From an uncultured virus (IMG/VR IMGVR_UViG_3300042540_001200) (Duplodnaviria > Heunggongvirae > Uroviricota > Caudoviricetes): a stretch of 64,000 bases of DNA. The stretch covers positions 1 to 64,000 of the IMG/VR virus record IMGVR_UViG_3300042540_001200. One strand, given 5' to 3'. Position numbers and translations under genes: made by a program. Below, piece by piece: positions 1 to 64,000 of this stretch. Under the pieces are notes generated by a model that made no database searches, was not told the DNA's origin, and saw only the letters and a list, made by a program, of their open reading frames with translations. Position 1 is the first letter of the stretch. Each line of letters starts with the position of its first letter.

Positions 1-243
1 TTTATCAAAATCCGAAATAATATTTTTAATAGGATCATCTTGGATAATATCGTAAAGGTCATCTTTACTTAAAGTTATACCATCTTTTTTTAAAATGTTT
101 AATACAGAATCTACTGTATACGGCTTTTTAGCACCACTATCTTCATAACGTGCACGTAGTTGGCTTAACAAAGATGTTATTTCCACCCTTAGTGGATCAT
201 CATCTTTGTTAATATCTTCTACAAAAAACTCTCTAAATCGCAC
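1..243 (-). CDS. hypothetical protein, probably head-associated (runs off window start)
   Basis: Not in ORF track; GTG at 243, open to position 1: MRFREFFVEDINKDDDPLRVEITSLLSQLR... Confidence 0.7.
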   Translation of the reverse strand, partial: MRFREFFVEDINKDDDPLRVEITSLLSQLRARYEDSGAKKPYTVDSVLNILKKDGITLSKDDLYDIIQDDPIKNIISDFDK

Positions 244-245
244 GA

Positions 246-953
246 TTAACGCAACTCTCTACCTGCTGCGCCAATTTCTTCTTCGCCTTCATCAGGCTCG
301 GGTAATTCAGGCATAGCTTCAGCGTCTGCACCTAACTCTGCGGCAGGTGCTGCCATATCAGGTTGGTCACTTACAGGAGCTACTGCACCACCTGCATCAA
401 ATCCTGCGGATGCTGCACGACCTAATAATACGTCTTGTGCACCTACAATTGATGCTTTAGCTTGTGCTATGGCATCTTGTAATTGTGATAAGGCATCACT
501 TGCACTTTGACTAAATTGATCTGCACCTTGTGCGCTTTGCTCAGTTTGGCGCATTTGTTCTTCAATAGCAGCTAGATCTTTGACACGCATGTCACTAACA
601 CGCTCAACCATTTTTTGCAATTCTTGAATCATGTTTTCTGCTGCCATAACATTTGCTGCTGATGTAACAGTTTCATCTTCGACAACAATAGTTGGACGTA
701 CATTTAAATCAGTAAAATGATTAGAAAGCATCTGCTCCATCATTAATAATTTCAAATATGAATTATTTTTATGACTTTCATGGATTTTACTTGTGGTACG
801 TGCATCTTTTAATAATGTACGCACTTTATCAAGCATACTTTTTGTTGTACGGAAATCTAGCTTATTCAAATCATAGTTTAAACCATAGTGCTCTTTTAAA
901 GCACGACTTGCAATTTTACTAGCTTTACTTTCGTTTAGTTCTGTTAATCTCAT
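246..953 (-). CDS. putative prohead core/scaffold-like coiled-coil protein
   Basis: Start re-assigned to MRLTELNE downstream of GATAAATA motif; helical body, acidic Ala/Pro/Glu tail. Confidence 0.5.
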   Translation of the reverse strand: MRLTELNESKASKIASRALKEHYGLNYDLNKLDFRTTKSMLDKVRTLLKDARTTSKIHESHKNNSYLKLLMMEQMLSNHFTDLNVRPTIVVEDETVTSAANVMAAENMIQELQKMVERVSDMRVKDLAAIEEQMRQTEQSAQGADQFSQSASDALSQLQDAIAQAKASIVGAQDVLLGRAASAGFDAGGAVAPVSDQPDMAAPAAELGADAEAMPELPEPDEGEEEIGAAGRELR

Positions 954-1404
954 TTTCAAATCCTTTTTGTTGACATAGTTTAGCAACTTTAATGTATTTA
1001 TCCAATTCATTATTAAAAGTTAATTGCTTATGAGTAATCATTTGAACTTTTGCTGTTTGAATTAGATATTGTTCAATAGTTCCTTTTTTACTAAGTTTTT
1101 CATGAACTTTCTTTTCAAAATCAAGACCACAAAGTAAATTATCAATTTCATGTAGCTTAGTTGCCTCATGCATCATGAACTTATTGTCTAATATAGCCCA
1201 TGCTATAGCATGTTTTAGTTTAAAAAATTGAAATTCACGTTCATCACCACGTCTTAAGACGTTAATATAGTTATTTTTCTTAAAAATAAAATATTGGTTA
1301 TACAATACATAGCCATCATTTGTATCTACTATAATTCGTTTAAGTATTTTTGGTAATACAACTTCAGCAATTTCTTGCAATTTATCATAGGGTATTTTTC
1401 TCAT
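925..1404 (-). CDS. hypothetical protein
   Basis: 159 aa ORF coupled to neighbours. Confidence 0.7.
   Translation of the reverse strand: MRKIPYDKLQEIAEVVLPKILKRIIVDTNDGYVLYNQYFIFKKNNYINVLRRGDEREFQFFKLKHAIAWAILDNKFMMHEATKLHEIDNLLCGLDFEKKVHEKLSKKGTIEQYLIQTAKVQMITHKQLTFNNELDKYIKVAKLCQQKGFENEINRTKRK
995..1002 (-). promoter_or_regulatory. T4-late-like promoter GATAAATA
   Basis: Motif about 40 nt upstream of ATG 953; recurs upstream of many late-type genes. Confidence 0.55.
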
Positions 1405-1828
1405 CGATTACTTCAAAATGAATATTTTTAAAATCATTATTAATATTTAACAAACCTGATAATCCATTCCACTCTTCTAAACCAATAATCATGGGCACAT
1501 GATCGCAATCTTCATATAACCCACCAAGTTCATCCTCACCAAGTTGGAAAACACTATGCTGTTGTACTACAAAAGTAAATGACCACATAGGTATAAAATC
1601 TTTTGATTTGTATTTTTTACCAAAGGGCTGAGATAACCTTTGGCTATCTTTAATAGGCATACTAATGTCTTCAGGTTGTGCTCTTATACCAATACATTGT
1701 AAAATTGTTTCGTAATTTGATTGCTGACTACCTTTAAAGTCATCGTCATCTTTACGATCTAATTTATTTCGTCTAAAATTTACATCTGTTTTAGTTATGT
1801 CGTATAATGTTGTACAGCGTATCTTCAT
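1385..1828 (-). CDS. hypothetical protein
   Basis: Likely start MKIRCTTL just downstream of a terminator and a TAAATA motif. Confidence 0.65.
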   Translation of the reverse strand: MKIRCTTLYDITKTDVNFRRNKLDRKDDDDFKGSQQSNYETILQCIGIRAQPEDISMPIKDSQRLSQPFGKKYKSKDFIPMWSFTFVVQQHSVFQLGEDELGGLYEDCDHVPMIIGLEEWNGLSGLLNINNDFKNIHFEVIDEKNTL

Positions 1829-1847
1829 GACTTTATTTAACGACAAT

Positions 1848-1874
1848 AAAAAAGCCCCGAAAAAATCGGGGCTT
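1848..1874 (-). terminator. intrinsic terminator
   Basis: AAGCCCCGA/TCGGGGCTT stem followed by U-tract on minus strand, after 132 aa gene. Confidence 0.85.
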
Positions 1875-1904
1875 AGTGTGCACAATATATTATATTGTTA
1901 TATA

Positions 1905-2303
1905 TTACGCAAATGTTGCGCCTGTTGCTACAGAAATATTTGCTGTGAATGAACTATTTGCTGCTTGAATGCCATTTGTGATAGCTGTATCAAGTGTAGA
2001 TGTTGTCCATGCACCAACAGGATACACAGCGATTGCTAATGTATCATCAGTTGCGTTGTTGTACTGATATAAATGAATGGTAGCTAATTGCTCAATTGAC
2101 TGAAATACTGCTGTTGCATAATCAGCAATTTGTGAACCATTACCTGTTACTGTAAACATCTGTAAATCAGGACCTTGTGGTTGTACTGCTACACCACTTG
2201 TCATTGCATTGATGTTACCACTATTTGTGTATGCGTTACCTGTACCTTGATCGTATACGGCTACGGGTTGAAAATCACCATTAACTCTTGTAAAACCTGC
2301 CAT
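1905..2303 (-). CDS. putative virion (head decoration-like) protein
   Basis: Ala/Thr/Gly/Asn-rich, strong SD AGGAG, own late-like promoter and terminator. Confidence 0.5.
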   Translation of the reverse strand: MAGFTRVNGDFQPVAVYDQGTGNAYTNSGNINAMTSGVAVQPQGPDLQMFTVTGNGSQIADYATAVFQSIEQLATIHLYQYNNATDDTLAIAVYPVGAWTTSTLDTAITNGIQAANSSFTANISVATGATFA

Positions 2304-2343
2304 TTTTTTTCTCCTTAATGTTTTGAACCAAAGGTTCTAATTT

Positions 2344-2351
2344 TATTTATC
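2344..2351 (-). promoter_or_regulatory. T4-late-like promoter GATAAATA
   Basis: Intergenic, about 40 nt upstream of ATG 2303. Confidence 0.6.
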
Positions 2352-2388
2352 TTATTTGTAAAAAAATAGCTTGTTACCTAAAAACTAC

Positions 2389-3351
2389 CTACTTTTTGGC
2401 TTGTGCTTGAAAATTAGCAACACTTGAACGTATATCTTTTACTATTTCATTATAATCACTTGGATATTTACGTTTCATATAAGTTAAAACGTTTAACATT
2501 AGGTTGTTTAACTCATCTGCATTATAATAGTTGCTATTCATGGCACTGACAACACGATCTAAATGAGTTGATCCTACTGAACTTTGCCCTACACCACTTG
2601 AAATACTACCTCTTGATCTACCCATGGCTTTCTGTTTATAGATATAATCAAGTAATTTTGCAGCATTTTTATACGCCATGTCACTTTTACCACTTGCAAA
2701 TTCTTGATCTATTGTGGTAGCTATTTGTTTTAATTCAGGAACCTCATTTAAATTAAATTGTATAACTTGATCAATGTAGTTAGTGAAGGAGCCTGGGTCA
2801 ACGACAGTTTGTTCATATAAAGCTGATTCTAATAAGGTATACAAATCATCAAATCTACTTTCTGTCATACCTTGTGCTTGTCTTTTACGAATAATATCAG
2901 CAGTTGATGAGGTGTAGTTGCCTTGGGGAGGGCGACCTGGGCGCATGCTAGCTTGTGCTGCCTGTGCTGCTGCTTTACGTCGATCAGCGTAGCCTGGTAG
3001 CTCGGTTGGTGCAGCCTGTAGGTTTGGTGTAGGTAACTGTGTACCTGTGGGAACTGTTCTTTGTTGTACCGTTGTTTGCTGTGCTTGGCGTTGTTGTACT
3101 TTTGGCGTTGGCTGAACAGCAGGTTGTGATGCAGGTTGTGATGATGGTTCATCTTGTTTTTGTGCTGTCATATAATTTGGATCAGCTTGACGAACTTTAG
3201 CTGCCCATGCAGGATAACCTTTTAGTGCAGCACTAATCTTAGACTGTATAACTTTTGCATCTAACTGCGAGGTTTTTGGATCTCGATACGCCATTTGCTG
3301 ACGTATCGGATTAAAAATAGCTTCTAATCCATCTTCAATCAGTTTACTCAT
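2389..3351 (-). CDS. hypothetical Gln/Pro-rich protein, possible internal head protein
   Basis: Low-complexity Q/P/A region; LIE, MTE, LLE, LYE motifs resembling prohead protease sites. Confidence 0.6.
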   Translation of the reverse strand: MSKLIEDGLEAIFNPIRQQMAYRDPKTSQLDAKVIQSKISAALKGYPAWAAKVRQADPNYMTAQKQDEPSSQPASQPAVQPTPKVQQRQAQQTTVQQRTVPTGTQLPTPNLQAAPTELPGYADRRKAAAQAAQASMRPGRPPQGNYTSSTADIIRKRQAQGMTESRFDDLYTLLESALYEQTVVDPGSFTNYIDQVIQFNLNEVPELKQIATTIDQEFASGKSDMAYKNAAKLLDYIYKQKAMGRSRGSISSGVGQSSVGSTHLDRVVSAMNSNYYNADELNNLMLNVLTYMKRKYPSDYNEIVKDIRSSVANFQAQAKK

Positions 3352-3592
3352 CAGCAGAATTCTTTCTAAAACTTTTTGAGAATTTTTCGCTATCTCTACT
3401 TTTTATAGCAACTAACAGCTTTCGTTCTAAAACTTCAGCCTGTTCAGGCGTAAAATTACGCTGTATAACCTCTAAAAGGTGTATAGCACTTGTTATAATA
3501 CTATTGGCACGACTTTCGATTATATACTTAGTATCACGATTTTTTGCCAATGATTCTAATTCTTCTAATAGGCTACGAGTCTTTTTTTCCAT
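3344..3592 (-). CDS. hypothetical protein
   Basis: 82 aa ORF preceded by GATAAATA at 3600-3607. Confidence 0.75.
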   Translation of the reverse strand: MEKKTRSLLEELESLAKNRDTKYIIESRANSIITSAIHLLEVIQRNFTPEQAEVLERKLLVAIKSRDSEKFSKSFRKNSADE

Positions 3593-3625
3593 GATATAGT
3601 ATTTATCAGAATTATGACAGTTGTA

Positions 3626-5023
3626 TTAACTTCCTTTCTTAAACTGTGCTAACATTTGTTTTACTTTATTACTTTGAACATCAGCTACTACTTTACTTTC
3701 TTCAGGTTCTTCTTCTACTCGATTAATAACCTGACTATTAGTTTTAATCTTACTTAGTATTGATGATCCTGTATGTACTTCATGTGTGGTTCCATCCTCG
3801 CCATCATCAAAGATTTTCAACGTTTCTTTATTAAATGACAAATCAATCTTAGTACCTACTCCTGAACTACTACGAGTTTTCATCAATTGTAATTGATATT
3901 TTCCTTTCTCACGCATGTTTCTACTAGTAAAAATACCAAAGACATTGTCAGCAGTGTTAATTTTACTAATTCCACCACTGATATGACTATGATCAAATTC
4001 ACTTTCTTCTACCGCACTACGATTTAATTGTGAAGCAGTTACAAATAATGCATTTAACTCTTTTGCTAAATTACGTAATTCTTCACTAACGTATTTGTCT
4101 TTGACAAATAAATCACTTGGGCTTACTTTAGCAGATACAGGCATCATAAGATCTAGGTAGTCAACACAAATAAAGTCTAGTTTAGTGTCAGTTTGAACTT
4201 GTAATTCTTTACAATAAGCTCGCAAATCATTGACGGTGCTTTGGGCTGGCATGTATTTGACACGTAATTGCCCTGCTTTCTTTTGAATCATTTTTACTTT
4301 TAATTCAACATCATCAATTTGTTTCCATACATCATTAGTAGGAATGTCAGTCATCATACCATCCATCCGCCAAGAACATAGTTCTTCACTTAGTTCTAAG
4401 GTTACATACACACCATTTAATCCCATAGCAGACCATGTTACTGCTAAATTTTGCATGAATAATGACTTACCTGATCCACTACCACCCAAAAACAGTTGTA
4501 ATTCACCACGATTAAACCCACCATATAATTTACGATCAAGAACAGGCCATCCTGTGGTTACTTGCCCATTTTTTGCCTTAATAGCCATCAATCTGCCACG
4601 TGGGTCATCATAATAATCAATGCCCATATCTTTTGTTAAGCTAATCTGTACCGCATCTTTAACAAGTTTTTCAACAGGATCATAGTTTCCTTTTTCAAGT
4701 AATTCTGCACTTTTTAAAATAGCACGTTCTAATTCTTGTTTACGTGTAAATTTTTCAAATTCATCTAAAAACCATTCTATATCATGATCACGCAAATCAT
4801 GTATTTTATCTAATTCGATATTTGTAGTTACACGAATTGTTTCCGCATCAGGTATACCATTGTACTTTTGTGAATACTCTTGTAAAAATTTTACAGCAGG
4901 ACGCAACCTTTTAGTAAAATTGTCAGCGTTTAAAATGTTCTGAACACGTGTGAATAAATGATGTTCAGTTAACATCATATTTAAAAACAATGTTTGTACT
5001 TCGTCGGTATACTCTATTTTCAC
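3626..5023 (-). CDS. gp41: replicative DNA helicase (DnaB/T4 gp41-like)
   Basis: Walker A GGSGSGKS, VDYLDLM, TASQLNR, MKTR SF4 motifs. Confidence 0.95.
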   Translation of the reverse strand: MKIEYTDEVQTLFLNMMLTEHHLFTRVQNILNADNFTKRLRPAVKFLQEYSQKYNGIPDAETIRVTTNIELDKIHDLRDHDIEWFLDEFEKFTRKQELERAILKSAELLEKGNYDPVEKLVKDAVQISLTKDMGIDYYDDPRGRLMAIKAKNGQVTTGWPVLDRKLYGGFNRGELQLFLGGSGSGKSLFMQNLAVTWSAMGLNGVYVTLELSEELCSWRMDGMMTDIPTNDVWKQIDDVELKVKMIQKKAGQLRVKYMPAQSTVNDLRAYCKELQVQTDTKLDFICVDYLDLMMPVSAKVSPSDLFVKDKYVSEELRNLAKELNALFVTASQLNRSAVEESEFDHSHISGGISKINTADNVFGIFTSRNMREKGKYQLQLMKTRSSSGVGTKIDLSFNKETLKIFDDGEDGTTHEVHTGSSILSKIKTNSQVINRVEEEPEESKVVADVQSNKVKQMLAQFKKGS

Positions 5024-6003
5024 AATACTTTATCTTTATAAATTTTAATCTTTGCTTTACTGATTGTTGCGTGTTGAATAATACTTAGTAATGTAGCTAA
5101 TTTACCATACTTTAAAACCGCATCATTAACATCCTTAATTGTACTATCCCATGTTGGAGGTATGCTTACACTATACCCATAGTCTAATGCTCGCTCAATA
5201 CCTTTAAATCCCGCAAGATCACGATCAGGTACGTAAATAATTCTACGCTTTAACTTAGATATTAACCAAGATTGTTTTTCACTGACTTCATTGGACATGA
5301 TAGCACAACCACCAATAGCCAATGCGTCAAACTGTCCTTCAACCAATATACAAATTTCCCAACTTGGATCCTGCCTATCTAAATTAAAAACATAACCTGA
5401 TTGTTGCTCGGATATGTACTTAGGTTTTATATCATCGTAATATCTACTTGTATATCCCACAGTCCTACCATTTAAAAAATATGGGATAATTATACGATGG
5501 GCATCACGACCTTCACCCTTAGGTGTCACCATGAACTGATAATCATCATACATAAACCCACGTGCAGCTAAAATATTAACAAATCGTATGTGCTGTGGAT
5601 TATTTGGGTTTATAATTTCAGCATCTTTTGGCAATGCTATATCTTTAAAAATTAACTCATGCTGTACTTTAGTTTTGACTAACAATGACGTATCACGCAA
5701 TCGCAATGCTTCCATTGATAATGCTGCTACCTCATCATCAGACATTCCCATCCATGATAATAATTTTCTAAAGTGGTCACTTAATAATTTTCCCGTTGAA
5801 TAACCACATTTGAAATTACAATTGAAACAGGAATAATTGATTTTATCATCACCTGTTACTATTAGTCCACCACGCATACGAGTATCTACACGATGCCCAC
5901 GATGATGACAACATACAGCATTGGCAGATATCCATCCACCACCCGTACGTTTATGCTTGCGGTTACACCAAAAATGTAGTGTTTTATCAATAATAGTATT
6001 CAT
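5020..6003 (-). CDS. gp61: DNA primase (T4 gp61-like)
   Basis: N-terminal Cys Zn-binding region (CFNC), TOPRIM VEGQFDA and PDRD, KDVND; adjacent to helicase. Confidence 0.9.
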   Translation of the reverse strand: MNTIIDKTLHFWCNRKHKRTGGGWISANAVCCHHRGHRVDTRMRGGLIVTGDDKINYSCFNCNFKCGYSTGKLLSDHFRKLLSWMGMSDDEVAALSMEALRLRDTSLLVKTKVQHELIFKDIALPKDAEIINPNNPQHIRFVNILAARGFMYDDYQFMVTPKGEGRDAHRIIIPYFLNGRTVGYTSRYYDDIKPKYISEQQSGYVFNLDRQDPSWEICILVEGQFDALAIGGCAIMSNEVSEKQSWLISKLKRRIIYVPDRDLAGFKGIERALDYGYSVSIPPTWDSTIKDVNDAVLKYGKLATLLSIIQHATISKAKIKIYKDKVL

Positions 6004-6055
6004 GTGCCACCATAGTATAGCACAACGATTGCATCTTCATCAAATATTAGATAAT

Positions 6056-6937
6056 TTATCTAGCGTATATAGCAACAACATCACCTTTTAAGTACTGTTG
6101 ATTTGTTTCAGGAGGACCACTACCATAATTCTGTATAGCTAAACGTACATAAGGATGATAGCCTGTTATGGTAGTGCCCACGGTCAATGTTTCGCCTGTA
6201 GGGTATGGTAAAGCATTTGCGTTACCATAAACAACCACATTACCAATATTGTAAGCACGACTAAAATCAGCGATGTTGCTACCTTCAATAGTTATATTAC
6301 CACAAAATTCTTCTATTCTATATTGAATAGTCAAATATTGTGCATCTTCATTTTTAATTTCACTGCTGTAGTACATCTTGGGTTGAGGTTGGGTACTATT
6401 ACCACCTTGCATAGCATTGCCTTGTGTAGGTCTTGGATGTGTTGGTATGGTTACATCAAGTGCAGGAATTACCCTAGGGAAAATACTATCAACAACAATT
6501 AAGTTACCTCTAGCTGATCCGCTTGCATTGACAAAAACAGCCATACCTGCAGTTTGAGGATTTACTTCAGGTACATCACTTATTTCAACGGAATAGTAAC
6601 AATATTGAGGTTGAATTAAATCTACTTCAGAGGCAGTTAATTCTAAATTAAAAATCCCTGTAATAGGTAAGTTAGCAGTTAATGCTTTAGTAAGAATTAG
6701 TTCAGTGCCGTTATTATTGATAACACGGAAATATAAATATTTTCCAACTAAATTTACAGGTTTTTGATCTTGATTAATAAACGCAAATTCTAGTAAATTA
6801 TCAACACCACGATTTAACATTAAGTCTTTAGCGTACACGATACTATATCTCCTTGTAGCAATATTTCCTGCGGCACTTAATAAAACCACATATTGTCTTT
6901 GATTATATAAATACATTTGCGTTTGGTATGCAGCCAC
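6056..6937 (-). CDS. putative virion structural protein
   Basis: Beta-rich composition, GTG start with AGGA SD, late-like motif at 6957-6963. Confidence 0.5.
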   Translation of the reverse strand: MAAYQTQMYLYNQRQYVVLLSAAGNIATRRYSIVYAKDLMLNRGVDNLLEFAFINQDQKPVNLVGKYLYFRVINNNGTELILTKALTANLPITGIFNLELTASEVDLIQPQYCYYSVEISDVPEVNPQTAGMAVFVNASGSARGNLIVVDSIFPRVIPALDVTIPTHPRPTQGNAMQGGNSTQPQPKMYYSSEIKNEDAQYLTIQYRIEEFCGNITIEGSNIADFSRAYNIGNVVVYGNANALPYPTGETLTVGTTITGYHPYVRLAIQNYGSGPPETNQQYLKGDVVAIYAR

Positions 6938-6961
6938 GTGAATATCCTTTATTTTGTATTT

Positions 6962-7336
6962 ATGTCATCAGAATTTTTAAAAAAGTTGAGTTCAAATCAT
7001 CCGTTTATAACCGTATGCTCCTATGCAGGTCAAGAGTATATTGGTGTTGTGCAAAACCGTGATGATGATGTTACAACATTCTATGATTATGGTGCTATCA
7101 TTGAACACGAATTAAAACAATTATTTTTAGAATTAGGTGATGTATGGTGGTGGGAAAGTAATCGTCTTATACCTATCAACATCTTTTTAAAAGATGAATG
7201 GCATGTATTTAAACAATATCTTAGAACATTTAATAATAAATCTCTAGTGATTATTCACGGACCAACCACCTCGATTAGTGAACTAAGCAAAAGACGTGTT
7301 AAGCGTAAAAGCATTACGTTGGTCAAGCGCATGTAA
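6962..7336 (+). CDS. hypothetical protein (opposite strand)
   Basis: Fills gap between minus-strand genes; likely start MSSEFLKK; WWWESNRLIPINIFL motif. Confidence 0.75.
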   Translation: MSSEFLKKLSSNHPFITVCSYAGQEYIGVVQNRDDDVTTFYDYGAIIEHELKQLFLELGDVWWWESNRLIPINIFLKDEWHVFKQYLRTFNNKSLVIIHGPTTSISELSKRRVKRKSITLVKRM

Positions 7337-7909
7337 TCCTAATTCTTCAATCAAGTTCATATGTACAACCACCAAGTGTGCATAACTTATTGAATGACTT
7401 TTCTTAAACGAATACCCATCATGATCAGTTTTGTCCCATACAGTTTGATTAACTTCACTCCATGTCTTACCAATCAAATGCCTTTTAGCAGGACGAATTA
7501 CAGCTAAAAACATTGCCATACGTGGTATGGTATTGATAGGTTCAGGCATTTTTCTCATCGTATCATAATGTTCACCAATATGAATCAATGACTGAAAGAA
7601 TTCTTTATCATATAATTTTGACCAATTAGGCTCGGCCATTAATTTGATAAGATGATTTTCGTCCCGAACATGCTTGTATACCCAAACATTTAAAAAATCT
7701 AGCTTGATATAGTTTCTATCTTCGGCTTGTTTATATTCAAGTGCCGCCCAATCATGTATAGGGTCATAAGGAATGTTAGTCACGTATACGCCTGTAGGAT
7801 GTTTTTTTACGCCATCCGTAGTTTTCATGTGAGCAGCAACGTATTTGATATGCTGTAAAATATCATTGCGGTCAGCAAAGTCAATATCAATGTCACTATT
7901 GAAAGTCAT
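7283..7909 (-). CDS. dnaE: miniature DNA polymerase III alpha-like protein, catalytic (C-terminal) part
   Basis: SDIDIDF, KHPTGVYV, KLDFLNV, AVIRP, YSFKKSHSISYA match DnaE PDxDxDF, HAAGVV, KxDFLGL, RPG, YxFNKSH. Confidence 0.85.
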   Translation of the reverse strand: MTFNSDIDIDFADRNDILQHIKYVAAHMKTTDGVKKHPTGVYVTNIPYDPIHDWAALEYKQAEDRNYIKLDFLNVWVYKHVRDENHLIKLMAEPNWSKLYDKEFFQSLIHIGEHYDTMRKMPEPINTIPRMAMFLAVIRPAKRHLIGKTWSEVNQTVWDKTDHDGYSFKKSHSISYAHLVVVHMNLIEELGLHALDQRNAFTLNTSFA

Positions 7910-8604
7910 AAATCCATTTGCTCAATAATTCGCTTAATTGATTCGACTGTATCTTTTTCACGATACAATTTTATACCCCATACGTCAGGATTAATATAAT
8001 CAAAAATTAATTTGATTTGATCTTGGTTAAGATTTTCAATAAATGCTCTACCATGTGTAGAGTTGTACAAAAACCATGGACTAATTTGCCCATTAATTAC
8101 TGAATAACATAGTTTATTATGATTTAAAAATTTAAAGGCATCACGTACTTGTATATTTTGTTCATGACATAATATTTTTAACGATTCAATACTACGTTTA
8201 ACAGCATCATACGCATCTTCTAATTTTAAATAGTCGATAAGAAACTTGGTATAGTATACATCACTATTCCAACTATCAATGATAACCTTGTGTGATACAA
8301 GATAATCAATGTAACGAGCAATGTTAATAACTTTATTAGCTAGGCAGTAACTAGCAAACTTAATAAATGCGCTATAAAATGGACTATAGATAAAATCTAT
8401 GTACTCAAGTTTTGATTTAGTAGGATGATTTTTTTGGTGATACATTTTAAAAGCACCGTGTGCAAAACGATTGACTTGGTTATCACGTTCATTCCATCGA
8501 CGTTTTGATTCACACAAATGTGTTAATAATGTACTCTCACGTATAAATGATCGTTTACAAAACTCACATTGATTAGTAATTTCCGTTTTCTTTTTCGTAG
8601 TCAT
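7906..8604 (-). CDS. hypothetical protein with N-terminal Zn finger
   Basis: CEFCKRSF...LLTHLC; lies in replication operon. Confidence 0.7.
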   Translation of the reverse strand: MTTKKKTEITNQCEFCKRSFIRESTLLTHLCESKRRWNERDNQVNRFAHGAFKMYHQKNHPTKSKLEYIDFIYSPFYSAFIKFASYCLANKVINIARYIDYLVSHKVIIDSWNSDVYYTKFLIDYLKLEDAYDAVKRSIESLKILCHEQNIQVRDAFKFLNHNKLCYSVINGQISPWFLYNSTHGRAFIENLNQDQIKLIFDYINPDVWGIKLYREKDTVESIKRIIEQMDL

Positions 8605-9148
8605 TAATATCTTGTTCATTGACAATTGTACTCAAATATTCTATATCACAAAGTTTCATACTAGGAAATAATTTAGCTAAACGATACCTTAGGTTTTGTA
8701 ATTGCACAAACTCTACGCTAGTTTCATTAATAACTTTATCGTTAGCATTGCTAATTTTCTTAAAATACTCTGCTACTTCTTTTTTTGTAGCCGCAACTTT
8801 TAACTCACCAATTTTGTGATTTAAATGTGGTATCCATTGATGAAATTGCACTCCTGAATTTGGGCTAGCTACACACAGCATATACCAAATTAATTTAGGA
8901 TGACGTTGAATATATTCATTAAAGAAGTGTTTATTAACAAACTCATTAGCTGCAATGACGTAATATTTTGATAACTCACCTTGTTTTTTAATTGAACTCA
9001 TCCAATGCAGCATCATAAATGGAACAAATTTCTTTTGTTGTTCTTCGGTAAGTCGATCATAATAATCATAATCCTTACGATCTAATGCTTCAAGCGCACC
9101 AAATAAATCAAAGTCAACGTTTTGTAATTTAAGATCAGATTGTTTCAT
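8573..9148 (-). CDS. putative clamp loader small subunit (T4 gp62-like)
   Basis: PFMMLHWMS...ANEFVN...QWI pattern recalls gp62; size and context fit. Confidence 0.55.
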   Translation of the reverse strand: MKQSDLKLQNVDFDLFGALEALDRKDYDYYDRLTEEQQKKFVPFMMLHWMSSIKKQGELSKYYVIAANEFVNKHFFNEYIQRHPKLIWYMLCVASPNSGVQFHQWIPHLNHKIGELKVAATKKEVAEYFKKISNANDKVINETSVEFVQLQNLRYRLAKLFPSMKLCDIEYLSTIVNEQDINDYEKENGNY

Positions 9149-9386
9149 TACTGTCCAATGACAATATTAGTAAACTGAGTTCTTCATCGTTACTAACTTG
9201 ATAATAGTGTGTAGTTAAATAAAAATCATCTTCTAATTTGTAGACAGGGATAATTTGTTTGCCTGTTTTACTTTTATACCATTCTCTAGCATTTGGAAAA
9301 GTTAAAAATAAATTTTGATCATTGATGCAAGCTATCTCAAAATCTTTTTTAATTTGATGAAATTCATGTCTTGGTATTTCAAACAT
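9135..9386 (-). CDS. hypothetical protein
   Basis: Likely start MFEIPRHEF overlapping upstream stop. Confidence 0.55.
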   Translation of the reverse strand: MFEIPRHEFHQIKKDFEIACINDQNLFLTFPNAREWYKSKTGKQIIPVYKLEDDFYLTTHYYQVSNDEELSLLILSLDSNETI

Positions 9387-9582
9387 CTTTACATAAATCT
9401 TTAAACATCTTTTTTCGACCATCAACTGTAAGTATATGATCAAATATTTCAGTAGTACGTTGTAGCATTGCACATGCTAGCATGAGTTGATCATTATGAT
9501 TCTCAGTCATAGCAAGGGCTGTATCAATAATAACCATCATATTACTCATTTTCATTTCAGTAGGATCAATTAATTTACTCAT
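9379..9582 (-). CDS. hypothetical protein
   Basis: 67 aa coupled ORF. Confidence 0.65.
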   Translation of the reverse strand: MSKLIDPTEMKMSNMMVIIDTALAMTENHNDQLMLACAMLQRTTEIFDHILTVDGRKKMFKDLCKDV

Positions 9583-10082
9583 TAGAACACCTGTTTATAA
9601 TCTACAATTTCACAATTACGACTGATTTCTTTGACAAAATAGATACAACGTGGTTTTTCATTGTTATCTATAGGTACACAAAGAAACTGTCCGTTTTTTA
9701 GCCTAGGGGCATACCATGTTACATCATGATATATGTCAATGATTTCAATGTCAAGAAAAGTTGGTCTAAAACCACTTAATGGATTAAATTGAAACGCTTT
9801 AAATCCACGATCATTAATACTAGTAAGTGGCACAGTTTCTAGGTCACCAAATTCAGGTTCGCCTATCAGTATTTGCCAATCTAGAGGCATCTTGATAATT
9901 TCATCTTGGATACGTAATACTAGCGCAGGACTGTTAAATGATTCTAAAAATATAAGTGGTATAAAAAAGTAATCAACTGCATTGGGATTACTATTATCTA
10001 ATATAGCAAATCGTAAGTCATCAATTTCTTCAGGTAGATTCTCTAAATTAAATTTTGTATCATCCAATAATAATATGTTCAT
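9582..10082 (-). CDS. hypothetical protein, possibly inactive Hint-like fold
   Basis: Coupled to uvsW; beta-strand pattern resembles Hint blocks without catalytic residues. Confidence 0.7.
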   Translation of the reverse strand: MNILLLDDTKFNLENLPEEIDDLRFAILDNSNPNAVDYFFIPLIFLESFNSPALVLRIQDEIIKMPLDWQILIGEPEFGDLETVPLTSINDRGFKAFQFNPLSGFRPTFLDIEIIDIYHDVTWYAPRLKNGQFLCVPIDNNEKPRCIYFVKEISRNCEIVDYKQVF

Positions 10083-11536
10083 TTATAGTTCAACTTTTCC
10101 ATTGTAAATGGATAATTCGCTTCTTTGTAAAATGACTTTCTCTGTGTCAAGTGACGTTTTGAAAATTTACAACTTGAAGTAATATCCCAAATTTGCACAA
10201 AGTCCTTATCCTCAGCTTTACGCAAACCACGTCCTATACTCTGTATAACACGTACAAAACTCTTCCCAGGCTCAATAAACACCAAATTAAAAATCCTTGG
10301 TATATTAATACCCACTGCTGCTACACCATACGTTGCAATAATTATCTTTTCATCCTGTATAGCAACATCTTCATATTCTTCTTTACGCTTTTTATTACTT
10401 GTATTACCACTGACAAATACTGCGTTAGATAATCGTTTGGCTAATTCTTTTCCTGCAGTAATACGATCAACCAAGACTAGAGTATTACCACTTTCCACAA
10501 TATTGTCAATAAGTTTAGCTATCATGTTTAAACGATCTTCTTGCTCTAGCAAATATTTTAATTCACTTTGGTAGGTTTTAAATTCAGCAAAATCTTGTAA
10601 CTGCACGACATTGACATGACATGTTGCAAGAACGCCACGATCTTGCAAATCTGTTGCTGCTAACCTATTGATGACAGGACCGATACACGTAAACAATGCC
10701 TCTGACGCAAACTTTTCTTTTGGTATCGTACCTGTTAAACCCCATCGTATACATATTTTTGATAACGACCCACTTAACATTGCCTTTAAAATATCTGCTT
10801 TAGCCATGTGGCATTCATCAATCACTAACGCCACAACATCTTGTATGAACTCTTCTATGGTGATATCACCAACACCATCTTGAGTGTTTTTAATAATATT
10901 GTTCAAGCTTTGCCATGTAACAATAGTATGTTTATGTCCAAGCTCTTTTCTATCACCAAAGTATACACCAACATCTAAACTTAAATTTTTATAATCGTCT
11001 TCTGTTTGTGTAACTAATGATTTATTAGGAACGATAACAATGGTTCTACCATATGGTTCGCAACGATTACTCAATGTTGCTGTGATAAGTGTTTTACCTG
11101 CGCCTGTAGCAACTTCCTGTACACATTGTGGATTGGATAAAAACTGATTGGTAATGTCAATTTGATAATCACGTAAAATAACAGGCTCACCTGCCTTAGG
11201 ATGACCTGTAGGCCATGTTGCACTTGAAAAAGTATGCTCATCAACCTTTTCAAAAGTAAACGATTGCCCATAATCACGTATATCGTCTAATTCAATGTCA
11301 TAACCATTTTGCTCAAGATAGGGAACAATTTGATCTAATAAATTGATGTAAGTAGCACCACCCAAAGTAAAGTATGATGTTTTACCATTCCATCGACCAA
11401 GCTTAACCATAGGCATAAACCTAGCCCCAGGTATCTCATACTCAAATTGTTTCACTAGGTATTTTCGGTCATCAAGATGAAGTCCTTCTATTTTTGCATT
11501 GACTTCATCTTTTACAATAATTTTTGCAGTAGGCAT
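10079..11536 (-). CDS. uvsW: SF2 DNA helicase (UvsW-like)
   Basis: LRDYQ, ATGAGKT, DECH, GLTGT, QSIGRGLR. Confidence 0.93.
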   Translation of the reverse strand: MPTAKIIVKDEVNAKIEGLHLDDRKYLVKQFEYEIPGARFMPMVKLGRWNGKTSYFTLGGATYINLLDQIVPYLEQNGYDIELDDIRDYGQSFTFEKVDEHTFSSATWPTGHPKAGEPVILRDYQIDITNQFLSNPQCVQEVATGAGKTLITATLSNRCEPYGRTIVIVPNKSLVTQTEDDYKNLSLDVGVYFGDRKELGHKHTIVTWQSLNNIIKNTQDGVGDITIEEFIQDVVALVIDECHMAKADILKAMLSGSLSKICIRWGLTGTIPKEKFASEALFTCIGPVINRLAATDLQDRGVLATCHVNVVQLQDFAEFKTYQSELKYLLEQEDRLNMIAKLIDNIVESGNTLVLVDRITAGKELAKRLSNAVFVSGNTSNKKRKEEYEDVAIQDEKIIIATYGVAAVGINIPRIFNLVFIEPGKSFVRVIQSIGRGLRKAEDKDFVQIWDITSSCKFSKRHLTQRKSFYKEANYPFTMEKLNYK

Positions 11537-11556
11537 GGGTCTATATATTTATAAGT

Positions 11557-11584
11557 AGTATACCAATATTTTAAATACTGTCAA
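11557..11584 (-). promoter_or_regulatory. sigma70-type promoter
   Basis: TTGACA-16-TATACT upstream of uvsW. Confidence 0.7.
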
Positions 11585-11585
11585 T

Positions 11586-11617
11586 AAAAAAGGAGTAATT
11601 GGTTACCCAATTACCCC
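11586..11617 (-). terminator. intrinsic terminator
   Basis: GTAATTGG/CCAATTAC stem plus U-tract after AAA ATPase gene. Confidence 0.65.
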
Positions 11618-11637
11618 AAGTTACTACAGGAGATAAC

Positions 11638-12711
11638 TTAACGATCCTTGTACATTAGTGTACGTTCAACAACTTGCTTCCAACGATCACCCTTACGTAC
11701 CATATAATCAGCTACATATACAAAGGTACGTAAACTAAAACTTTTAAATCTAGTAGCATTAGTTTCAACATAGTCAAACAATTGATTAACTTGTTCAGTG
11801 GTTAAGTCAAAGTTAGCAAAGAACCCACCATCATCTTGCAAATCTTCATGCAACTGCTTTGCACGTAGCACAATGTGTCTAGCTGAGGAACACTGTACTT
11901 CAATGGATTTCCAACGTGTTTCCATAGCTTGTAAGTGGTTCTTTAAATTTGAGTCACGCATCTTATTTAAATCAAGGTTAGTGATAAAAATTAAACTACC
12001 CTTGAACACAAAACTCTCAGGAATATCTTCCCTACGTAATTGAGCACTGTTTGAACGAATGTTAATTCGACGTTCACCCGTAGTGGCTAGTGCTGCTTTC
12101 AACAAGTTTAGCATCTCAGGGTTAAAAAAGATTGCATCACAGTCATCAAACACCGTGATATAATTTGCATCACTACCTTCGTACAAGATTTTATACAAAT
12201 GCACAGGTGAATCACCTAATGAACCACGTATGATTTGAAACTTATCACGTGAACCACCGACATTAGTAAATGTTGCGTAACGGTCAAGCACTGATTCTAC
12301 GATATATGTTTTACCGCTACCACCTCCACCACAAATAAACAATCCACCTTTTTCCTCACCACGTAGCATATCTTCAATATGCTCCTCAAGGTTTTCAAAA
12401 TCTTCTCTAAACCACTGCTTGATTTGTTCATCAGTAGGTTCAGGCTTAGTTACAACAGGTTCGTCTGCTGTAAATTTTACAGGTGCTTTTTTAGGCACTG
12501 TAACAGTATTATTATCAGTTATTTCACAATTAGTTACCACAATAGTAGGTTTCTCCGAAATTTTTCCGCTTGGTTTCACCAACAAGCGATCTTTGTTTAG
12601 TACAACATATTCGTTAGGACGGGTACCTGGTTGGTGAATTTGAAACTTAGTACCGCTAGGAATAGGCTTATCAAAATACTGACCTTCAAACACAGTAATA
12701 AACTTGGGCAT
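11638..12711 (-). CDS. AAA+ family ATPase
   Basis: Walker A GGGGSGKT, Walker B VFDDCD, sensor FITN. Confidence 0.85.
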   Translation of the reverse strand: MPKFITVFEGQYFDKPIPSGTKFQIHQPGTRPNEYVVLNKDRLLVKPSGKISEKPTIVVTNCEITDNNTVTVPKKAPVKFTADEPVVTKPEPTDEQIKQWFREDFENLEEHIEDMLRGEEKGGLFICGGGGSGKTYIVESVLDRYATFTNVGGSRDKFQIIRGSLGDSPVHLYKILYEGSDANYITVFDDCDAIFFNPEMLNLLKAALATTGERRINIRSNSAQLRREDIPESFVFKGSLIFITNLDLNKMRDSNLKNHLQAMETRWKSIEVQCSSARHIVLRAKQLHEDLQDDGGFFANFDLTTEQVNQLFDYVETNATRFKSFSLRTFVYVADYMVRKGDRWKQVVERTLMYKDR

Positions 12712-12744
12712 CTTTAGCTCCGTTGTTTGTCAATCGATTTGAGT

Positions 12745-12773
12745 AGTATAGCAGGGTGTTGAAACTTTGTCAA
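12745..12773 (-). promoter_or_regulatory. sigma70-type early promoter
   Basis: TTGACA-17-TATACT; SD GGAG follows. Confidence 0.85.
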
Positions 12774-13106
12774 CTAACGAATACTGTAAGGGTCAAGAAA
12801 CACTCGTCCATCGTTAGTAACATACAAATACTCTACATTAGGAACATTACCTATAGGGCGATAATAAGCGATTTCACCATCATGTCCATCTTCATCATAA
12901 AGTACATCGTAGCAATCAACTTGCTTAAAACGTACTTCTTTACCTGTATGATGACTAGTTACAAAAAACTGTTGCGGGAATCTACCACCAAAATACGTAT
13001 TAGATAAACTTAAAACTTTATTTGTTTTATCAAAGTCACAATATTGAAGGGGTATACGTTGAAGTTCCATACTTGCGTCCTTTGTTAAGATATAAGTATG
13101 ATACAT
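12774..13106 (-). CDS. hypothetical protein
   Basis: 110 aa ORF in series. Confidence 0.7.
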   Translation of the reverse strand: MYHTYILTKDASMELQRIPLQYCDFDKTNKVLSLSNTYFGGRFPQQFFVTSHHTGKEVRFKQVDCYDVLYDEDGHDGEIAYYRPIGNVPNVEYLYVTNDGRVFLDPYSIR

Positions 13107-13388
13107 CTAAATAAACACTTTTGTCAATACTTTCTTTTTCTGTGGTTTTAATGATACACTAAAATGTGTTGCTTGTTCTTTAGTCACAACTTTTTCGGCA
13201 AGATACTGATATTTTACTTTAACTTCAGCTTCTTTAAAAATCTGTCGCACCGTGTCTAATTTATCCACTGACACACGATAAAAACCATGTTGTAATAGAT
13301 AATCAGCTAATTCTTTATCACCTGACAAACCAACTGCTTGCCATAACGTAAAATTGTTTTTAATAGTTGATGCCTCAATATGTGCCAT
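13107..13388 (-). CDS. hypothetical protein
   Basis: 93 aa ORF with AGGAG SD. Confidence 0.75.
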   Translation of the reverse strand: MAHIEASTIKNNFTLWQAVGLSGDKELADYLLQHGFYRVSVDKLDTVRQIFKEAEVKVKYQYLAEKVVTKEQATHFSVSLKPQKKKVLTKVFI

Positions 13389-13389
13389 T

Positions 13390-14046
13390 TTATGCTCCTG
13401 CCTTAGGTTTTAATAGTGAAAGTTCTTGATCCATGCTACGGTTGTGCTCGTTGCGTGGTCCTGTCCACACATTAGTCTTAGCTTCACCTGTTACACGATT
13501 AGCCCATAGTTCACAAAATGCGCTATGTGGGCTAGTATCGTACGTTTTACCGTTTTCATGACAGGTAAAAGTTCCATCTGCATTGACAGTAAAACTTACC
13601 CTAATAGGATTACAATTAGTATCATTTTTAGATTGGCTAAAGGTTTGTCCTGCTAATTCTGCCACACGATCACGTGATTTATTACTAGCAATAAATTTTA
13701 CAGCAGCAGGTTCAAGCTCAGTTTGGTTAACATTTTGTTCACTTGCTCCGTATACTTCCATAAATTTTGATACACGCTCAACTAACATACCATCAGTATC
13801 TTCAAACCATTCACCTTGCATTCGTTCAGGCAATATAGCATGTAACATTTTTTCAACTCTGCTCATACTATCCACTTGCCAATACTTAATCATGGTATAA
13901 CCAATGGTAAACTTAGTACTGTTTAGTGCATTTTCTCTGCTTGGTACGTTAATACTTTTGCCAACTTTTTTTTCAGTAAGTGAACTGATATCCTTACCGC
14001 TATAGTGATAATAGCCACCAACGTAAATATAACCTGAATCAGTCAT
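13390..14046 (-). CDS. T5orf172/Mug113-type GIY-YIG domain protein
   Basis: GYIYV...KVGKS...R...L...EKMLH...GEWF; start MTDSG after GGAG. Confidence 0.75.
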   Translation of the reverse strand: MTDSGYIYVGGYYHYSGKDISSLTEKKVGKSINVPSRENALNSTKFTIGYTMIKYWQVDSMSRVEKMLHAILPERMQGEWFEDTDGMLVERVSKFMEVYGASEQNVNQTELEPAAVKFIASNKSRDRVAELAGQTFSQSKNDTNCNPIRVSFTVNADGTFTCHENGKTYDTSPHSAFCELWANRVTGEAKTNVWTGPRNEHNRSMDQELSLLKPKAGA

Positions 14047-14093
14047 ATGGGTAATCTCCATGTAAATTTTCGCTATTGTAGCAAAAAGATAAT

Positions 14094-14119
14094 AAAAAAG
14101 CACAGACTAGCTGTGCTTT
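14094..14119 (-). terminator. intrinsic terminator
   Basis: AAAGCACAG/CTGTGCTTT stem with U-tract. Confidence 0.8.
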
Positions 14120-14141
14120 AATAGATTGAAATTATCCTAAA

Positions 14142-14420
14142 TTACTTTGTTTTGGTCATGCTTTGTGAAGCGTGGTTTACAAAGTTGTACATGGTTTCTG
14201 CAGTTTTAAGAACTTGCTCGATACCTGGAAACTGTGGCATACCAAGGGTTGTTGTAACAACACCTTTATCATCACGTTGTACGCTCATTTCCCAACCGTG
14301 AAATTTACTATGGTATTCCTCGCTGATAAGGTCTTTAGCCATTTTGAGGATTTCTGTACGGATTTCATAACCGTTTTTGTTGAATTTAACTTCAGTTTTT
14401 GGTAAATCAAAATTTGACAT
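14142..14420 (-). CDS. hypothetical protein
   Basis: 92 aa, strong SD AAGGAG, CA-rich leader. Confidence 0.8.
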   Translation of the reverse strand: MSNFDLPKTEVKFNKNGYEIRTEILKMAKDLISEEYHSKFHGWEMSVQRDDKGVVTTTLGMPQFPGIEQVLKTAETMYNFVNHASQSMTKTK

Positions 14421-14449
14421 AATTTTCTCCTTGTGTGTGTATGTCTATG

Positions 14450-14740
14450 TTAGGCTTTTTGTTCTGCACGATTTTGTGCAGTCCAGGCATCCCAACCTGC
14501 CTTATACCAATCAATACTAAACGGATTCATTATTTTTTCAATTTTTGTATGTAAAAACTCTCTATTACAAGTAGTGATAATATTTGTAGTAGTTTCTAGT
14601 GCAGTATTTAAAAATTTACTTTGAGCCTCAATGTAAATTAACATATTATTTTTGAGGTCAGTGTGCTTGACATATTTTTCAACAAATTGCTTTTTAGCAT
14701 TTTGTACACTGTCAATAAAAAGTGAAGGTTGATTAATCAT
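14450..14740 (-). CDS. hypothetical amphipathic helical protein (phasin-like?)
   Basis: 96 aa, SD AAGGA, CA-rich leader; function is inference only. Confidence 0.7.
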   Translation of the reverse strand: MINQPSLFIDSVQNAKKQFVEKYVKHTDLKNNMLIYIEAQSKFLNTALETTTNIITTCNREFLHTKIEKIMNPFSIDWYKAGWDAWTAQNRAEQKA

Positions 14741-14823
14741 ATTGCATTCCTTTCTGTGTATGTGTCTAAATTGAATACACCTAATGTGTACTCATATGTA
14801 TTTATACAATAAAAGTTATTGTA

Positions 14824-14952
14824 TTACAATTTTTTAGGATGATGTGGGGTTAAGAAATCCCATTCTTCGCCAAGTACATATTGATGATTTAACTTTTCAT
14901 CAATATAAGCAACAAGTGCTAACGAACCAAGTATAAAATAAGCTAACATCAT
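14824..14952 (-). CDS. small membrane protein (42 aa)
   Basis: Not in ORF track; MMLAYFILGSLALVAYIDEK...; starts 1 nt after upstream stop. Confidence 0.55.
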   Translation of the reverse strand: MMLAYFILGSLALVAYIDEKLNHQYVLGEEWDFLTPHHPKKL

Positions 14953-14953
14953 A

Positions 14954-15061
14954 TTACTTACCCATTAATTTTACTGCACTTTGCCATTTACCCCTACGTG
15001 TTAAATGACTAGCCAATAACCCTTCACACCAAACTTGGTACATTATTCTTAAAAAAGTCAT
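14954..15061 (-). CDS. small protein (35 aa)
   Basis: MTFLRIMYQVWCEGLLASHLTRRGKWQSAVKLMGK; ATGA overlap and GGAG SD. Confidence 0.65.
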   Translation of the reverse strand: MTFLRIMYQVWCEGLLASHLTRRGKWQSAVKLMGK

Positions 15062-15168
15062 TGCCATTCTCCACGATGTAAATGAAAGTATCTGCGAGCA
15101 CGTGCTTTTCCACTTGCTTCTAACGCTTTAAATATTTTATAACCTATACTTGTTAAAAAACTAAACAT
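15058..15168 (-). CDS. small protein (36 aa)
   Basis: MFSFLTSIGYKIFKALEASGKARARRYFHLHRGEWQ; SD AAGGA. Confidence 0.65.
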   Translation of the reverse strand: MFSFLTSIGYKIFKALEASGKARARRYFHLHRGEWQ

Positions 15169-15172
15169 TTTG

Positions 15173-15343
15173 TTATTCCTTATGAGAACTATATTCAAAC
15201 TCTTTGATGTAATTGTCAAGAGTAGCAGCATCTGTAATGCTTTTTGTGCTTAGGTAACGCTCCAAACGAGTTTGGTAACCATCTTTTGGAAACATTTCTG
15301 CTAAACGCTCAAGGATATTGAGCATAAACTGTGTAATAAACAT
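15173..15343 (-). CDS. small protein (56 aa), DUF3563-like
   Basis: MFITQFMLNILERLAEMF...LERYLSTKSITDAATLDNYIKEFEY; SD GGAG. Confidence 0.7.
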   Translation of the reverse strand: MFITQFMLNILERLAEMFPKDGYQTRLERYLSTKSITDAATLDNYIKEFEYSSHKE

Positions 15344-15374
15344 TTTCAATCTCCATGTGTATGTGTATCTATTT

Positions 15375-15394
15375 TATTTATATGCTGCAGTGCG
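15375..15394 (-). promoter_or_regulatory. TATAAATA late-type promoter abutting a PhaR-like box
   Basis: Minus strand reads CGCACTGCAGCA-TATAAATA. Confidence 0.5.
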
Positions 15395-15410
15395 TCAAAG
15401 ACTTGGGATA

Positions 15411-15432
15411 AAAAAGGCACCGAAGTGCCTTT
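15411..15432 (-). terminator. intrinsic terminator
   Basis: AAAGGCAC-TTCG-GTGCCTTT plus U-tract on minus strand. Confidence 0.88.
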
Positions 15433-15649
15433 ATACTGTTTGATATACTTCATCAAACTTATTCAACGCTAACTGTCTAGCTAACCATAACCTAAATTTA
15501 ATTCTTGGTGATAATTCATTATTTTCTGTAACTATTTTAATTCTAGTAAGATTACGTCCTACACTATCATCAAATACAAAAATTTCATAATCTTCATCAA
15601 AGTCACTTTTAGGCGTAAGCGGTACGTCTTTTCGACGTGCTAGAATTAT
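15431..15649 (-). CDS. 72 aa C-terminal extension reachable by -1 frameshift from the 15646-15783 gene
   Basis: Open frame IILARRKDV...FRLWLARQLALNKFDEVYQTV* with no ATG/GTG; begins at A-AAA-AAA and ends at the terminator. Confidence 0.6.
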   Translation of the reverse strand: MILARRKDVPLTPKSDFDEDYEIFVFDDSVGRNLTRIKIVTENNELSPRIKFRLWLARQLALNKFDEVYQTV

Positions 15650-15783
15650 TTTTTTGCGTCTTTTTTATCGTCTTTCTTAGCTTCTGCTTTAGGAGCGTCT
15701 TTCTTTTCTTCTTTCTTTGCATCTGCTGCAAATGCGCTTACTGCAAAAAGTGCAGCAAATAAGGTTGCGAATAATTGTTTCAT
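15646..15783 (-). CDS. small secreted Lys/Ala/Asp-rich protein (acid-shock protein-like, 45 aa)
   Basis: MKQLFATLFAALFAVSAFA signal peptide then ADAKKEEKKDAPKAEAKKDDKKDAKK. Confidence 0.8.
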   Translation of the reverse strand: MKQLFATLFAALFAVSAFAADAKKEEKKDAPKAEAKKDDKKDAKK

Positions 15784-15796
15784 GATATTTCTTTAT

Positions 15797-15860
15797 AAAA
15801 AAATGCTCTCTAATCCTTACGGACTAAGTTAATATTTCGCAGAGCAACTTAATATTAACT
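15797..15860 (-). ncRNA. candidate pseudoknotted structured RNA
   Basis: 10-bp P1, 6-bp GUAA-capped hairpin, 6-bp loop-to-3' pairing, then U7. Confidence 0.55.
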
Positions 15861-15874
15861 ATACTATTACTATT

Positions 15875-15900
15875 AACGCATGAGTAAACAAAAGGTTTAC
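15875..15900 (-). promoter_or_regulatory. ECF sigma factor-like promoter
   Basis: GTAAAC-N16-CGTT. Confidence 0.4.
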
Positions 15901-15917
15901 ACAATAATTATTTATTT

Positions 15918-16082
15918 TTATCCACCACGACCACTTCTACGTACTACAGTGGCATTACCAAATCCTTTACTTGGTTTGGTTGATGGTGGTTTAAACCCAC
16001 CTTTTTGTGGAAATGGTTGTTTAGCCTTAGCTTCGTTAGCCATATTAATAAATGGGTTTTTTGATTTTTTAGTCTCAGTCAT
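15918..16082 (-). CDS. small basic disordered protein (54 aa)
   Basis: Not in ORF track; MTETKKSKNPFINMANEAK...VVRRSGRGG; SD AGGAG. Confidence 0.7.
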   Translation of the reverse strand: MTETKKSKNPFINMANEAKAKQPFPQKGGFKPPSTKPSKGFGNATVVRRSGRGG

Positions 16083-16494
16083 TGTTCTCTCCTTTAACAG
16101 ATTTTAAGTATTCAGCAACACTACCATATAATAACATCATCGTACCAATACGCTCATCATAAAATTTCACTTGAATATGGAATCTTTTAAGTAAAGTACC
16201 ACTTAAAAATTCTATATAATATGGGCTTAAAATATACTTGTCTAAGTCAAGTAATGTTTTAGCATCTACCGCAGTGCGATAAGTTTTTATTCTATTATCT
16301 AAGTCCCACATTTTCACTGTAGTGCTGCTTATGTTAGCTTCGTTAAAGCACTTTTCACCATAATCAGACAGTCGCCACCCACCTTGAATACGTTGATCCA
16401 TATACAATTTAATTGGGTGATATTGTTTTAAATTCGTGTCAATTAATTGCAGAATTTTTTCTGCTACAGCTTCTCTATCAGTAGCTAGTGTCAT
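16075..16494 (-). CDS. hypothetical protein
   Basis: GGWRLSDYG motif; coupled ORF. Confidence 0.75.
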   Translation of the reverse strand: MTLATDREAVAEKILQLIDTNLKQYHPIKLYMDQRIQGGWRLSDYGEKCFNEANISSTTVKMWDLDNRIKTYRTAVDAKTLLDLDKYILSPYYIEFLSGTLLKRFHIQVKFYDERIGTMMLLYGSVAEYLKSVKGENND

Positions 16495-16784
16495 TCGTCA
16501 GGATAAACTTTAGTTCCCTGATTCATAAACACCACTGAAAATTTAGTAGTCATAAATTGTTTATTTAATTTTCTGCAAAGATTTCTTGCATGGCCTGGGT
16601 TACTAAAGCTTGTTTTTTTGTATTTTGGCACAGCATTACTATCGTAATGGTGGCTATTTTTTAAATTGATTGGTTGACCATCAAAGAAAATTGCCCAAAT
16701 ACCTGCTGCTTCTAATACTTGGTCAACTTTGTATGTTTTTTTGTCAACCATTTCAACAAGAACTTTTGGTTGAGATCTAGACAT
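16491..16784 (-). CDS. hypothetical protein
   Basis: KYKKTSFSNPGHA motif; coupled ORF. Confidence 0.8.
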   Translation of the reverse strand: MSRSQPKVLVEMVDKKTYKVDQVLEAAGIWAIFFDGQPINLKNSHHYDSNAVPKYKKTSFSNPGHARNLCRKLNKQFMTTKFSVVFMNQGTKVYPDE

Positions 16785-16975
16785 TAAAATTTACCCCCTG
16801 AAACTTGAACTTCAATAATTTCAAGACTATTATTTTTTTGTTCAAGTTTGTCTACAAGGAGTTTTGCTATTTCATCACGCAACAATTTTGCTTCACTTAC
16901 AGGCATGATAAAATCACGTTTGCTAGTTGAATCAATAGAACTTACCTTGTCAATAAATCTTTTTATATTAACCAT
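16784..16975 (-). CDS. hypothetical protein
   Basis: 63 aa, preceded by ATAAATA. Confidence 0.7.
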   Translation of the reverse strand: MVNIKRFIDKVSSIDSTSKRDFIMPVSEAKLLRDEIAKLLVDKLEQKNNSLEIIEVQVSGGKF

Positions 16976-16983
16976 ACTAGTAT

Positions 16984-17430
16984 TTATGCCTTTTTTGCCT
17001 CATCTTCAGTTAAAAAAGGTCCACTATACTCGTAGCGTTGTATAAAAATATACTTTGGACAAAAAACTGTTTGCCAAACATCGTTCATTTTAATTTTAAA
17101 ATATCCCGCAGCATGGTAACATTTACTCTTTTTTGATGTTGTATAAACGTGTAACTTTCGTTTAACATCATACATATCATTGTATGTTTTTCCCTCAGTA
17201 GGCCATTTCGCAAAAGAAATATTATTATGGTGTTGTTTACGCTGTGGACGTTCAAACTCAATTAATTTTGTTTTTTCAATAGATTTAAAATCATCAAAAT
17301 GTGTGATTGAACCATCAATTTTTCTGAAATCAAAACCTGTACCACTTGCTTCTACATTACCGATTTTAGTAGTACCGTCTGTAACAACCCAAAACTGATT
17401 TTTAATAATTGGTTTAGCTTTTAGTATCAT
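16984..17430 (-). CDS. hypothetical protein
   Basis: 148 aa ORF. Confidence 0.8.
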   Translation of the reverse strand: MILKAKPIIKNQFWVVTDGTTKIGNVEASGTGFDFRKIDGSITHFDDFKSIEKTKLIEFERPQRKQHHNNISFAKWPTEGKTYNDMYDVKRKLHVYTTSKKSKCYHAAGYFKIKMNDVWQTVFCPKYIFIQRYEYSGPFLTEDEAKKA

Positions 17431-17493
17431 GAGTAGAATGTACCTTAACCTATATATTTGGTCAAGTTATTTAGATAAAGTATAAATTATTCG

Positions 17494-17688
17494 TTAATTT
17501 TGTTCTAGATATTTACGTGCTTCTGCACTGATCTGTATCTTAACTGCAGGTTCAACAATAGGAACATGTACAGGATTATTAACATCTCGGTAGCTTTTAT
17601 TGAAACGAACTGCACCAATACTGTTAACCATAATATCTTGACTAATTGAATAATAAGGGTTGATTGATGTAATTGGATGTATTTTCAT
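17494..17688 (-). CDS. hypothetical protein
   Basis: 64 aa, ATAAATA just upstream. Confidence 0.55.
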   Translation of the reverse strand: MKIHPITSINPYYSISQDIMVNSIGAVRFNKSYRDVNNPVHVPIVEPAVKIQISAEARKYLEQN

Positions 17689-17696
17689 CCATCTAT

Positions 17697-18293
17697 TTAT
17701 AACACTTTTATATTCAACTCATATAAACCAAAACCTATTTTGCCCTCTACAAAAGAATTAAATGATAAACTAATTCGTTGCTTATCACCGTTTACAGGAT
17801 CTACCCCATGCACAGTGCTTGATGGAAAAATATATAATGTCCCATTTTTTGCAGGTACAGGTGTAGCTAGCGAATTATGTACATCATTGGTCTTTGAAGG
17901 TAAATTTAATGTTCTATAAGTTGAATCATAAAAAACAATTTTATCATCTTCATTGGTATCAAAATAAAATACTGCACTTAGATAGGAATTAGGATGAGCA
18001 TGAACATGATGTGATTGCCCACGTTCAGTAAGATTCAACCACGATTGAGTAATTTTACATTTTAAATCGTTATATGGTCTGATAACATTGTTAACATATT
18101 CATCTAAAGAATTCTGACAAAAACTTTTAATTCGTGATAAAGGTTTTTCAGATAATATATAAGTATTTTCTGATTGTAAATTAGCTATATTTGGTAAGAA
18201 TTTGCACTTTTTAATATATGCAATTTCTTTAGTCAATGATTCTGTATATTCAAAATGACCTACTACAACGGGAAATAAATGTAGTACATTCAT
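17697..18293 (-). CDS. 2OG-Fe(II) oxygenase-like protein
   Basis: SWLN, HAHPNS (HxH), IFPSSTVHGV, RISLSFN. Confidence 0.88.
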   Translation of the reverse strand: MNVLHLFPVVVGHFEYTESLTKEIAYIKKCKFLPNIANLQSENTYILSEKPLSRIKSFCQNSLDEYVNNVIRPYNDLKCKITQSWLNLTERGQSHHVHAHPNSYLSAVFYFDTNEDDKIVFYDSTYRTLNLPSKTNDVHNSLATPVPAKNGTLYIFPSSTVHGVDPVNGDKQRISLSFNSFVEGKIGFGLYELNIKVL

Positions 18294-18532
18294 GCTAATT
18301 CACCAAAATTAGTTATATAGCGTTGTCGTAATTCATCAGTTACATTAGTACAATTTGTTTCTATTAACTTAAGAAAAACATCATTAATTGGCATACCTAT
18401 AAAGTTTTTGTTAGCAATAACAGGTAAAATCTCATTATTTTCAAGTTTCATGTGTCCTATAACATAGGCTACACCATAACAATCATCTACATCATATTTA
18501 ACAAAATCACCAAGTTTAAACATTTTCTTCAT
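18290..18532 (-). CDS. hypothetical protein
   Basis: 80 aa coupled ORF. Confidence 0.6.
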   Translation of the reverse strand: MKKMFKLGDFVKYDVDDCYGVAYVIGHMKLENNEILPVIANKNFIGMPINDVFLKLIETNCTNVTDELRQRYITNFGELA

Positions 18533-18908
18533 CCTTTGCTATACGTGCGTTTTTTAAATCAAACCAAGCTAATACTTCTTTTGATTCTAAATCTCTAACT
18601 AAATTTATAATATGTAAGGTTAATTTATGTTTTTGATAGTCATAAGCAGGTTGGTTGTTTATTGCTTCATCCCAATCACGTGTATTAAATGCACCACAAT
18701 AGTAAAGTTTTTCAAACATTTGCTGTAAACATGTTTTCATTTGTGGAGTGCAATATACACCTGATGATATTTCCATAGCTAAACACAAAGCTTGTGCATG
18801 TGTCATCACTAAACCATTCCAATAAACAATATACTCATCATATTTTGGAAGATATACTAAAACAGGTTTAGCATCAAGTATACTCCAACTATGTTCAGGT
18901 CTATTCAT
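18516..18908 (-). CDS. hypothetical protein
   Basis: Likely start MNRPEHSW overlapping upstream stop. Confidence 0.65.
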   Translation of the reverse strand: MNRPEHSWSILDAKPVLVYLPKYDEYIVYWNGLVMTHAQALCLAMEISSGVYCTPQMKTCLQQMFEKLYYCGAFNTRDWDEAINNQPAYDYQKHKLTLHIINLVRDLESKEVLAWFDLKNARIAKDEENV

Positions 18909-19524
18909 ATTCTTCCATTGAAGTAAATTTCCAAGCACTGATATCATTCTGTACAATATTTTCAATCAACCCATCAACAGGGCGATACCCATAGGTACAA
19001 TATTTTACTAAACGTTTTGCAGCTTGTGGTTGTAGCGGATAATTCATACGTAAAACTTTATTACGAATATCGCTTGCTGTATGTTCACCGATAACCCAAT
19101 TTGTGCCATCTGTGCCTATTTGACACACACTAATATCAAAACTATTAACTACATCCTGTAAACTATCATAAAAACGTTTAGTGATAATTTGTACAGTCCA
19201 ATACCGTCTAATCTTTGATTTGGAAACATAAGCGTAAGTTAAAGCATTTTCTGTATGATATTTTTCTTGTACAGTAGCCTGAGCATGTAATCTTTGTTTT
19301 AACTCTTTTACTTGATTACTATCAACACAAAAAATATCAATATCAGCTTGATCTATGGGTTTATGTTGATACCATTGTAAACATGACCCACCCGCAATAA
19401 AAGGACCTTGTGGTGTGGGACATATTACCCTAACAGGTTCTTGATCATCTGCATGAACTAAAGGATAATCCTTCTTAGGTTCTTCAGGTTTACCAAATAA
19501 ATCATCAAAAGAAAAGCGACTCAT
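18901..19524 (-). CDS. nucleotidyltransferase (CCA/poly(A) polymerase head-like)
   Basis: FIAGGS...DIDIF and FDISVCQ motifs. Confidence 0.75.
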   Translation of the reverse strand: MSRFSFDDLFGKPEEPKKDYPLVHADDQEPVRVICPTPQGPFIAGGSCLQWYQHKPIDQADIDIFCVDSNQVKELKQRLHAQATVQEKYHTENALTYAYVSKSKIRRYWTVQIITKRFYDSLQDVVNSFDISVCQIGTDGTNWVIGEHTASDIRNKVLRMNYPLQPQAAKRLVKYCTYGYRPVDGLIENIVQNDISAWKFTSMEEYE

Positions 19525-19739
19525 ACAATTTTTTTATCTTGGAGCAAAGTTTCAAAAGTGCCAAACAATTGTTCAAATTTTACAGCATAAATTGTTTCCA
19601 ACCCTAGCAAATAGTTTGAAATTTGATCTTTAGTAAAGTTATCATTTTCAAGAACTTGCTCGTTTAACAATTTAATTTCATCAGTAATACCCCAACAACC
19701 TAAAATTTGTTGCTCTAAGTCAAAACGATCTGCCATCAT
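19521..19739 (-). CDS. hypothetical protein
   Basis: DRFDLEQQILGCW; SD AGGAG. Confidence 0.75.
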   Translation of the reverse strand: MMADRFDLEQQILGCWGITDEIKLLNEQVLENDNFTKDQISNYLLGLETIYAVKFEQLFGTFETLLQDKKIV

Positions 19740-20010
19740 ATTCTCCTATACCAAAACGTTGTTGTATAACTTGTTTTACTGCAATAAGTGCTGCGTTCCA
19801 ACTTGGTGTATCGTAGGGGTCACCATCAGTGCCAACTCCACTATAACCACGCAAATCATCGCATACATTGAAACATTCTGCAAGCACTAATTCAGTTAAA
19901 TTCATTAAATCTGCTAATGCAGGTTCACTATGTACACCATATTTTGGGCTAGCATATTCTGTACGCAAAACGTTAGCCTGTCTAGCAATTTCAATAATTT
20001 TACTGTTCAT
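19720..20010 (-). CDS. MNxxIxExAxQA...FG family paralog
   Basis: MNSKIIEIARQA...ELVLAEC...QRFGIGE. Confidence 0.75.
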   Translation of the reverse strand: MNSKIIEIARQANVLRTEYASPKYGVHSEPALADLMNLTELVLAECFNVCDDLRGYSGVGTDGDPYDTPSWNAALIAVKQVIQQRFGIGEYDGRSF

Positions 20011-20252
20011 TAATTTACGCTCATGTTCCTACTACAATTTTTACCACAATTTTCTGTCCAATTAGTTGATCCTTGGCAATTAGTAAAATAACGATAATTT
20101 CCACCATCAACAAATCTATATACAGTGCATCCATCATGAGTAAACAATTTGTCCACTTTAAAGTCTACACCTGCTGCAGTAGTTGACTCAGGTTGTTTTG
20201 CACTACAAGAAATTAAAGTAAGCATTGCCAAAAATATAAGAAGGTACCTCAT
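20010..20252 (-). CDS. putative lipoprotein
   Basis: Signal peptide with lipobox LISC; LFTHDGCTVYRF. Confidence 0.75.
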   Translation of the reverse strand: MRYLLIFLAMLTLISCSAKQPESTTAAGVDFKVDKLFTHDGCTVYRFVDGGNYRYFTNCQGSTNWTENCGKNCSRNMSVN

Positions 20253-20488
20253 TTTTCAATCCCAAAGTGTTTTAATATAATACGTTCACATCTTTTATAT
20301 AATGCTTGATCCACTTTATATTCAATATCGCTTTCATAAAGGTTGGGTTCTAATGATAGTAAGCATTCTTGTATAATGAGATCAGCAAACTTTTCTATAG
20401 CCTTGTGATCATAGTCATCCATACTATCCCAACAACCTTGTGCTGTCAGTCCTGCACGATACATTAGATCCTCAAGGCGACTATTCAT
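20249..20488 (-). CDS. MNxRI...HFG family paralog
   Basis: EKFADLIIQEC...KHFGIEK. Confidence 0.8.
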   Translation of the reverse strand: MNSRLEDLMYRAGLTAQGCWDSMDDYDHKAIEKFADLIIQECLLSLEPNLYESDIEYKVDQALYKRCERIILKHFGIEK

Positions 20489-20709
20489 TCTTCAACTCCG
20501 AAATGTTCTCTAATTTCTTCGTAAATATCTAATGCCTCGTGATCGGCTGCAACATTGGCACATTCCTTCACAATCAACTCGGCGAACTTTTCTGTCCATT
20601 CATGAAGGAAAGTAAAATCTACCTCTCCACCATCATCAACAAAACTACCAAATTTTTCTTTGGTGTCATCCCAAGCCTGTTCAGCAAGTTCTTTAATTCG
20701 TTCGTTCAT
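20485..20709 (-). CDS. MNERIKELAEQ...HFGVEE family paralog
   Basis: Start re-assigned to MNERIKELAEQA. Confidence 0.8.
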   Translation of the reverse strand: MNERIKELAEQAWDDTKEKFGSFVDDGGEVDFTFLHEWTEKFAELIVKECANVAADHEALDIYEEIREHFGVEE

Positions 20710-20719
20710 TCTTCTAATC

Positions 20720-20803
20720 CTAATTCTTTTGCCAGCCCCAAACAAAACCAGTGACAAAACCTATCACATAACAGGCCAGCAATGCCAAACCAATCTCGTT
20801 CAT
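20720..20803 (-). CDS. small membrane peptide (27 aa)
   Basis: MNEIGLALLACYVIGFVTGFVWGWQKN; GGAG SD and ATGA overlap. Confidence 0.5.
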   Translation of the reverse strand: MNEIGLALLACYVIGFVTGFVWGWQKN

Positions 20804-20964
20804 TCTTTAACTCCTTGAACCATTTCATCCAATTCTTTTGCCAAGTCATTCATACGATAGCGACCTTCTATCTTGGAACCGATGTAGCGATTATCATAGT
20901 AATCACCGTTTTGGCGTTCACGCTCGTCTAAATACTCTTCTAACACTTCAGTAAACTTTCTCAT
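20800..20964 (-). CDS. hypothetical protein (54 aa)
   Basis: Not in ORF track; MRKFTEVLEEYLDER...QGVKE; ATGA overlaps at both ends. Confidence 0.7.
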   Translation of the reverse strand: MRKFTEVLEEYLDERERQNGDYYDNRYIGSKIEGRYRMNDLAKELDEMVQGVKE

Positions 20965-21209
20965 TCTTCAACTCCGAAATGTTCTTTTAGACCTTGAATA
21001 TTATCATAACACTTTTCAGCACAAATTTCAAAATTTGATTGAAAAACAGGATCTTCTTCTGATTCAGAAAGACCAAACAATCTTTCTGCTTCATTGTCGA
21101 GATATTGGCAACATTCTCTGACAATCAACTCGGCGAACTTTTCCGGGATAATAAACCCATGCTCTGGATCATAACATTGTTCAGCAAGTTCTTTAATTCT
21201 CTTGTTCAT
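20961..21209 (-). CDS. MNKRIKELAEQ...HFGVEE family paralog
   Basis: EKFAELIVREC...KEHFGVEE. Confidence 0.8.
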   Translation of the reverse strand: MNKRIKELAEQCYDPEHGFIIPEKFAELIVRECCQYLDNEAERLFGLSESEEDPVFQSNFEICAEKCYDNIQGLKEHFGVEE

Positions 21210-21303
21210 TATACTTTCCTATTAAGGACAAACCCTTTAAAGTAGATAAAAAAAGCTTTAGCTACATGCTTCATTTGACGTAAATAATATTGACGGTATG
21301 ACA

Positions 21304-21498
21304 TTATTCCATTCCAAAATGTTCTTTAATGGCTCGTGCAGTGGCACTATCACCATTAAACACTGCAAGTTTAATACATTCAAAAAGAATTAAATTAGCA
21401 AATTGCTCTAGATCGGGTTGTGCAAATGGAATCTCAAAGCCTAACCTGTCATACTTTCTTGTCGCCTGTTCAGCTAATAACTTAATTTGTTCATTCAT
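21304..21498 (-). CDS. MNEQIKLLAEQA...HFGME family paralog
   Basis: EQFANLILFEC...IKEHFGME. Confidence 0.8.
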   Translation of the reverse strand: MNEQIKLLAEQATRKYDRLGFEIPFAQPDLEQFANLILFECIKLAVFNGDSATARAIKEHFGME

Positions 21499-21600
21499 TG
21501 AATTATTCCTGTCAAGAACATAATTACAGTAGCAACAAAAATTAAGATCATACCAATACCAACTATAACATCAGGCATAAGCGATTCATTCTTAAGAATA

Positions 21601-21771
21601 TTACTTAACATCTTTCGCAATTTGGGCAAGTTGTTTTAAATCATCATATGTAGTTTGACAATCATACAAAAACCACAGGATATCTGTCAACGGTTTTTTT
21701 TGATCAATCATATCCTGTAGCATATCTACTGTTCGTACATGCTGTCCAAACATTGTTCCACCTGAGTACAT
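21601..21771 (-). CDS. hypothetical protein
   Basis: Likely start MYSGGTMF after GGAG. Confidence 0.55.
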   Translation of the reverse strand: MYSGGTMFGQHVRTVDMLQDMIDQKKPLTDILWFLYDCQTTYDDLKQLAQIAKDVK

Positions 21772-21772
21772 T

Positions 21773-22093
21773 TTACATGCTCCAATAAAGTTCACTTGAA
21801 GGATCACAACAACGTGGCGTATCTGCAGGAATCACAACTTTTTCACCTGTCATGTAGTTTTTAACAGTCTTCATTTCTTCAGTGGGTATTTCAACTTTTT
21901 CTACCTTCATCATCTTAAGGTAAGAATCGGAAGCACACATCATAATAGTGTTGGACTTCCCCATAATTTCAATAATTATCCAAGGGGTCATTGCACCATC
22001 ACCTGCAGGGGCAAGGAAGATTTTTTTGATAGTACCGAGAAGGTTACCTGCTGCAGAAACCCAAGTAATTGTGTCAGCTACGTTCAAGTTCAT
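21773..22093 (-). CDS. hypothetical early protein
   Basis: Start MNLNVADT (or MEM at 22099) after AAGGAG and consensus promoter; ends DTPRCCDPSSELYWSM. Confidence 0.75.
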   Translation of the reverse strand: MNLNVADTITWVSAAGNLLGTIKKIFLAPAGDGAMTPWIIIEIMGKSNTIMMCASDSYLKMMKVEKVEIPTEEMKTVKNYMTGEKVVIPADTPRCCDPSSELYWSM

Positions 22094-22123
22094 TTCCATC
22101 TCCTTGTTAATCACCATACATGT

Positions 22124-22152
22124 AGTATATGAAAAAACAGAATTAGTGTCAA
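22124..22152 (-). promoter_or_regulatory. sigma70-type early promoter
   Basis: TTGACA-17-TATACT heading the mini-gene array. Confidence 0.85.
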
Positions 22153-22352
22153 GCGTTTTTTGTACTGTTGGTTTTTTGCGAATTCTCAAAGCATGGAACA
22201 CAGTATGCTCCATAGGCAGGACCACGATTTGCGCTTACTGCTGTCTTACATACACTACACATGATAAAAGCGTGTGTAACAATTTGTCCTTTTTCAGCGG
22301 GGTAAATAGGACTACCATCACTGTAATATCCTAATGGCTTTTTATTATTCAT
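22149..22352 (-). CDS. small Zn-finger protein
   Basis: CSVC...CVPC; ATGA overlap with rnh stop. Confidence 0.6.
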   Translation of the reverse strand: MNNKKPLGYYSDGSPIYPAEKGQIVTHAFIMCSVCKTAVSANRGPAYGAYCVPCFENSQKTNSTKNA

Positions 22353-23392
22353 GCTGCTTCCGTAACAAGTTTTAAATTTCCAACATATGCCCCACGCAAC
22401 CATTCAACATAAAAATTAGCTGATTCAGAAATTTTAATTAACTGATACTTACCACAAAATCTCATAAACTCAGTGCCAACTTGTCCAACAGGTTGCTTAT
22501 TTACAGCAGTTTTTATCACATTATCTAACTCATTAATAATTTCTTGTGGTTGCATCGTTAAATCGATAAGCACACGGTTACGCTCATAATCATCTTTTAC
22601 TTTATGTTCAACGCCGTTATGATCAACCCAACGTTGTTGCATGACATTGTTCCAATTAAATCCTTTTTTATCTCTATCAGCATATGCTTCAATTAAACCA
22701 ATGGTTTTTTTAGTAGATTTTTTACGTACACCTGGGTATGCGCTAAAGATGTTATCAGTACTATCACCACGCATACATTTTTCAAACAATATAAATTGTG
22801 GGTCACCAACTTGCTTATGTTCTTTAGTTTTATTATCTACAACGGGTTTACCATGTTCATCATAATAGCCTTTTATAGTGATTAATTGATTAGCAATGCT
22901 ATTATAACGTTGTACATTATGTGCTAATAGTTGATCAAAATCGGTGTCACTGCTGATTATGATATGTTCATTATTTGGATGTAATTGAATAAAACGTGCA
23001 ATTACATCATCAGCTTCTGCTACATCACATCTAATAACAGATACATTAGTTTTTTCTCGTAAGTACTTTATAAAATCGTTATAAGTTTGATTAAACAATT
23101 CATCAAGTTGTACTTCGCTAGTAGTTTTAGCAGCATCTTTGACTAAACGATTACGCTTGTATGGTTCATAAAATTGTTTACGCCAACTACGACCTTCAAG
23201 GGCAAAGATAACATGCACAGGTATATTAGCACCAAACTTGCGAACCATAGTGTTAGCACTTTGTAATGTAAGATGTAATGCCATACCAATACGTTCATCA
23301 TCACTGTCACTACGACTAGCTATATATTTAGATTTGAAAAATAGATTAGCGGTATCAATAATGATGTACTTAACTGACTTCAGATCTTCCAT
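22349..23392 (-). CDS. rnh: RNase H / 5'-3' exonuclease (T4 rnh-like)
   Basis: IIDTAN, SWRK...YK.NR, EADDVIA, SSDTDF, GDSTDNI. Confidence 0.92.
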   Translation of the reverse strand: MEDLKSVKYIIIDTANLFFKSKYIASRSDSDDERIGMALHLTLQSANTMVRKFGANIPVHVIFALEGRSWRKQFYEPYKRNRLVKDAAKTTSEVQLDELFNQTYNDFIKYLREKTNVSVIRCDVAEADDVIARFIQLHPNNEHIIISSDTDFDQLLAHNVQRYNSIANQLITIKGYYDEHGKPVVDNKTKEHKQVGDPQFILFEKCMRGDSTDNIFSAYPGVRKKSTKKTIGLIEAYADRDKKGFNWNNVMQQRWVDHNGVEHKVKDDYERNRVLIDLTMQPQEIINELDNVIKTAVNKQPVGQVGTEFMRFCGKYQLIKISESANFYVEWLRGAYVGNLKLVTEAA

Positions 23393-23795
23393 TTCCTATG
23401 TCCTTAGATTTAACGATACGTAAATCGTTTTCACGGTTGTAGGGATCAGCATTTTGTTGTTCATAAACTTCTAGTGCAATATTACGACAAACTGTTTGAA
23501 ACCAACGATCTACAATATCTGCTTCAGAATCATCAGGTTTAATTTTATAACCTGCTTTGATTAAGTTTATCACAAATTTATCATTAAAGTCAAGCTCAAA
23601 ACTACCTGCATTAATATTGCTAGGATCAAGGTCTACTCTTACAATAGCTACATAGGGTTCATTATTTTTGTTGGCTAACTCCTTAGGTGTTAGTTCAGGT
23701 TTTTTTGGTTCTTTAGCAACCTTTTTTGGAATCTCAGGTGGATCAGGTGGTAGTGGAATTGGTTTATTCCACAATGCTTTTATTTTATCAAACAT
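23370..23795 (-). CDS. hypothetical protein
   Basis: GSFELDFN...IVDRWFQ; likely start MFDKIK. Confidence 0.75.
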   Translation of the reverse strand: MFDKIKALWNKPIPLPPDPPEIPKKVAKEPKKPELTPKELANKNNEPYVAIVRVDLDPSNINAGSFELDFNDKFVINLIKAGYKIKPDDSEADIVDRWFQTVCRNIALEVYEQQNADPYNRENDLRIVKSKDIGNGRSEVS

Positions 23796-24834
23796 AACTA
23801 TCCTCAACAATCAATGTATTACTTTTGTTGTATGCTTCAAATAAACGCATACTAGCAAGATTTTTTGCTTTACTTTCGCACATAATATCACCCCATACCC
23901 AATGTGACATTGCCCATTGGTTTACTGCATTATTCCAAAAGAAGTCACTATGTGCTCGTAATTCTTGTTTCTTATGACCACTTTCATTGAGCATAGTATA
24001 GTTAGGTAAGGTGTTTGCATCGTGTTTTACAAGTACATCCTCACGACTGACAGAATAATGGATGACAGGGCGCACACCCCTCCAACTATGAATAACCCTA
24101 TCGATGCGTTCATCATCCAAGGCGATATACTCTCCTGTTTTACACCAATGGTGATGAATGTCGAGCACAATAGGAACAACATCACTAAGTTGAAGGCAAT
24201 CATCGAGTCCATAAGTTATTTCTTCATTTTCAATGGTAATACAATTTCTTGCTTCTGTAGAGAGTCTTGCAAGTGCATGGCGAAAACCTGCGGCACCTTG
24301 TTTACCCGCAAGGTGGATGTTGATTTTAAAGTCTTGGAAGTGTTTGCCATACCCCATGTAACGTGCCATATCTGCATGATACTCAAACTCCTTTATTGAA
24401 TTCTCAACAATGTTCTCGTTATCACTAGCAAGAACACAAAACTGACCAGGATGAAAAGACAAACGTACACCGTTTTCTCTAGCACTATCACCAATAGTTG
24501 CAAAATGCCTCTCAAGATATCGAACAACATCAGGTTGTTGATAAAAGTAGCTCCATGATGATTCTGTATATACAGGCAAGATATCACTACTAAGGCGAAC
24601 CATCCTAAGTTCTTCACGTAACCCTCCAACACGTTTGACTAATAATCGTGTTGCTTCAAGATTACCTTTCATTAAATCCCAAAGTTTATCTTCGGCAACA
24701 CTGCGTACTTGTTTATTTAACCAAGTTCGTGTGGTAGTACCTGTATTGTATTTCTTGCAATCGTCGGTGGGTTTAATACCATTAACCTGATCAGCATTGT
24801 CAATCCATTTACAGGCAAATCCTAGTTTACGCAT
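23788..24834 (-). CDS. uvsE: UV damage endonuclease
   Basis: RLSSD, SFHPGQF, IENEE, LDIHHH, HYS, RAHSD, ESKAK. Confidence 0.93.
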   Translation of the reverse strand: MRKLGFACKWIDNADQVNGIKPTDDCKKYNTGTTTRTWLNKQVRSVAEDKLWDLMKGNLEATRLLVKRVGGLREELRMVRLSSDILPVYTESSWSYFYQQPDVVRYLERHFATIGDSARENGVRLSFHPGQFCVLASDNENIVENSIKEFEYHADMARYMGYGKHFQDFKINIHLAGKQGAAGFRHALARLSTEARNCITIENEEITYGLDDCLQLSDVVPIVLDIHHHWCKTGEYIALDDERIDRVIHSWRGVRPVIHYSVSREDVLVKHDANTLPNYTMLNESGHKKQELRAHSDFFWNNAVNQWAMSHWVWGDIMCESKAKNLASMRLFEAYNKSNTLIVEDSYV

Positions 24835-24836
24835 GA

Positions 24837-25049
24837 TTAAGCACTTTCAATAAGTTGTGCGGCAAGTTCATTAAGTTGTTTACTTGGTATAAACAGTTCA
24901 AAAGTACTAGTCATTATACACACTTTTTTCTCTACATCATACATTTCACGGGTAAAAGTTACTGCTCGCATATCATACGGTGATGTACAAGGTTCAACTT
25001 TCATATACAATTTAAAATCAGGGCGGTCAACAAGATATTTCATCATCAT
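24837..25049 (-). CDS. hypothetical protein
   Basis: 70 aa, GGAG SD, TTGTAT-17-TATAAT upstream. Confidence 0.7.
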   Translation of the reverse strand: MMMKYLVDRPDFKLYMKVEPCTSPYDMRAVTFTREMYDVEKKVCIMTSTFELFIPSKQLNELAAQLIESA

Positions 25050-25105
25050 TCTCCAAAGAATTTAGATTATAACAAACAACTAAATTGAATACAAGTGTGG
25101 TAAAA

Positions 25106-25585
25106 TTACCACTTCTCACTTTTATTAACACGTTGCATTTCAGCTTCCATCACCCGCTTGCGTAATGAACTTGAACTAAAACTGTGATCACGACCATTGT
25201 ATATTAGTTCAATACCACGATCAACGCATATTTGTTTACCTGTAAAATCTTTATCTTTGTACTCTATACCAAGAATACGCATATCAATAGGTAAGACAAG
25301 AAACAAATCTTCTAAATCTTTTTCAGTATTATAAATTACAATTTCATCAACAAAACGGGTTGCGCTTAATTGTATTTGGCGTTCTACAATACTTTGAACA
25401 GGTTGGTTTTTAGTTGGTCTATCTAAACTTGCATCATTTTGTAATGCCGCTATTAAATAATCACAATGTTGTTTGGCTTCGCTTAACATTGCAATATGCC
25501 CTGCGTGTAGTAAATCAAATTGACTACAAGTGATTCCTATTTTTAAATCACTATTTTTTAATTCTTTAATACGATTGAATATCAT
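25106..25585 (-). CDS. cytidylyltransferase (TagD-like)
   Basis: FDLLHAGH HxGH motif, ER, SSSSLR. Confidence 0.9.
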   Translation of the reverse strand: MIFNRIKELKNSDLKIGITCSQFDLLHAGHIAMLSEAKQHCDYLIAALQNDASLDRPTKNQPVQSIVERQIQLSATRFVDEIVIYNTEKDLEDLFLVLPIDMRILGIEYKDKDFTGKQICVDRGIELIYNGRDHSFSSSSLRKRVMEAEMQRVNKSEKW

Positions 25586-25621
25586 AAAAAACCCCTATCT
25601 GTTATTTAGATAGGGGTTTTT
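25586..25621. terminator. hairpin/terminator containing TAAATA
   Basis: AAAAACCCCTATCT/AGATAGGGGTTTTT inverted repeat. Confidence 0.75.
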
Positions 25622-25627
25622 GTGAAT

Positions 25628-25855
25628 TTAAAAATCTGACTCCATTTTTTTCAAATCTTCTTCCCACATGTTTTTGCAATTTTTGCCTTTTAAAAACTTT
25701 TGGTATTGTTGAAATGCATAACTACGCATATTAGTAAGGTCACGCTCGTCATAACGATACCCATAATCTTTACAAAATTCTAAATAATTCTCAAGTTGTT
25801 CAAAAATTGGTTCGTTAGTACCAAATACGCTACGACTTTTACTTACTTTACTCAT
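25628..25855 (-). CDS. hypothetical protein
   Basis: LENYLEFCKDYGYRYDE. Confidence 0.75.
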   Translation of the reverse strand: MSKVSKSRSVFGTNEPIFEQLENYLEFCKDYGYRYDERDLTNMRSYAFQQYQKFLKGKNCKNMWEEDLKKMESDF

Positions 25856-25868
25856 GCTTATAATTTCC

Positions 25869-26246
25869 TTAAATTTTAACTACTAAGTTAGGTTTATGAT
25901 TACGATAATGTGTGGTTATTGCTGAACCACTGCTTTCTGTTGTAGTAATTTTAATATCACTGTCAACAAAATAGGTTGCTAATCTGAGGAAAAGTTCATC
26001 TGAAATTTTTTGACAATACTCCAAATCATAATCAGATTTAGGTTTTCCTATGTCAGCTTCATCAACATCATTAATTATTTTATTAATGAAGTCAATATTA
26101 AAACTATTATCTTTAACTTCTACGACAATGTTTGTTCTAAAAAAGTTTTTAATTCTAGACTTTTTTCTAATGTATATCAAACGTTCCGACATAACACGTT
26201 CGTTACGTTCTTTTAAAGCAAAATTACGTTGTGCGGTATAATCCAT
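25869..26246 (-). CDS. hypothetical protein, possible degenerate QueD-like fold
   Basis: Coupled ORF; resemblance weak. Confidence 0.6.
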   Translation of the reverse strand: MDYTAQRNFALKERNERVMSERLIYIRKKSRIKNFFRTNIVVEVKDNSFNIDFINKIINDVDEADIGKPKSDYDLEYCQKISDELFLRLATYFVDSDIKITTTESSGSAITTHYRNHKPNLVVKI

Positions 26247-26464
26247 TATCTATCATCGCCCCATAGTTCAGTTTCACGTCCACTAGTAGCTTCAAATTGA
26301 AGTTTGTTAAATCTTGCAATTTCATCTTTAATTTGTAGCTTGCGCTTTTTTAAGTTTGTTACTTGCTCAGGAATATAATGCTTTTGTTTTTCAATGTCAA
26401 GTATTTGATTATCTAAAGCTCGGTGCATTTCTTCTAAATGTTTGATACGCTCACGATATGGCAT
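26246..26464 (-). CDS. DUF465/YdcH-like coiled-coil protein
   Basis: HRALDNQI...LKKRKLQIKDEI. Confidence 0.8.
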   Translation of the reverse strand: MPYRERIKHLEEMHRALDNQILDIEKQKHYIPEQVTNLKKRKLQIKDEIARFNKLQFEATSGRETELWGDDR

Positions 26465-26466
26465 GA

Positions 26467-26808
26467 TTACCCTCCTTTATGATCCTTTACTAAGGTTAAT
26501 ATTAGTTCCATTTTTTCTTTAATTTCAGCAACAGCAGGATATTCTTGAGCTAATTTGTCAAGTTCATTTTCTTTTTTCATTTTTTCTATTGCCCAATTTA
26601 ACACTGTTTGTGTTTGATTGTCAAATTCTATAGTTGGATTTTGCCAATTTAGTTGTCTCCAAGTCATACCATCATTTATTTCTAAACAATTCATGTTTGG
26701 GTTCCAACGAACATGCCCTGCTCCTGACGCTCCAGGACTTATATACGGATCAGCATAATAGGTTTGGTTAATAGTTAAACCTTTTCCTACGTTAATATTT
26801 TTAATCAT
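26467..26808 (-). CDS. hypothetical protein
   Basis: GHVRWN...EINDG.TW; coupled to clamp. Confidence 0.75.
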   Translation of the reverse strand: MIKNINVGKGLTINQTYYADPYISPGASGAGHVRWNPNMNCLEINDGMTWRQLNWQNPTIEFDNQTQTVLNWAIEKMKKENELDKLAQEYPAVAEIKEKMELILTLVKDHKGG

Positions 26809-27524
26809 GATGTTTGTGCAGGTAACATATATTCATAATCTGCTAAACCACTATCCACCGTGATTTTCATAGCAGGGGAATCACTTATGTGTATGACTTT
26901 GTCGCCTGGGAGGTCCATGATGCTAATAAACTGCTTGACAGGCCATGCCCATGATTTAGTAATCTTACCGCTAACCATTGGCTCAAATACAAAATTTCCA
27001 CTATGGGTGGTTACATTGCCCATGTATACTTTTAAATCTTTACCATCTTGTTTTAATATAAAAGTTGATTCATCATTGTTAGCTTGTAACTGTTTTTTAA
27101 GACGTTGTATACTAGTTACTTTAGGTTCGAATTGTATGTTCCATGTAGCACCTGCAAATTTGACAGGTTTAATTTTTTCTTCAACTAATACCTTTGACAT
27201 TAAACGATAATCATTGACAAAATCGCCACTTGATGTTTCAAAGTGTATTGTAGTAGGTAAATCATTTGTTTTAACCATATTAATTGAAGATGTTTCATCA
27301 TATTCTTCAAACCTTAGAATGGTTCTTAACTTCATTAAGTTGGGCATACCAAATATACCCTCAAAATCAGGATGTGGTGTTTTAAACACACCCTTTAGTA
27401 TGACAGTACGATCTTCTGCAATAGCATTGATCACTGTTTCATCATCCGTACCTGATACCTTGATAAGATCAATAAAACCAAGTGCACAGGTATGTTGAAT
27501 TAAATCTAATAAGTTGTCACGCAT
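26805..27524 (-). CDS. gp45: DNA polymerase sliding clamp (gp45-like)
   Basis: 239 aa two-domain alpha/beta pattern directly downstream of polB; ends YEYMLPA. Confidence 0.7.
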   Translation of the reverse strand: MRDNLLDLIQHTCALGFIDLIKVSGTDDETVINAIAEDRTVILKGVFKTPHPDFEGIFGMPNLMKLRTILRFEEYDETSSINMVKTNDLPTTIHFETSSGDFVNDYRLMSKVLVEEKIKPVKFAGATWNIQFEPKVTSIQRLKKQLQANNDESTFILKQDGKDLKVYMGNVTTHSGNFVFEPMVSGKITKSWAWPVKQFISIMDLPGDKVIHISDSPAMKITVDSGLADYEYMLPAQTS

Positions 27525-27587
27525 TTAAAATCCTTTAAGTTTTGTAATTATAATCATTCACTTTTATTAATCAATAATTTTAGACAA

Positions 27588-30308
27588 CTATTCAAAAGTA
27601 AATAGTGAGTCAAATTTATTGTTTATGTTTGTATTTTTTTCTAAATCCCATCCTAATACACCAAGTAGATTGTCAATCTTTTTATCTACTAATGTATATT
27701 CCATTTCACGATCATCAAATGGTAATTCAACAAACCATTGTGGTAATCGTAACTCATCAGTAGGGTACGCAATACTTGTAAAATTTAACGGGTTGTTTTT
27801 TAACTTACAAACAATAATTTTAGAACCATTGGTAATCTTTGTACTGTAATTATCATGGTTTAGTTGTCGAAGAAAATTCCAATTAAGCGAGGCACGAACG
27901 TGGCCTGGCATGTTGACTTTACCATCTTTACTACGGTTTAATTTTTCTTCATACAACGCTAACTTATTAACTGCTTTAGGACTACCTTTATTCCAACTTG
28001 GCATTTCACGTAGTTTATGTTTGAAAGTTATAATCTTTTTAATAATGTCATCACGTGAAGATCCTCCTAGAACATCTTCTAGTATACTGAATAAAAACTC
28101 TTGTACAAATTTTGGTGTGTCAGCACGTTTTAGATCAAGACCCATTGCCTTAATCTTACCTAACTTACCATCATTGTCTAAACGTTTACCTTCTTTGTCA
28201 TAAATGTTAACTGCATATCTTTTCTTAGTAATAAACAATCCACGATCAGCAACTAATTCACGTCCTGCTTTAATAATAGAACCACTTGATTTAGGACAAT
28301 GAAAGGTATCATACATAAATTGTGGAAAACTTTGATTGACTGTATTGCCTAACTCATCATATATAGCAATTGCATTTTCTTTAGTCCACGTCTTTTTTAG
28401 TTCAGCATCTTGTGACCATATAGGCCATCCACTGAAATAACATGAGTCAGTGTCACCATAAACAATAGCATCACCTGTATGATCATATTCGCCTGTAATT
28501 AATTCATTTAAATACGCACTCATATGTTTTACAATTTGTCTACCTGTTAATGTAGTACTTTGTCCAATACGTTTATCGTAAAATCGACAATGTTGATTCA
28601 ATAGCGCACCATAGGCAGAGTTAAGTAAAATCTTACGTACAAGTTGTCGTTTATCATAAAACTCAGCTTCTTCGGGGGTTTTTGCTTCTTTAAGTTGTTT
28701 TTGAATTTGTTTACGTTCGTTATACCACCTCGTCAACAACCCAGGTATCACCCCCTCTACTTCATTAGTAAAAATAGTACCATTGGCACTAAGTATCCAT
28801 GGTTTACCACTGTTAAAAATTAGTTCGTGTATTTCCGCAGCACTTGCTACATCACTGCCACCACTTTCCCAATCAATAGTAATCATAGTATGACGTTCTT
28901 TATTCATCACCGCCGTATATTCTAAACTACCAAACAATCCTTCCCATAGGATAGGACCATCCTCGCCTTCTACCTCAGTATCTTCAGATGCATTGCGATT
29001 TTTTTTCTTTTCTCGTGCTAGTTTTTGGCTTTTATCATATAAGTATTGATCAGTTAAAGTTTGTTTTAGTTGTCCAACTATTGTTTCAGGTGCCATGTTT
29101 AGTGCACGAATCGTCGATGGATATAGCGAGTTTAAATCAACTGCTGCTATCCATTCATGTATACCTTTTTTAGGATAAGCAACATATGCACCCGCAGCTT
29201 TACTTTCATCATCAGTATCACGTGTAGGTTTGTCAGGTATGATTAACCCACGTGAATGTGCTTCGTTAATCACAGCTTGTTCAATCATAGCTACACTGCC
29301 CATCACGGTAGGTAATAATACGGTATTTTGATGTGCAATGCTATTGGCTAAGTCTAAAAATTTTAGTTTGTTATGAATCTTAAAAAGAAGCATCGTATCT
29401 TGACGGTTATACTCTAAGAATGTTTTCCAATCATTATTGTATAGTTGATCAAGTGTACCTTCGTAAGGTGTTTTCTTTTCACCTACTTCCATTTCACCAA
29501 TATAATCAAGTTTATAACTATGACGTTGTTCGTAATTATATTTTTTATATAACTCAAGGTAATCCATGTGTATACGACCAACTAAATCATAAGTAACTTG
29601 TTTTTGATCAAATTGAACAAACTCACGTTGTTTTGGTGGTTGGTTGAGTAAACAAAAACGGTAAGTATCTTCTTTCGATAATACTCTTGTTACACGATTA
29701 ACCATATATGGTATATCATAGCCACCACTATTCCATCCTGTTAACACATCAGCATCTTCAATCAGTGTAAAAAATGTATCAAACATTTCTGCTTCATCTG
29801 CAAAAACAAAGGTATTTTCAAATGATGATGTAATTTCTATTATTTCATCTTGTGATAATCCTTTTGGTGGCACACATAGTGTAATCAGTGTATTGCACCA
29901 ATCAAGATACATTGAAATAGAATTGACTGCATTAAACGGATCACTTGGTGGTGCGAATCCATATTCAGGGTCAAAGTTTACCTCAATGTCAAAAAAACAT
30001 GTATGTAATTTTGGTGGTGGAGCATCTAAATAATTATCTGCCAAACATCGAAAGACAGGATTGATATCACTTTCATAAGTTTTTTTCTTAGATAATACAC
30101 GCAATTCTTTTTGAAATTCAGAGCGTTTTGATGTGACGAATTTAGTAAGTGATTCACCATCTACACCACGATATTTTCCTTTTGGGTCAGGATAATAAAA
30201 AATATATTTGGCTTTGTATTCTTGGTAAACACGCTTACCTTTATCATCACGTTCTACAATGTAAATGATATCTTTGTCACGATCTAACAACGCATCAACA
30301 TAACTCAT
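27588..30308 (-). CDS. gp43: family B DNA polymerase (gp43-like)
   Basis: Exo FDIE, GWNS.GYDIPY, YN.QD; pol DLNSLYPS, KILLNSAYG, YGDTDS, KKRY; C-terminal clamp-binding DSLFTF. Confidence 0.97.
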   Translation of the reverse strand: MSYVDALLDRDKDIIYIVERDDKGKRVYQEYKAKYIFYYPDPKGKYRGVDGESLTKFVTSKRSEFQKELRVLSKKKTYESDINPVFRCLADNYLDAPPPKLHTCFFDIEVNFDPEYGFAPPSDPFNAVNSISMYLDWCNTLITLCVPPKGLSQDEIIEITSSFENTFVFADEAEMFDTFFTLIEDADVLTGWNSGGYDIPYMVNRVTRVLSKEDTYRFCLLNQPPKQREFVQFDQKQVTYDLVGRIHMDYLELYKKYNYEQRHSYKLDYIGEMEVGEKKTPYEGTLDQLYNNDWKTFLEYNRQDTMLLFKIHNKLKFLDLANSIAHQNTVLLPTVMGSVAMIEQAVINEAHSRGLIIPDKPTRDTDDESKAAGAYVAYPKKGIHEWIAAVDLNSLYPSTIRALNMAPETIVGQLKQTLTDQYLYDKSQKLAREKKKNRNASEDTEVEGEDGPILWEGLFGSLEYTAVMNKERHTMITIDWESGGSDVASAAEIHELIFNSGKPWILSANGTIFTNEVEGVIPGLLTRWYNERKQIQKQLKEAKTPEEAEFYDKRQLVRKILLNSAYGALLNQHCRFYDKRIGQSTTLTGRQIVKHMSAYLNELITGEYDHTGDAIVYGDTDSCYFSGWPIWSQDAELKKTWTKENAIAIYDELGNTVNQSFPQFMYDTFHCPKSSGSIIKAGRELVADRGLFITKKRYAVNIYDKEGKRLDNDGKLGKIKAMGLDLKRADTPKFVQEFLFSILEDVLGGSSRDDIIKKIITFKHKLREMPSWNKGSPKAVNKLALYEEKLNRSKDGKVNMPGHVRASLNWNFLRQLNHDNYSTKITNGSKIIVCKLKNNPLNFTSIAYPTDELRLPQWFVELPFDDREMEYTLVDKKIDNLLGVLGWDLEKNTNINNKFDSLFTFE

Positions 30309-30311
30309 AAA

Positions 30312-30944
30312 TTACGTATTATAAAAGAAATTGCCTGATATACTAATTCTTGATCCATTTGAGCTATAAAATGGATGGACCGAGTGCCCTAGCACAGAGG
30401 GAAAGATTAAACATTTATATATCATAGTTTTGTCAATTTTAATAAAATAAGATCCTATACCGCCTATTGGGTCAGGATAAATGAAAGAAAAAGTGCCACC
30501 CAAATTATATCTAGAATCTTTGCCTGGGTTTAATTGCTGTTCTTTTTCATAATCATACGGTATTTCCAAGTATAAAACAAATGATACTAATCCTGAATGA
30601 TTGTGAGGAGGATTTACTTCATATTTTTTTTGAAAATTAACCCAAGCATTATTTAAAGTTAAAGTATGATTATGCATGTTAACTGTATAATAATCATAAA
30701 GGTTAATATGTTCAATATAGCTTATTACGTATGGAGTTAACAATTGCTCCAAATATTTTAAGCTATTTTTGATTCTTAATTCAGATTTAATTTGTCCAAT
30801 TAAAATACTATTTGCTTCTTGATATCGATTTGGATTTTTTTTCATGTCATTTACTTCTGCAATAATGGGAAGTAAATCATCTTTAGAAAATTCTACCTCA
30901 TAAAAACCAAATGAATACAATGGTTGAAATTTGGTTGGGTTCAT
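30312..30944 (-). CDS. 2OG-Fe(II) oxygenase-like protein
   Basis: WVNFQ, NPPHNHSG, IFPS..HSVHPF, RISISGN. Confidence 0.88.
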   Translation of the reverse strand: MNPTKFQPLYSFGFYEVEFSKDDLLPIIAEVNDMKKNPNRYQEANSILIGQIKSELRIKNSLKYLEQLLTPYVISYIEHINLYDYYTVNMHNHTLTLNNAWVNFQKKYEVNPPHNHSGLVSFVLYLEIPYDYEKEQQLNPGKDSRYNLGGTFSFIYPDPIGGIGSYFIKIDKTMIYKCLIFPSVLGHSVHPFYSSNGSRISISGNFFYNT

Positions 30945-31202
30945 TTACATTGTTTTTCCAACAGTTATTAAAATGTTTTCAAGTAACTCATGATCTTGAC
31001 GTGCTTTACCCAACTCTGCTTTATGGGCAATACGAATTGCTTTTTTTAACACTGCTGCTTTAATATTCATTTCCTCAGCAATTGCTTTAACAGTATCATT
31101 TAATCCACTTTGTAAGGTATCAACCTCATGTAATACTTGACAACCCTCCGTAATTAAATGCGTTAGTTTTGCTTTTTGCTCGGAAGAAAAGGTAACACTC
31201 AT
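30945..31202 (-). CDS. dsDNA-binding protein (T4 DsbA/GapR-like)
   Basis: 85 aa coiled coil, LKKAIRIAHK; upstream of polymerase. Confidence 0.6.
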   Translation of the reverse strand: MSVTFSSEQKAKLTHLITEGCQVLHEVDTLQSGLNDTVKAIAEEMNIKAAVLKKAIRIAHKAELGKARQDHELLENILITVGKTM

Positions 31203-31274
31203 ATCAAACTCCTATAAGAAAGTACTTAGTGTACACCTTACATGCAATAAAACAATGTTTTTTGGATAATGGGG

Positions 31275-31799
31275 TTAGAGGAAAATCTGTTTAAGTTTTG
31301 GCATGACTGAATTTAAATCAGTGTACAATAATCCTATGCCACCTGCTTGATTAAATGCATCAATTTTTTTAGGAGTATCGTCGATTAATATGGCAGGTTG
31401 GTGTCCATAATTAGCCCACTTCCATTTGTTAGGTTCAAATATAGCTTTTTGAGCAACTTCCCACCCTAAATTAGTGGCTAACCAATCTTTTTTACCAACT
31501 TCACTTGCTTTACGACTATCTTTGGGATCGACCCCACTACTACGTAATGGTGCACTAAGGATACGCCAATCAATATTGTGATCATCTAACCACTTAATTA
31601 ATTGCATTCCATCAGCTAATGGTGGCATGTTAGCGAAAAAATCTTTTACCCCACGTGGTCCTAACCTACGCAGACTATCTACCCTACTTTCTTTGTCAGT
31701 ACCATCATATTTAAGGATAGCTTGGTCAAAATCAGCTAGGACACCATCCATATCAACAAAGACAAAAGGTTTTGGTTTACTTACTTCGAAGATTTTCAT
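31275..31799 (-). CDS. HAD 5'(3')-deoxyribonucleotidase-like
   Basis: DMDGVLADF, ILSAP, LIDD; start MKIFEV. Confidence 0.88.
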   Translation of the reverse strand: MKIFEVSKPKPFVFVDMDGVLADFDQAILKYDGTDKESRVDSLRRLGPRGVKDFFANMPPLADGMQLIKWLDDHNIDWRILSAPLRSSGVDPKDSRKASEVGKKDWLATNLGWEVAQKAIFEPNKWKWANYGHQPAILIDDTPKKIDAFNQAGGIGLLYTDLNSVMPKLKQIFL

Positions 31800-32224
31800 A
31801 CTCTGCAATTTCCTATAACTTTTGTTATTGTTGTAAATTCACGTGCTACACGATCATAAAACAATTCAGGAGGTCTTTCACTGTAAGTACGATAACCTAA
31901 AGCAAGTTGCCCCATGTCAACATAATAGGATAAACTAGGCCAACGTTTTCTGTTGAGCTTTAATCCATCAATAAGTATACATTCTTCTGCCAATCTTGTC
32001 AAATTAGTTTTTTTGGTTTCACCATCAGTGTTCATGGCTTCCATTAATTTTATGGCAATAGGTTCGTTATTAATATTTGGGTTTTCCATATGTCTTGCAA
32101 ACATATGTACGGTAAACGCCTCTATATCAGGATCAAGATTAACACATGCAGCAGCTTCGGCGGCAAGAATTACCTCGTAGCTATGCTTGACATAGGTCAT
32201 CCAATGTTGCATATTAATGTTCAA
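31796..32224 (-). CDS. hypothetical protein
   Basis: Helical; YYVDMGQLA motif. Confidence 0.75.
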   Translation of the reverse strand: MNINMQHWMTYVKHSYEVILAAEAAACVNLDPDIEAFTVHMFARHMENPNINNEPIAIKLMEAMNTDGETKKTNLTRLAEECILIDGLKLNRKRWPSLSYYVDMGQLALGYRTYSERPPELFYDRVAREFTTITKVIGNCRV

Positions 32225-33458
32225 GCAATAAGGTTATAATAACGTCATTACGGTTAGCACTATCGTCCCCATCCCCAGGCGCCACCACCACATTCCAATA
32301 TGGCTCACCATTAGACTTTGTACCATCCTTAAATCCCATCATTTGATCATAAGTAATAATCGTTTGTGGTTTTATACCATATTTTTGTGCTGCACGTTGT
32401 TTGAATGTTTCCCAAGCCTCTGCATTTTTCCAACGTAATTTATTATTTGCATCACGCCCCATTAAATCAGTAAACAATGCACGATCAACAATTTCACTAC
32501 GCTTTACTTCTTGACCTGTCTGTTTTTTAAATAATTCTACTTTTTTGAATTCTCCTGATTTTGCTCCCATAGAAAAATTAATTCTAAAATTCTTTGGACG
32601 TTCGCTTGTTGCAACATCGCCTATTTTTGTATAGGCATAAAATTGCACGTCAGGAAACTTTCTTGCAACATCATAGGCTAAGTTAAGATATTCAGGGCTA
32701 AAGAAATCACCCGCATCGTGCCAACGAATGATGACTTGTGTACCCTGTTTTTGAAACTTATTTCTTGCAGATTCAATCTCATTTTCTAGCATAGCTTTCC
32801 ATCCATCGGGATCATTAAGTAAAAAATTTAATGATCTTGATCCTGCTTCAGATGGTGGAGCATATTGTACATAACCACCTTTCATTGCATAACATACTTG
32901 TACGCATTTTCCTGCCCCAGGGCAAGTATTTACAACCACAAATTTCATCTTTTCTTCATCTACTGCTAAACCAACTAAAGCAGGTAAACCAATATTAAAA
33001 AATATACTGCTACTTCCATCACTATGCTGCATTTTTTCGTTTTGTTTTAACAGCTTCTTAGGACGTTGCATCACTGATGCCATCAATTTTGGCAAATCAT
33101 ACAATTGATTACTAGGATCTACAATAGGCACTGTGCCACTGTGAATATATGGACGTATTAGTTTATCTTGCTTAAATCGTTTGTAAACTTCGTATTCTTC
33201 ACCTGACATTTTACCAAGTTGTTTTTTACTTGGTCTACGATATTTTTTCTGTAATTCAGGGCTAAGTTTTCTACGTAAATAGTCAGTTAATTCGTCTTCA
33301 GGATAATCTCGACGTGGTGCCCCTAAGAATTTTTCAGCTTCATCTAATTCTTCTTGATCTTGTACAAATTGTTGTAGTGACATCACCTCAACTCCCTGAG
33401 CGGCGCCTGGAAAATCGGACTTTAATGTATCTTCAAGTAATAATTCATTAATTTTCAT
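32214..33458 (-). CDS. phage gp88-like (radical-SAM-related) protein
   Basis: TCPGAGKCVQVCYAMKG, RWHDAGDF, YAYTK. Confidence 0.7.
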   Translation of the reverse strand: MKINELLLEDTLKSDFPGAAQGVEVMSLQQFVQDQEELDEAEKFLGAPRRDYPEDELTDYLRRKLSPELQKKYRRPSKKQLGKMSGEEYEVYKRFKQDKLIRPYIHSGTVPIVDPSNQLYDLPKLMASVMQRPKKLLKQNEKMQHSDGSSSIFFNIGLPALVGLAVDEEKMKFVVVNTCPGAGKCVQVCYAMKGGYVQYAPPSEAGSRSLNFLLNDPDGWKAMLENEIESARNKFQKQGTQVIIRWHDAGDFFSPEYLNLAYDVARKFPDVQFYAYTKIGDVATSERPKNFRINFSMGAKSGEFKKVELFKKQTGQEVKRSEIVDRALFTDLMGRDANNKLRWKNAEAWETFKQRAAQKYGIKPQTIITYDQMMGFKDGTKSNGEPYWNVVVAPGDGDDSANRNDVIITLLLEH

Positions 33459-33490
33459 AGTAACAATACCTTTATAGTATTTATTTCATT

Positions 33491-34192
33491 TTATCCAAAA
33501 CCAAACGTGCCATAGTGTTTAGAACGTGCATAGGCAGCTATTAAAACTTTACCGCCAATCTTACGCCATTCATTACAAAAATGATAATCTTCAGATAGTA
33601 AATTATAATCAATACTTGTTTGAAAAAATCCGTATGTTAATCGACCTGTATATTCACCCCAATTACCTATATAAGTTGGAGTATGCGGTTTTAACTTTTC
33701 AAACACATTACGTTTGATAAGCATATATCCCGTACCTGCATGAATAGCTTCTTTCAAACGATCAGGTTCATTGTCTAATTGGGGATCCTCGCCAGGGGCT
33801 GCATTAAATATATACCAAGTACTATAAAATGGTAATTTTTCAGGTGGCTCCCCGTTTCGTACAGCATGATGTACCCATTCCCAATTAATAATTTTTGATG
33901 GATAACATCCACAAATCAAATCTACATCCTCATTAATCATACGAATTACATCAGGTGGATTGATGATTACGTCAGCGTCTAAAAATAATAAATGAGTACA
34001 ATCACTTAATAAAAAATCTGATACTAAATTATCTCTAGCACGTGTGATTAACGATTGATCATACGTAAAATGATATTCTAATTTCCACTTTTTCTTTCTA
34101 AATTCTTCAATTAATTTAATTAATGCATCAGCAAATAACCCATGACATTGTCCACCATACATGGGTGTTGCAAGAAAAACTTTTGGCTTCAT
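33491..34192 (-). CDS. GT-A fold glycosyltransferase-like protein
   Basis: TPMYGG, SLITRARD, LFLDAD, GTGYMLI, SEDYHFC. Confidence 0.8.
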   Translation of the reverse strand: MKPKVFLATPMYGGQCHGLFADALIKLIEEFRKKKWKLEYHFTYDQSLITRARDNLVSDFLLSDCTHLLFLDADVIINPPDVIRMINEDVDLICGCYPSKIINWEWVHHAVRNGEPPEKLPFYSTWYIFNAAPGEDPQLDNEPDRLKEAIHAGTGYMLIKRNVFEKLKPHTPTYIGNWGEYTGRLTYGFFQTSIDYNLLSEDYHFCNEWRKIGGKVLIAAYARSKHYGTFGFG

Positions 34193-34236
34193 CTTTACCT
34201 CATTAAAAGTAAAGATATTTAATGTGGTATTGCTGT

Positions 34237-34416
34237 TTAATTATTTTTAATTAAATCATCCAAATATGCTCTTGCCGCACGATAATGTTCAACTTCAAAA
34301 TTAAATGTTTTCCATTCGCCACTAGCACATTGTGCAGTAAATGAATAACTTCTTAATGGTTGTGCCATAGGTGGTGGTGCCATAGGTGCTTCGTTTGATC
34401 CTCCAACTAAACTCAT
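34237..34416 (-). CDS. hypothetical protein
   Basis: Start MSLVGG after AAGGAG. Confidence 0.65.
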   Translation of the reverse strand: MSLVGGSNEAPMAPPPMAQPLRSYSFTAQCASGEWKTFNFEVEHYRAARAYLDDLIKNN

Positions 34417-34429
34417 GTTATTATTCTCC

Positions 34430-36619
34430 TTATGATGAGCCAAAAAACTTATTCATCAAAGCTTTTTGTTTTTTAGGTTTTGCCCCAAGTACAGGACTAA
34501 TATTAGCCACCTTATCAGTGCCACTTAAGTATTTTGGGTTACGCTTGTCCTCTTTAGTATAACGTGGGTCTTTAGGGTCATACTCAGTACCAAATGCACT
34601 CTTAACTTGTGACGAATTGAATATGATATAAGACATATCTATATAGTCAGCTTGTTTTTGCAAATACTGATGCGCTTCTTGTTCAGCTTCTTCAGGTGTA
34701 TCGCCTTCACCAATAGGTAAAGTAGGCATAACATTATCAGGTAAATATGCTACGTATTTTGATCCTTCTTTTTTAATCGTAAAATTAATGCGCTCATCAG
34801 GTCGCAATGTTCGCTTACCTTCATTAGTATTACGATATTGTATACCATCATATCCCGCATCAAACAATGAACGTGCTAATTCAGCATAGATTGTTGCTTT
34901 ACAGTCATCCCAATCCATATCACGATCCCTACGAATTGCTTCAAGTTCGTTATATTCTTTTTGGTTAATAATCTTTTTCTTAAATAAAAAATTCATAACT
35001 TGACGTAAATGCTCTTCATCAGGACCAAATATGTCAGGCATAGTAAAAGGGTTTGTAATCTTTAAAAATACAGGAATTACACGTGCTCCACTATATTTGG
35101 CAAACTCATTAGCTGCTTCACGATTGCCAAAATGTATACCAAAATCACGATATAAATTTTTAAACGTTGAAAAATCATTAGATGTACCATGATAAACAAT
35201 CATAGGAGCACCATTACTATCAACTACTTTACTATTGCCAAACCATGCTCTTAAATTTTCCTCACGACCTTCTACTAATTCTTTTAAAAAACTCATGGAC
35301 TCTTTGTTGATATTAGGATTAGTTGGGTCAAATGTACCATCATTGTAAACGGATTTGATTTGCTCAGGGCGTAATGCTATGTACCACGTTTTGGTTCTGC
35401 CTTTTATAACGAAGCCATCATTACCGTTTTCTGTAGCCTTTTTAAGAAGATTACGCACTTGGACGTATCCCTTACTAGAATTAGACATTGACACCCATTT
35501 GTCCACGGATATAGAAAGCGGATTTTTAATAGATAAGAAAACGGGGATGATGTTGGCACCTTCTTGTTGAGCATACCCGCCAGCATCCGAGGCTGACGTT
35601 GAGAAAAAGATGCCTAGATAATCAGTTGCATTTGGCACACTGCTGCCTTTTGGCGCAGACTTGTCAAACGCTGCAAAGTTTCTGAGCGTACCGTGATACA
35701 CCACTAACGGATCGCCTCTTTCATCAACCACCTTACTATTACCAAACCACTTATTAAAATTATTTTTTCTATCATTACTATCTTCTTTAGTAATGTCAGG
35801 TTCATATTTACCAAATGTACCTACATTATATATAGACTTGATTTGATACTGTTCAAATGGACGATAAGTTAAAATAATCGGTGTGCCCTCAGCACCAAGT
35901 TCTAACTCTTTTCCATCACGTGGTTCATATTTTTGGGAACCTGCTTCAAAAACATCTTTTAAAATGACACCATCATATCCCATACCTTGTAGGTAACTTA
36001 CAATATCTTCACTATCTGCAATAGTATATGTATCTATAACCGTATTGTCTAGTGCATCCTCAATAGAACTAATATCGTCTGCTTCACCCCATGTGTCAAT
36101 TTGATCTGAAAGGTCACGAAATCCTTTTATTCTAAAACCATCATCGTCATAAGCATTGATTGAAAATCTTGCGCCTGTTTTGTATATAATTTCATCTAAA
36201 TCATATATCATATAGGACACATCTCTCCAACCTAATTTTTTACGTCCACCATCAGGTACATTTAGATCACTAGGCACCGTATTAATAAAATCTATTAATG
36301 ATATTGTTTCGTTATAACGGGTAAGATCTAATGGTTTAACAATTCGTAAATACGCTGCGATTACAGTAGAACCACTACCATATTGTCTTGTGTCTAAATG
36401 TCTAGAGTATACACTAGCTGCTGCAGGGTCATTAGTAAAAGATGGTACTGCACGACCTTGAGTTAATTTAAATTCTGTGGCAGCAGGTCGCTTACGTGTA
36501 CCACGATATACAACAAGTGGGTTGCCATTACTATCAACCACTTTACTATTACCAAACCAACTACGAAATGCTTTTGTCTCTCTAGCTTTTTGGTATTCTA
36601 ATAATTGTCCAATTTTCAT
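34430..36619 (-). CDS. polyprotein with three ADP-ribosyltransferase-like (ART-PolyVal type) domains
   Basis: Three copies of WFGNSKVVD..G.P..VY(H/R)GT ... L.I..P ... G.DG ... Q(I/V)KS. Confidence 0.75.
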   Translation of the reverse strand: MKIGQLLEYQKARETKAFRSWFGNSKVVDSNGNPLVVYRGTRKRPAATEFKLTQGRAVPSFTNDPAAASVYSRHLDTRQYGSGSTVIAAYLRIVKPLDLTRYNETISLIDFINTVPSDLNVPDGGRKKLGWRDVSYMIYDLDEIIYKTGARFSINAYDDDGFRIKGFRDLSDQIDTWGEADDISSIEDALDNTVIDTYTIADSEDIVSYLQGMGYDGVILKDVFEAGSQKYEPRDGKELELGAEGTPIILTYRPFEQYQIKSIYNVGTFGKYEPDITKEDSNDRKNNFNKWFGNSKVVDERGDPLVVYHGTLRNFAAFDKSAPKGSSVPNATDYLGIFFSTSASDAGGYAQQEGANIIPVFLSIKNPLSISVDKWVSMSNSSKGYVQVRNLLKKATENGNDGFVIKGRTKTWYIALRPEQIKSVYNDGTFDPTNPNINKESMSFLKELVEGREENLRAWFGNSKVVDSNGAPMIVYHGTSNDFSTFKNLYRDFGIHFGNREAANEFAKYSGARVIPVFLKITNPFTMPDIFGPDEEHLRQVMNFLFKKKIINQKEYNELEAIRRDRDMDWDDCKATIYAELARSLFDAGYDGIQYRNTNEGKRTLRPDERINFTIKKEGSKYVAYLPDNVMPTLPIGEGDTPEEAEQEAHQYLQKQADYIDMSYIIFNSSQVKSAFGTEYDPKDPRYTKEDKRNPKYLSGTDKVANISPVLGAKPKKQKALMNKFFGSS
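35211..36559 (-). repeat. near-identical 26-35 bp repeats at the start of each ART-like domain
   Basis: 35211-35245, 35724-35749, 36525-36559 (1-2 mismatches to the 36525 copy). Confidence 0.85.
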
Positions 36620-37056
36620 CCACGGTCTTTTTTCAATATGCTACGAAGCATCCATGAATGTTTTGCGTGACTATCAATACGTCCTGCTATAAAATCAGCA
36701 ATACCTTGCTCATCTTCTGCTTCACATTGATGGAATGTTTCTTTTAATAATACAATAATCTTTTGATTATCTTCGTACAATTCTGCCATCATTAACTCAG
36801 CACGTGGTATTTGTTGTTGCTCATCAATAATACTTAACTCTTGATACCTCGTCATGGATCCTGGTGCATATGAGTCTAACTGTCGAATTATTTCAGCTAG
36901 TTGATCAATACTGCCATATACTTCATTATACAAATCACCTAAAAATGCATGATATTGTGGAAAGTTTGGGCCTTCAATGTTCCAATGAAACCCTGCTGCC
37001 TTTATATAAAAAGCAAATGATGTTCCTAACACTTGCTTTAACTTATCTTTTAACAT
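36616..37056 (-). CDS. dps: Dps/ferritin-like protein
   Basis: HWNIEGPNFPQYH, IDQLAE, H.KH.WML. Confidence 0.92.
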   Translation of the reverse strand: MLKDKLKQVLGTSFAFYIKAAGFHWNIEGPNFPQYHAFLGDLYNEVYGSIDQLAEIIRQLDSYAPGSMTRYQELSIIDEQQQIPRAELMMAELYEDNQKIIVLLKETFHQCEAEDEQGIADFIAGRIDSHAKHSWMLRSILKKDRG

Positions 37057-39502
37057 TCTTTTTACCTTCTAGCATATTCTTTTGTGCTTCGTGACCTTCC
37101 ATATACTCTGCTACATCTTTTATTAGTTCATCAGCACGTGTAATGTGGTCGGAGACCCATCCTGGCAAGCCTTGTCCTTCACTTCTACCTTTAATTATCT
37201 TAGCAAGTGACATTGAACTTTTTACGGTAGATAATAAACTGTTTACTGCCATTGATACTTCATGGTCAGGTTCCATATGCTTAGCTTTAACTACATCACC
37301 ACGCATACGCATTTTACCAGGCATCACTATGAGGTCTTGTTCACTTAAATCAGCTTCCTTCAATGTGTTAGGTATAGCACCCGTATTGTTTAAGAAAAAC
37401 TGATCTGTTACACCTGCTTTAATTTTTAAATCTCGCACTTGCTCTCTATACTCGTTAATTTCTTCCGCAATAGCACGACCTAATATTTGACCAATTTGTT
37501 CAGGTGTTGCAGGTACATCAGGTCCTGTACCACCAAATTTTGTATTTACTAACCTAGGGAAGTAATTTCTAACAACACTAGCTAAACGATTAACTGTTTC
37601 ACTCGTTAAAGCTTTGTATTGTTGTATATAATTATCATATGAAATATTGTTAGCTAATGCTTTACCACCTGCGGCTATCGCTGCACCTGCCGCTGCAGCT
37701 TTACCTAAACTTCCTAAAAATCCTCTACGTGCAGGATCAGCTTCATTGATACTTTCTTCATCAGAAAATTTTGCATCACGTAATGCATCTTCAAAAATTT
37801 CATCTAATCCATAAATTGCACTTTCTAATTCATGCTTGGCTTCATAAACACGGCTATTATGATAATTAAAATCATCCATGTCTAATGCATAAGCTTTTAC
37901 TAAATTTTCAATTTCTACCATAATTTCATTTACGGTATTATCGTATGAAATTCCTTTAGTAATTTTTCTAGCTTGCATTAAGGCACGTTCCAAATCATCT
38001 GCACGACCTTCGTTAATGCTTTCGTTCTTAGATTTATTACCCCAATTCTTTGCACCTGCTTTACGACATTTAACTAATGCACCACTAGCATATGCACTAG
38101 GCCAAATTTTGTAACGACTTTTTACCTTATGGTAGCATGCATCTTTTTTACCTTCAGTAAATAATGCTTCACTGACCATTTCACCATTACATTGTGGGCA
38201 AATACCCTCTTTGACATAATACTCAAGACTTTCATTCTTAGTCTTGTTGCTTACCATATCAGCCGCACCTTGACGTTGTGGGTTTGGATCTTCACGGCGT
38301 TTTTTACGTACTGCTGCTGCAATAGCTTTTTTACCACCACTAGCACGTAATGATGCTGCTTTTTCTTTACTTAGGCATTTTGGTTTACCTTCACCTGCTT
38401 TACGTTCTCCACACTTACCAATACGCTCACCTTTAGTATTGTAGCGATCCCATCCACCGCCACCTGCACCACCTTCACCGCCTTTACCAAACCATGCACG
38501 TAAATCTTCGCTTAATTGTTCAGCAATTTCACTTTCACTGAATTCTTTGCCAACTAGTTTATCACCTGTAACACCTTGAATTAGTGCCCATGCACGTTGA
38601 AATTCTTTTTCTTTAATTAATTGATTTAGGATTTGTTTTTGACGTGGATCTGCCATTTTAAAGAATTTAACCATTTCCATTGCACCGATATTACCTTCAT
38701 AACCTAGTTCCATCAATGCTTCTTCATTAGTATGAGATTGGTATTCATCATAATCCATATACATATCGGTATCACGATCATAATACTTACCTTCTTTAGG
38801 ATCGTAATAAACAATCTTACCTGATTTTAAACGAAATGGTCCTTCTAACCCTTGGTCTGACATATCTGTATAACGTTCTTTATCAATTGGAGTTGATATT
38901 TTCCAACCTTCCGCCACACCTTGCGTCTCTGGACCATCCATCCAACTCTGCGTTAGTTTAATCATATCTAACGGAATGCGTTTTTTATCGTGAATTTCCA
39001 TTGCCTTCAATCTTGCGGATTCTTGTGATGGGAACGGAATGGCATCAAACTTCTTATCTCTAAGAACTTTACCTTTAACTCTTACATACCAGTTTTCAGA
39101 GCCTTCCGCCACACCTTCTTTCCTAATACCAAGTGTACTCGCAGGATTACCTCCACCAAACATACTAGCAAATGCATCACTTGCTTGTTGTTTAGTATCT
39201 GCTTTTTGTTGTTTTTTTACTGATTTTTTACTCGTAACCTTTTTAAGCATTGTTTTAAACTTATCACCATCCGTTGTTGGATTAGTAGCTTCTGCCACCG
39301 TCTTTTTCTTTTTGCTACCTGCCCAATTACCCCACTCTGAAGCACTGCGCTCTACACTATTCATGTATTTTTTACCACTATCTGCAGTCTCATCCGTTTT
39401 TTCACGTTTTACTGTTTCTTTGAATAATGGTGTGGCAACAGTAGCAACTGAACCTGCTGTCATTTCATTAATTTTATCTAAGGTTTTACGAATATCTGAC
39501 AT
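37043..39502 (-). CDS. modular virion/internal head polyprotein
   Basis: Short modules separated by INE, VAE, LME, LSE, VKE, FTE, LKE motifs; includes KKDACYHKVKSRYKIWPSAYASG module. Confidence 0.7.
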   Translation of the reverse strand: MSDIRKTLDKINEMTAGSVATVATPLFKETVKREKTDETADSGKKYMNSVERSASEWGNWAGSKKKKTVAEATNPTTDGDKFKTMLKKVTSKKSVKKQQKADTKQQASDAFASMFGGGNPASTLGIRKEGVAEGSENWYVRVKGKVLRDKKFDAIPFPSQESARLKAMEIHDKKRIPLDMIKLTQSWMDGPETQGVAEGWKISTPIDKERYTDMSDQGLEGPFRLKSGKIVYYDPKEGKYYDRDTDMYMDYDEYQSHTNEEALMELGYEGNIGAMEMVKFFKMADPRQKQILNQLIKEKEFQRAWALIQGVTGDKLVGKEFSESEIAEQLSEDLRAWFGKGGEGGAGGGGWDRYNTKGERIGKCGERKAGEGKPKCLSKEKAASLRASGGKKAIAAAVRKKRREDPNPQRQGAADMVSNKTKNESLEYYVKEGICPQCNGEMVSEALFTEGKKDACYHKVKSRYKIWPSAYASGALVKCRKAGAKNWGNKSKNESINEGRADDLERALMQARKITKGISYDNTVNEIMVEIENLVKAYALDMDDFNYHNSRVYEAKHELESAIYGLDEIFEDALRDAKFSDEESINEADPARRGFLGSLGKAAAAGAAIAAGGKALANNISYDNYIQQYKALTSETVNRLASVVRNYFPRLVNTKFGGTGPDVPATPEQIGQILGRAIAEEINEYREQVRDLKIKAGVTDQFFLNNTGAIPNTLKEADLSEQDLIVMPGKMRMRGDVVKAKHMEPDHEVSMAVNSLLSTVKSSMSLAKIIKGRSEGQGLPGWVSDHITRADELIKDVAEYMEGHEAQKNMLEGKKNVKR
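38907..39117 (-). repeat. exact 16-bp direct repeat AAGGTGTGGCGGAAGG (GVAEG)
   Basis: Copies at 38907-38922 and 39102-39117, 195 bp period, in frame. Confidence 0.92.
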
Positions 39503-39546
39503 GATGGAATTCCATAATATCTAGTATTTATTCGCTATGAATTAAT

Positions 39547-40956
39547 TTAGAACTTACCTGATGGCTTTGCTATGGGTGGTATACCACTACGTTTAATCTT
39601 ACCTAAACCTAATTTTATAGCATTTTGTCTAATACTATCAGGTTTAATATCAACCGTTAATGCTGTTTTAAATCTTGGATCGTTTTTTTCTGCTTCACTA
39701 GGGATATATCCTGAAGCCTCATTAACATTAAATGTAGGATCAACTTTCTGACGTTTCATTCCTTTGGGTTGGTTAGGGTCAAGAGGATCAATATCCGTAG
39801 TAGATAAACCTGTTGCTTCTAAATCATCAATATATTTGTGTTCAGTATCTTCATCACCAAATGTTAATATGGTGCTAGGTGGTCCTTTACCAAAATCATG
39901 CTTACCTAAACCCTTAAGATTACTAATATGTTGTCCTAACTTATACCAATCATACACATCACTTACATCTACTCTAACCGTACCTTTTGGCATAGTGGGT
40001 TTAAACTCAGGACCAGGTGGGTTTCCGTTAGGGTCATAATCATCACGTAATTTACTATAATGTTTTCTATTTTTAGCCAAGTTTTTGTATGCCATTTCAG
40101 TAGCTAAACTACGCACACTAGTATTTGCCATTTCAAACTTTATACCACGCTTTAATTCACTTATGATATCATTTCTACTACAACCATGCATCTTTGCTAA
40201 TTCACTAATAGTATATACAGGTTGTTCAACATTTTTACCAACCTTTTGCTCCATACTCATCTTTTCACTATGTATTTCATTATAAGTATCACGCAGACGA
40301 TGCAATAAACCACTAGTACGGAACGCTTTAAATGCTATATTTTCAGGAGAAAATTCACCTTGTGCATCTAAACCTGCTTTTCGATATTTTCTAATTGTAT
40401 CTAGTAAGTCTTCAATCTTGTCTATATCTCTAGCTTGTAGTGCTAATTCAGCTACTTGTGCTAATTTTTCAAACTTTAATTGACTTGCTGGTTCGTTGAT
40501 ATCAGCAACACGTTTGGTAGGAAATTTTATCCAACGATCTTTTAGTACACTGTACTCACCACGACTAACAACAGGATCAGCCGTATCTTGTACGTATAAT
40601 TCTACTTCATAACCGCCTATAGTAATATCATGTTGCAAATTCCATATGATTTTTTTACTATGAAATAACTCACTATAAATTTCATCATTTTTTAATTTCT
40701 TAATATCAACTAAAATATGTAAGTCAATATCACTATGTGGCGTATAGGTATATGAAGCATTGCTACCACTTAGTGTAATATCTTTAACATCTATATTACT
40801 TACACCAAGATGCTCCATAAAATCATCTGCAATTTCTAATAACCGATCACGCACAGCAGGAATCATGTGTTCATCCCTAAAAATAGCAGGGTTTAACTGA
40901 TCATGAAACTGTATAGCGTTTGATAATTTAAATTGTTCTAATTCTTTTAAATTCAT
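39547..40956 (-). CDS. Pol-beta superfamily nucleotidyltransferase fused to further modules
   Basis: LSGSNASY...SDIDLHI...VELYVQD; start MNLKELE; C-terminal modules after SME and VNE. Confidence 0.7.
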   Translation of the reverse strand: MNLKELEQFKLSNAIQFHDQLNPAIFRDEHMIPAVRDRLLEIADDFMEHLGVSNIDVKDITLSGSNASYTYTPHSDIDLHILVDIKKLKNDEIYSELFHSKKIIWNLQHDITIGGYEVELYVQDTADPVVSRGEYSVLKDRWIKFPTKRVADINEPASQLKFEKLAQVAELALQARDIDKIEDLLDTIRKYRKAGLDAQGEFSPENIAFKAFRTSGLLHRLRDTYNEIHSEKMSMEQKVGKNVEQPVYTISELAKMHGCSRNDIISELKRGIKFEMANTSVRSLATEMAYKNLAKNRKHYSKLRDDYDPNGNPPGPEFKPTMPKGTVRVDVSDVYDWYKLGQHISNLKGLGKHDFGKGPPSTILTFGDEDTEHKYIDDLEATGLSTTDIDPLDPNQPKGMKRQKVDPTFNVNEASGYIPSEAEKNDPRFKTALTVDIKPDSIRQNAIKLGLGKIKRSGIPPIAKPSGKF

Positions 40957-40969
40957 AGTTGTATTTAGC

Positions 40970-41003
40970 AAAAAAACCGTGATAGAATTTCTCCTATCAC
41001 GGT
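40970..41003 (-). terminator. intrinsic terminator
   Basis: ACCGTGATAG/CTATCACGGT stem plus U-tract. Confidence 0.85.
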
Positions 41004-41024
41004 AAGAAGCACAACAAACTAAAT

Positions 41025-42014
41025 TTACTTCTTCTCAGAAGTTTCTTCGGGTTTTTCTAACGCTGCGTGTGTATCTAAAGCAGGGTTAACCGTAGTGGGT
41101 TTATAAGGAACAGTTTTAACTGTATCATCTATTACGGTAAGCTTACCATTTTGTTCCATGACATTGACAAAGGCAGGTCCGATATTATTGTACAAGTACT
41201 CTTGATTTTCCATACAGAATACATAACTTCCACTGTGACGTAATAATACACGTTTATCAACCCAAATACGTCCACCTAAGTCACGCCAATTTTCACACAT
41301 TGTCCAATCTTCACTATAGTAACGATTTTGACGCACTGCTGTATCAAAAAATGTCGCCAAGTGTTGATCATAAATTGGGTCTAAACCAATGTCATTCTTA
41401 TAAGGTTTAACGGCAGGATGTGATTTCATTTTTTCAAATACATGACGTTTTGTTAGTAAGAAACCTGTACCTGCTTTTGATACTTCTTGTAGTCCATCAG
41501 GACCTTCTTCCGCACCTTCAAATCCATTGACAACCCATTTGATAGGCATTGTTTTCATTGGGTACAACCCACCAATAACGTCTTTATCACGATTAAGTAA
41601 TACCAACAAATGCCATGGTTCCCAACCAATATCAGCATCTACAAAGAATAAATGTGTTGAATCTTTTTGATGAAGAAATTTTGCAGTTAATGTATTACGT
41701 GCACGACTAATCAATGATTCATTAACCATGGTTTCTAATGTCCAATCAATCCCTAACTGACGTGCAGTGTTAGCGAATTTGATAAAAGACATAAATGTTG
41801 ATTCAGTTAACATGCCACCATAACATGGCATTGCAATATGTGCTTTTGTTGTTCTTAAATAATCAACATTTACTTGTACTTGCCCTTGTTGCGGGGCGGC
41901 AGCTTTTTTTGCTTCTTCTTCGGAAACAGTACCCCCAATGCTTGCTGATTGGCTTGCTTTATCAGCTAATTCTTGGACTGCATCTACGGGAATTTTGGCT
42001 TGTTCTGTTGTCAT
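41025..42014 (-). CDS. GT-A fold glycosyltransferase-like protein
   Basis: AMPCYGG, ESLISRARN, FVDADI, GTGFLL, SEDW; paralog of 33491-34192. Confidence 0.8.
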   Translation of the reverse strand: MTTEQAKIPVDAVQELADKASQSASIGGTVSEEEAKKAAAPQQGQVQVNVDYLRTTKAHIAMPCYGGMLTESTFMSFIKFANTARQLGIDWTLETMVNESLISRARNTLTAKFLHQKDSTHLFFVDADIGWEPWHLLVLLNRDKDVIGGLYPMKTMPIKWVVNGFEGAEEGPDGLQEVSKAGTGFLLTKRHVFEKMKSHPAVKPYKNDIGLDPIYDQHLATFFDTAVRQNRYYSEDWTMCENWRDLGGRIWVDKRVLLRHSGSYVFCMENQEYLYNNIGPAFVNVMEQNGKLTVIDDTVKTVPYKPTTVNPALDTHAALEKPEETSEKK

Positions 42015-42066
42015 ACGTATCCTCTAAAATAGATAACGATATTTACACAAAACAACAACGATGAAA

Positions 42067-42246
42067 TTATTTTTCTTCTAGATAGTCTGCGTTAATGTTT
42101 TTGACTGATTCAACTATTTTTTCTTTTTTGTATTGAATCAAACCTTCACGTACTAAACGCAAAAAACGTACTTTCTGCTCAGGTGTGGCAGTTTTTAAGT
42201 AAGGTTTTGTCTCAGCGATTAGTCTAAATAAAGCTTCTTTTTTCAT
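42067..42246 (-). CDS. hypothetical protein (59 aa)
   Basis: Not in ORF track; MKKEALFRL...DYLEEK. Confidence 0.65.
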   Translation of the reverse strand: MKKEALFRLIAETKPYLKTATPEQKVRFLRLVREGLIQYKKEKIVESVKNINADYLEEK

Positions 42247-42247
42247 A

Positions 42248-42586
42248 TTAGTAAGTAATAGAAATATTTATGATTCCACTTGTAAAACTAGTTGCTTTAC
42301 CACGCATCCATATCCAATTACCTGTAATACTTTGTGGGGCAACATTTGAAAAATCAATAGTCAATAAATCTACCCAATCTTTTTCTGCGCTTGGAGCAGG
42401 TACTAGTGAGCCTTGAATATTAACGTTTCCCGTAACCGCCCCTGTATTACTATAGTTTACTGTGGTAACATGTGTAGGACGTATTAAATACGAAACACCT
42501 TGTACTTTATTGCCTGTCCAAGTTCCTGCAATATTAGCACCATTTACTGCATTGGCTAAAACTTCTGTAGTAGAAACCAATGCCAT
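42248..42586 (-). CDS. putative virion structural protein
   Basis: Beta-rich; IQGSL...DW...GNWIWMR. Confidence 0.6.
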   Translation of the reverse strand: MALVSTTEVLANAVNGANIAGTWTGNKVQGVSYLIRPTHVTTVNYSNTGAVTGNVNIQGSLVPAPSAEKDWVDLLTIDFSNVAPQSITGNWIWMRGKATSFTSGIINISITY

Positions 42587-42753
42587 TATGCACGTTCCAC
42601 TTCGACAATAACAGCATCGCCAACTAGTTCTTGAACTACTTGCTCTAAAGTTTGTTCAATTTCTACGTTAGCAATGCTAGGATGATCTGATTCAGAATCT
42701 TTAGTTAACTTACTTAACTTTATAACAATGACTTCTTCGTAAACTTTTGCCAT
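42586..42753 (-). CDS. hypothetical protein (55 aa)
   Basis: Not in ORF track; MAKVYEEVIVIKLSKL...IVEVERA; SD GGAGG, ATAAATA upstream. Confidence 0.75.
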   Translation of the reverse strand: MAKVYEEVIVIKLSKLTKDSESDHPSIANVEIEQTLEQVVQELVGDAVIVEVERA

Positions 42754-42773
42754 AAAAGCCTCCTGTTATATAT

Positions 42774-43457
42774 TTATGCTACTTCAGGAGGTTTTTGTAT
42801 TGAGTATTCCTTTTTAATACATTCATGAAAAGTCATATAAAACAATGATTGCATATGCTCATCGTCATAATCAAAAAATAAATCTCCACCAATCCATCGA
42901 CCATTTTTATTATTTGCATCCCAATGCATATAAAAATTAAAATTAGGAGATGGGAAAAAATGTTTTTTATACTTTGTAAAAAAATCACGTAATTCAATTA
43001 ATTCGGTATGAGAATACACCCTTGACTTTAAATAGATACGAAAATTATGCTTTGGGTTTTTATGATATATAATTTCTTTAGGTCTTGAAAAATTTACAAG
43101 TACTTCTTCAACAGTGTTAGGTTGACCTAAAATTTTAGCTAAATCTTCTATAATATCATAGCGTGTTGAATATACAGTAATACTATTAACATGTTTTAAT
43201 GTTTTAATATAATCATCATTTGCTGATTTCCATATAAGAAATTTCTTAATTTCAATTAAGTTTTTAACATAAGCTTCACGAAGATTAGAACGAAGTAATT
43301 CGCTTTGTATTATTTCTAAATCATAATTTCTATGGATACCAATTTGCTTAAGGTCAAAACAAACTTTATATTTGTACTTGTCATACCATAACCAATGTTG
43401 ATTTACATTAGGTTGCAGTGTTGTATAGCTAAATCCTGATAATACCATCTGTTCCAA
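42774..43457 (-). CDS. hypothetical protein
   Basis: 227 aa ORF downstream of clpA. Confidence 0.65.
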   Translation of the reverse strand: MEQMVLSGFSYTTLQPNVNQHWLWYDKYKYKVCFDLKQIGIHRNYDLEIIQSELLRSNLREAYVKNLIEIKKFLIWKSANDDYIKTLKHVNSITVYSTRYDIIEDLAKILGQPNTVEEVLVNFSRPKEIIYHKNPKHNFRIYLKSRVYSHTELIELRDFFTKYKKHFFPSPNFNFYMHWDANNKNGRWIGGDLFFDYDDEHMQSLFYMTFHECIKKEYSIQKPPEVA

Positions 43458-45705
43458 TTACCTCATCCTTATCAATTGTTTTTTCTGCTGTAAAATTAAT
43501 TTCATCTCCGTTTAGTATAACGTGAACATTAGAATCTTTTAATTTTTCAAATAAAATCTTTTTACTTAACGGTACTCTGATAAGTTCATCAATCTTACGA
43601 GCAAGTGGACGTGCACCCATTTTATCGTCATAACCAACTTTAGCTAAGTGCTCAACTGCTTGCTCACTAATCGTTAAATTAATCTTGTGCTGTTTAAGTA
43701 ATTGTGCTTTTAACTCATTAACAAATTTAATAACAATTTTCTTAATGGCTAACATGTCTAACTTACTAAACTTACATACTAAATCAATACGATTACGCAG
43801 TTCAGGTTTGAAAAACTCTTTAAATGCTCGGTCATCTTCACCTACTTTTTGTGTTGACCCAAAACCAATGTTTGATTTTTCACTATCTCTAGCACCTAAA
43901 TTACTAGTCATAATAATGATTGTGTTTTTAGCATCTACCGTTTTACCATTAGTGCTAGATATTCTACCCTCATCCAATAATTGTAAGAATAAGTTATACA
44001 CATCAGGGTGTGCTTTTTCAACCTCATCAAACAATAATATAGCGTATGGGTTTTTACTTAGATCATTGATAATTTTTCCACCACCAAGATTACCTTCACC
44101 ATAGCCGACATAGCCTGGGGGCGCACCAATCAAAGCAGCTACGCTATGTTTTTCTTGATATTCACTCATATCATAACGTAGCAATGGCATGCTTAAATGT
44201 TCGCTTAATAATCGAGCAGTTTCAGTCTTACCGCTGCCTGTTGGTCCTAAGAATAAGAAACTTGCCATAGGTTTCTTTTCATTAGAAATACCCGCAAAGC
44301 TAACATATATTCTATCTAAAATTTTCTCTAATGTAGCATCTTGCCCATAGAGTTTTTGTTTAATATTTTGATCTAAGTTAGTCATTTTTTCTGATGAATC
44401 ATTAGTAAGTTTGTCCGCAGAAACGTTACACATTCTAGTGACTTGTTCTTTAATACTATTTTCATCAATAATTGCACCAACATTGTTTGCAGCACGTTGT
44501 TTAGCACATGCTGCATCGAGTAAATCAATGGACTTATCAGGATTTTTTCTATCATGAATATATCTTGCGCTCATAGTGACTGCCTCAGTAATAGCATTAG
44601 GCATAATTTTTACACCATGAAATGACTCAAGACGTTCACTTAATCCTGTCAAAATGTCAATAGTAGTTGCATTTGTTGGCTCATCAATAGAAACACGGTA
44701 AAATCGACGCATTAAAGCACGATCTTTTTCAAATGATTCGTAGTATTCTTCCCACGTGGTACTAGCAATTACCTTCAAGTTACCTTTTGTAATTGCAGGT
44801 TTAATCATATTGGCAAAGTCTACACTGCCACCACTACCATTTCCACTACCACGCATAGTGTGTGCTTCATCTATGAATAAGATAGCTTTAGGTTTGGTTG
44901 CTAATGCTTCTAAAACGTGTTTAACTTTTTCCTCAAAATCACCACGATACTTACTACCTGCAAGTAGTGATCCAATTTCTAATGAATATACTTCATGGTC
45001 AAACAAAAATGGTGGTACATTTTTGTCAAGAATTTTTTGTGCTAAACCTTCAGCAAGGACGGTTTTTCCAACGCCTGGGTCGCCAACAAGTAATACATTA
45101 GATTTGAAACGTTTAGCTAATACATTGACAATATCATTAACTTCACTTTCACGCCCAATCAATGGCTCAATTTTATTACGTTTGGCTAACTCAGTTAAAC
45201 TAATCGTAAACTCATCTAATACTTCATTAGCTTGTTGCTCAGTCATTTTTCCACTCTTACTACTTTTGTGTGCTTTATTCCAATAAGCAATAAATTCATT
45301 CCGTGTTACGCCCCATTTCAATAAGAAATAATGTGCATGGCTGTTAGTTTCCTGTAAAATTGAAATATATATGTCTATTAGTTCAATTTGTCTGCGTCCT
45401 GTGAATAATACTTGTGTTACTGCACGATTAAAAACACGCTCAAGTGAATGAGTTTTCTTTGGTGCTACAGGAGTACCATCTTCATTTGGAGACACTTTTA
45501 AATTATTGACTGAATCTAAATATTCATCAACTTCTTGAATAAGTTGTACTGTATCGACACCAAATTCATCTAGATGTTCCCTAAATGATTCAAAGGTAAT
45601 CAAACTTAACAAAGCATGTTCTAATGTTACATAACCATGATATCTGCTTTTTGCAATCTCAATGGCATGCTCAATTAATTTTTCAATTTCAGGGTTGTTT
45701 ATCAT
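43429..45705 (-). CDS. clpA: ATP-dependent Clp protease ATP-binding subunit
   Basis: Clp-N domain, GDPGVGKT and GPTGSGKT, FIDEAH, GAPPGYVG, IGF loop, GARPL; no ClpB middle domain. Confidence 0.93.
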   Translation of the reverse strand: MINNPEIEKLIEHAIEIAKSRYHGYVTLEHALLSLITFESFREHLDEFGVDTVQLIQEVDEYLDSVNNLKVSPNEDGTPVAPKKTHSLERVFNRAVTQVLFTGRRQIELIDIYISILQETNSHAHYFLLKWGVTRNEFIAYWNKAHKSSKSGKMTEQQANEVLDEFTISLTELAKRNKIEPLIGRESEVNDIVNVLAKRFKSNVLLVGDPGVGKTVLAEGLAQKILDKNVPPFLFDHEVYSLEIGSLLAGSKYRGDFEEKVKHVLEALATKPKAILFIDEAHTMRGSGNGSGGSVDFANMIKPAITKGNLKVIASTTWEEYYESFEKDRALMRRFYRVSIDEPTNATTIDILTGLSERLESFHGVKIMPNAITEAVTMSARYIHDRKNPDKSIDLLDAACAKQRAANNVGAIIDENSIKEQVTRMCNVSADKLTNDSSEKMTNLDQNIKQKLYGQDATLEKILDRIYVSFAGISNEKKPMASFLFLGPTGSGKTETARLLSEHLSMPLLRYDMSEYQEKHSVAALIGAPPGYVGYGEGNLGGGKIINDLSKNPYAILLFDEVEKAHPDVYNLFLQLLDEGRISSTNGKTVDAKNTIIIMTSNLGARDSEKSNIGFGSTQKVGEDDRAFKEFFKPELRNRIDLVCKFSKLDMLAIKKIVIKFVNELKAQLLKQHKINLTISEQAVEHLAKVGYDDKMGARPLARKIDELIRVPLSKKILFEKLKDSNVHVILNGDEINFTAEKTIDKDEVIGTDGIIRI

Positions 45706-46135
45706 ATTGTTTTTCCAATTTTCTATCCATCATAGTAATACCATCTAAATGATCCACTTCATGTTGTATAACACGTGCTTCTAACCCACTAAATGTTTCA
45801 ACAAACATGTTACCATTTGCGTCATTGTAAGATAGCACAATAGTTTCAGGTCTGTCAAGTTCCACTGATTCATTAGGATAGCTTAAACATCCTTCAAGAT
45901 AAGGTGTACTACCTTGTGCATCTTGAATCATAGGATTAAAAAAAGCTTTTTCATTATTATCTACTGCCATAACAAAAACCCTACTGCGTAATCCAACTTG
46001 ATTAGCAGCAAGTCCAATACCACCACTTTCATGCATAAATTTTAACAACTGCTTAGCTAATAATTCGTTTTGTATGGGGTATTTGAAATCAACAGGTTTA
46101 GTTTTTTGATATAATGTTCTTTTAGTTAGCTTCAT
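45689..46135 (-). CDS. def: peptide deformylase
   Basis: [24 protein letters not shown]. Confidence 0.95.
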
Positions 46136-46926
46136 TTCGTATTTAATACACGTTCTTGCTCTAAAACTCTGATTAAATTGTCACTTATTTCTTCAGGCAT
46201 AATGGGTCTAAGTATAACATACTGATCACCCAATCCAAAATTATTGGATAAACCATGACCACCTAACCTTAATGTTGCATTAGGTTTAGCTCTTGGTTGT
46301 ATGCTGATTTCTAGTTCTTTACCATATATCGTTGGTACGATAATTAACGAACCTATGACTAAGTCAAAAATACTTATATCATAATTAAAATATAAATCTA
46401 ACCCACGCCTTTCAAACAAAGGATGCCTATGTTGTCTATAAGTAACTTGAAGTGGTCCATCAGGCATTAACCCTTCATACTTAACAACACCACCATCGTC
46501 AATACCTTTTGGTATTTTCACTTCAAATAATTTCATACCTTGTGGTGTATTAATTTGCAAATTATGTTTATCACCTGTGGCTATTTGTTCTAAAGTGACA
46601 AATACTGTAGCGGTATATACTCGCTGCTGCGGTGGTGCATGTGGATGCCTAAAGAATTGCCCAAAAATATCATGGATATTTTGTCCGAAATGAAACTCAA
46701 AACCACCTTGTTGTGGATTAAACCCATTAAATTGTGGTTGAGGATTGTCATAAACAGCACGTTTTTGTGGGTCACTTAACGTGTCGTATGCTGCTTGTAT
46801 AGTTTGAAAACGTGCAGTATCACCACCTCTGTCAGGATGGTGTTGACTTGCTAACTTACGATATGCTTTTTTAATTTCATCAGGAGTAGCATTTTTTGCT
46901 ACTCCTAACGTCTGATAATGATTCAT
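46132..46926 (-). CDS. dnaJ: DnaJ class II (CbpA-like) co-chaperone
   Basis: J-domain with HPD, G/F region, C-terminal domain, no Zn fingers. Confidence 0.92.
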
Positions 46927-46940
46927 CAGATTATTTAATT

Positions 46941-47441
46941 CTATGCTTTTCCTGCAATTTTTTCTTGGCTACGTCCATATGCAGTTAAACCTAATACAGC
47001 ACCCATAGCAATATGGTATAAACCTGCACCTTGTAAGGTAATTGGCATCCATTGACTATTAACTTGTCCATGGCTTAATGCTTGTAATACACTCCATAAC
47101 ACAGGAAATGCTACAAAATCAGCAAAACATGTGAGCATGTAAATAACACTCATCATGGGTCGCCAACGTTTATTAATCCAATCACCAAACTTATCATCGG
47201 TTTTGATCAATACGTCAGCAGGTCCGCTTTGCATTGCGCCGCCTGGGTTTTTAAGGATTTCTGCTTGATTTGCCTGTGGTGGTGCGCCCCATTGCATTGC
47301 TGCTTTTAAATCATGTGGATCATGCCATCCATCTGTCTTTATTTTAGGATCTTTAACTAAACGTTCATGTGCTTCATCATTCAGTGCAAAACCTCGCTCA
47401 TCATCTGATCGCTGTGCTAATGTTATTGTTGTTATAGCCAT
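46941..47441 (-). CDS. putative holin (3TM/GTA holin-like)
   Basis: WRPMM motif, hydrophobic helices, GRSQEK tail. Confidence 0.6.
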
Positions 47442-47450
47442 AAGCTTTCC

Positions 47451-47993
47451 TTAAATTATACCTGCTTGACGTTGCATTTGTACAATATCAGCATCTTGTG
47501 TTTTATTTGTATTAGTTTCTAATCCTGCAATTGATCGCCACTCATTTAATTCATCTTGATGCTCTTGTTTATATTCATTTGGTTTTAGTGCTAAATTATT
47601 TTCTAAAAATTCTTTTGATGCATCACCTGATTCGCCATTTAGCTTAATTGTCCACTGATCTAAAGTTAAACCTGTTAAAGTTTGTAAATCACTTAACAAT
47701 TCTATAATATGTTTTGGTGCAAGTTTATTTCGCTCTAATTCAACAAAAACAATGTACTTACCTTGAGATACTTCACTTGGGCTACGATCAGCATCTAAAA
47801 CCCAATTGTATCCACGTTCAAACCATTCAACCAAATCATCTCCTGCATACTCATCTTTTACCGTAAAGTTTAAAGTAATAACATCACTATCTTCGCCTAC
47901 AGTGGACTTGTATTGATCCACCCCTAACAATGGCAACATTAAATGTTCCATATCAAGATAACTCAAACTTTCATTGATTTTTTCTTTTGTCAT
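47451..47993 (-). CDS. hypothetical protein
   Basis: 180 aa coupled ORF. Confidence 0.75.
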   Translation of the reverse strand: MTKEKINESLSYLDMEHLMLPLLGVDQYKSTVGEDSDVITLNFTVKDEYAGDDLVEWFERGYNWVLDADRSPSEVSQGKYIVFVELERNKLAPKHIIELLSDLQTLTGLTLDQWTIKLNGESGDASKEFLENNLALKPNEYKQEHQDELNEWRSIAGLETNTNKTQDADIVQMQRQAGII

Positions 47994-48610
47994 AGTGCAG
48001 GTTGTCCACTAGGTGGAGGTGGAGGCGGTGGTGGGGCTAAGCCACCGCCCCCAAATGGTGTAGGTTCTGCCATAGCATTATCACCATTGGTTTTTAATTC
48101 TTTTTTATCATAATCTTTTTGATATGCATCTTCTAAATCTTCAAGGTCAATAGCTTGTTCAGCGATATCTACACTACCTTCACGTATATCATTCATTAAT
48201 GATTTTGGTATAGTAATATTCACTAACCATACTGATTTTTTAGTTTTCTTAGGGTAATGAGTGCCTGGTTTGTAGTCCATAGGCTCTTTAATTTCAACAG
48301 GTACTTCAACAGTTGTTTTTTTAAATTTAACCTTACATCCTAGGGTAATCAAACGTTTGCCACCACGTGGATCAGGCATTAACGAGTTAGGCCACATGAA
48401 GGTGCATGAAACAAGATATTTGCTTATAACAGGACCATCAACCAATTCACCCATTTTCCAATTCTTGTATGCATACACATCTGCTTCATCTACTACACGT
48501 TCAAAATCTAAAAGTGTAGCCATAGTACCATCACTTGTCATGATACCTTTTACGTTATTTACAATGTCAACCCACTCTAGTGAATCTAAGAATGTATCTT
48601 TCTTAGGCAT
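47990..48610 (-). CDS. hypothetical protein
   Basis: Start MPKKDTF after AGAGGA and GATAAATA (48631-48638); MPDPRGG motif, Pro-rich tail. Confidence 0.75.
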   Translation of the reverse strand: MPKKDTFLDSLEWVDIVNNVKGIMTSDGTMATLLDFERVVDEADVYAYKNWKMGELVDGPVISKYLVSCTFMWPNSLMPDPRGGKRLITLGCKVKFKKTTVEVPVEIKEPMDYKPGTHYPKKTKKSVWLVNITIPKSLMNDIREGSVDIAEQAIDLEDLEDAYQKDYDKKELKTNGDNAMAEPTPFGGGGLAPPPPPPPPSGQPAL

Positions 48611-48787
48611 AATCCTCTTCCATGTAATTATATTTATCTTTAATATCGTTAAGTGAGTTAAACAAAATTTACAACACAGTTTATTATTTATATTATTCAT
48701 GTGCAAAAAACACACCTAGTAATATAAATTATAATCTATTTAAATACAGTTGAGCGCAATGCTCGATACACATAAGGAGTGATAACT

Positions 48788-49564
48788 TTGAGTCGTAGAA
48801 AAAACTCGGCAATCCGAAAAGAGCAAGAAAAATATACTAAACAAATGACTAAAAACGATACACAGACACACTACAGAAAACATGAAAATACGATAGAATT
48901 TAATCCACAACGACAAAGACGTGCAATAAATCTCATACCAAAGAGCATTAATCAAGAAAATTATATACTAGCACTTTGTGATGATAGTATCAACGTTGTA
49001 GTTGGTGCAGGTCCTGCAGGTACAGGAAAAACTTATCTTGCCACACTTGCTGCTATACAAGCATTACGCAGTAAACAATGTGAACGAATAATTTTAACAC
49101 GCCCTGCGATTACAGTGGATGATGAAAAACACGGGTTTTTACCTGGCGATCTTAACCAAAAAATGGAACCTTGGACAAGACCATTGCTAGATGTGTTTCG
49201 TGAATTCTATCATGTTAAAGAAATTGAACACATGTTAGCTGAACAAATCATAGAAATATCACCCTTAGCATTTATGCGTGGTAGAACATTTAAAAATGCG
49301 TACGTGATATTAGATGAAGCACAAAATGCCACACCAAGTCAATTTAAAATGTTGTTAACACGTATTGGTGATAATAGCAAAATAGTTTTGGTTGGGGATA
49401 CTGATCAAGCAGATAGAAAACGTTCAGATAATGGGTTATTGGATTTACAACATAGATTAAGTATGTATCCAATTCCAAGCTTAATTGTATGTAAGTTTGA
49501 CGAACGTGATATTCAAAGACACAGTATTATTGAACATGTATTGTTGGCATACAAGACATTATAA
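48788..49564 (+). CDS. phoH: PhoH-family ATPase
   Basis: GPAGTGKT, GFLPG, FMRGRTF, DEAQN, LTRIG, GDTDQ; TTG start after AAGGAG. Confidence 0.95.
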   Translation: MSRRKNSAIRKEQEKYTKQMTKNDTQTHYRKHENTIEFNPQRQRRAINLIPKSINQENYILALCDDSINVVVGAGPAGTGKTYLATLAAIQALRSKQCERIILTRPAITVDDEKHGFLPGDLNQKMEPWTRPLLDVFREFYHVKEIEHMLAEQIIEISPLAFMRGRTFKNAYVILDEAQNATPSQFKMLLTRIGDNSKIVLVGDTDQADRKRSDNGLLDLQHRLSMYPIPSLIVCKFDERDIQRHSIIEHVLLAYKTL

Positions 49565-49594
49565 CTTAAAACCCGCTTAGTCGGGTTTTAAGTT
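49563..49594 (+). terminator. intrinsic terminator
   Basis: 13-bp stem AACTTAAAACCCG/CGGGTTTTAAGTT right after phoH. Confidence 0.85.
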
Positions 49595-49608
49595 TGTACT
49601 TACTTAGT

Positions 49609-49678
49609 GATAAATAAAGATGTGGTTCACGAGCCTCGGAAACTCCAACCACTCTAACGCTATTAAGGAGCAATCAGC
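49609..49678 (+). promoter_or_regulatory. late-like promoter plus structured leader of homing endonuclease
   Basis: GATAAATA, then GTGGTT/AACCAC stem and a weak hairpin over AAGGAG. Confidence 0.5.
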
Positions 49679-50308
49679 ATGGGTATTTATACCATATACA
49701 GAGCACGAAATACAGTGACTAATTTATCCTATATAGGATTCACTTCTAATTCACTAAAACGTCGAAAAATAACTCATAAACACAAAGCATTAATAAAACA
49801 ACAAAAATCTAAATTTTATAATGCTATTCGTGAATACGGATGGGATTCATTTGAATGGATTGAATTATATCAAGCTAAAGAAGATTGTCTCCCAAATAAC
49901 TCACATACCTTATCCGTAATGGAAAATTATTTCATACAAGAACACGATTCAATTAATAATGGTTACAACTCAGTAAATGGAGGAGGTTTATATCCAATTT
50001 TGATTGGTGGTCAAAATCCAATGTTTGGAAAAAAGCACAACGAACAATCAAAAAAATTAATGAAAGAAAATCGTAAAAAAACTTTTGGAAAAAATCATCA
50101 CATGTATGTAGTAAAACGAACAGAAGAATGGTTAAATAAAAACGCAAGGGGTAAAAATCACCCAATGTTTGGGAAACATCATACGAAAGAATCAATACTT
50201 GCTATAAAATCAGCAGTTACAAAATGTGAATATTGTGGTATAGAAACAATTAATGGGAATTACAAACGTTGGCATGGTAATAATTGTAAGTTTAAACCCC
50301 AACAATGA
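49679..50308 (+). mobile_element. free-standing GIY-YIG homing endonuclease with NUMOD3-like repeats
   Basis: TIY...YIG, R...H, E..FI...GYN; two NPMFGKKH-type repeats. Confidence 0.88.
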
Positions 50309-50882
50309 TCTCATAAATTTCTTTCCAATTCTTAACACGTGGCACAAGTGGGTTATCATATCCCATATTGTGTCCGTGTTCCATAAGAAGTGGTTTTAAA
50401 CCAACCTTTAATCCTGCTTGGCAGTTGGCATACTTATCTTCTATCCAAAAATATCCACTGTCTTTATATTTGACAAGTTCATCATCTTTATCTGCTCCTG
50501 TATCAAGGCAGATAATTTCCTCAAATACAGTGTTACCAAATAGCTTTTCAAGGTTCATTTTACGCAATTTTTGTGCGTTTTTATCTAAACTTAACGATGT
50601 GATAGCATGAAAAACAAATCCATGCTCCTCATGTAACTTTTTAACATAATGTATAGCATCACGTAGCGGAGGTAAAAAACCAATGGCTGCTGATTCATTA
50701 AAAATCTTAATTAATCGTTTTCCATCTTCTTTGTCAATACCGTAACGCTTACCAATGTTATATTCAAATTGAGAACCCTCTAGTTTCTTATGTCCGTGTT
50801 CTTGCATCCAACAATCGAAAGCATATTCCCAATTACACAATACACCATCAACATCAACCAAGATCAAATTATTATCTGTCAA
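50292..50882 (-). CDS. HAD-family nucleotidase-like protein
   Basis: DVDGVL, AITS, WIEDK. Confidence 0.85.
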   Translation of the reverse strand: MTDNNLILVDVDGVLCNWEYAFDCWMQEHGHKKLEGSQFEYNIGKRYGIDKEDGKRLIKIFNESAAIGFLPPLRDAIHYVKKLHEEHGFVFHAITSLSLDKNAQKLRKMNLEKLFGNTVFEEIICLDTGADKDDELVKYKDSGYFWIEDKYANCQAGLKVGLKPLLMEHGHNMGYDNPLVPRVKNWKEIYEIIVGV

Positions 50883-50905
50883 GATTATTCCCTCACTAAA
50901 AACTT

Positions 50906-50934
50906 ATTATACCACAAGTTAATCAGTTTGTCAA
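50906..50934 (-). promoter_or_regulatory. sigma70-type promoter
   Basis: Perfect TTGACA-17-TATAAT. Confidence 0.85.
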
Positions 50935-51185
50935 TTCTTTACTGCTGCTGCCGATAACTGTGTGATAAGTTCAGGGTATATTTTTTTGTAGTAATCATTT
51001 AGTAAATCAAAAGTAGTTTCAACCCTTTTACCTTCAATAATACACTTTACCACTTTTTGGTCTTTATAATCAACGATAACATTACAAGTTTCAAGGTCTT
51101 TATCACGTACCTTTTTAGAAAACCCAACTTGTTCGTCAATTTGACCACCTGATTTACGCATATAGGTAATCAATAGGTATCTCAT
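50931..51185 (-). CDS. hypothetical protein
   Basis: MRYLLITY...GQIDE. Confidence 0.75.
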   Translation of the reverse strand: MRYLLITYMRKSGGQIDEQVGFSKKVRDKDLETCNVIVDYKDQKVVKCIIEGKRVETTFDLLNDYYKKIYPELITQLSAAAVKN

Positions 51186-51454
51186 ACTTTTTTCTTCTTT
51201 GTAGCTTTAGCTTTTTTAGTTGGTGCTTCAACCACAGCACCCTCGTACCCAGGATGATACGGAGCTTCTTCAACAAGTTTGGTTCTATGGTGTTCAGCCA
51301 TAGCATCATTTATGTGCGTACGTAATTGTTCCCAATCAATAATAAAATCTACACGACCATCACCATGTATAGTACGGGTAGAATAATGCCCTACAGTAAT
51401 ACTTTCTAGGTCTTTTTGTGGTTCAGTTTTTTTAGTTTTAGCTTTAGTTGCCAT
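51182..51454 (-). CDS. hypothetical protein
   Basis: GGAG SD, basic termini. Confidence 0.75.
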   Translation of the reverse strand: MATKAKTKKTEPQKDLESITVGHYSTRTIHGDGRVDFIIDWEQLRTHINDAMAEHHRTKLVEEAPYHPGYEGAVVEAPTKKAKATKKKKV

Positions 51455-51467
51455 ATTAGTTCTCCAA

Positions 51468-52403
51468 TTATGATGCTGTTAGTTCAATGAGTGTGGCTGA
51501 TAAATTAATTTCAGGTATACCAACAAGCGATAGATTTGCTAAACCATTTCTAATAATAATGATTGCGGTATCTTTTTGACTTTGTGTTTTACCCCATAAA
51601 TCAAGATGGTCATATAACCATTTGTAAATCGATTCAATCCTTGATGGGTTAAAGCTTAAGAATTGTAATAATAGTTTTCTACCTTCAAGTATATTACCAC
51701 TCTTAAATGCTTGTGCTACTTCTAATAAAGCAGCGTCTTGATCACTTTCATCAAGTGTTGATTTTTGTAATTCACCACTTGTGCTATTGGTTTGTAACTG
51801 ATTTAAGCATTTACGTAAATCAGGATATGTTTGGTGAACATAATGTTCAAGAACATCAATAGAAAACTGTATATTTTCAGCCATTAATACAGTAGCAGCA
51901 CGTGCAGTAAACTCAGTATAATCAGGTTTTGATATGTGCATTTTTACGCAACGTGATTCACGTAGCGCAGGAATTACACGGTATTCATAATTACAGGTTA
52001 AAATAAATCGTACAGTTGACGCATAAGTTTCCATATCATTGCGTAAACTTGCTTGTGCATCACGTGTTAGATAATCTGCCTCATCAAGTAGTACAATTTT
52101 AAAAGTGCCAAATGGCATTGTTTCAACAAAACTATGAATTTTTGTACGTACGTTATCTACACTGTTTTCACGTGATGCATTAATTTCAAGTACATCAAAC
52201 TCATTAATGTTAAGTTCATGAATGAGGATTTTAGCAAGCGTTGTTTTACCTGTACCTGGCTCGCCACTGAACAACAAATGTGGGATAATACCCTCAGCAA
52301 TCCATCCTTCTATTTGTGATTGTTGATTAGTATTAACAAAAACATAGTCATTAATTGTTTTAGGACGGTATTTTTCTGTCCATAATTTATCTTGTAGTAT
52401 CAT
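51468..52403 (-). CDS. gp44: clamp loader large subunit (gp44/RFC-like)
   Basis: LWTEKYRP, GEPGTGKT, INAS, LDEAD, SRC motif. Confidence 0.93.
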   Translation of the reverse strand: MILQDKLWTEKYRPKTINDYVFVNTNQQSQIEGWIAEGIIPHLLFSGEPGTGKTTLAKILIHELNINEFDVLEINASRENSVDNVRTKIHSFVETMPFGTFKIVLLDEADYLTRDAQASLRNDMETYASTVRFILTCNYEYRVIPALRESRCVKMHISKPDYTEFTARAATVLMAENIQFSIDVLEHYVHQTYPDLRKCLNQLQTNSTSGELQKSTLDESDQDAALLEVAQAFKSGNILEGRKLLLQFLSFNPSRIESIYKWLYDHLDLWGKTQSQKDTAIIIIRNGLANLSLVGIPEINLSATLIELTAS

Positions 52404-52696
52404 CGTGTAAGCATATTAATTGTGATAATTCTTGCTAAAAAGTCAGATAAATCCTGATTTTCCGTTACAATATGTAATTCATTCATCCATTCGTCAGTTT
52501 TTTTATCGAAATGTCTAACCTCAATAATCATACCACCTGATGCGTAATAAACACAAAAATTTAGACTTTTTCGCCTATCTAAATCAACTTCAGATCTACC
52601 ACTAGAGATTGGCTGTATCGATTCTTTTGATGCTCTAATTTCATGTTTAGTTTTTTCTAATCTTGTGTTAAACCATTTAAAAAAGAAATTTAACAT
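52400..52696 (-). CDS. hypothetical protein
   Basis: 98 aa coupled ORF. Confidence 0.7.
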   Translation of the reverse strand: MLNFFFKWFNTRLEKTKHEIRASKESIQPISSGRSEVDLDRRKSLNFCVYYASGGMIIEVRHFDKKTDEWMNELHIVTENQDLSDFLARIITINMLTR

Positions 52697-52697
52697 A

Positions 52698-53852
52698 TTA
52701 TACCTTTAAAAATTTATTAATATCAAATCCTAATCCATTGATATTTTGTTTCCATGAATAAGGTCCCCATGAACCATAATCAGTAGATAAGTTACCACCT
52801 GTATCATCGATGTTGGCAATAACTTTTTCTTTGAAAAAATTATCTACAGATAAATTTTTTATTGCTTGTTTTCCTTTAAGTTTAGCCATTTTCCAAAACT
52901 CAGTCTTAAAAATTGACCCATGATAATAATGAAAACCTATCATATTTTCAATAGACTGAAGTTCTTTAGTATAGAAAAAATTAATATCAAAAATTCTTGC
53001 ATCAAAAGCTAAGTGGTCAAAAGTTAAACGATTAATAACGTCCATCGTACTAATTGAGGTTGCTTCTAATGGTTCTAAAAAGAATGAAGCATTACCATTA
53101 TAACATACTCTTTCTGTAAAATTTTCTTTACGATAATAATTATTAAAAGAAAAAGAATTAGTCATGTCACTTGGTGTTAGGTTGTAATCCTCAAAAACGC
53201 TTTCAACATCTTTTTTAATTTCATCTAATGAATTTAATTGATTATTATATAAGTATCCTACTGAACATCTATTTTGCAAAGGTATAACAAAAACCCAACC
53301 ATATTTTCTTGCAACTGTTCCCGTATAAAAAAACTTTGGTCTATCCCACAAGCACTGCGTTACGTGTACTGAATTTACAGGAATGCGATCAGACAATGTA
53401 AAATCTTCATAAGTTTGTGGTTTGCCTGTACAATCCATAATATAATCAGCATCAATATCATCATAAGAAATAATATTTGACTGATGTATAGTAAGTTTTT
53501 TATTTTTTTGTGCTTCCCGTAAAATAAATTCTTGTAACTTTAAAGCGTTGAAGTGAAATGAAATGTCAGGGGGTGGGAAAAAATGAGTATACTCTTTTCC
53601 TTTCGACCAATTTTGTTTTTTAATGCCATGCTTATAAGTACCATCGATTTCATTAGCTAGCATGTCGTAATTAAAACGACAAAATTTAAAAAGTAATCGA
53701 GGTAAATTTAAAGTACTACCTTCACCCACTGCTTGTGTTGGTATAGATTCATCAAAATACCAATCTATCTCATAATCTGAATAACTTATAAAATGTGCTA
53801 CTGCTAAAGCACCTGCCGTTCCACGACCAACTATAGCTAATTTTTTACTCAC
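52698..53852 (-). CDS. tryptophan halogenase-like flavoprotein
   Basis: GRGTAG, VGEGST, DCTG, GWVFVIP, FLEPLEATS. Confidence 0.85.
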   Translation of the reverse strand: MSKKLAIVGRGTAGALAVAHFISYSDYEIDWYFDESIPTQAVGEGSTLNLPRLLFKFCRFNYDMLANEIDGTYKHGIKKQNWSKGKEYTHFFPPPDISFHFNALKLQEFILREAQKNKKLTIHQSNIISYDDIDADYIMDCTGKPQTYEDFTLSDRIPVNSVHVTQCLWDRPKFFYTGTVARKYGWVFVIPLQNRCSVGYLYNNQLNSLDEIKKDVESVFEDYNLTPSDMTNSFSFNNYYRKENFTERVCYNGNASFFLEPLEATSISTMDVINRLTFDHLAFDARIFDINFFYTKELQSIENMIGFHYYHGSIFKTEFWKMAKLKGKQAIKNLSVDNFFKEKVIANIDDTGGNLSTDYGSWGPYSWKQNINGLGFDINKFLKV

Positions 53853-55020
53853 TTTGTAAATCCTTTGGATTAATACCCAAATTTATCAAATTTTGCCACC
53901 ATGAATAGGCATCCCATGATCCAAAATTGTTTTTATTTAATGTAATATGTTTTGGTATTTTATTTTCTTCATACTTTATAACATCTTTTAAACATGCTTG
54001 AAACTTAGGGTGATTTTTAAGCATGTTTAAAGATGATTGACCTTTTTCTTTTGCCATTTTCCAAAATTTAGTATTAAACTTAGAACCTTGACTGTAATGC
54101 ATTGAAATCATTAACTCAATTTGAGTAATATTATTAAAATAGTGAAAGTTACATTCATCTAAACTCATATTATCGTACAGATGATCGTAAACCAAACGTG
54201 AACATTGATTAACAAAAACAAAAGAAGTTGCCTCTAAAGGTTCTAAAAAGAATGATGCATTACCATTGTATGCAACTCTTTTAGTAAAATTTTCTTTCTT
54301 AAAATAATTTTGAAATTGAAAAGCATTTGTTTTGTCACTTGGTGTTAATTTTAATTCTTTAAAAACATTGGTAACATCTTTTTTAACTTCATCTAAAGAA
54401 CTTGTTTGTGGGTTATACAAATAACCTACTGAACAACGTTTTTGTAATGGTATACCAAAAACCCATCCATGTTTTCTAGCCATTGTCACCGTATATTCAA
54501 ATTCAGGTTTATCCCAATAACATTGAGTAACATATACTGCGTTTACAGGAATAAATTTACATATGTGAAAATCTTCATAATTTTCAGGTCTACCTGAGCA
54601 ATCAATAATGTAATCAGCATCAATGTCATCATGCGAATTTACATGTTGATCATATATCTTTAATCTAGGATTATCTTTAATTTTATCATGAATAAGTTTT
54701 TGCAAAGCTATTGCATCAAAATGCATTGCTATATGGGGTGGGTAAAACCAATGATTAAAATCATGATTGTGTTTACCCCAATTGTACTTTCTAATAGCGT
54801 ACTTATAATTTCCACCTATATTTTTAAGGTCATTGTAAGTAAAATCAATAGTTTGTCTTAAATTTCCAGGTAATACAAGCGTACTGCCTTCTCCTACAGC
54901 TTGTGTAGGTATATTGGGGTCAAAATACCAATCAATTTCATCATTTGTAAAATTTAAAAAGTGAGCAGCATTTACAGCACCTGCAGTGCCACGCCCAACA
55001 ATCGCAAGCTTTTTTTTCAT
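53845..55020 (-). CDS. tryptophan halogenase-like flavoprotein
   Basis: GRGTAG, VGEGST, DCSG, GWVFGIP, FLEPLEATS. Confidence 0.85.
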   Translation of the reverse strand: MKKKLAIVGRGTAGAVNAAHFLNFTNDEIDWYFDPNIPTQAVGEGSTLVLPGNLRQTIDFTYNDLKNIGGNYKYAIRKYNWGKHNHDFNHWFYPPHIAMHFDAIALQKLIHDKIKDNPRLKIYDQHVNSHDDIDADYIIDCSGRPENYEDFHICKFIPVNAVYVTQCYWDKPEFEYTVTMARKHGWVFGIPLQKRCSVGYLYNPQTSSLDEVKKDVTNVFKELKLTPSDKTNAFQFQNYFKKENFTKRVAYNGNASFFLEPLEATSFVFVNQCSRLVYDHLYDNMSLDECNFHYFNNITQIELMISMHYSQGSKFNTKFWKMAKEKGQSSLNMLKNHPKFQACLKDVIKYEENKIPKHITLNKNNFGSWDAYSWWQNLINLGINPKDLQSE

Positions 55021-55448
55021 TAATCTTCTAATTTTTCAATTTTTAATTCACTATCAGTCCAACATTCAGTTTCAGTTTGAACCCATCCTTCAGACTCCCA
55101 CCCATCGTAAGAATCCTCATCCCATAATTCACTCATTCTTTCTTGCTCTTGTTCATCCATATCATCAGGATATTCAACATCAGCATACCATCCATCATCT
55201 AATGAATATAGTTCAGAATCTTCAATGTTGTTGTCATGACAATTATACATGTCAATACTATCTTCAACTTCATTACCTAATGGGTTACGCACACGGATAA
55301 ATTGTGGTTCTTCATCGTCGCTTGTAGTTACATCCCATGTACCCCAACGATAACCTGTTACACGAATAATAGTTTTTCCATCTTTTACCCAATATTCGTG
55401 TTCTTCTACAGATTTTTTACTTAAAGTAGATACTCGCCAAGTAGCCAT
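55020..55448 (-). CDS. hypothetical acidic protein
   Basis: 142 aa, Asp/Glu/Trp-rich. Confidence 0.75.
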   Translation of the reverse strand: MATWRVSTLSKKSVEEHEYWVKDGKTIIRVTGYRWGTWDVTTSDDEEPQFIRVRNPLGNEVEDSIDMYNCHDNNIEDSELYSLDDGWYADVEYPDDMDEQEQERMSELWDEDSYDGWESEGWVQTETECWTDSELKIEKLED

Positions 55449-55450
55449 AG

Positions 55451-55663
55451 TTACTGACGCTCCAACTCAGTAGCTTCCTTAATTAATACGCATAACTCTT
55501 CAACCGTAGATACCATAATTTTAGCCTGTGTCCAAGTATCAGTAAAATCTTGTCCACCTATTTCTAACATAAACCCGTTATCATACATGTTTATGGTAAA
55601 ACTATCATTGACTGTTTTCATTTTATCTGCAATTTTCTTAACTGCAACTTTTGGCTTAGACAT
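55451..55663 (-). CDS. hypothetical protein
   Basis: YDNGFMLEIGG; SD AAGGA. Confidence 0.75.
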   Translation of the reverse strand: MSKPKVAVKKIADKMKTVNDSFTINMYDNGFMLEIGGQDFTDTWTQAKIMVSTVEELCVLIKEATELERQ

Positions 55664-55672
55664 ATAATATCC

Positions 55673-56038
55673 TTAAATTGTTTTATCGCCCATGGTTTCA
55701 TCCATGACAGGTTCATCGCTTAATGCTAAAATGTCATTATTGTCAACACGACGAACAATGTGTTCACCATGTTCATCTTCAATCCTAATACCACGTGTCC
55801 AACGACCATGTGCTACTAAGACATATTGACCTACTTTAATTTCTTTTTGCTCAGAACCAACCGCATATACTTTACCCCAACGTGGTCTAATACCACTGTT
55901 TTTTCCATCATCACTTACAATGACCAAACCACTTGAGGTTTTTCTTTCTTCAAAATTCATATCTGAAACAATAACTCCATCATGTAGCGGAGTTAGTTTT
56001 TTGATTTTATGTGCCTGAAATAAGTAACTTGATTCCAT
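55673..56038 (-). CDS. groES: co-chaperonin GroES (Cpn10)
   Basis: PLHDGVIV, KTSSGLVI, GKVYAVG, DILA. Confidence 0.88.
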   Translation of the reverse strand: MESSYLFQAHKIKKLTPLHDGVIVSDMNFEERKTSSGLVIVSDDGKNSGIRPRWGKVYAVGSEQKEIKVGQYVLVAHGRWTRGIRIEDEHGEHIVRRVDNNDILALSDEPVMDETMGDKTI

Positions 56039-56046
56039 ATTTTCCT

Positions 56047-56370
56047 TTATTTTTTAAGTTTGGGATCCCAATCATCATCATAACTTGTAAACTCTTTATC
56101 AAGTTCAGATTGTGCAACAACCTGATTAGGTGCTTGCTCAACTGTTGATGTTGGATGTGAAACCCTATTAATTTTCTTACCTGACTGCATAGTTTTATTA
56201 TACATACTACTTACACGTCTAGTAGCATCATTAATAACACGATTATGTGAATCAATAATGTCACCACGTGCATTCACGTTCATATTACCAACTGCACGAG
56301 TACGCTCATTTTTAGCAATCAATGCATTCATATCTAACATTTTTCCTGCTGCTGTTTTACGTTGTACCAT
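56047..56370 (-). CDS. hypothetical protein
   Basis: AVGNMNVNARGD motif; SD AGGAG. Confidence 0.8.
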   Translation of the reverse strand: MVQRKTAAGKMLDMNALIAKNERTRAVGNMNVNARGDIIDSHNRVINDATRRVSSMYNKTMQSGKKINRVSHPTSTVEQAPNQVVAQSELDKEFTSYDDDWDPKLKK

Positions 56371-56379
56371 TTTTTTCTC

Positions 56380-56886
56380 CTAGCGTAAAAATTCAGTATA
56401 ATCTAGGTCATAATACATACTGTCTATTTTATGTACACCTATTTTGTAAAGTACATAACTACTTACACTACTACCACGACCTACACCCCATACTATATTA
56501 TTTAATCGCATAGTATCAACCAAATACTTTAAGTATTGCAACAATGTTAACATATCAAGTTCAGCATATCGTAATAACTCTGCGCCACATCGTTGTAACT
56601 CAGCATCATTATTACACGCTAGTAAAACCCACTCAGCTATATCTAAATCATAATATGCTTGTGGCATATGCCATACTGCTTGTTGCTGCTTATCAAATAT
56701 GGTTACAGTGCTGTTATTTACTGTGTATACTTTAATGCTAGGAATATTTTCTAACTCTAAATTACTATCAAAAGTAATAGGTTTGTCAACTAATACATCC
56801 TTTAATATAGCCTGAGTATTTTGTAAGTATAAGTTACAAATATCTTGCTCATTCAAAATAATTTGACCAAACGAATCTACTTTCAT
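56380..56886 (-). CDS. dnaE: miniature DNA polymerase III alpha-like protein, N-terminal part
   Basis: WGVGRGSSVSSYVLYKIGVHKIDSMYYDLDYTEFLR matches DnaE GPGRGSxAGSLVAYxLGITxxDPxxxxLLFERFL. Confidence 0.85.
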   Translation of the reverse strand: MKVDSFGQIILNEQDICNLYLQNTQAILKDVLVDKPITFDSNLELENIPSIKVYTVNNSTVTIFDKQQQAVWHMPQAYYDLDIAEWVLLACNNDAELQRCGAELLRYAELDMLTLLQYLKYLVDTMRLNNIVWGVGRGSSVSSYVLYKIGVHKIDSMYYDLDYTEFLR

Positions 56887-56924
56887 AGATACACTATACC
56901 ATAGTCAATAATAAAAGATATTAA

Positions 56925-57155
56925 TTAGGATATGTCAATTTTTGGGGCAGTGTTGCCACGCTTTGCCCATAACTCATTTTGCTGTCGAGTATATTCTGCT
57001 CGATATGATTCTAAAACCATTTGCATTTGGCGAACCATGTCATGTTTACCCATTTTAAATGCCCATTGCATCCTATTGTTTAAAGTGGATATTTTTTCAC
57101 CTAGTTCTTCTAGGTTCGAGCCTGACAAATCTGAAATAAATGGATGATTAAACAT
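56925..57155 (-). CDS. hypothetical protein
   Basis: Start MFNHPFI coupled to upstream stop. Confidence 0.7.
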   Translation of the reverse strand: MFNHPFISDLSGSNLEELGEKISTLNNRMQWAFKMGKHDMVRQMQMVLESYRAEYTRQQNELWAKRGNTAPKIDIS

Positions 57156-57907
57156 CACCAAGCAGATAATGTAACACGCTTCCAAATGGCTGTAGCACCA
57201 TCATAGTTTGCAGTACATACATAAAAATAATTGGCATCTGACGCAACAGTACCTGCTTTATCACCTAATGCACCAACATTACTTGCAGGTACGGTAGTAA
57301 TTAACTGTGTTGTTTTTCTTGGTCTATCAATTGGCATCACCGTAATATTAGTACCGCAATCAACCGTGGAAAATTCATGATGCACTTTTGCAACATTTGC
57401 AGGCATGGTAAAGTTACCACCTGCTACACCATTACCCGCATAATTTTCAATGGTCAGCATACCATCAGTTACGTTTGATGGTATTGTTATTACCGCATTT
57501 GCATTAGCGACATTAAATATTGTTTGTACATTTTGCTGCGTACCTGCAGGTGCCCATGCAGCAAAAGCTAAAGTAACGTTGCCTGTAATTGTACCATATT
57601 GCACATCACCGTTAGTTACATTTACCGTTACAGTACCACTTAAATTATTACCTAAGTTGTAAGTAGTGGCACGAAATCCTTGAACTAAAGCATTACTGAT
57701 TAAAGTATTTGCCATGTCATTGTTTAAAGTAGTGCCTGTCAATGCACTTTTTACAACAACCTTATTTTGCAAATCTGTAATTTCAGTTGATGCAGTATCT
57801 AAACCACTTTTTATAGCGGTAAAGTTAGTACGAAATCCCTGTGAACTGTTGTTGATGCCTGGGATTGGGTAGGCTGTATCAATTTGTCCTGTGTCAATTG
57901 CGCTCAT
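57155..57907 (-). CDS. virion structural protein (baseplate/tail)
   Basis: YPIPGINNSSQGFRTNF N-terminus; GDKAG...YFYVC...WKRV.L..W C-terminus. Confidence 0.7.
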   Translation of the reverse strand: MSAIDTGQIDTAYPIPGINNSSQGFRTNFTAIKSGLDTASTEITDLQNKVVVKSALTGTTLNNDMANTLISNALVQGFRATTYNLGNNLSGTVTVNVTNGDVQYGTITGNVTLAFAAWAPAGTQQNVQTIFNVANANAVITIPSNVTDGMLTIENYAGNGVAGGNFTMPANVAKVHHEFSTVDCGTNITVMPIDRPRKTTQLITTVPASNVGALGDKAGTVASDANYFYVCTANYDGATAIWKRVTLSAW

Positions 57908-57915
57908 AGTAATAT

Positions 57916-60900
57916 TTATCCGCTCTGTAAAGTGGTTGGAAGAATTGTGCGTTGTACAAAATGTATGTATTTGTCTTTAGAATTATTCGTTACAGCAGGT
58001 TGCCCACTTGGTAACGTGCTTACCCATTCAGTACCATTCCAATCAAAGGTAAGTGACTTATCTACCTCAAAACGATCCACTGTAAATTGTACTGCATTAA
58101 ATTTAATACCTTCAGCAGTATTTTGCCAAGCAATAATATTGTTTTTAATCGCTGTACTATACCCAGGTTTTGTATAACAAATTACCCAAGCAGGAGTAAA
58201 TCCTAAGGTACTGCCATCAGGTTGTTGACTTGTCATCCACAATGGTAAAATACTATCGTTATTAACATATCCTAACGCATCCTCCAATTGTTGACGCATA
58301 TTAACTAAACTATTTGGGTATAATATCTGTGCATACCCAGGCGTTAGCGCAGTAAAATATGTTGGCGTATAAAATGTCAACGTATCACCCGCATAATATG
58401 TTCCACTAGGTGCTTGGTTTAAGGTTATTGTATAAGTGTTTGGTGTAATAGAAGTAATGTATGGCACAGCTCCTGTATTGCCCAAAATCATATTCAATGA
58501 CAGTCCTGTCAAAGAATTAACAACATAAGTTGTAGCATTTACTACACTACTAATTGTTACAGCAACAGGACTTACTGAATAGACATAACTTGTTTGTATA
58601 GTGGCTGATGAGTCATACCATGGTCCTAAATTTAAATCAATTCTTCTAGGCCATCCTATTTCTTTTGGTATACTAACACCTTGATTATTGATTAAATTGT
58701 CTATAATTTCACTATAGACCACTTCATATATTATATTATTACTATTATCTCTTGCCACAGCGGTTTTTAATTCACCCAAAGTAATATCACGCCAATAATG
58801 ATTGATGTTTATTGCGTTAATATACTCTTGTACAGTGCTAGCAGGTATACCATAGGCATGATTGTAAATAATATTCTTTGCTCTTCCAAAATATGGATCT
58901 TCTAAACGATATACTGCTGCATCAGGAATTATAAGGTTAGGGTTGCCAGGTGTACTATTTCTTATTAAATCATTTATTTTTGCACGTGCAGATAATGCAG
59001 GATAACATTGCATATAAACAGTTTCCCATGGTTCAGGAAATTCTTGTATTGCAGTAAAGTAAAATTGTTTTGTTTCATTTATTTCTTCTTGACCTACAAT
59101 ATATGCTTGCACAGTAAAGTAAAAAGCACGTGTGCTATTTGGATATACACCATCTTGATCATATGTTGCTTCAAACGCTAATCTACCACTTATTTCACCT
59201 GATGGTAACATGGTTAAGTTAGGTGGCAATTCTCCTAATGTTGGACTAAACCATTCAATAACAAAATTTGCGTTTTGATCGTAATATGTTAAATCATAAT
59301 TAAATTCATCATACTCATCCGTAATAGCTTCGGGATTATAAATTAATATATAACGACTATAAATTATCGTACCATACTCACCCGCAGCAACAAAATTATA
59401 CTCAACACGTTGTGCACTACCTCCACTTATGTACGCACTATAGGCTGAAGTATTAAATCCTGATGTTAATCCACTGTCAGTATATAATTCAAAAGTATTA
59501 ATAGAAATAACTTTAATGTAAAATTGTTGATCATTAATTGCTGTCATACCTAACACATCAACAATACAAATTCTATCACCACTTGAATACTGATGTGCAG
59601 AATCAGTGGTTACTAAAGCAGTTGCAGCTTGTGTTATATTTGTAATTAATATACCTACATTAGGTCTAGTTAAACCTCGTGTAATTGAGTATAAATTATT
59701 GCCTGTTTTACCTGACAAATAACTCCATGAATTGTTTTCACCATTTTCACTATATGCAGTAAATCCATCATCACCAACAACAAAAAATTGTCCACTATCA
59801 TAGACTACATCGTTCAAACGTTCATTCGTGAATGCTTTTTGTAAAGTCCAACTTGCGCCATTATCACTTTCAAGTACAAGCCCATTATCACCCACTGCAA
59901 TCCACTTAGTACCATTTGTTGCAATAGATTTAAGTGTACCCAATCTTGGTGTAATAGTACCACCACTTGTATAAGCAGTATATGTTGTTGAATTTGTAGC
60001 TGTAGTTAATGTTACAGTATTATATAAAGCAAATTTGTTTACAGCATAACCTGTTGCCTTTACATAATACGTGTTACCATTTAATTCTGTCATACCACCT
60101 ACACCTGTTATGACAATACGTTGTCCGTCACTCATATTATGTACACCACTAACAGTAACAACTGCTATTGCTGCTTGTGTAACATTAGTTATAGAAATGG
60201 TATTAATAGTTGCTGCTGTCCATGTTCCACCAATAGGAAAACCCACTGCATTAGAGTAATATATTGCAGCAGTTGAATCTGATTTGTTACCTACTACATG
60301 ATATGTATATGGTGTAGTAGTACCTGTTCTAATAATCTTGTTAAACACATAATCAACATCCGTTGAGGTAGATCCTGTTACTGTAATAGTTCCTAAAGTC
60401 CAAACAAATCCTGATTGACTACCTGTAATAATGGTTGCATTGTCACCTACTGCTATAAATCTTTCACCACCTGTACGATTATCAAACATCACACTGTATA
60501 AACTGCTATTACCCGCAACTGATGCAGGACTCCAATTAATGCCATTATTTGAACCATAAATTGTTGGTTGTAATGATTGGGTATAACCTACTGTAACTAA
60601 AGTGCCTGTTGAAGTTGTTGGATAGTAACCTGATGCAATTGATGTTAAGTTATCAAAAGTAAACTGTGGCAAATATTGCCATGTACGTCCATAATTAGTG
60701 CTATATGCAATTTCACCTAAATCTCCAACGGCATAGTACGATGGTACTGATGTTGTCGTTACAGCACCTACAACAGATGATGTTATTGAATTTAGATTTC
60801 TTCTATTTTCATTAACAATACGATAGTTTACAGTTTCACCTGTCAAATTAGTATTAGCTTTAATATTAAAGTTACAGATTAATCCATTATACATATAACC

Positions 60901-62232
60901 TAAATTAGATGGCGTAACCCAAGTAAAGTCATTATCTAAGTTACCAACTAACGTCAATGTAAAACGATATATTTGACTTGTTTTTTCAAATTGATTTGAC
61001 CATACTACCCCTAATGTAGTTACTGTGGTTGGTGGGAAAGGCCATGGTGCAGTTAATGATGGATTTTGATAGATAATAAAAGTTTGTGCGCCTGTAACTT
61101 GTACATACAATGTTGTACTGTTTACAGCAGTAGGAATACATCCCGCTAAAGTAATTTGTTGTCCATCAAAAAACCCATGTGGTGACACGGTAGTAATTGT
61201 TGTAAGCGTTCCATCATCTGTAATACTAGATATACCTAATATATTCCCTGTATCAAATCCTGAGGGCACCGTTTTTACAACGGTTGCACTAAGGAAAAAT
61301 TCTAATACTCTATTACCAATATTAGGAAATCGCCCTGTAATCCATCCTGTGTCATGATCTACCTGTATCGTCCCAGGTGTCGTTGGATTAGCTTGATTGA
61401 TAGCTGCAAGATTTGTTATATCATAAGATAATACACCTGAGTTTTCAAAATCATACCCTGCTAGTTTAAACACCCATTCGTTATCATGACGTACTCTACC
61501 AATATCACCATTGAAAGGAGTATAATATCCATAATATGGATTTGTGGGTGGTATGGTTGTACTAAGTGGTTGACTGTTTAGTAATACAGGTGGTCTAGCA
61601 TTTGCTGCAGGTTTTGGGGCTAGAACATAGTAATTAATAATGGTAATACTATAGTTCATTGTAGCTATACCACTAGGTGAGGTTAATTGGAGCGTAAATG
61701 GATATGCTATAGATGTTGGTTGATTATAGATATTAAGTGGTGGTGATGGATATCCCGTAATTAAACCTGTAGGGGACATTTCAAGACCAGGAGGCAGAAC
61801 GCCCGAAATTATTTGTATAAGTGCTACACTATCAGGATCAGTATTTTCATATTGTACTTGAAAATGTATGTATGTGCTATCGACGCTTGTGAGGATGTTG
61901 CCTGGGTAGGTTAAAAAACGTGGAGGACTTGCTCCTGTTACTGTTAAGGTAAATGCTCTATCACGAATATTACCAAATGAATCTGTTGCACGTACGGTAA
62001 ATCCATAGGTAGTATCTGTTGCAACTTCAGTAGGAATACCATATAATAAACCATCACCACGTAATGTTAATGGTGCTTCAGGTAAACCATTAGGCAATCT
62101 ACCACTTTGTAGATTATAAGTAACATTACTTAAACCATCTGCGCTAATTGCGTTAAATTGAAAAGCAACGGGTCTAAGTTCTTGAAATTGCCCAATACTT
62201 CCCGCAGGAGTATTCCATATTGGTTGTGCCAT
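57916..62232 (-). CDS. large baseplate/tail protein with Ig-like, beta-propeller and FCCH-like repeats
   Basis: G.LPPGL....GL.I.G.P Ig-like repeats; AVGDxG..S.dG.tW propeller blades; three IT.IT..A.VT...H...G..I.I units. Confidence 0.75.
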   Translation of the reverse strand: MAQPIWNTPAGSIGQFQELRPVAFQFNAISADGLSNVTYNLQSGRLPNGLPEAPLTLRGDGLLYGIPTEVATDTTYGFTVRATDSFGNIRDRAFTLTVTGASPPRFLTYPGNILTSVDSTYIHFQVQYENTDPDSVALIQIISGVLPPGLEMSPTGLITGYPSPPLNIYNQPTSIAYPFTLQLTSPSGIATMNYSITIINYYVLAPKPAANARPPVLLNSQPLSTTIPPTNPYYGYYTPFNGDIGRVRHDNEWVFKLAGYDFENSGVLSYDITNLAAINQANPTTPGTIQVDHDTGWITGRFPNIGNRVLEFFLSATVVKTVPSGFDTGNILGISSITDDGTLTTITTVSPHGFFDGQQITLAGCIPTAVNSTTLYVQVTGAQTFIIYQNPSLTAPWPFPPTTVTTLGVVWSNQFEKTSQIYRFTLTLVGNLDNDFTWVTPSNLGYMYNGLICNFNIKANTNLTGETVNYRIVNENRRNLNSITSSVVGAVTTTSVPSYYAVGDLGEIAYSTNYGRTWQYLPQFTFDNLTSIASGYYPTTSTGTLVTVGYTQSLQPTIYGSNNGINWSPASVAGNSSLYSVMFDNRTGGERFIAVGDNATIITGSQSGFVWTLGTITVTGSTSTDVDYVFNKIIRTGTTTPYTYHVVGNKSDSTAAIYYSNAVGFPIGGTWTAATINTISITNVTQAAIAVVTVSGVHNMSDGQRIVITGVGGMTELNGNTYYVKATGYAVNKFALYNTVTLTTATNSTTYTAYTSGGTITPRLGTLKSIATNGTKWIAVGDNGLVLESDNGASWTLQKAFTNERLNDVVYDSGQFFVVGDDGFTAYSENGENNSWSYLSGKTGNNLYSITRGLTRPNVGILITNITQAATALVTTDSAHQYSSGDRICIVDVLGMTAINDQQFYIKVISINTFELYTDSGLTSGFNTSAYSAYISGGSAQRVEYNFVAAGEYGTIIYSRYILIYNPEAITDEYDEFNYDLTYYDQNANFVIEWFSPTLGELPPNLTMLPSGEISGRLAFEATYDQDGVYPNSTRAFYFTVQAYIVGQEEINETKQFYFTAIQEFPEPWETVYMQCYPALSARAKINDLIRNSTPGNPNLIIPDAAVYRLEDPYFGRAKNIIYNHAYGIPASTVQEYINAININHYWRDITLGELKTAVARDNSNNIIYEVVYSEIIDNLINNQGVSIPKEIGWPRRIDLNLGPWYDSSATIQTSYVYSVSPVAVTISSVVNATTYVVNSLTGLSLNMILGNTGAVPYITSITPNTYTITLNQAPSGTYYAGDTLTFYTPTYFTALTPGYAQILYPNSLVNMRQQLEDALGYVNNDSILPLWMTSQQPDGSTLGFTPAWVICYTKPGYSTAIKNNIIAWQNTAEGIKFNAVQFTVDRFEVDKSLTFDWNGTEWVSTLPSGQPAVTNNSKDKYIHFVQRTILPTTLQSG

Positions 62233-62233
62233 A

Positions 62234-62851
62234 TTATTTATTTACTTTACATTTATCACCATGCCATCTGCCATAATTTCTAAAATCTATAAATTTAAAA
62301 CAATTTTGACATTCAAGTTTTGGTTTTTTTAAAAACAATGTTTTATTAAGATGCTCTTGTGATTTCTTTCTTCCTTTAAGTTGTTCACTAATTTTTTGTC
62401 TAACTTCAATTCTTTTTGATGGGTTGTTATCTCCGTTCATCCATTGGCGTTGTCCAAGTTTTTTACCTTTATTTGGGGAAACTTTACCTTTATTTGGGCT
62501 TCCGTTTTTTCTTGTCCAATTATTATCTCCTAGCTGAGTCTCTATAAAAGCATTTTTAGCTAATTCAAAATATCTTGAATTTATTATTCTTTTTTGTATT
62601 GAATTATTACTTTTTGTCATTTTATGAAAAGCTAAAGCACTTGGCCTATCTCTATAATGTTTCCATAATAAAAAATGTGCGAGATAATGTTCCCTCGCTG
62701 TAAGTAAAACTAAGTTATTTTTACTGTTATCACCACCTAGCCATTTTGGAATAATATGATGACTTTCATAGTAAATTTCGCTTTTATTTTTTTTCCTTGC
62801 TAAAATTTTTCTAGATGCAATTAATAAGTTATAATGATTTAAATAATTCAT
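62234..62851 (-). mobile_element. free-standing HNH homing endonuclease
   Basis: HHIIPKWLGG.N...NLVLLTAREHYLAH; SPNKGK and KISEQLKGRKKS NUMOD-like repeats. Confidence 0.9.
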
Positions 62852-63468
62852 TTATTTTCCAAAAGTTTTAAAGCTTTTTTATAATGATCTTGGCGGTCAG
62901 ATAATCCAATAGTGCCGCCATTAATTCTTTTTGTTAATGTAATAAAATCATCTTTATCACACCATTGATTTAATTTATTACAATCCCAAAACCATCCTGC
63001 ACTAGCAACTGCCCCTGCATGAGTTTCCATATAAGCTACCACTTCATCAACTTCTAAACCAAGTGATTTTGCAAATTTTGTATAATTTACTTTGCCTGTT
63101 AATTGAATCAATCCACGTCCACAAAATTTCCACCCATCACCACTTGCTTCATCACCATTTCCCATACGACTTGCATAAACACGATTGGCAATCTTTTCAG
63201 GTTTACGTTCATATTGTTTTGCTAATGATTCATTAGGAAAATATTTTTTAAAAATCTTTACTAAACCTTGTGCGCTATAGTTTAGGTTTTCTTTTAAAAA
63301 TTGATAACCACCACTTTCATGACCTGTTTGAGCTAAAAACCCTGCGATACGCTTTGGTGTATTAATTTCATAATGTTCGCATGTTTGATTTAATGGATCT
63401 AAAAAAGGTTCTAATTTTGCTGCAGGAGTTTTATCACATACTGCACGTAAAATCTCTAATGTTATCAT
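62848..63468 (-). CDS. GH19 family endolysin
   Basis: FLAQTGHESGG, ENLNYS, GRGLIQLTG..NY, TKRINGG. Confidence 0.92.
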   Translation of the reverse strand: MITLEILRAVCDKTPAAKLEPFLDPLNQTCEHYEINTPKRIAGFLAQTGHESGGYQFLKENLNYSAQGLVKIFKKYFPNESLAKQYERKPEKIANRVYASRMGNGDEASGDGWKFCGRGLIQLTGKVNYTKFAKSLGLEVDEVVAYMETHAGAVASAGWFWDCNKLNQWCDKDDFITLTKRINGGTIGLSDRQDHYKKALKLLENK

Positions 63469-64000
63469 TATACTTTTCCTATAACTATTTCGATGACTCC
63501 TTTGTCACCTTTAAAATCTTGTAATGCTTTACCAATAATGGTACCTGCCCTTGCATTATTATTAGCTGCTGCATATCCGTTTGGTGCGCTTACCATTAAG
63601 TCACCTTTTTGAACAGGTCCAATCACTTTAGTTGGTACTCTACCTTGCAGTGCTAACATCACAGTGTGTTCAGCATGTAATGTAGTATTCATAACATAAG
63701 CAGGATTCGTTGATACAACACCTGCTACTTTGTGTGAATCATATTGATATGATAATGTTACTTCTTTATCGCCATCAAATAATAAAACAGTACCACTTGG
63801 ATAATGATCATCAGCCTCGTAATATTCTGCCAAGTCAGCGTATGTTGCATTTAATCTAGAACCACTTGTCAATGACCAATTACCTGTAATTTGACCTACA
63901 TTACTATTGCTTCCTGTAGTCATTAGGTTCCCTTGCCATGTTGGAGCATATATAGTCGATGTATACATGTTTCCTGCATTAGCATTAGCAGTAACATTTA
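63468..64000 (-). CDS. tail fibre/virion protein C-terminus (partial, starts beyond window)
   Basis: ATYADLAEYYEAD...GVVSTNPA...ALQGRVP...GKAL chaperone/autocleavage-like domain; frame open to window end. Confidence 0.75.
   Translation of the reverse strand, partial: NVTANANAGNMYTSTIYAPTWQGNLMTTGSNSNVGQITGNWSLTSGSRLNATYADLAEYYEADDHYPSGTVLLFDGDKEVTLSYQYDSHKVAGVVSTNPAYVMNTTLHAEHTVMLALQGRVPTKVIGPVQKGDLMVSAPNGYAAANNNARAGTIIGKALQDFKGDKGVIEIVIGKV

Follow-up and report, generated by a model that had tools for sequence, protein, structure and literature searches.

A predicted minimal DNA polymerase III alpha core divided between two distant genes of an uncultured Caudoviricetes phage

The window analysed in this work is a stretch of 64,000 nucleotides from an uncultured virus assigned to the Caudoviricetes (positions 1 to 64,000 of IMG/VR record IMGVR_UViG_3300042540_001200). 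The source record is 73.7 kb long and was estimated to represent about 21% of the genome. The genes that are relevant here are the following:

56380..56886, minus strand, N-terminal half (N-half) of the split minimal Pol III alpha, 168 aa; assigned by PF07733, phrog_11127 and fold matches
7283..7909, minus strand, C-terminal half (C-half) of the split minimal Pol III alpha, 208 aa; assigned by phrog_11778, profile and fold matches
6962..7336, plus strand, small convergent gene, 124 aa; phrog_11637, E 5.5e-31
56047..56370, minus strand, small gene 3' of the N-half, 107 aa; phrog_14844, E 2.6e-7
7906..8625, minus strand, gene upstream of the C-half, 239 aa; phrog_11058, E 4e-49, with a weak C2H2 zinc-finger signal
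27588..30308, minus strand, family B (T4 gp43-like) DNA polymerase; PF00136, E 1.6e-41; PF03104, E 8.7e-19; phrog_262, E 4.6e-196
3626..6003, minus strand, helicase of the DnaB type (3626-5023) together with a primase (5020-6003), on the downstream side of the C-half block; PF03796, E 1.6e-20; phrog_19, E 5.8e-69; phrog_47, E 7.5e-35
51468-52403, clamp loader, a replication gene given for context

The two half genes are separated by 48,471 bases and code for 376 amino acids in sum. In the initial annotation they were read as a miniaturised DnaE-like polymerase split into two intein-free genes, and the coordinates, lengths and motifs given there proved accurate, to which it can be added that both ORFs are on the minus strand. 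The N-half ORF carries GVGRGSS and its product ends in YTEFLR, whereas the C-half starts with MTFNSDIDIDF and contains KHPTG, KLDFL, IRP and YSFKKSH. The GRGS loop is confined to the 168-residue ORF, the DxD and KxD motifs to the 208-residue ORF. The C-half travels with primase and helicase genes; the N-half lies away from the replication genes and adjoins a GroES-like gene. The family B polymerase is presumed to be the main replicase. It had been thought to belong to a complete replisome, of which the polymerase, the DnaB-like helicase, the primase and the clamp loader were indeed found, but a sliding clamp or a gp32-like SSB could not be found, at the thresholds used, in either the window or the 73.7-kb record.

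The N-half was matched by PF07733 (DNA_pol3_alpha; E 1e-7, 32.3 bits, cut-off 23.9), its sole polymerase-family match in the Pfam search at E<=1, and by phrog_11127 (E 1.8e-38). The best score with the NCBIfam DnaE models was 22.9 bits, the cut-offs of these models ranging from 434 to 1806. In the AF2 model (pLDDT 88.4) residues 69-168 form the first part of a Pol-beta-like palm including the nucleotide-binding loop WGVGRGSS, which was invariant in all 63 N-half sequences. This region aligns to residues 278-393 of E. coli alpha (4jom, Z 10.3, rmsd 2.8 Å, 97 aligned). The VIA fold search gave Z values of 9.3-11.6 to DnaE and PolC chains, and all seven chains that reached Z>=5, out of 48,161 searched, were C-family polymerases. 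Residues 1-68 are outside the fold-matched region, and 68 residues are too few for a PHP domain.

Recognition by the DNA_pol3_alpha profile, which the initial annotation had envisaged for both ORFs, was obtained for the N-half but not for the C-half, which had no Pfam match at E<=1 and no match with the NCBIfam DnaE models. The C-half was matched by phrog_11778 (E 8.8e-56), and a profile built from 84 C-half relatives found E. coli Pol III alpha in the PDB with E 8.8e-6. In the profile alignments D6/D8 correspond to Taq D463/D465, K69/D71 to E. coli K553/D555 and the KSH motif to E. coli K758-H760; Taq residues 520-601 and 708-809 are left out. H760 of the E. coli enzyme is the proposed sugar gate. 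According to the AF2 model (pLDDT 92.5, pTM 0.86) the C-half consists of palm strands carrying the metal-binding DxD (D6, D8) and KxD (K69, D71) and of a shortened fingers domain with IRPxK and FKKSH, and has no thumb. Residues 1-207 align to E. coli alpha 397-795 (2hnh, Z 8.4, rmsd 4.1 Å, 198 aligned). In the VIA search 203 residues of the model covered the 395 residues of Taq alpha 459-853 with Z 9.2, the next unrelated chain having Z 2.7. D6, D8, K69 and D71 were invariant in all 84 representatives, which are 28-57% identical to the window C-half, and K169 and H172 of FKKSH were kept in at least 90% of them. The catalytic aspartates D6, D8 and D71 are thus all in the C-half, as had been noted from the motifs.

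By sequence profiles, AlphaFold models and fold searches the two halves were mapped to adjoining stretches of DNA polymerase III alpha. The fold-matched ranges abut at E. coli alpha 393/397, which is in agreement with the junction suggested in the initial annotation, and the C-half has nothing that corresponds to E. coli alpha beyond residue 795. PHP, OB, clamp-binding and intein families did not match either half in the Pfam search (E<=1). The position of the break is well conserved: all ten N-halves terminate in EFL[KR], and 60 of 81 C-halves begin five residues before DxDxD.

Relatives of the halves were found by tblastn in the phages PA5oct, Atu_ph07, SCTP-2, RaK2 and 121Q; the window halves are at most 47% identical to those of isolate phages, and synteny of the window with PA5oct and Atu_ph07 was seen. 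Both halves were present on 9 of the 11 IMG/VR contigs (61-338 kb) holding a C-half, and the two contigs with a C-half but without an N-half are fragments estimated to be 17-18% complete. The distance between the halves was 34.7-46.5 kb in eight of the nine contigs and 237 kb in the ninth; for PA5oct it was 43.6 kb and for Atu_ph07 182 kb. An N-half was found in the 3-kb flanks of none of 80 C-half loci. The halves are always separate genes in these records, about 35-237 kb apart. The C-half block is downstream of the family B polymerase gene in the window, and upstream of the N-half in several relatives. Among 8,000 candidates scored for each half (90%-identity clusters), 7,989 for the N-half and 7,994 for the C-half reached E<=0.001. 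For the C-half, 375 of 3240 pairs were usable and had a median dN/dS of 0.165; for the N-half, 6 of 45 pairs gave a median of 0.217. These values are rough because dS was saturated in most pairs; the dN/dS near 1 that would have spoken against a functional pair was not seen.

A natural fused homologue of 375 aa, P0284, was also found. It matches the N-half with residues 82-180 (33% identity) and the C-half with residues 190-370 (37% identity), and PF07733 spans the junction between the two parts (97-207). P0284 is a single sequence from one metagenome contig of 2,415 bp. Its C-terminal part clusters with P0272 and P0315, both split forms (SH-aLRT 93), and is not placed at the base of the family. 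P0284 matched 188 places in 96 phage records, and in none of these was at least 80% of it covered in one place. As judged by sequence comparison, the fused protein confirms that the two halves constitute one unit.

Modelling of the two window proteins as a heterodimer gave ipSAE values of 0.90, 0.90 and 0.89, the best of three controls reaching 0.04. Of 157 solved complexes 116 reached the mark applied to such models, as did 2 of 215 mismatched pairs; this calibration is only roughly valid here, since the alignments used were those made for this work. The runs agreed in at least 97% of the contacts, the pLDDT of the partner was at least 87, and residues 133-135 of the N-half touch residues 9-11 of the C-half. 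The high score may reflect likeness to the solved single-chain DnaE structures. Taken together, co-occurrence, the fused homologue and the complex model support the proposal of the initial annotation that an intein-free, minimal C-family core is split to form a predicted heterodimer.

Each half is accompanied by a small gene. The phrog_11637 gene and the C-half gene are convergent and their 3' ends overlap by 54 nt; TATAAATA is located near the phrog_11637 gene, at 6906-6913 on the plus strand. A phrog_11637 homologue follows the C-half directly on the opposite strand in 77 of the 78 IMG/VR loci with at least 450 nt of downstream sequence, and PA5oct (E 2e-32) and Atu_ph07 (E 2e-24) have homologues as well. 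The phrog_14844 gene adjoins the N-half in all nine IMG/VR N-half loci and in PA5oct; it was not detected in Atu_ph07 by tblastn. These two genes are linked to the halves more tightly than any annotated neighbour; the phrog_11637 gene is a candidate partner or regulator, and the phrog_14844 gene a candidate partner. The stop codon of a third gene, matching phrog_11058, overlaps the C-half start. In 46 of the 69 loci with at least 750 nt of upstream sequence a homologue of it precedes the C-half in the same orientation, at a distance of 0 to about 2.6 kb, which makes it a frequent but not constant neighbour.

The explanation that we favor with moderate confidence is that the two genes encode the halves of one enzyme, a split minimal Pol III alpha core. 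The proteins would be made separately and would associate without covalent joining or an intein. The N-half would contribute the beginning of the palm, including the GRGS loop, the C-half the DxD/KxD strands and the shortened fingers, and pairing of the GRGS strand of the former with the DxD strand of the latter would complete the active site. The assembled enzyme is predicted to be an active but poorly processive DNA-templated dNTP polymerase, which beside the family B replicase could serve in gap filling, in repair or in extending primers made by the neighbouring primase. The parts of this interpretation differ in strength. It is quite probable that the pair is an active heterodimeric nucleotidyltransferase; the chance that its job is templated DNA synthesis is close to even at best. 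Because the thumb, most of the fingers and the clamp-binding and OB parts are missing, the predicted DNA binding and templated synthesis are not assured. No biochemical or genetic test of the split enzyme was found in the literature searched.

The same missing parts, the thumb and all C-terminal DNA- and clamp-binding regions, would also fit a non-replicative nucleotidyltransferase, as proposed in the initial annotation, possibly template-independent and engaged in tailing or end processing, priming, nucleotidylation of nucleic acids or proteins, or synthesis of signal nucleotides. The Pol-beta nucleotidyltransferase palm is common to many non-polymerase enzymes, a full family B polymerase is encoded in the window, and the N-half gene is found beside the GroES-like gene, apart from the replication genes. 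Against this, the retained fingers with IRPxK and FKKSH, aligned with the dNTP/template region of DnaE, fit templated synthesis at least as well, the C-half keeps company with primase and helicase genes, only C-family DNA polymerases exceeded Z 5 in the fold searches, and small Pol-beta transferases of the MenT type had Foldseek probabilities of at most 0.10. We therefore regard this alternative as unlikely. An elaborated form of the polymerase reading can be envisaged in view of the small gene that is tightly linked to either half: the mini Pol III would consist of more than two parts and would be gated, the two small proteins would replace the missing thumb or clamp-binding parts, the split would permit assembly only when both gene blocks are expressed, and the enzyme would act in primer extension or repair and then hand over to the family B replicase. 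At present this is a speculative candidate, somewhat less plausible still.

The two linked genes could also mean that the halves do not cooperate, the C-half being the enzyme alone or with another partner and the N-half having a separate role, and the distance between the genes, their different neighbourhoods and their varying relative order between phages are in line with this. However, the N-half alone carries the GRGS loop required to bind nucleotides, and co-occurrence, the fused homologue and the contrast between the complex model and its controls make such a separation improbable. It is even harder to see the ORFs as what is left of a captured dnaE gene in decay, without catalytic function: only about one third of DnaE is represented in the pair and the C-half is without a Pfam match, but the catalytic residues are invariant, dN/dS is low, nearly all scored candidates for each half were significant and both models are of high confidence. 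Finally, dnaE genes that are split and joined by inteins are well known, but joining of the halves into one chain by a split intein or at the RNA level can practically be dismissed, since the ORFs extend only three residues past the last palm-aligned position of the N-half and five residues before the DxD of the C-half, which leaves no room for intein halves, no intein family was matched at E<=1, and the N-half ends and most C-half starts are uniform.

The split Pol III alpha core shares with bona fide DnaE and PolC (2hnh, 5fku, 2hpi, 3e0d, 3f2b) the Pol-beta-like palm, the GS loop, the three catalytic aspartates and the RPxK and FKKSH finger motifs, with fold Z values of 7-11.6, but here the palm is distributed over two chains. 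In contrast to the 900-1200 aa of those enzymes the phage pair is of minimal size and is split inside the palm, has shortened fingers, lacks PHP, thumb, clamp-binding, OB and tau-binding parts and scores far below the NCBIfam DnaE cut-offs. In cyanobacteria the halves of DnaE are equipped with parts of a split intein, and splicing yields a single chain of full length. The phage pair resembles this system in that a dnaE homologue is present as two separate genes, but it has no intein, is interrupted between the GS loop and DxD, and presumably yields two chains that are not joined. In P0284 the two modules follow each other as in the window pair and add up to the same total length, but they are in one chain, with a linker of about nine residues where the window genes break. 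A polymerase active site with the nucleotide-binding loop and the metal-binding aspartates on different chains is kept, beside a full family B replicase, across the 188 places in 96 phage records, none of them fused, and thousands of half-length metagenomic protein clusters.

The feature is not new. Sections 3.4.1 and 3.5 and the legend of Fig. 3b of Iyer, Anantharaman, Krishnan, Burroughs and Aravind (Viruses 13:63, 2021; PMC7824862) describe, on the basis of sequence, exactly this split minimal Pol III alpha in the T4-like jumbo phages of group 2.2, which also encode a family B polymerase. The enzyme consists there of two separate polypeptides encoded by distant genes, the N-terminal one being the unit that binds the nucleotide and the C-terminal one the unit that binds Mg2+ and the template; other Pol III domains are absent. 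It was also pointed out in print in 2021 that the split enzyme may reveal the minimum requirements of a C-family polymerase and the role of a second polymerase in giant-phage replication. What is added here is the fused form, the controlled complex model and the two small genes linked to the halves. The window pair almost certainly belongs to this family, known since 2021, of which it is another member: GRGS and DxD/KxD are on separate ORFs 48.5 kb apart, other Pol III alpha domains are lacking, PolB is encoded alongside, and the proteins share phrog_11127 and phrog_11778 with genes of PA5oct, Atu_ph07, RaK2 and 121Q. Compared with the system as presented in those sections there is no difference of substance, the window copy coming from a fragment of an uncultured phage.

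The minimal Pol III alpha core of the window is encoded in two pieces, an N-terminal half (N-half) and a C-terminal half (C-half), whose genes lie 48.5 kb apart on a linear IMG/VR contig of 73,680 bases with an estimated completeness of about 21%. The two genes, and the two small genes most closely associated with them, are:

56380-56886, minus strand: N-half, 168 aa; contains GVGRGSS, C-terminal end YTEFLR followed by the stop
56047-56370, minus strand: 107-aa gene (phrog_14844), directly after the N-half
7283-7909, minus strand: C-half, 208 aa; starts with MTFNSDIDIDF and contains KHPTG, KLDFL, IRP and YSFKKSH
6962-7336, plus strand: 124-aa gene (phrog_11637), convergent with the C-half, 3' ends overlapping by 54 nt

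The coordinates, lengths, motifs and ends reported for both ORFs in the initial annotation were borne out. The comparisons described below show that the halves (376 aa in total) correspond to successive, colinear portions of a minimal C-family polymerase core, with all catalytic motifs kept.

In the Pfam search PF07733 (DNA_pol3_alpha) matched the N-half (E 1e-7, 32.3 bits versus a cut-off of 23.9), with profile positions 35-94 corresponding to residues 108-167, and this was its sole match in the whole record. The C-half matched no Pfam family at E<=1; thus the suggestion that both ORFs be searched with this HMM gave a positive answer for the N-half only. Phage families annotated as 'DNA polymerase' were matched by both halves (phrog_11127 by the N-half, E 1.8e-38; phrog_11778 by the C-half, E 8.8e-56). 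When a profile made from 84 diverse C-half relatives was used, nine solved Pol III alpha sequences were matched, with E. coli 5fku_A at the top (E 8.8e-6). In this profile alignment K69 and D71 of the C-half correspond to K553 and D555 of E. coli alpha, KSH of the FKKSH motif to K758-H760, and D6 and D8 to D463 and D465 of Taq alpha, the last stretch being weak by itself. With the profile of 63 N-half relatives, positions 125-167 were aligned to Taq alpha 412-454 (E 0.024). A weak alignment (22.9 bits) between positions 241-394 of NCBIfam NF004226 and N-half residues 6-167, which was not counted as evidence, hints that the N-terminal residues might correspond to the end of the PHP/linker region.

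AlphaFold2 models were obtained with pLDDT 92.5 and pTM 0.86 for the C-half, and with pLDDT 88.4 and pTM 0.69 for the N-half. The Foldseek E-values were weak (best 7e-3 for the C-half and 3.4e-2 for the N-half model), yet the first 13 rows for the C-half and the first 14 listed for the N-half contained nothing but Pol III alpha and unnamed 'DNA polymerase' entries, the latter covering the same range as PolC. Using VIA-align, C-half residues 1-208 were superimposed on Taq alpha 459-853 (Z 9.2, rmsd 4.2 Å, 203 residues aligned) and on E. coli alpha 397-795 (Z 8.4), the best unrelated chain having Z 2.7. N-half residues 69-168 were matched to E. coli alpha 278-393 (Z 10.3), M. tuberculosis DnaE1 307-413 (Z 11.3) and PolC 825-965 (Z 7.7). 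In a separate search of 48,161 chains with the N-half, all seven chains with Z>=5 were C-family polymerases, and the next value was Z 3.2. For N-half residues 1-68 no fold match was found in the Foldseek-based or the wide VIA searches, both of which were dominated by the palm.

As judged from the VIA-align ranges, the two halves abut at approximately E. coli residues 393/397, in agreement with the junction proposed earlier, with the nucleotide-binding GS loop before the break and the DxD strand after it. Beyond the aligned palm only three residues are left at the N-half end and five at the C-half start. All ten N-half ORFs examined end in EFL[KR] followed by the stop, and 60 of the 81 C-half ORFs start five residues before DxDxD (range 3-17, varying with start-codon choice). 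Approximately 200 residues of the C-half model span about 400 residues of DnaE, and in the C-half profile alignment two Taq stretches are passed over: 520-601, the thumb region, and 708-809, which belongs to the fingers. As had been noticed from the sequence, neither half has a counterpart to the PHP domain or to the clamp-binding and OB parts of the C-terminus; the tau-binding part is missing too, and no intein family was matched by either half in the Pfam search.

Among the 84 C-half sequences (28-57% identity to the C-half of the window) D6, D8, K69, D71 and P140 are invariant; positions with at least 90% conservation include D10, H37, G40, R139, K142, K169 and H172. WGVGRGSS is invariant in the 63 N-half sequences (55-71% identity). 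The initial annotation had named a dN/dS near 1 as one sign that would speak against its proposal; the values obtained by the Nei-Gojobori method are far from 1 for both halves, with medians of 0.165 for the C-half (range 0.036-0.338; 375 of 3240 pairs usable, with 0.05<dS<2) and 0.217 for the N-half (range 0.147-0.265; 6 of 45 pairs), figures that are rough because synonymous sites are saturated in most pairs. At E<=0.001 at least 7,989 N-half and at least 7,994 C-half relatives were counted, in each case among 8,000 scored candidates (90%-identity clusters); the family is very large.

Co-occurrence was determined in 11 C-half-bearing contigs of 61-338 kb, picked out of 80 C-half IMG/VR loci. 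The N-half was present in nine of them, including the sole record of 90% completeness or more, and the two contigs lacking it are fragments (17-18% complete). Among 50,697 phage records the N-half matched 89 and the C-half 96. These data show that the two half genes are conserved, under selection and co-occurring.

The modelling of the pair as a complex, also suggested earlier, gave ipSAE values of 0.90, 0.90 and 0.89 versus 0.04 for the best of three controls; the mark for such models is attained by 116 of 157 solved complexes and by 2 of 215 mismatched pairs. The runs shared at least 97% of contacts, with partner pLDDT of at least 87, and N-half residues 133-135 (GRGS strand) contacted C-half residues 9-11 (DxD strand). 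The model shows that the halves are predicted to fit together as in DnaE, which is a statement on fit and not on binding, as the halves of a split gene may pass such a test through their likeness to solved single-chain DnaE structures; alignments built for this analysis were used.

On the minus strand of the window the N-half is followed by the 107-aa gene, a GroES-like gene (55673-56038), clamp loader, PhoH and PolB. After PolB come a UvsW-like helicase, a 239-aa zinc-finger-like gene and the C-half, and after the C-half the convergent 124-aa gene, a virion-protein homologue, primase and a DnaB-like helicase. Of the 'complete family B replisome' announced previously, PolB, clamp loader, primase and DnaB-like helicase were thus recovered, but this 21% fragment yielded no SSB and no clamp (the T4 clamp family PF02916 included, which had no match in the record). 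Both local blocks recur in the isolate jumbo phages PA5oct (43.6 kb apart) and Atu_ph07 (182 kb apart). In eight IMG/VR contigs both halves share a strand and the C-half precedes the N-half by 34.7-46.5 kb, whereas in a ninth (338.5 kb) the N-half is 237 kb upstream of the C-half; none of the 80 C-half loci has an N-half within its 3-kb flanks. The position of the C-half/primase/helicase block relative to the N-half and PolB varies between the window and two related contigs, G003 and G007 (the order is C-half, N-half, PolB in G003 versus N-half, PolB, C-half in the window), and the N-half-to-PolB spacing is constant at 26-33 kb in all three. Local gene context is thus conserved, whereas long-range order is not.

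The tightest linkage among all neighbours is that between the C-half and the phrog_11637 gene, a homologue of which is at the same site in 77 of the 78 IMG/VR loci with enough downstream DNA, as well as in PA5oct and Atu_ph07. A T4-late-promoter-like TATAAATA precedes this gene (6906-6913, plus strand), a motif without enrichment in the window (8 found versus 13.3 expected); no clear promoter was found ahead of the N-half. The phrog_14844 gene adjoins the N-half in all nine IMG/VR N-half loci and in PA5oct, and its 107-aa product may be disordered because the confidence of the Atlas model is low (pLDDT 0.48). The 239-aa gene upstream of the C-half is less constant (46 of 69 loci). None of these three genes matched a known family, and the Atlas gave no lead for the 124-aa or the 107-aa gene. 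In the PA5oct record several neighbours bear an 'ESI-MS/MS' note and neither half does; no rows for either half were present, under six identifiers, in two supplements to the omics study of PA5oct (PMC7318152).

No tRNA genes were found. Other genes observed in the window are:

52698-55020, minus strand: tandem overlapping genes (384 and 391 aa), both phrog_2928 'tryptophan halogenase' (E ~1e-70), flanked by the N-half block on one side and the clamp loader on the other; unusual as a pair in a phage
34430-36619, minus strand: 729-aa protein with three stretches of ART-PolyVal ADP-ribosyltransferase domain (PF18760, E 1.4e-58)
36616-37056: ferritin/Dps-like gene, after the ART-PolyVal gene
43429-46926, minus strand: chaperone and protease cluster including a 758-aa AAA+ 'ATP-dependent protease' homologue (phrog_4871, E 7.6e-235), peptide deformylase (45689-46135) and a full DnaJ (46132-46926)
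49679-50308, plus strand: GIY-YIG-like gene (phrog_314), one of three scattered homing-endonuclease-type genes
62234-62851, minus strand: HNH-like gene (phrog_655), the second
13390-14103, minus strand: T5orf172 gene, the third

An exhaustive HMMER search with the C-half among 1.84 billion representatives yielded 373 matches at E<=0.001, and among the 150 listed a single long, fused form was seen, the 375-aa metagenomic protein P0284. Its residues 82-180 are 33% identical to the N-half (E 4e-11) and residues 190-370 are 37% identical to the C-half (E 3e-39), with PF07733 spanning the junction (97-207, E 4.8e-16). The contig that carries P0284, a singleton, is 2,415 bp long, and the fusion may be an assembly chimera, but order, frame and linker match what is expected for an unsplit gene. 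Its C-terminal part clusters with the split forms P0272 and P0315 (SH-aLRT 93) on a branch of ordinary length, in a C-half tree of low resolution (40 of 82 inner branches open) with a midpoint root only. P0284 matched 188 places in 96 phage records; no single place covered at least 80% of it, and the fused form is therefore unseen in any deposited phage. A word-based search detected no C-half relatives of greater, fused length, and scans of viral_contigs and metagenome_contigs gave no P0284 relatives.

The N- and C-halves probably associate into a non-covalent heterodimer in which a Pol-beta-type active site is rebuilt. Such a heterodimer might be a poorly processive enzyme that adds dNTPs on a DNA template alongside the family B replicase, perhaps in gap filling, repair or primer extension; these roles would fit the finger motifs that are kept and the C-half's linkage to primase and helicase. 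The histidine aligned with E. coli H760, the proposed sugar gate of DnaE, is conserved in 90% or more of the C-half sequences. The initial annotation favoured a non-replicative and possibly untemplated role, and the enzyme might, less probably, act in this way; the interpretation in that annotation, taken as a whole, is partly supported. No bench test of a split Pol III alpha was found in open-access papers and preprints, including passages of PMC6892783, PMC7318152 and PMC11242549. The system is of interest for its biochemistry, for the one fused form and for the small genes linked to the halves. The split minimal Pol III alpha itself is already known, the feature having been described in Iyer et al. 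2021 (PMC7824862), where possible cooperation with the family B enzyme in the synthesis of one strand or in repair is put forward.
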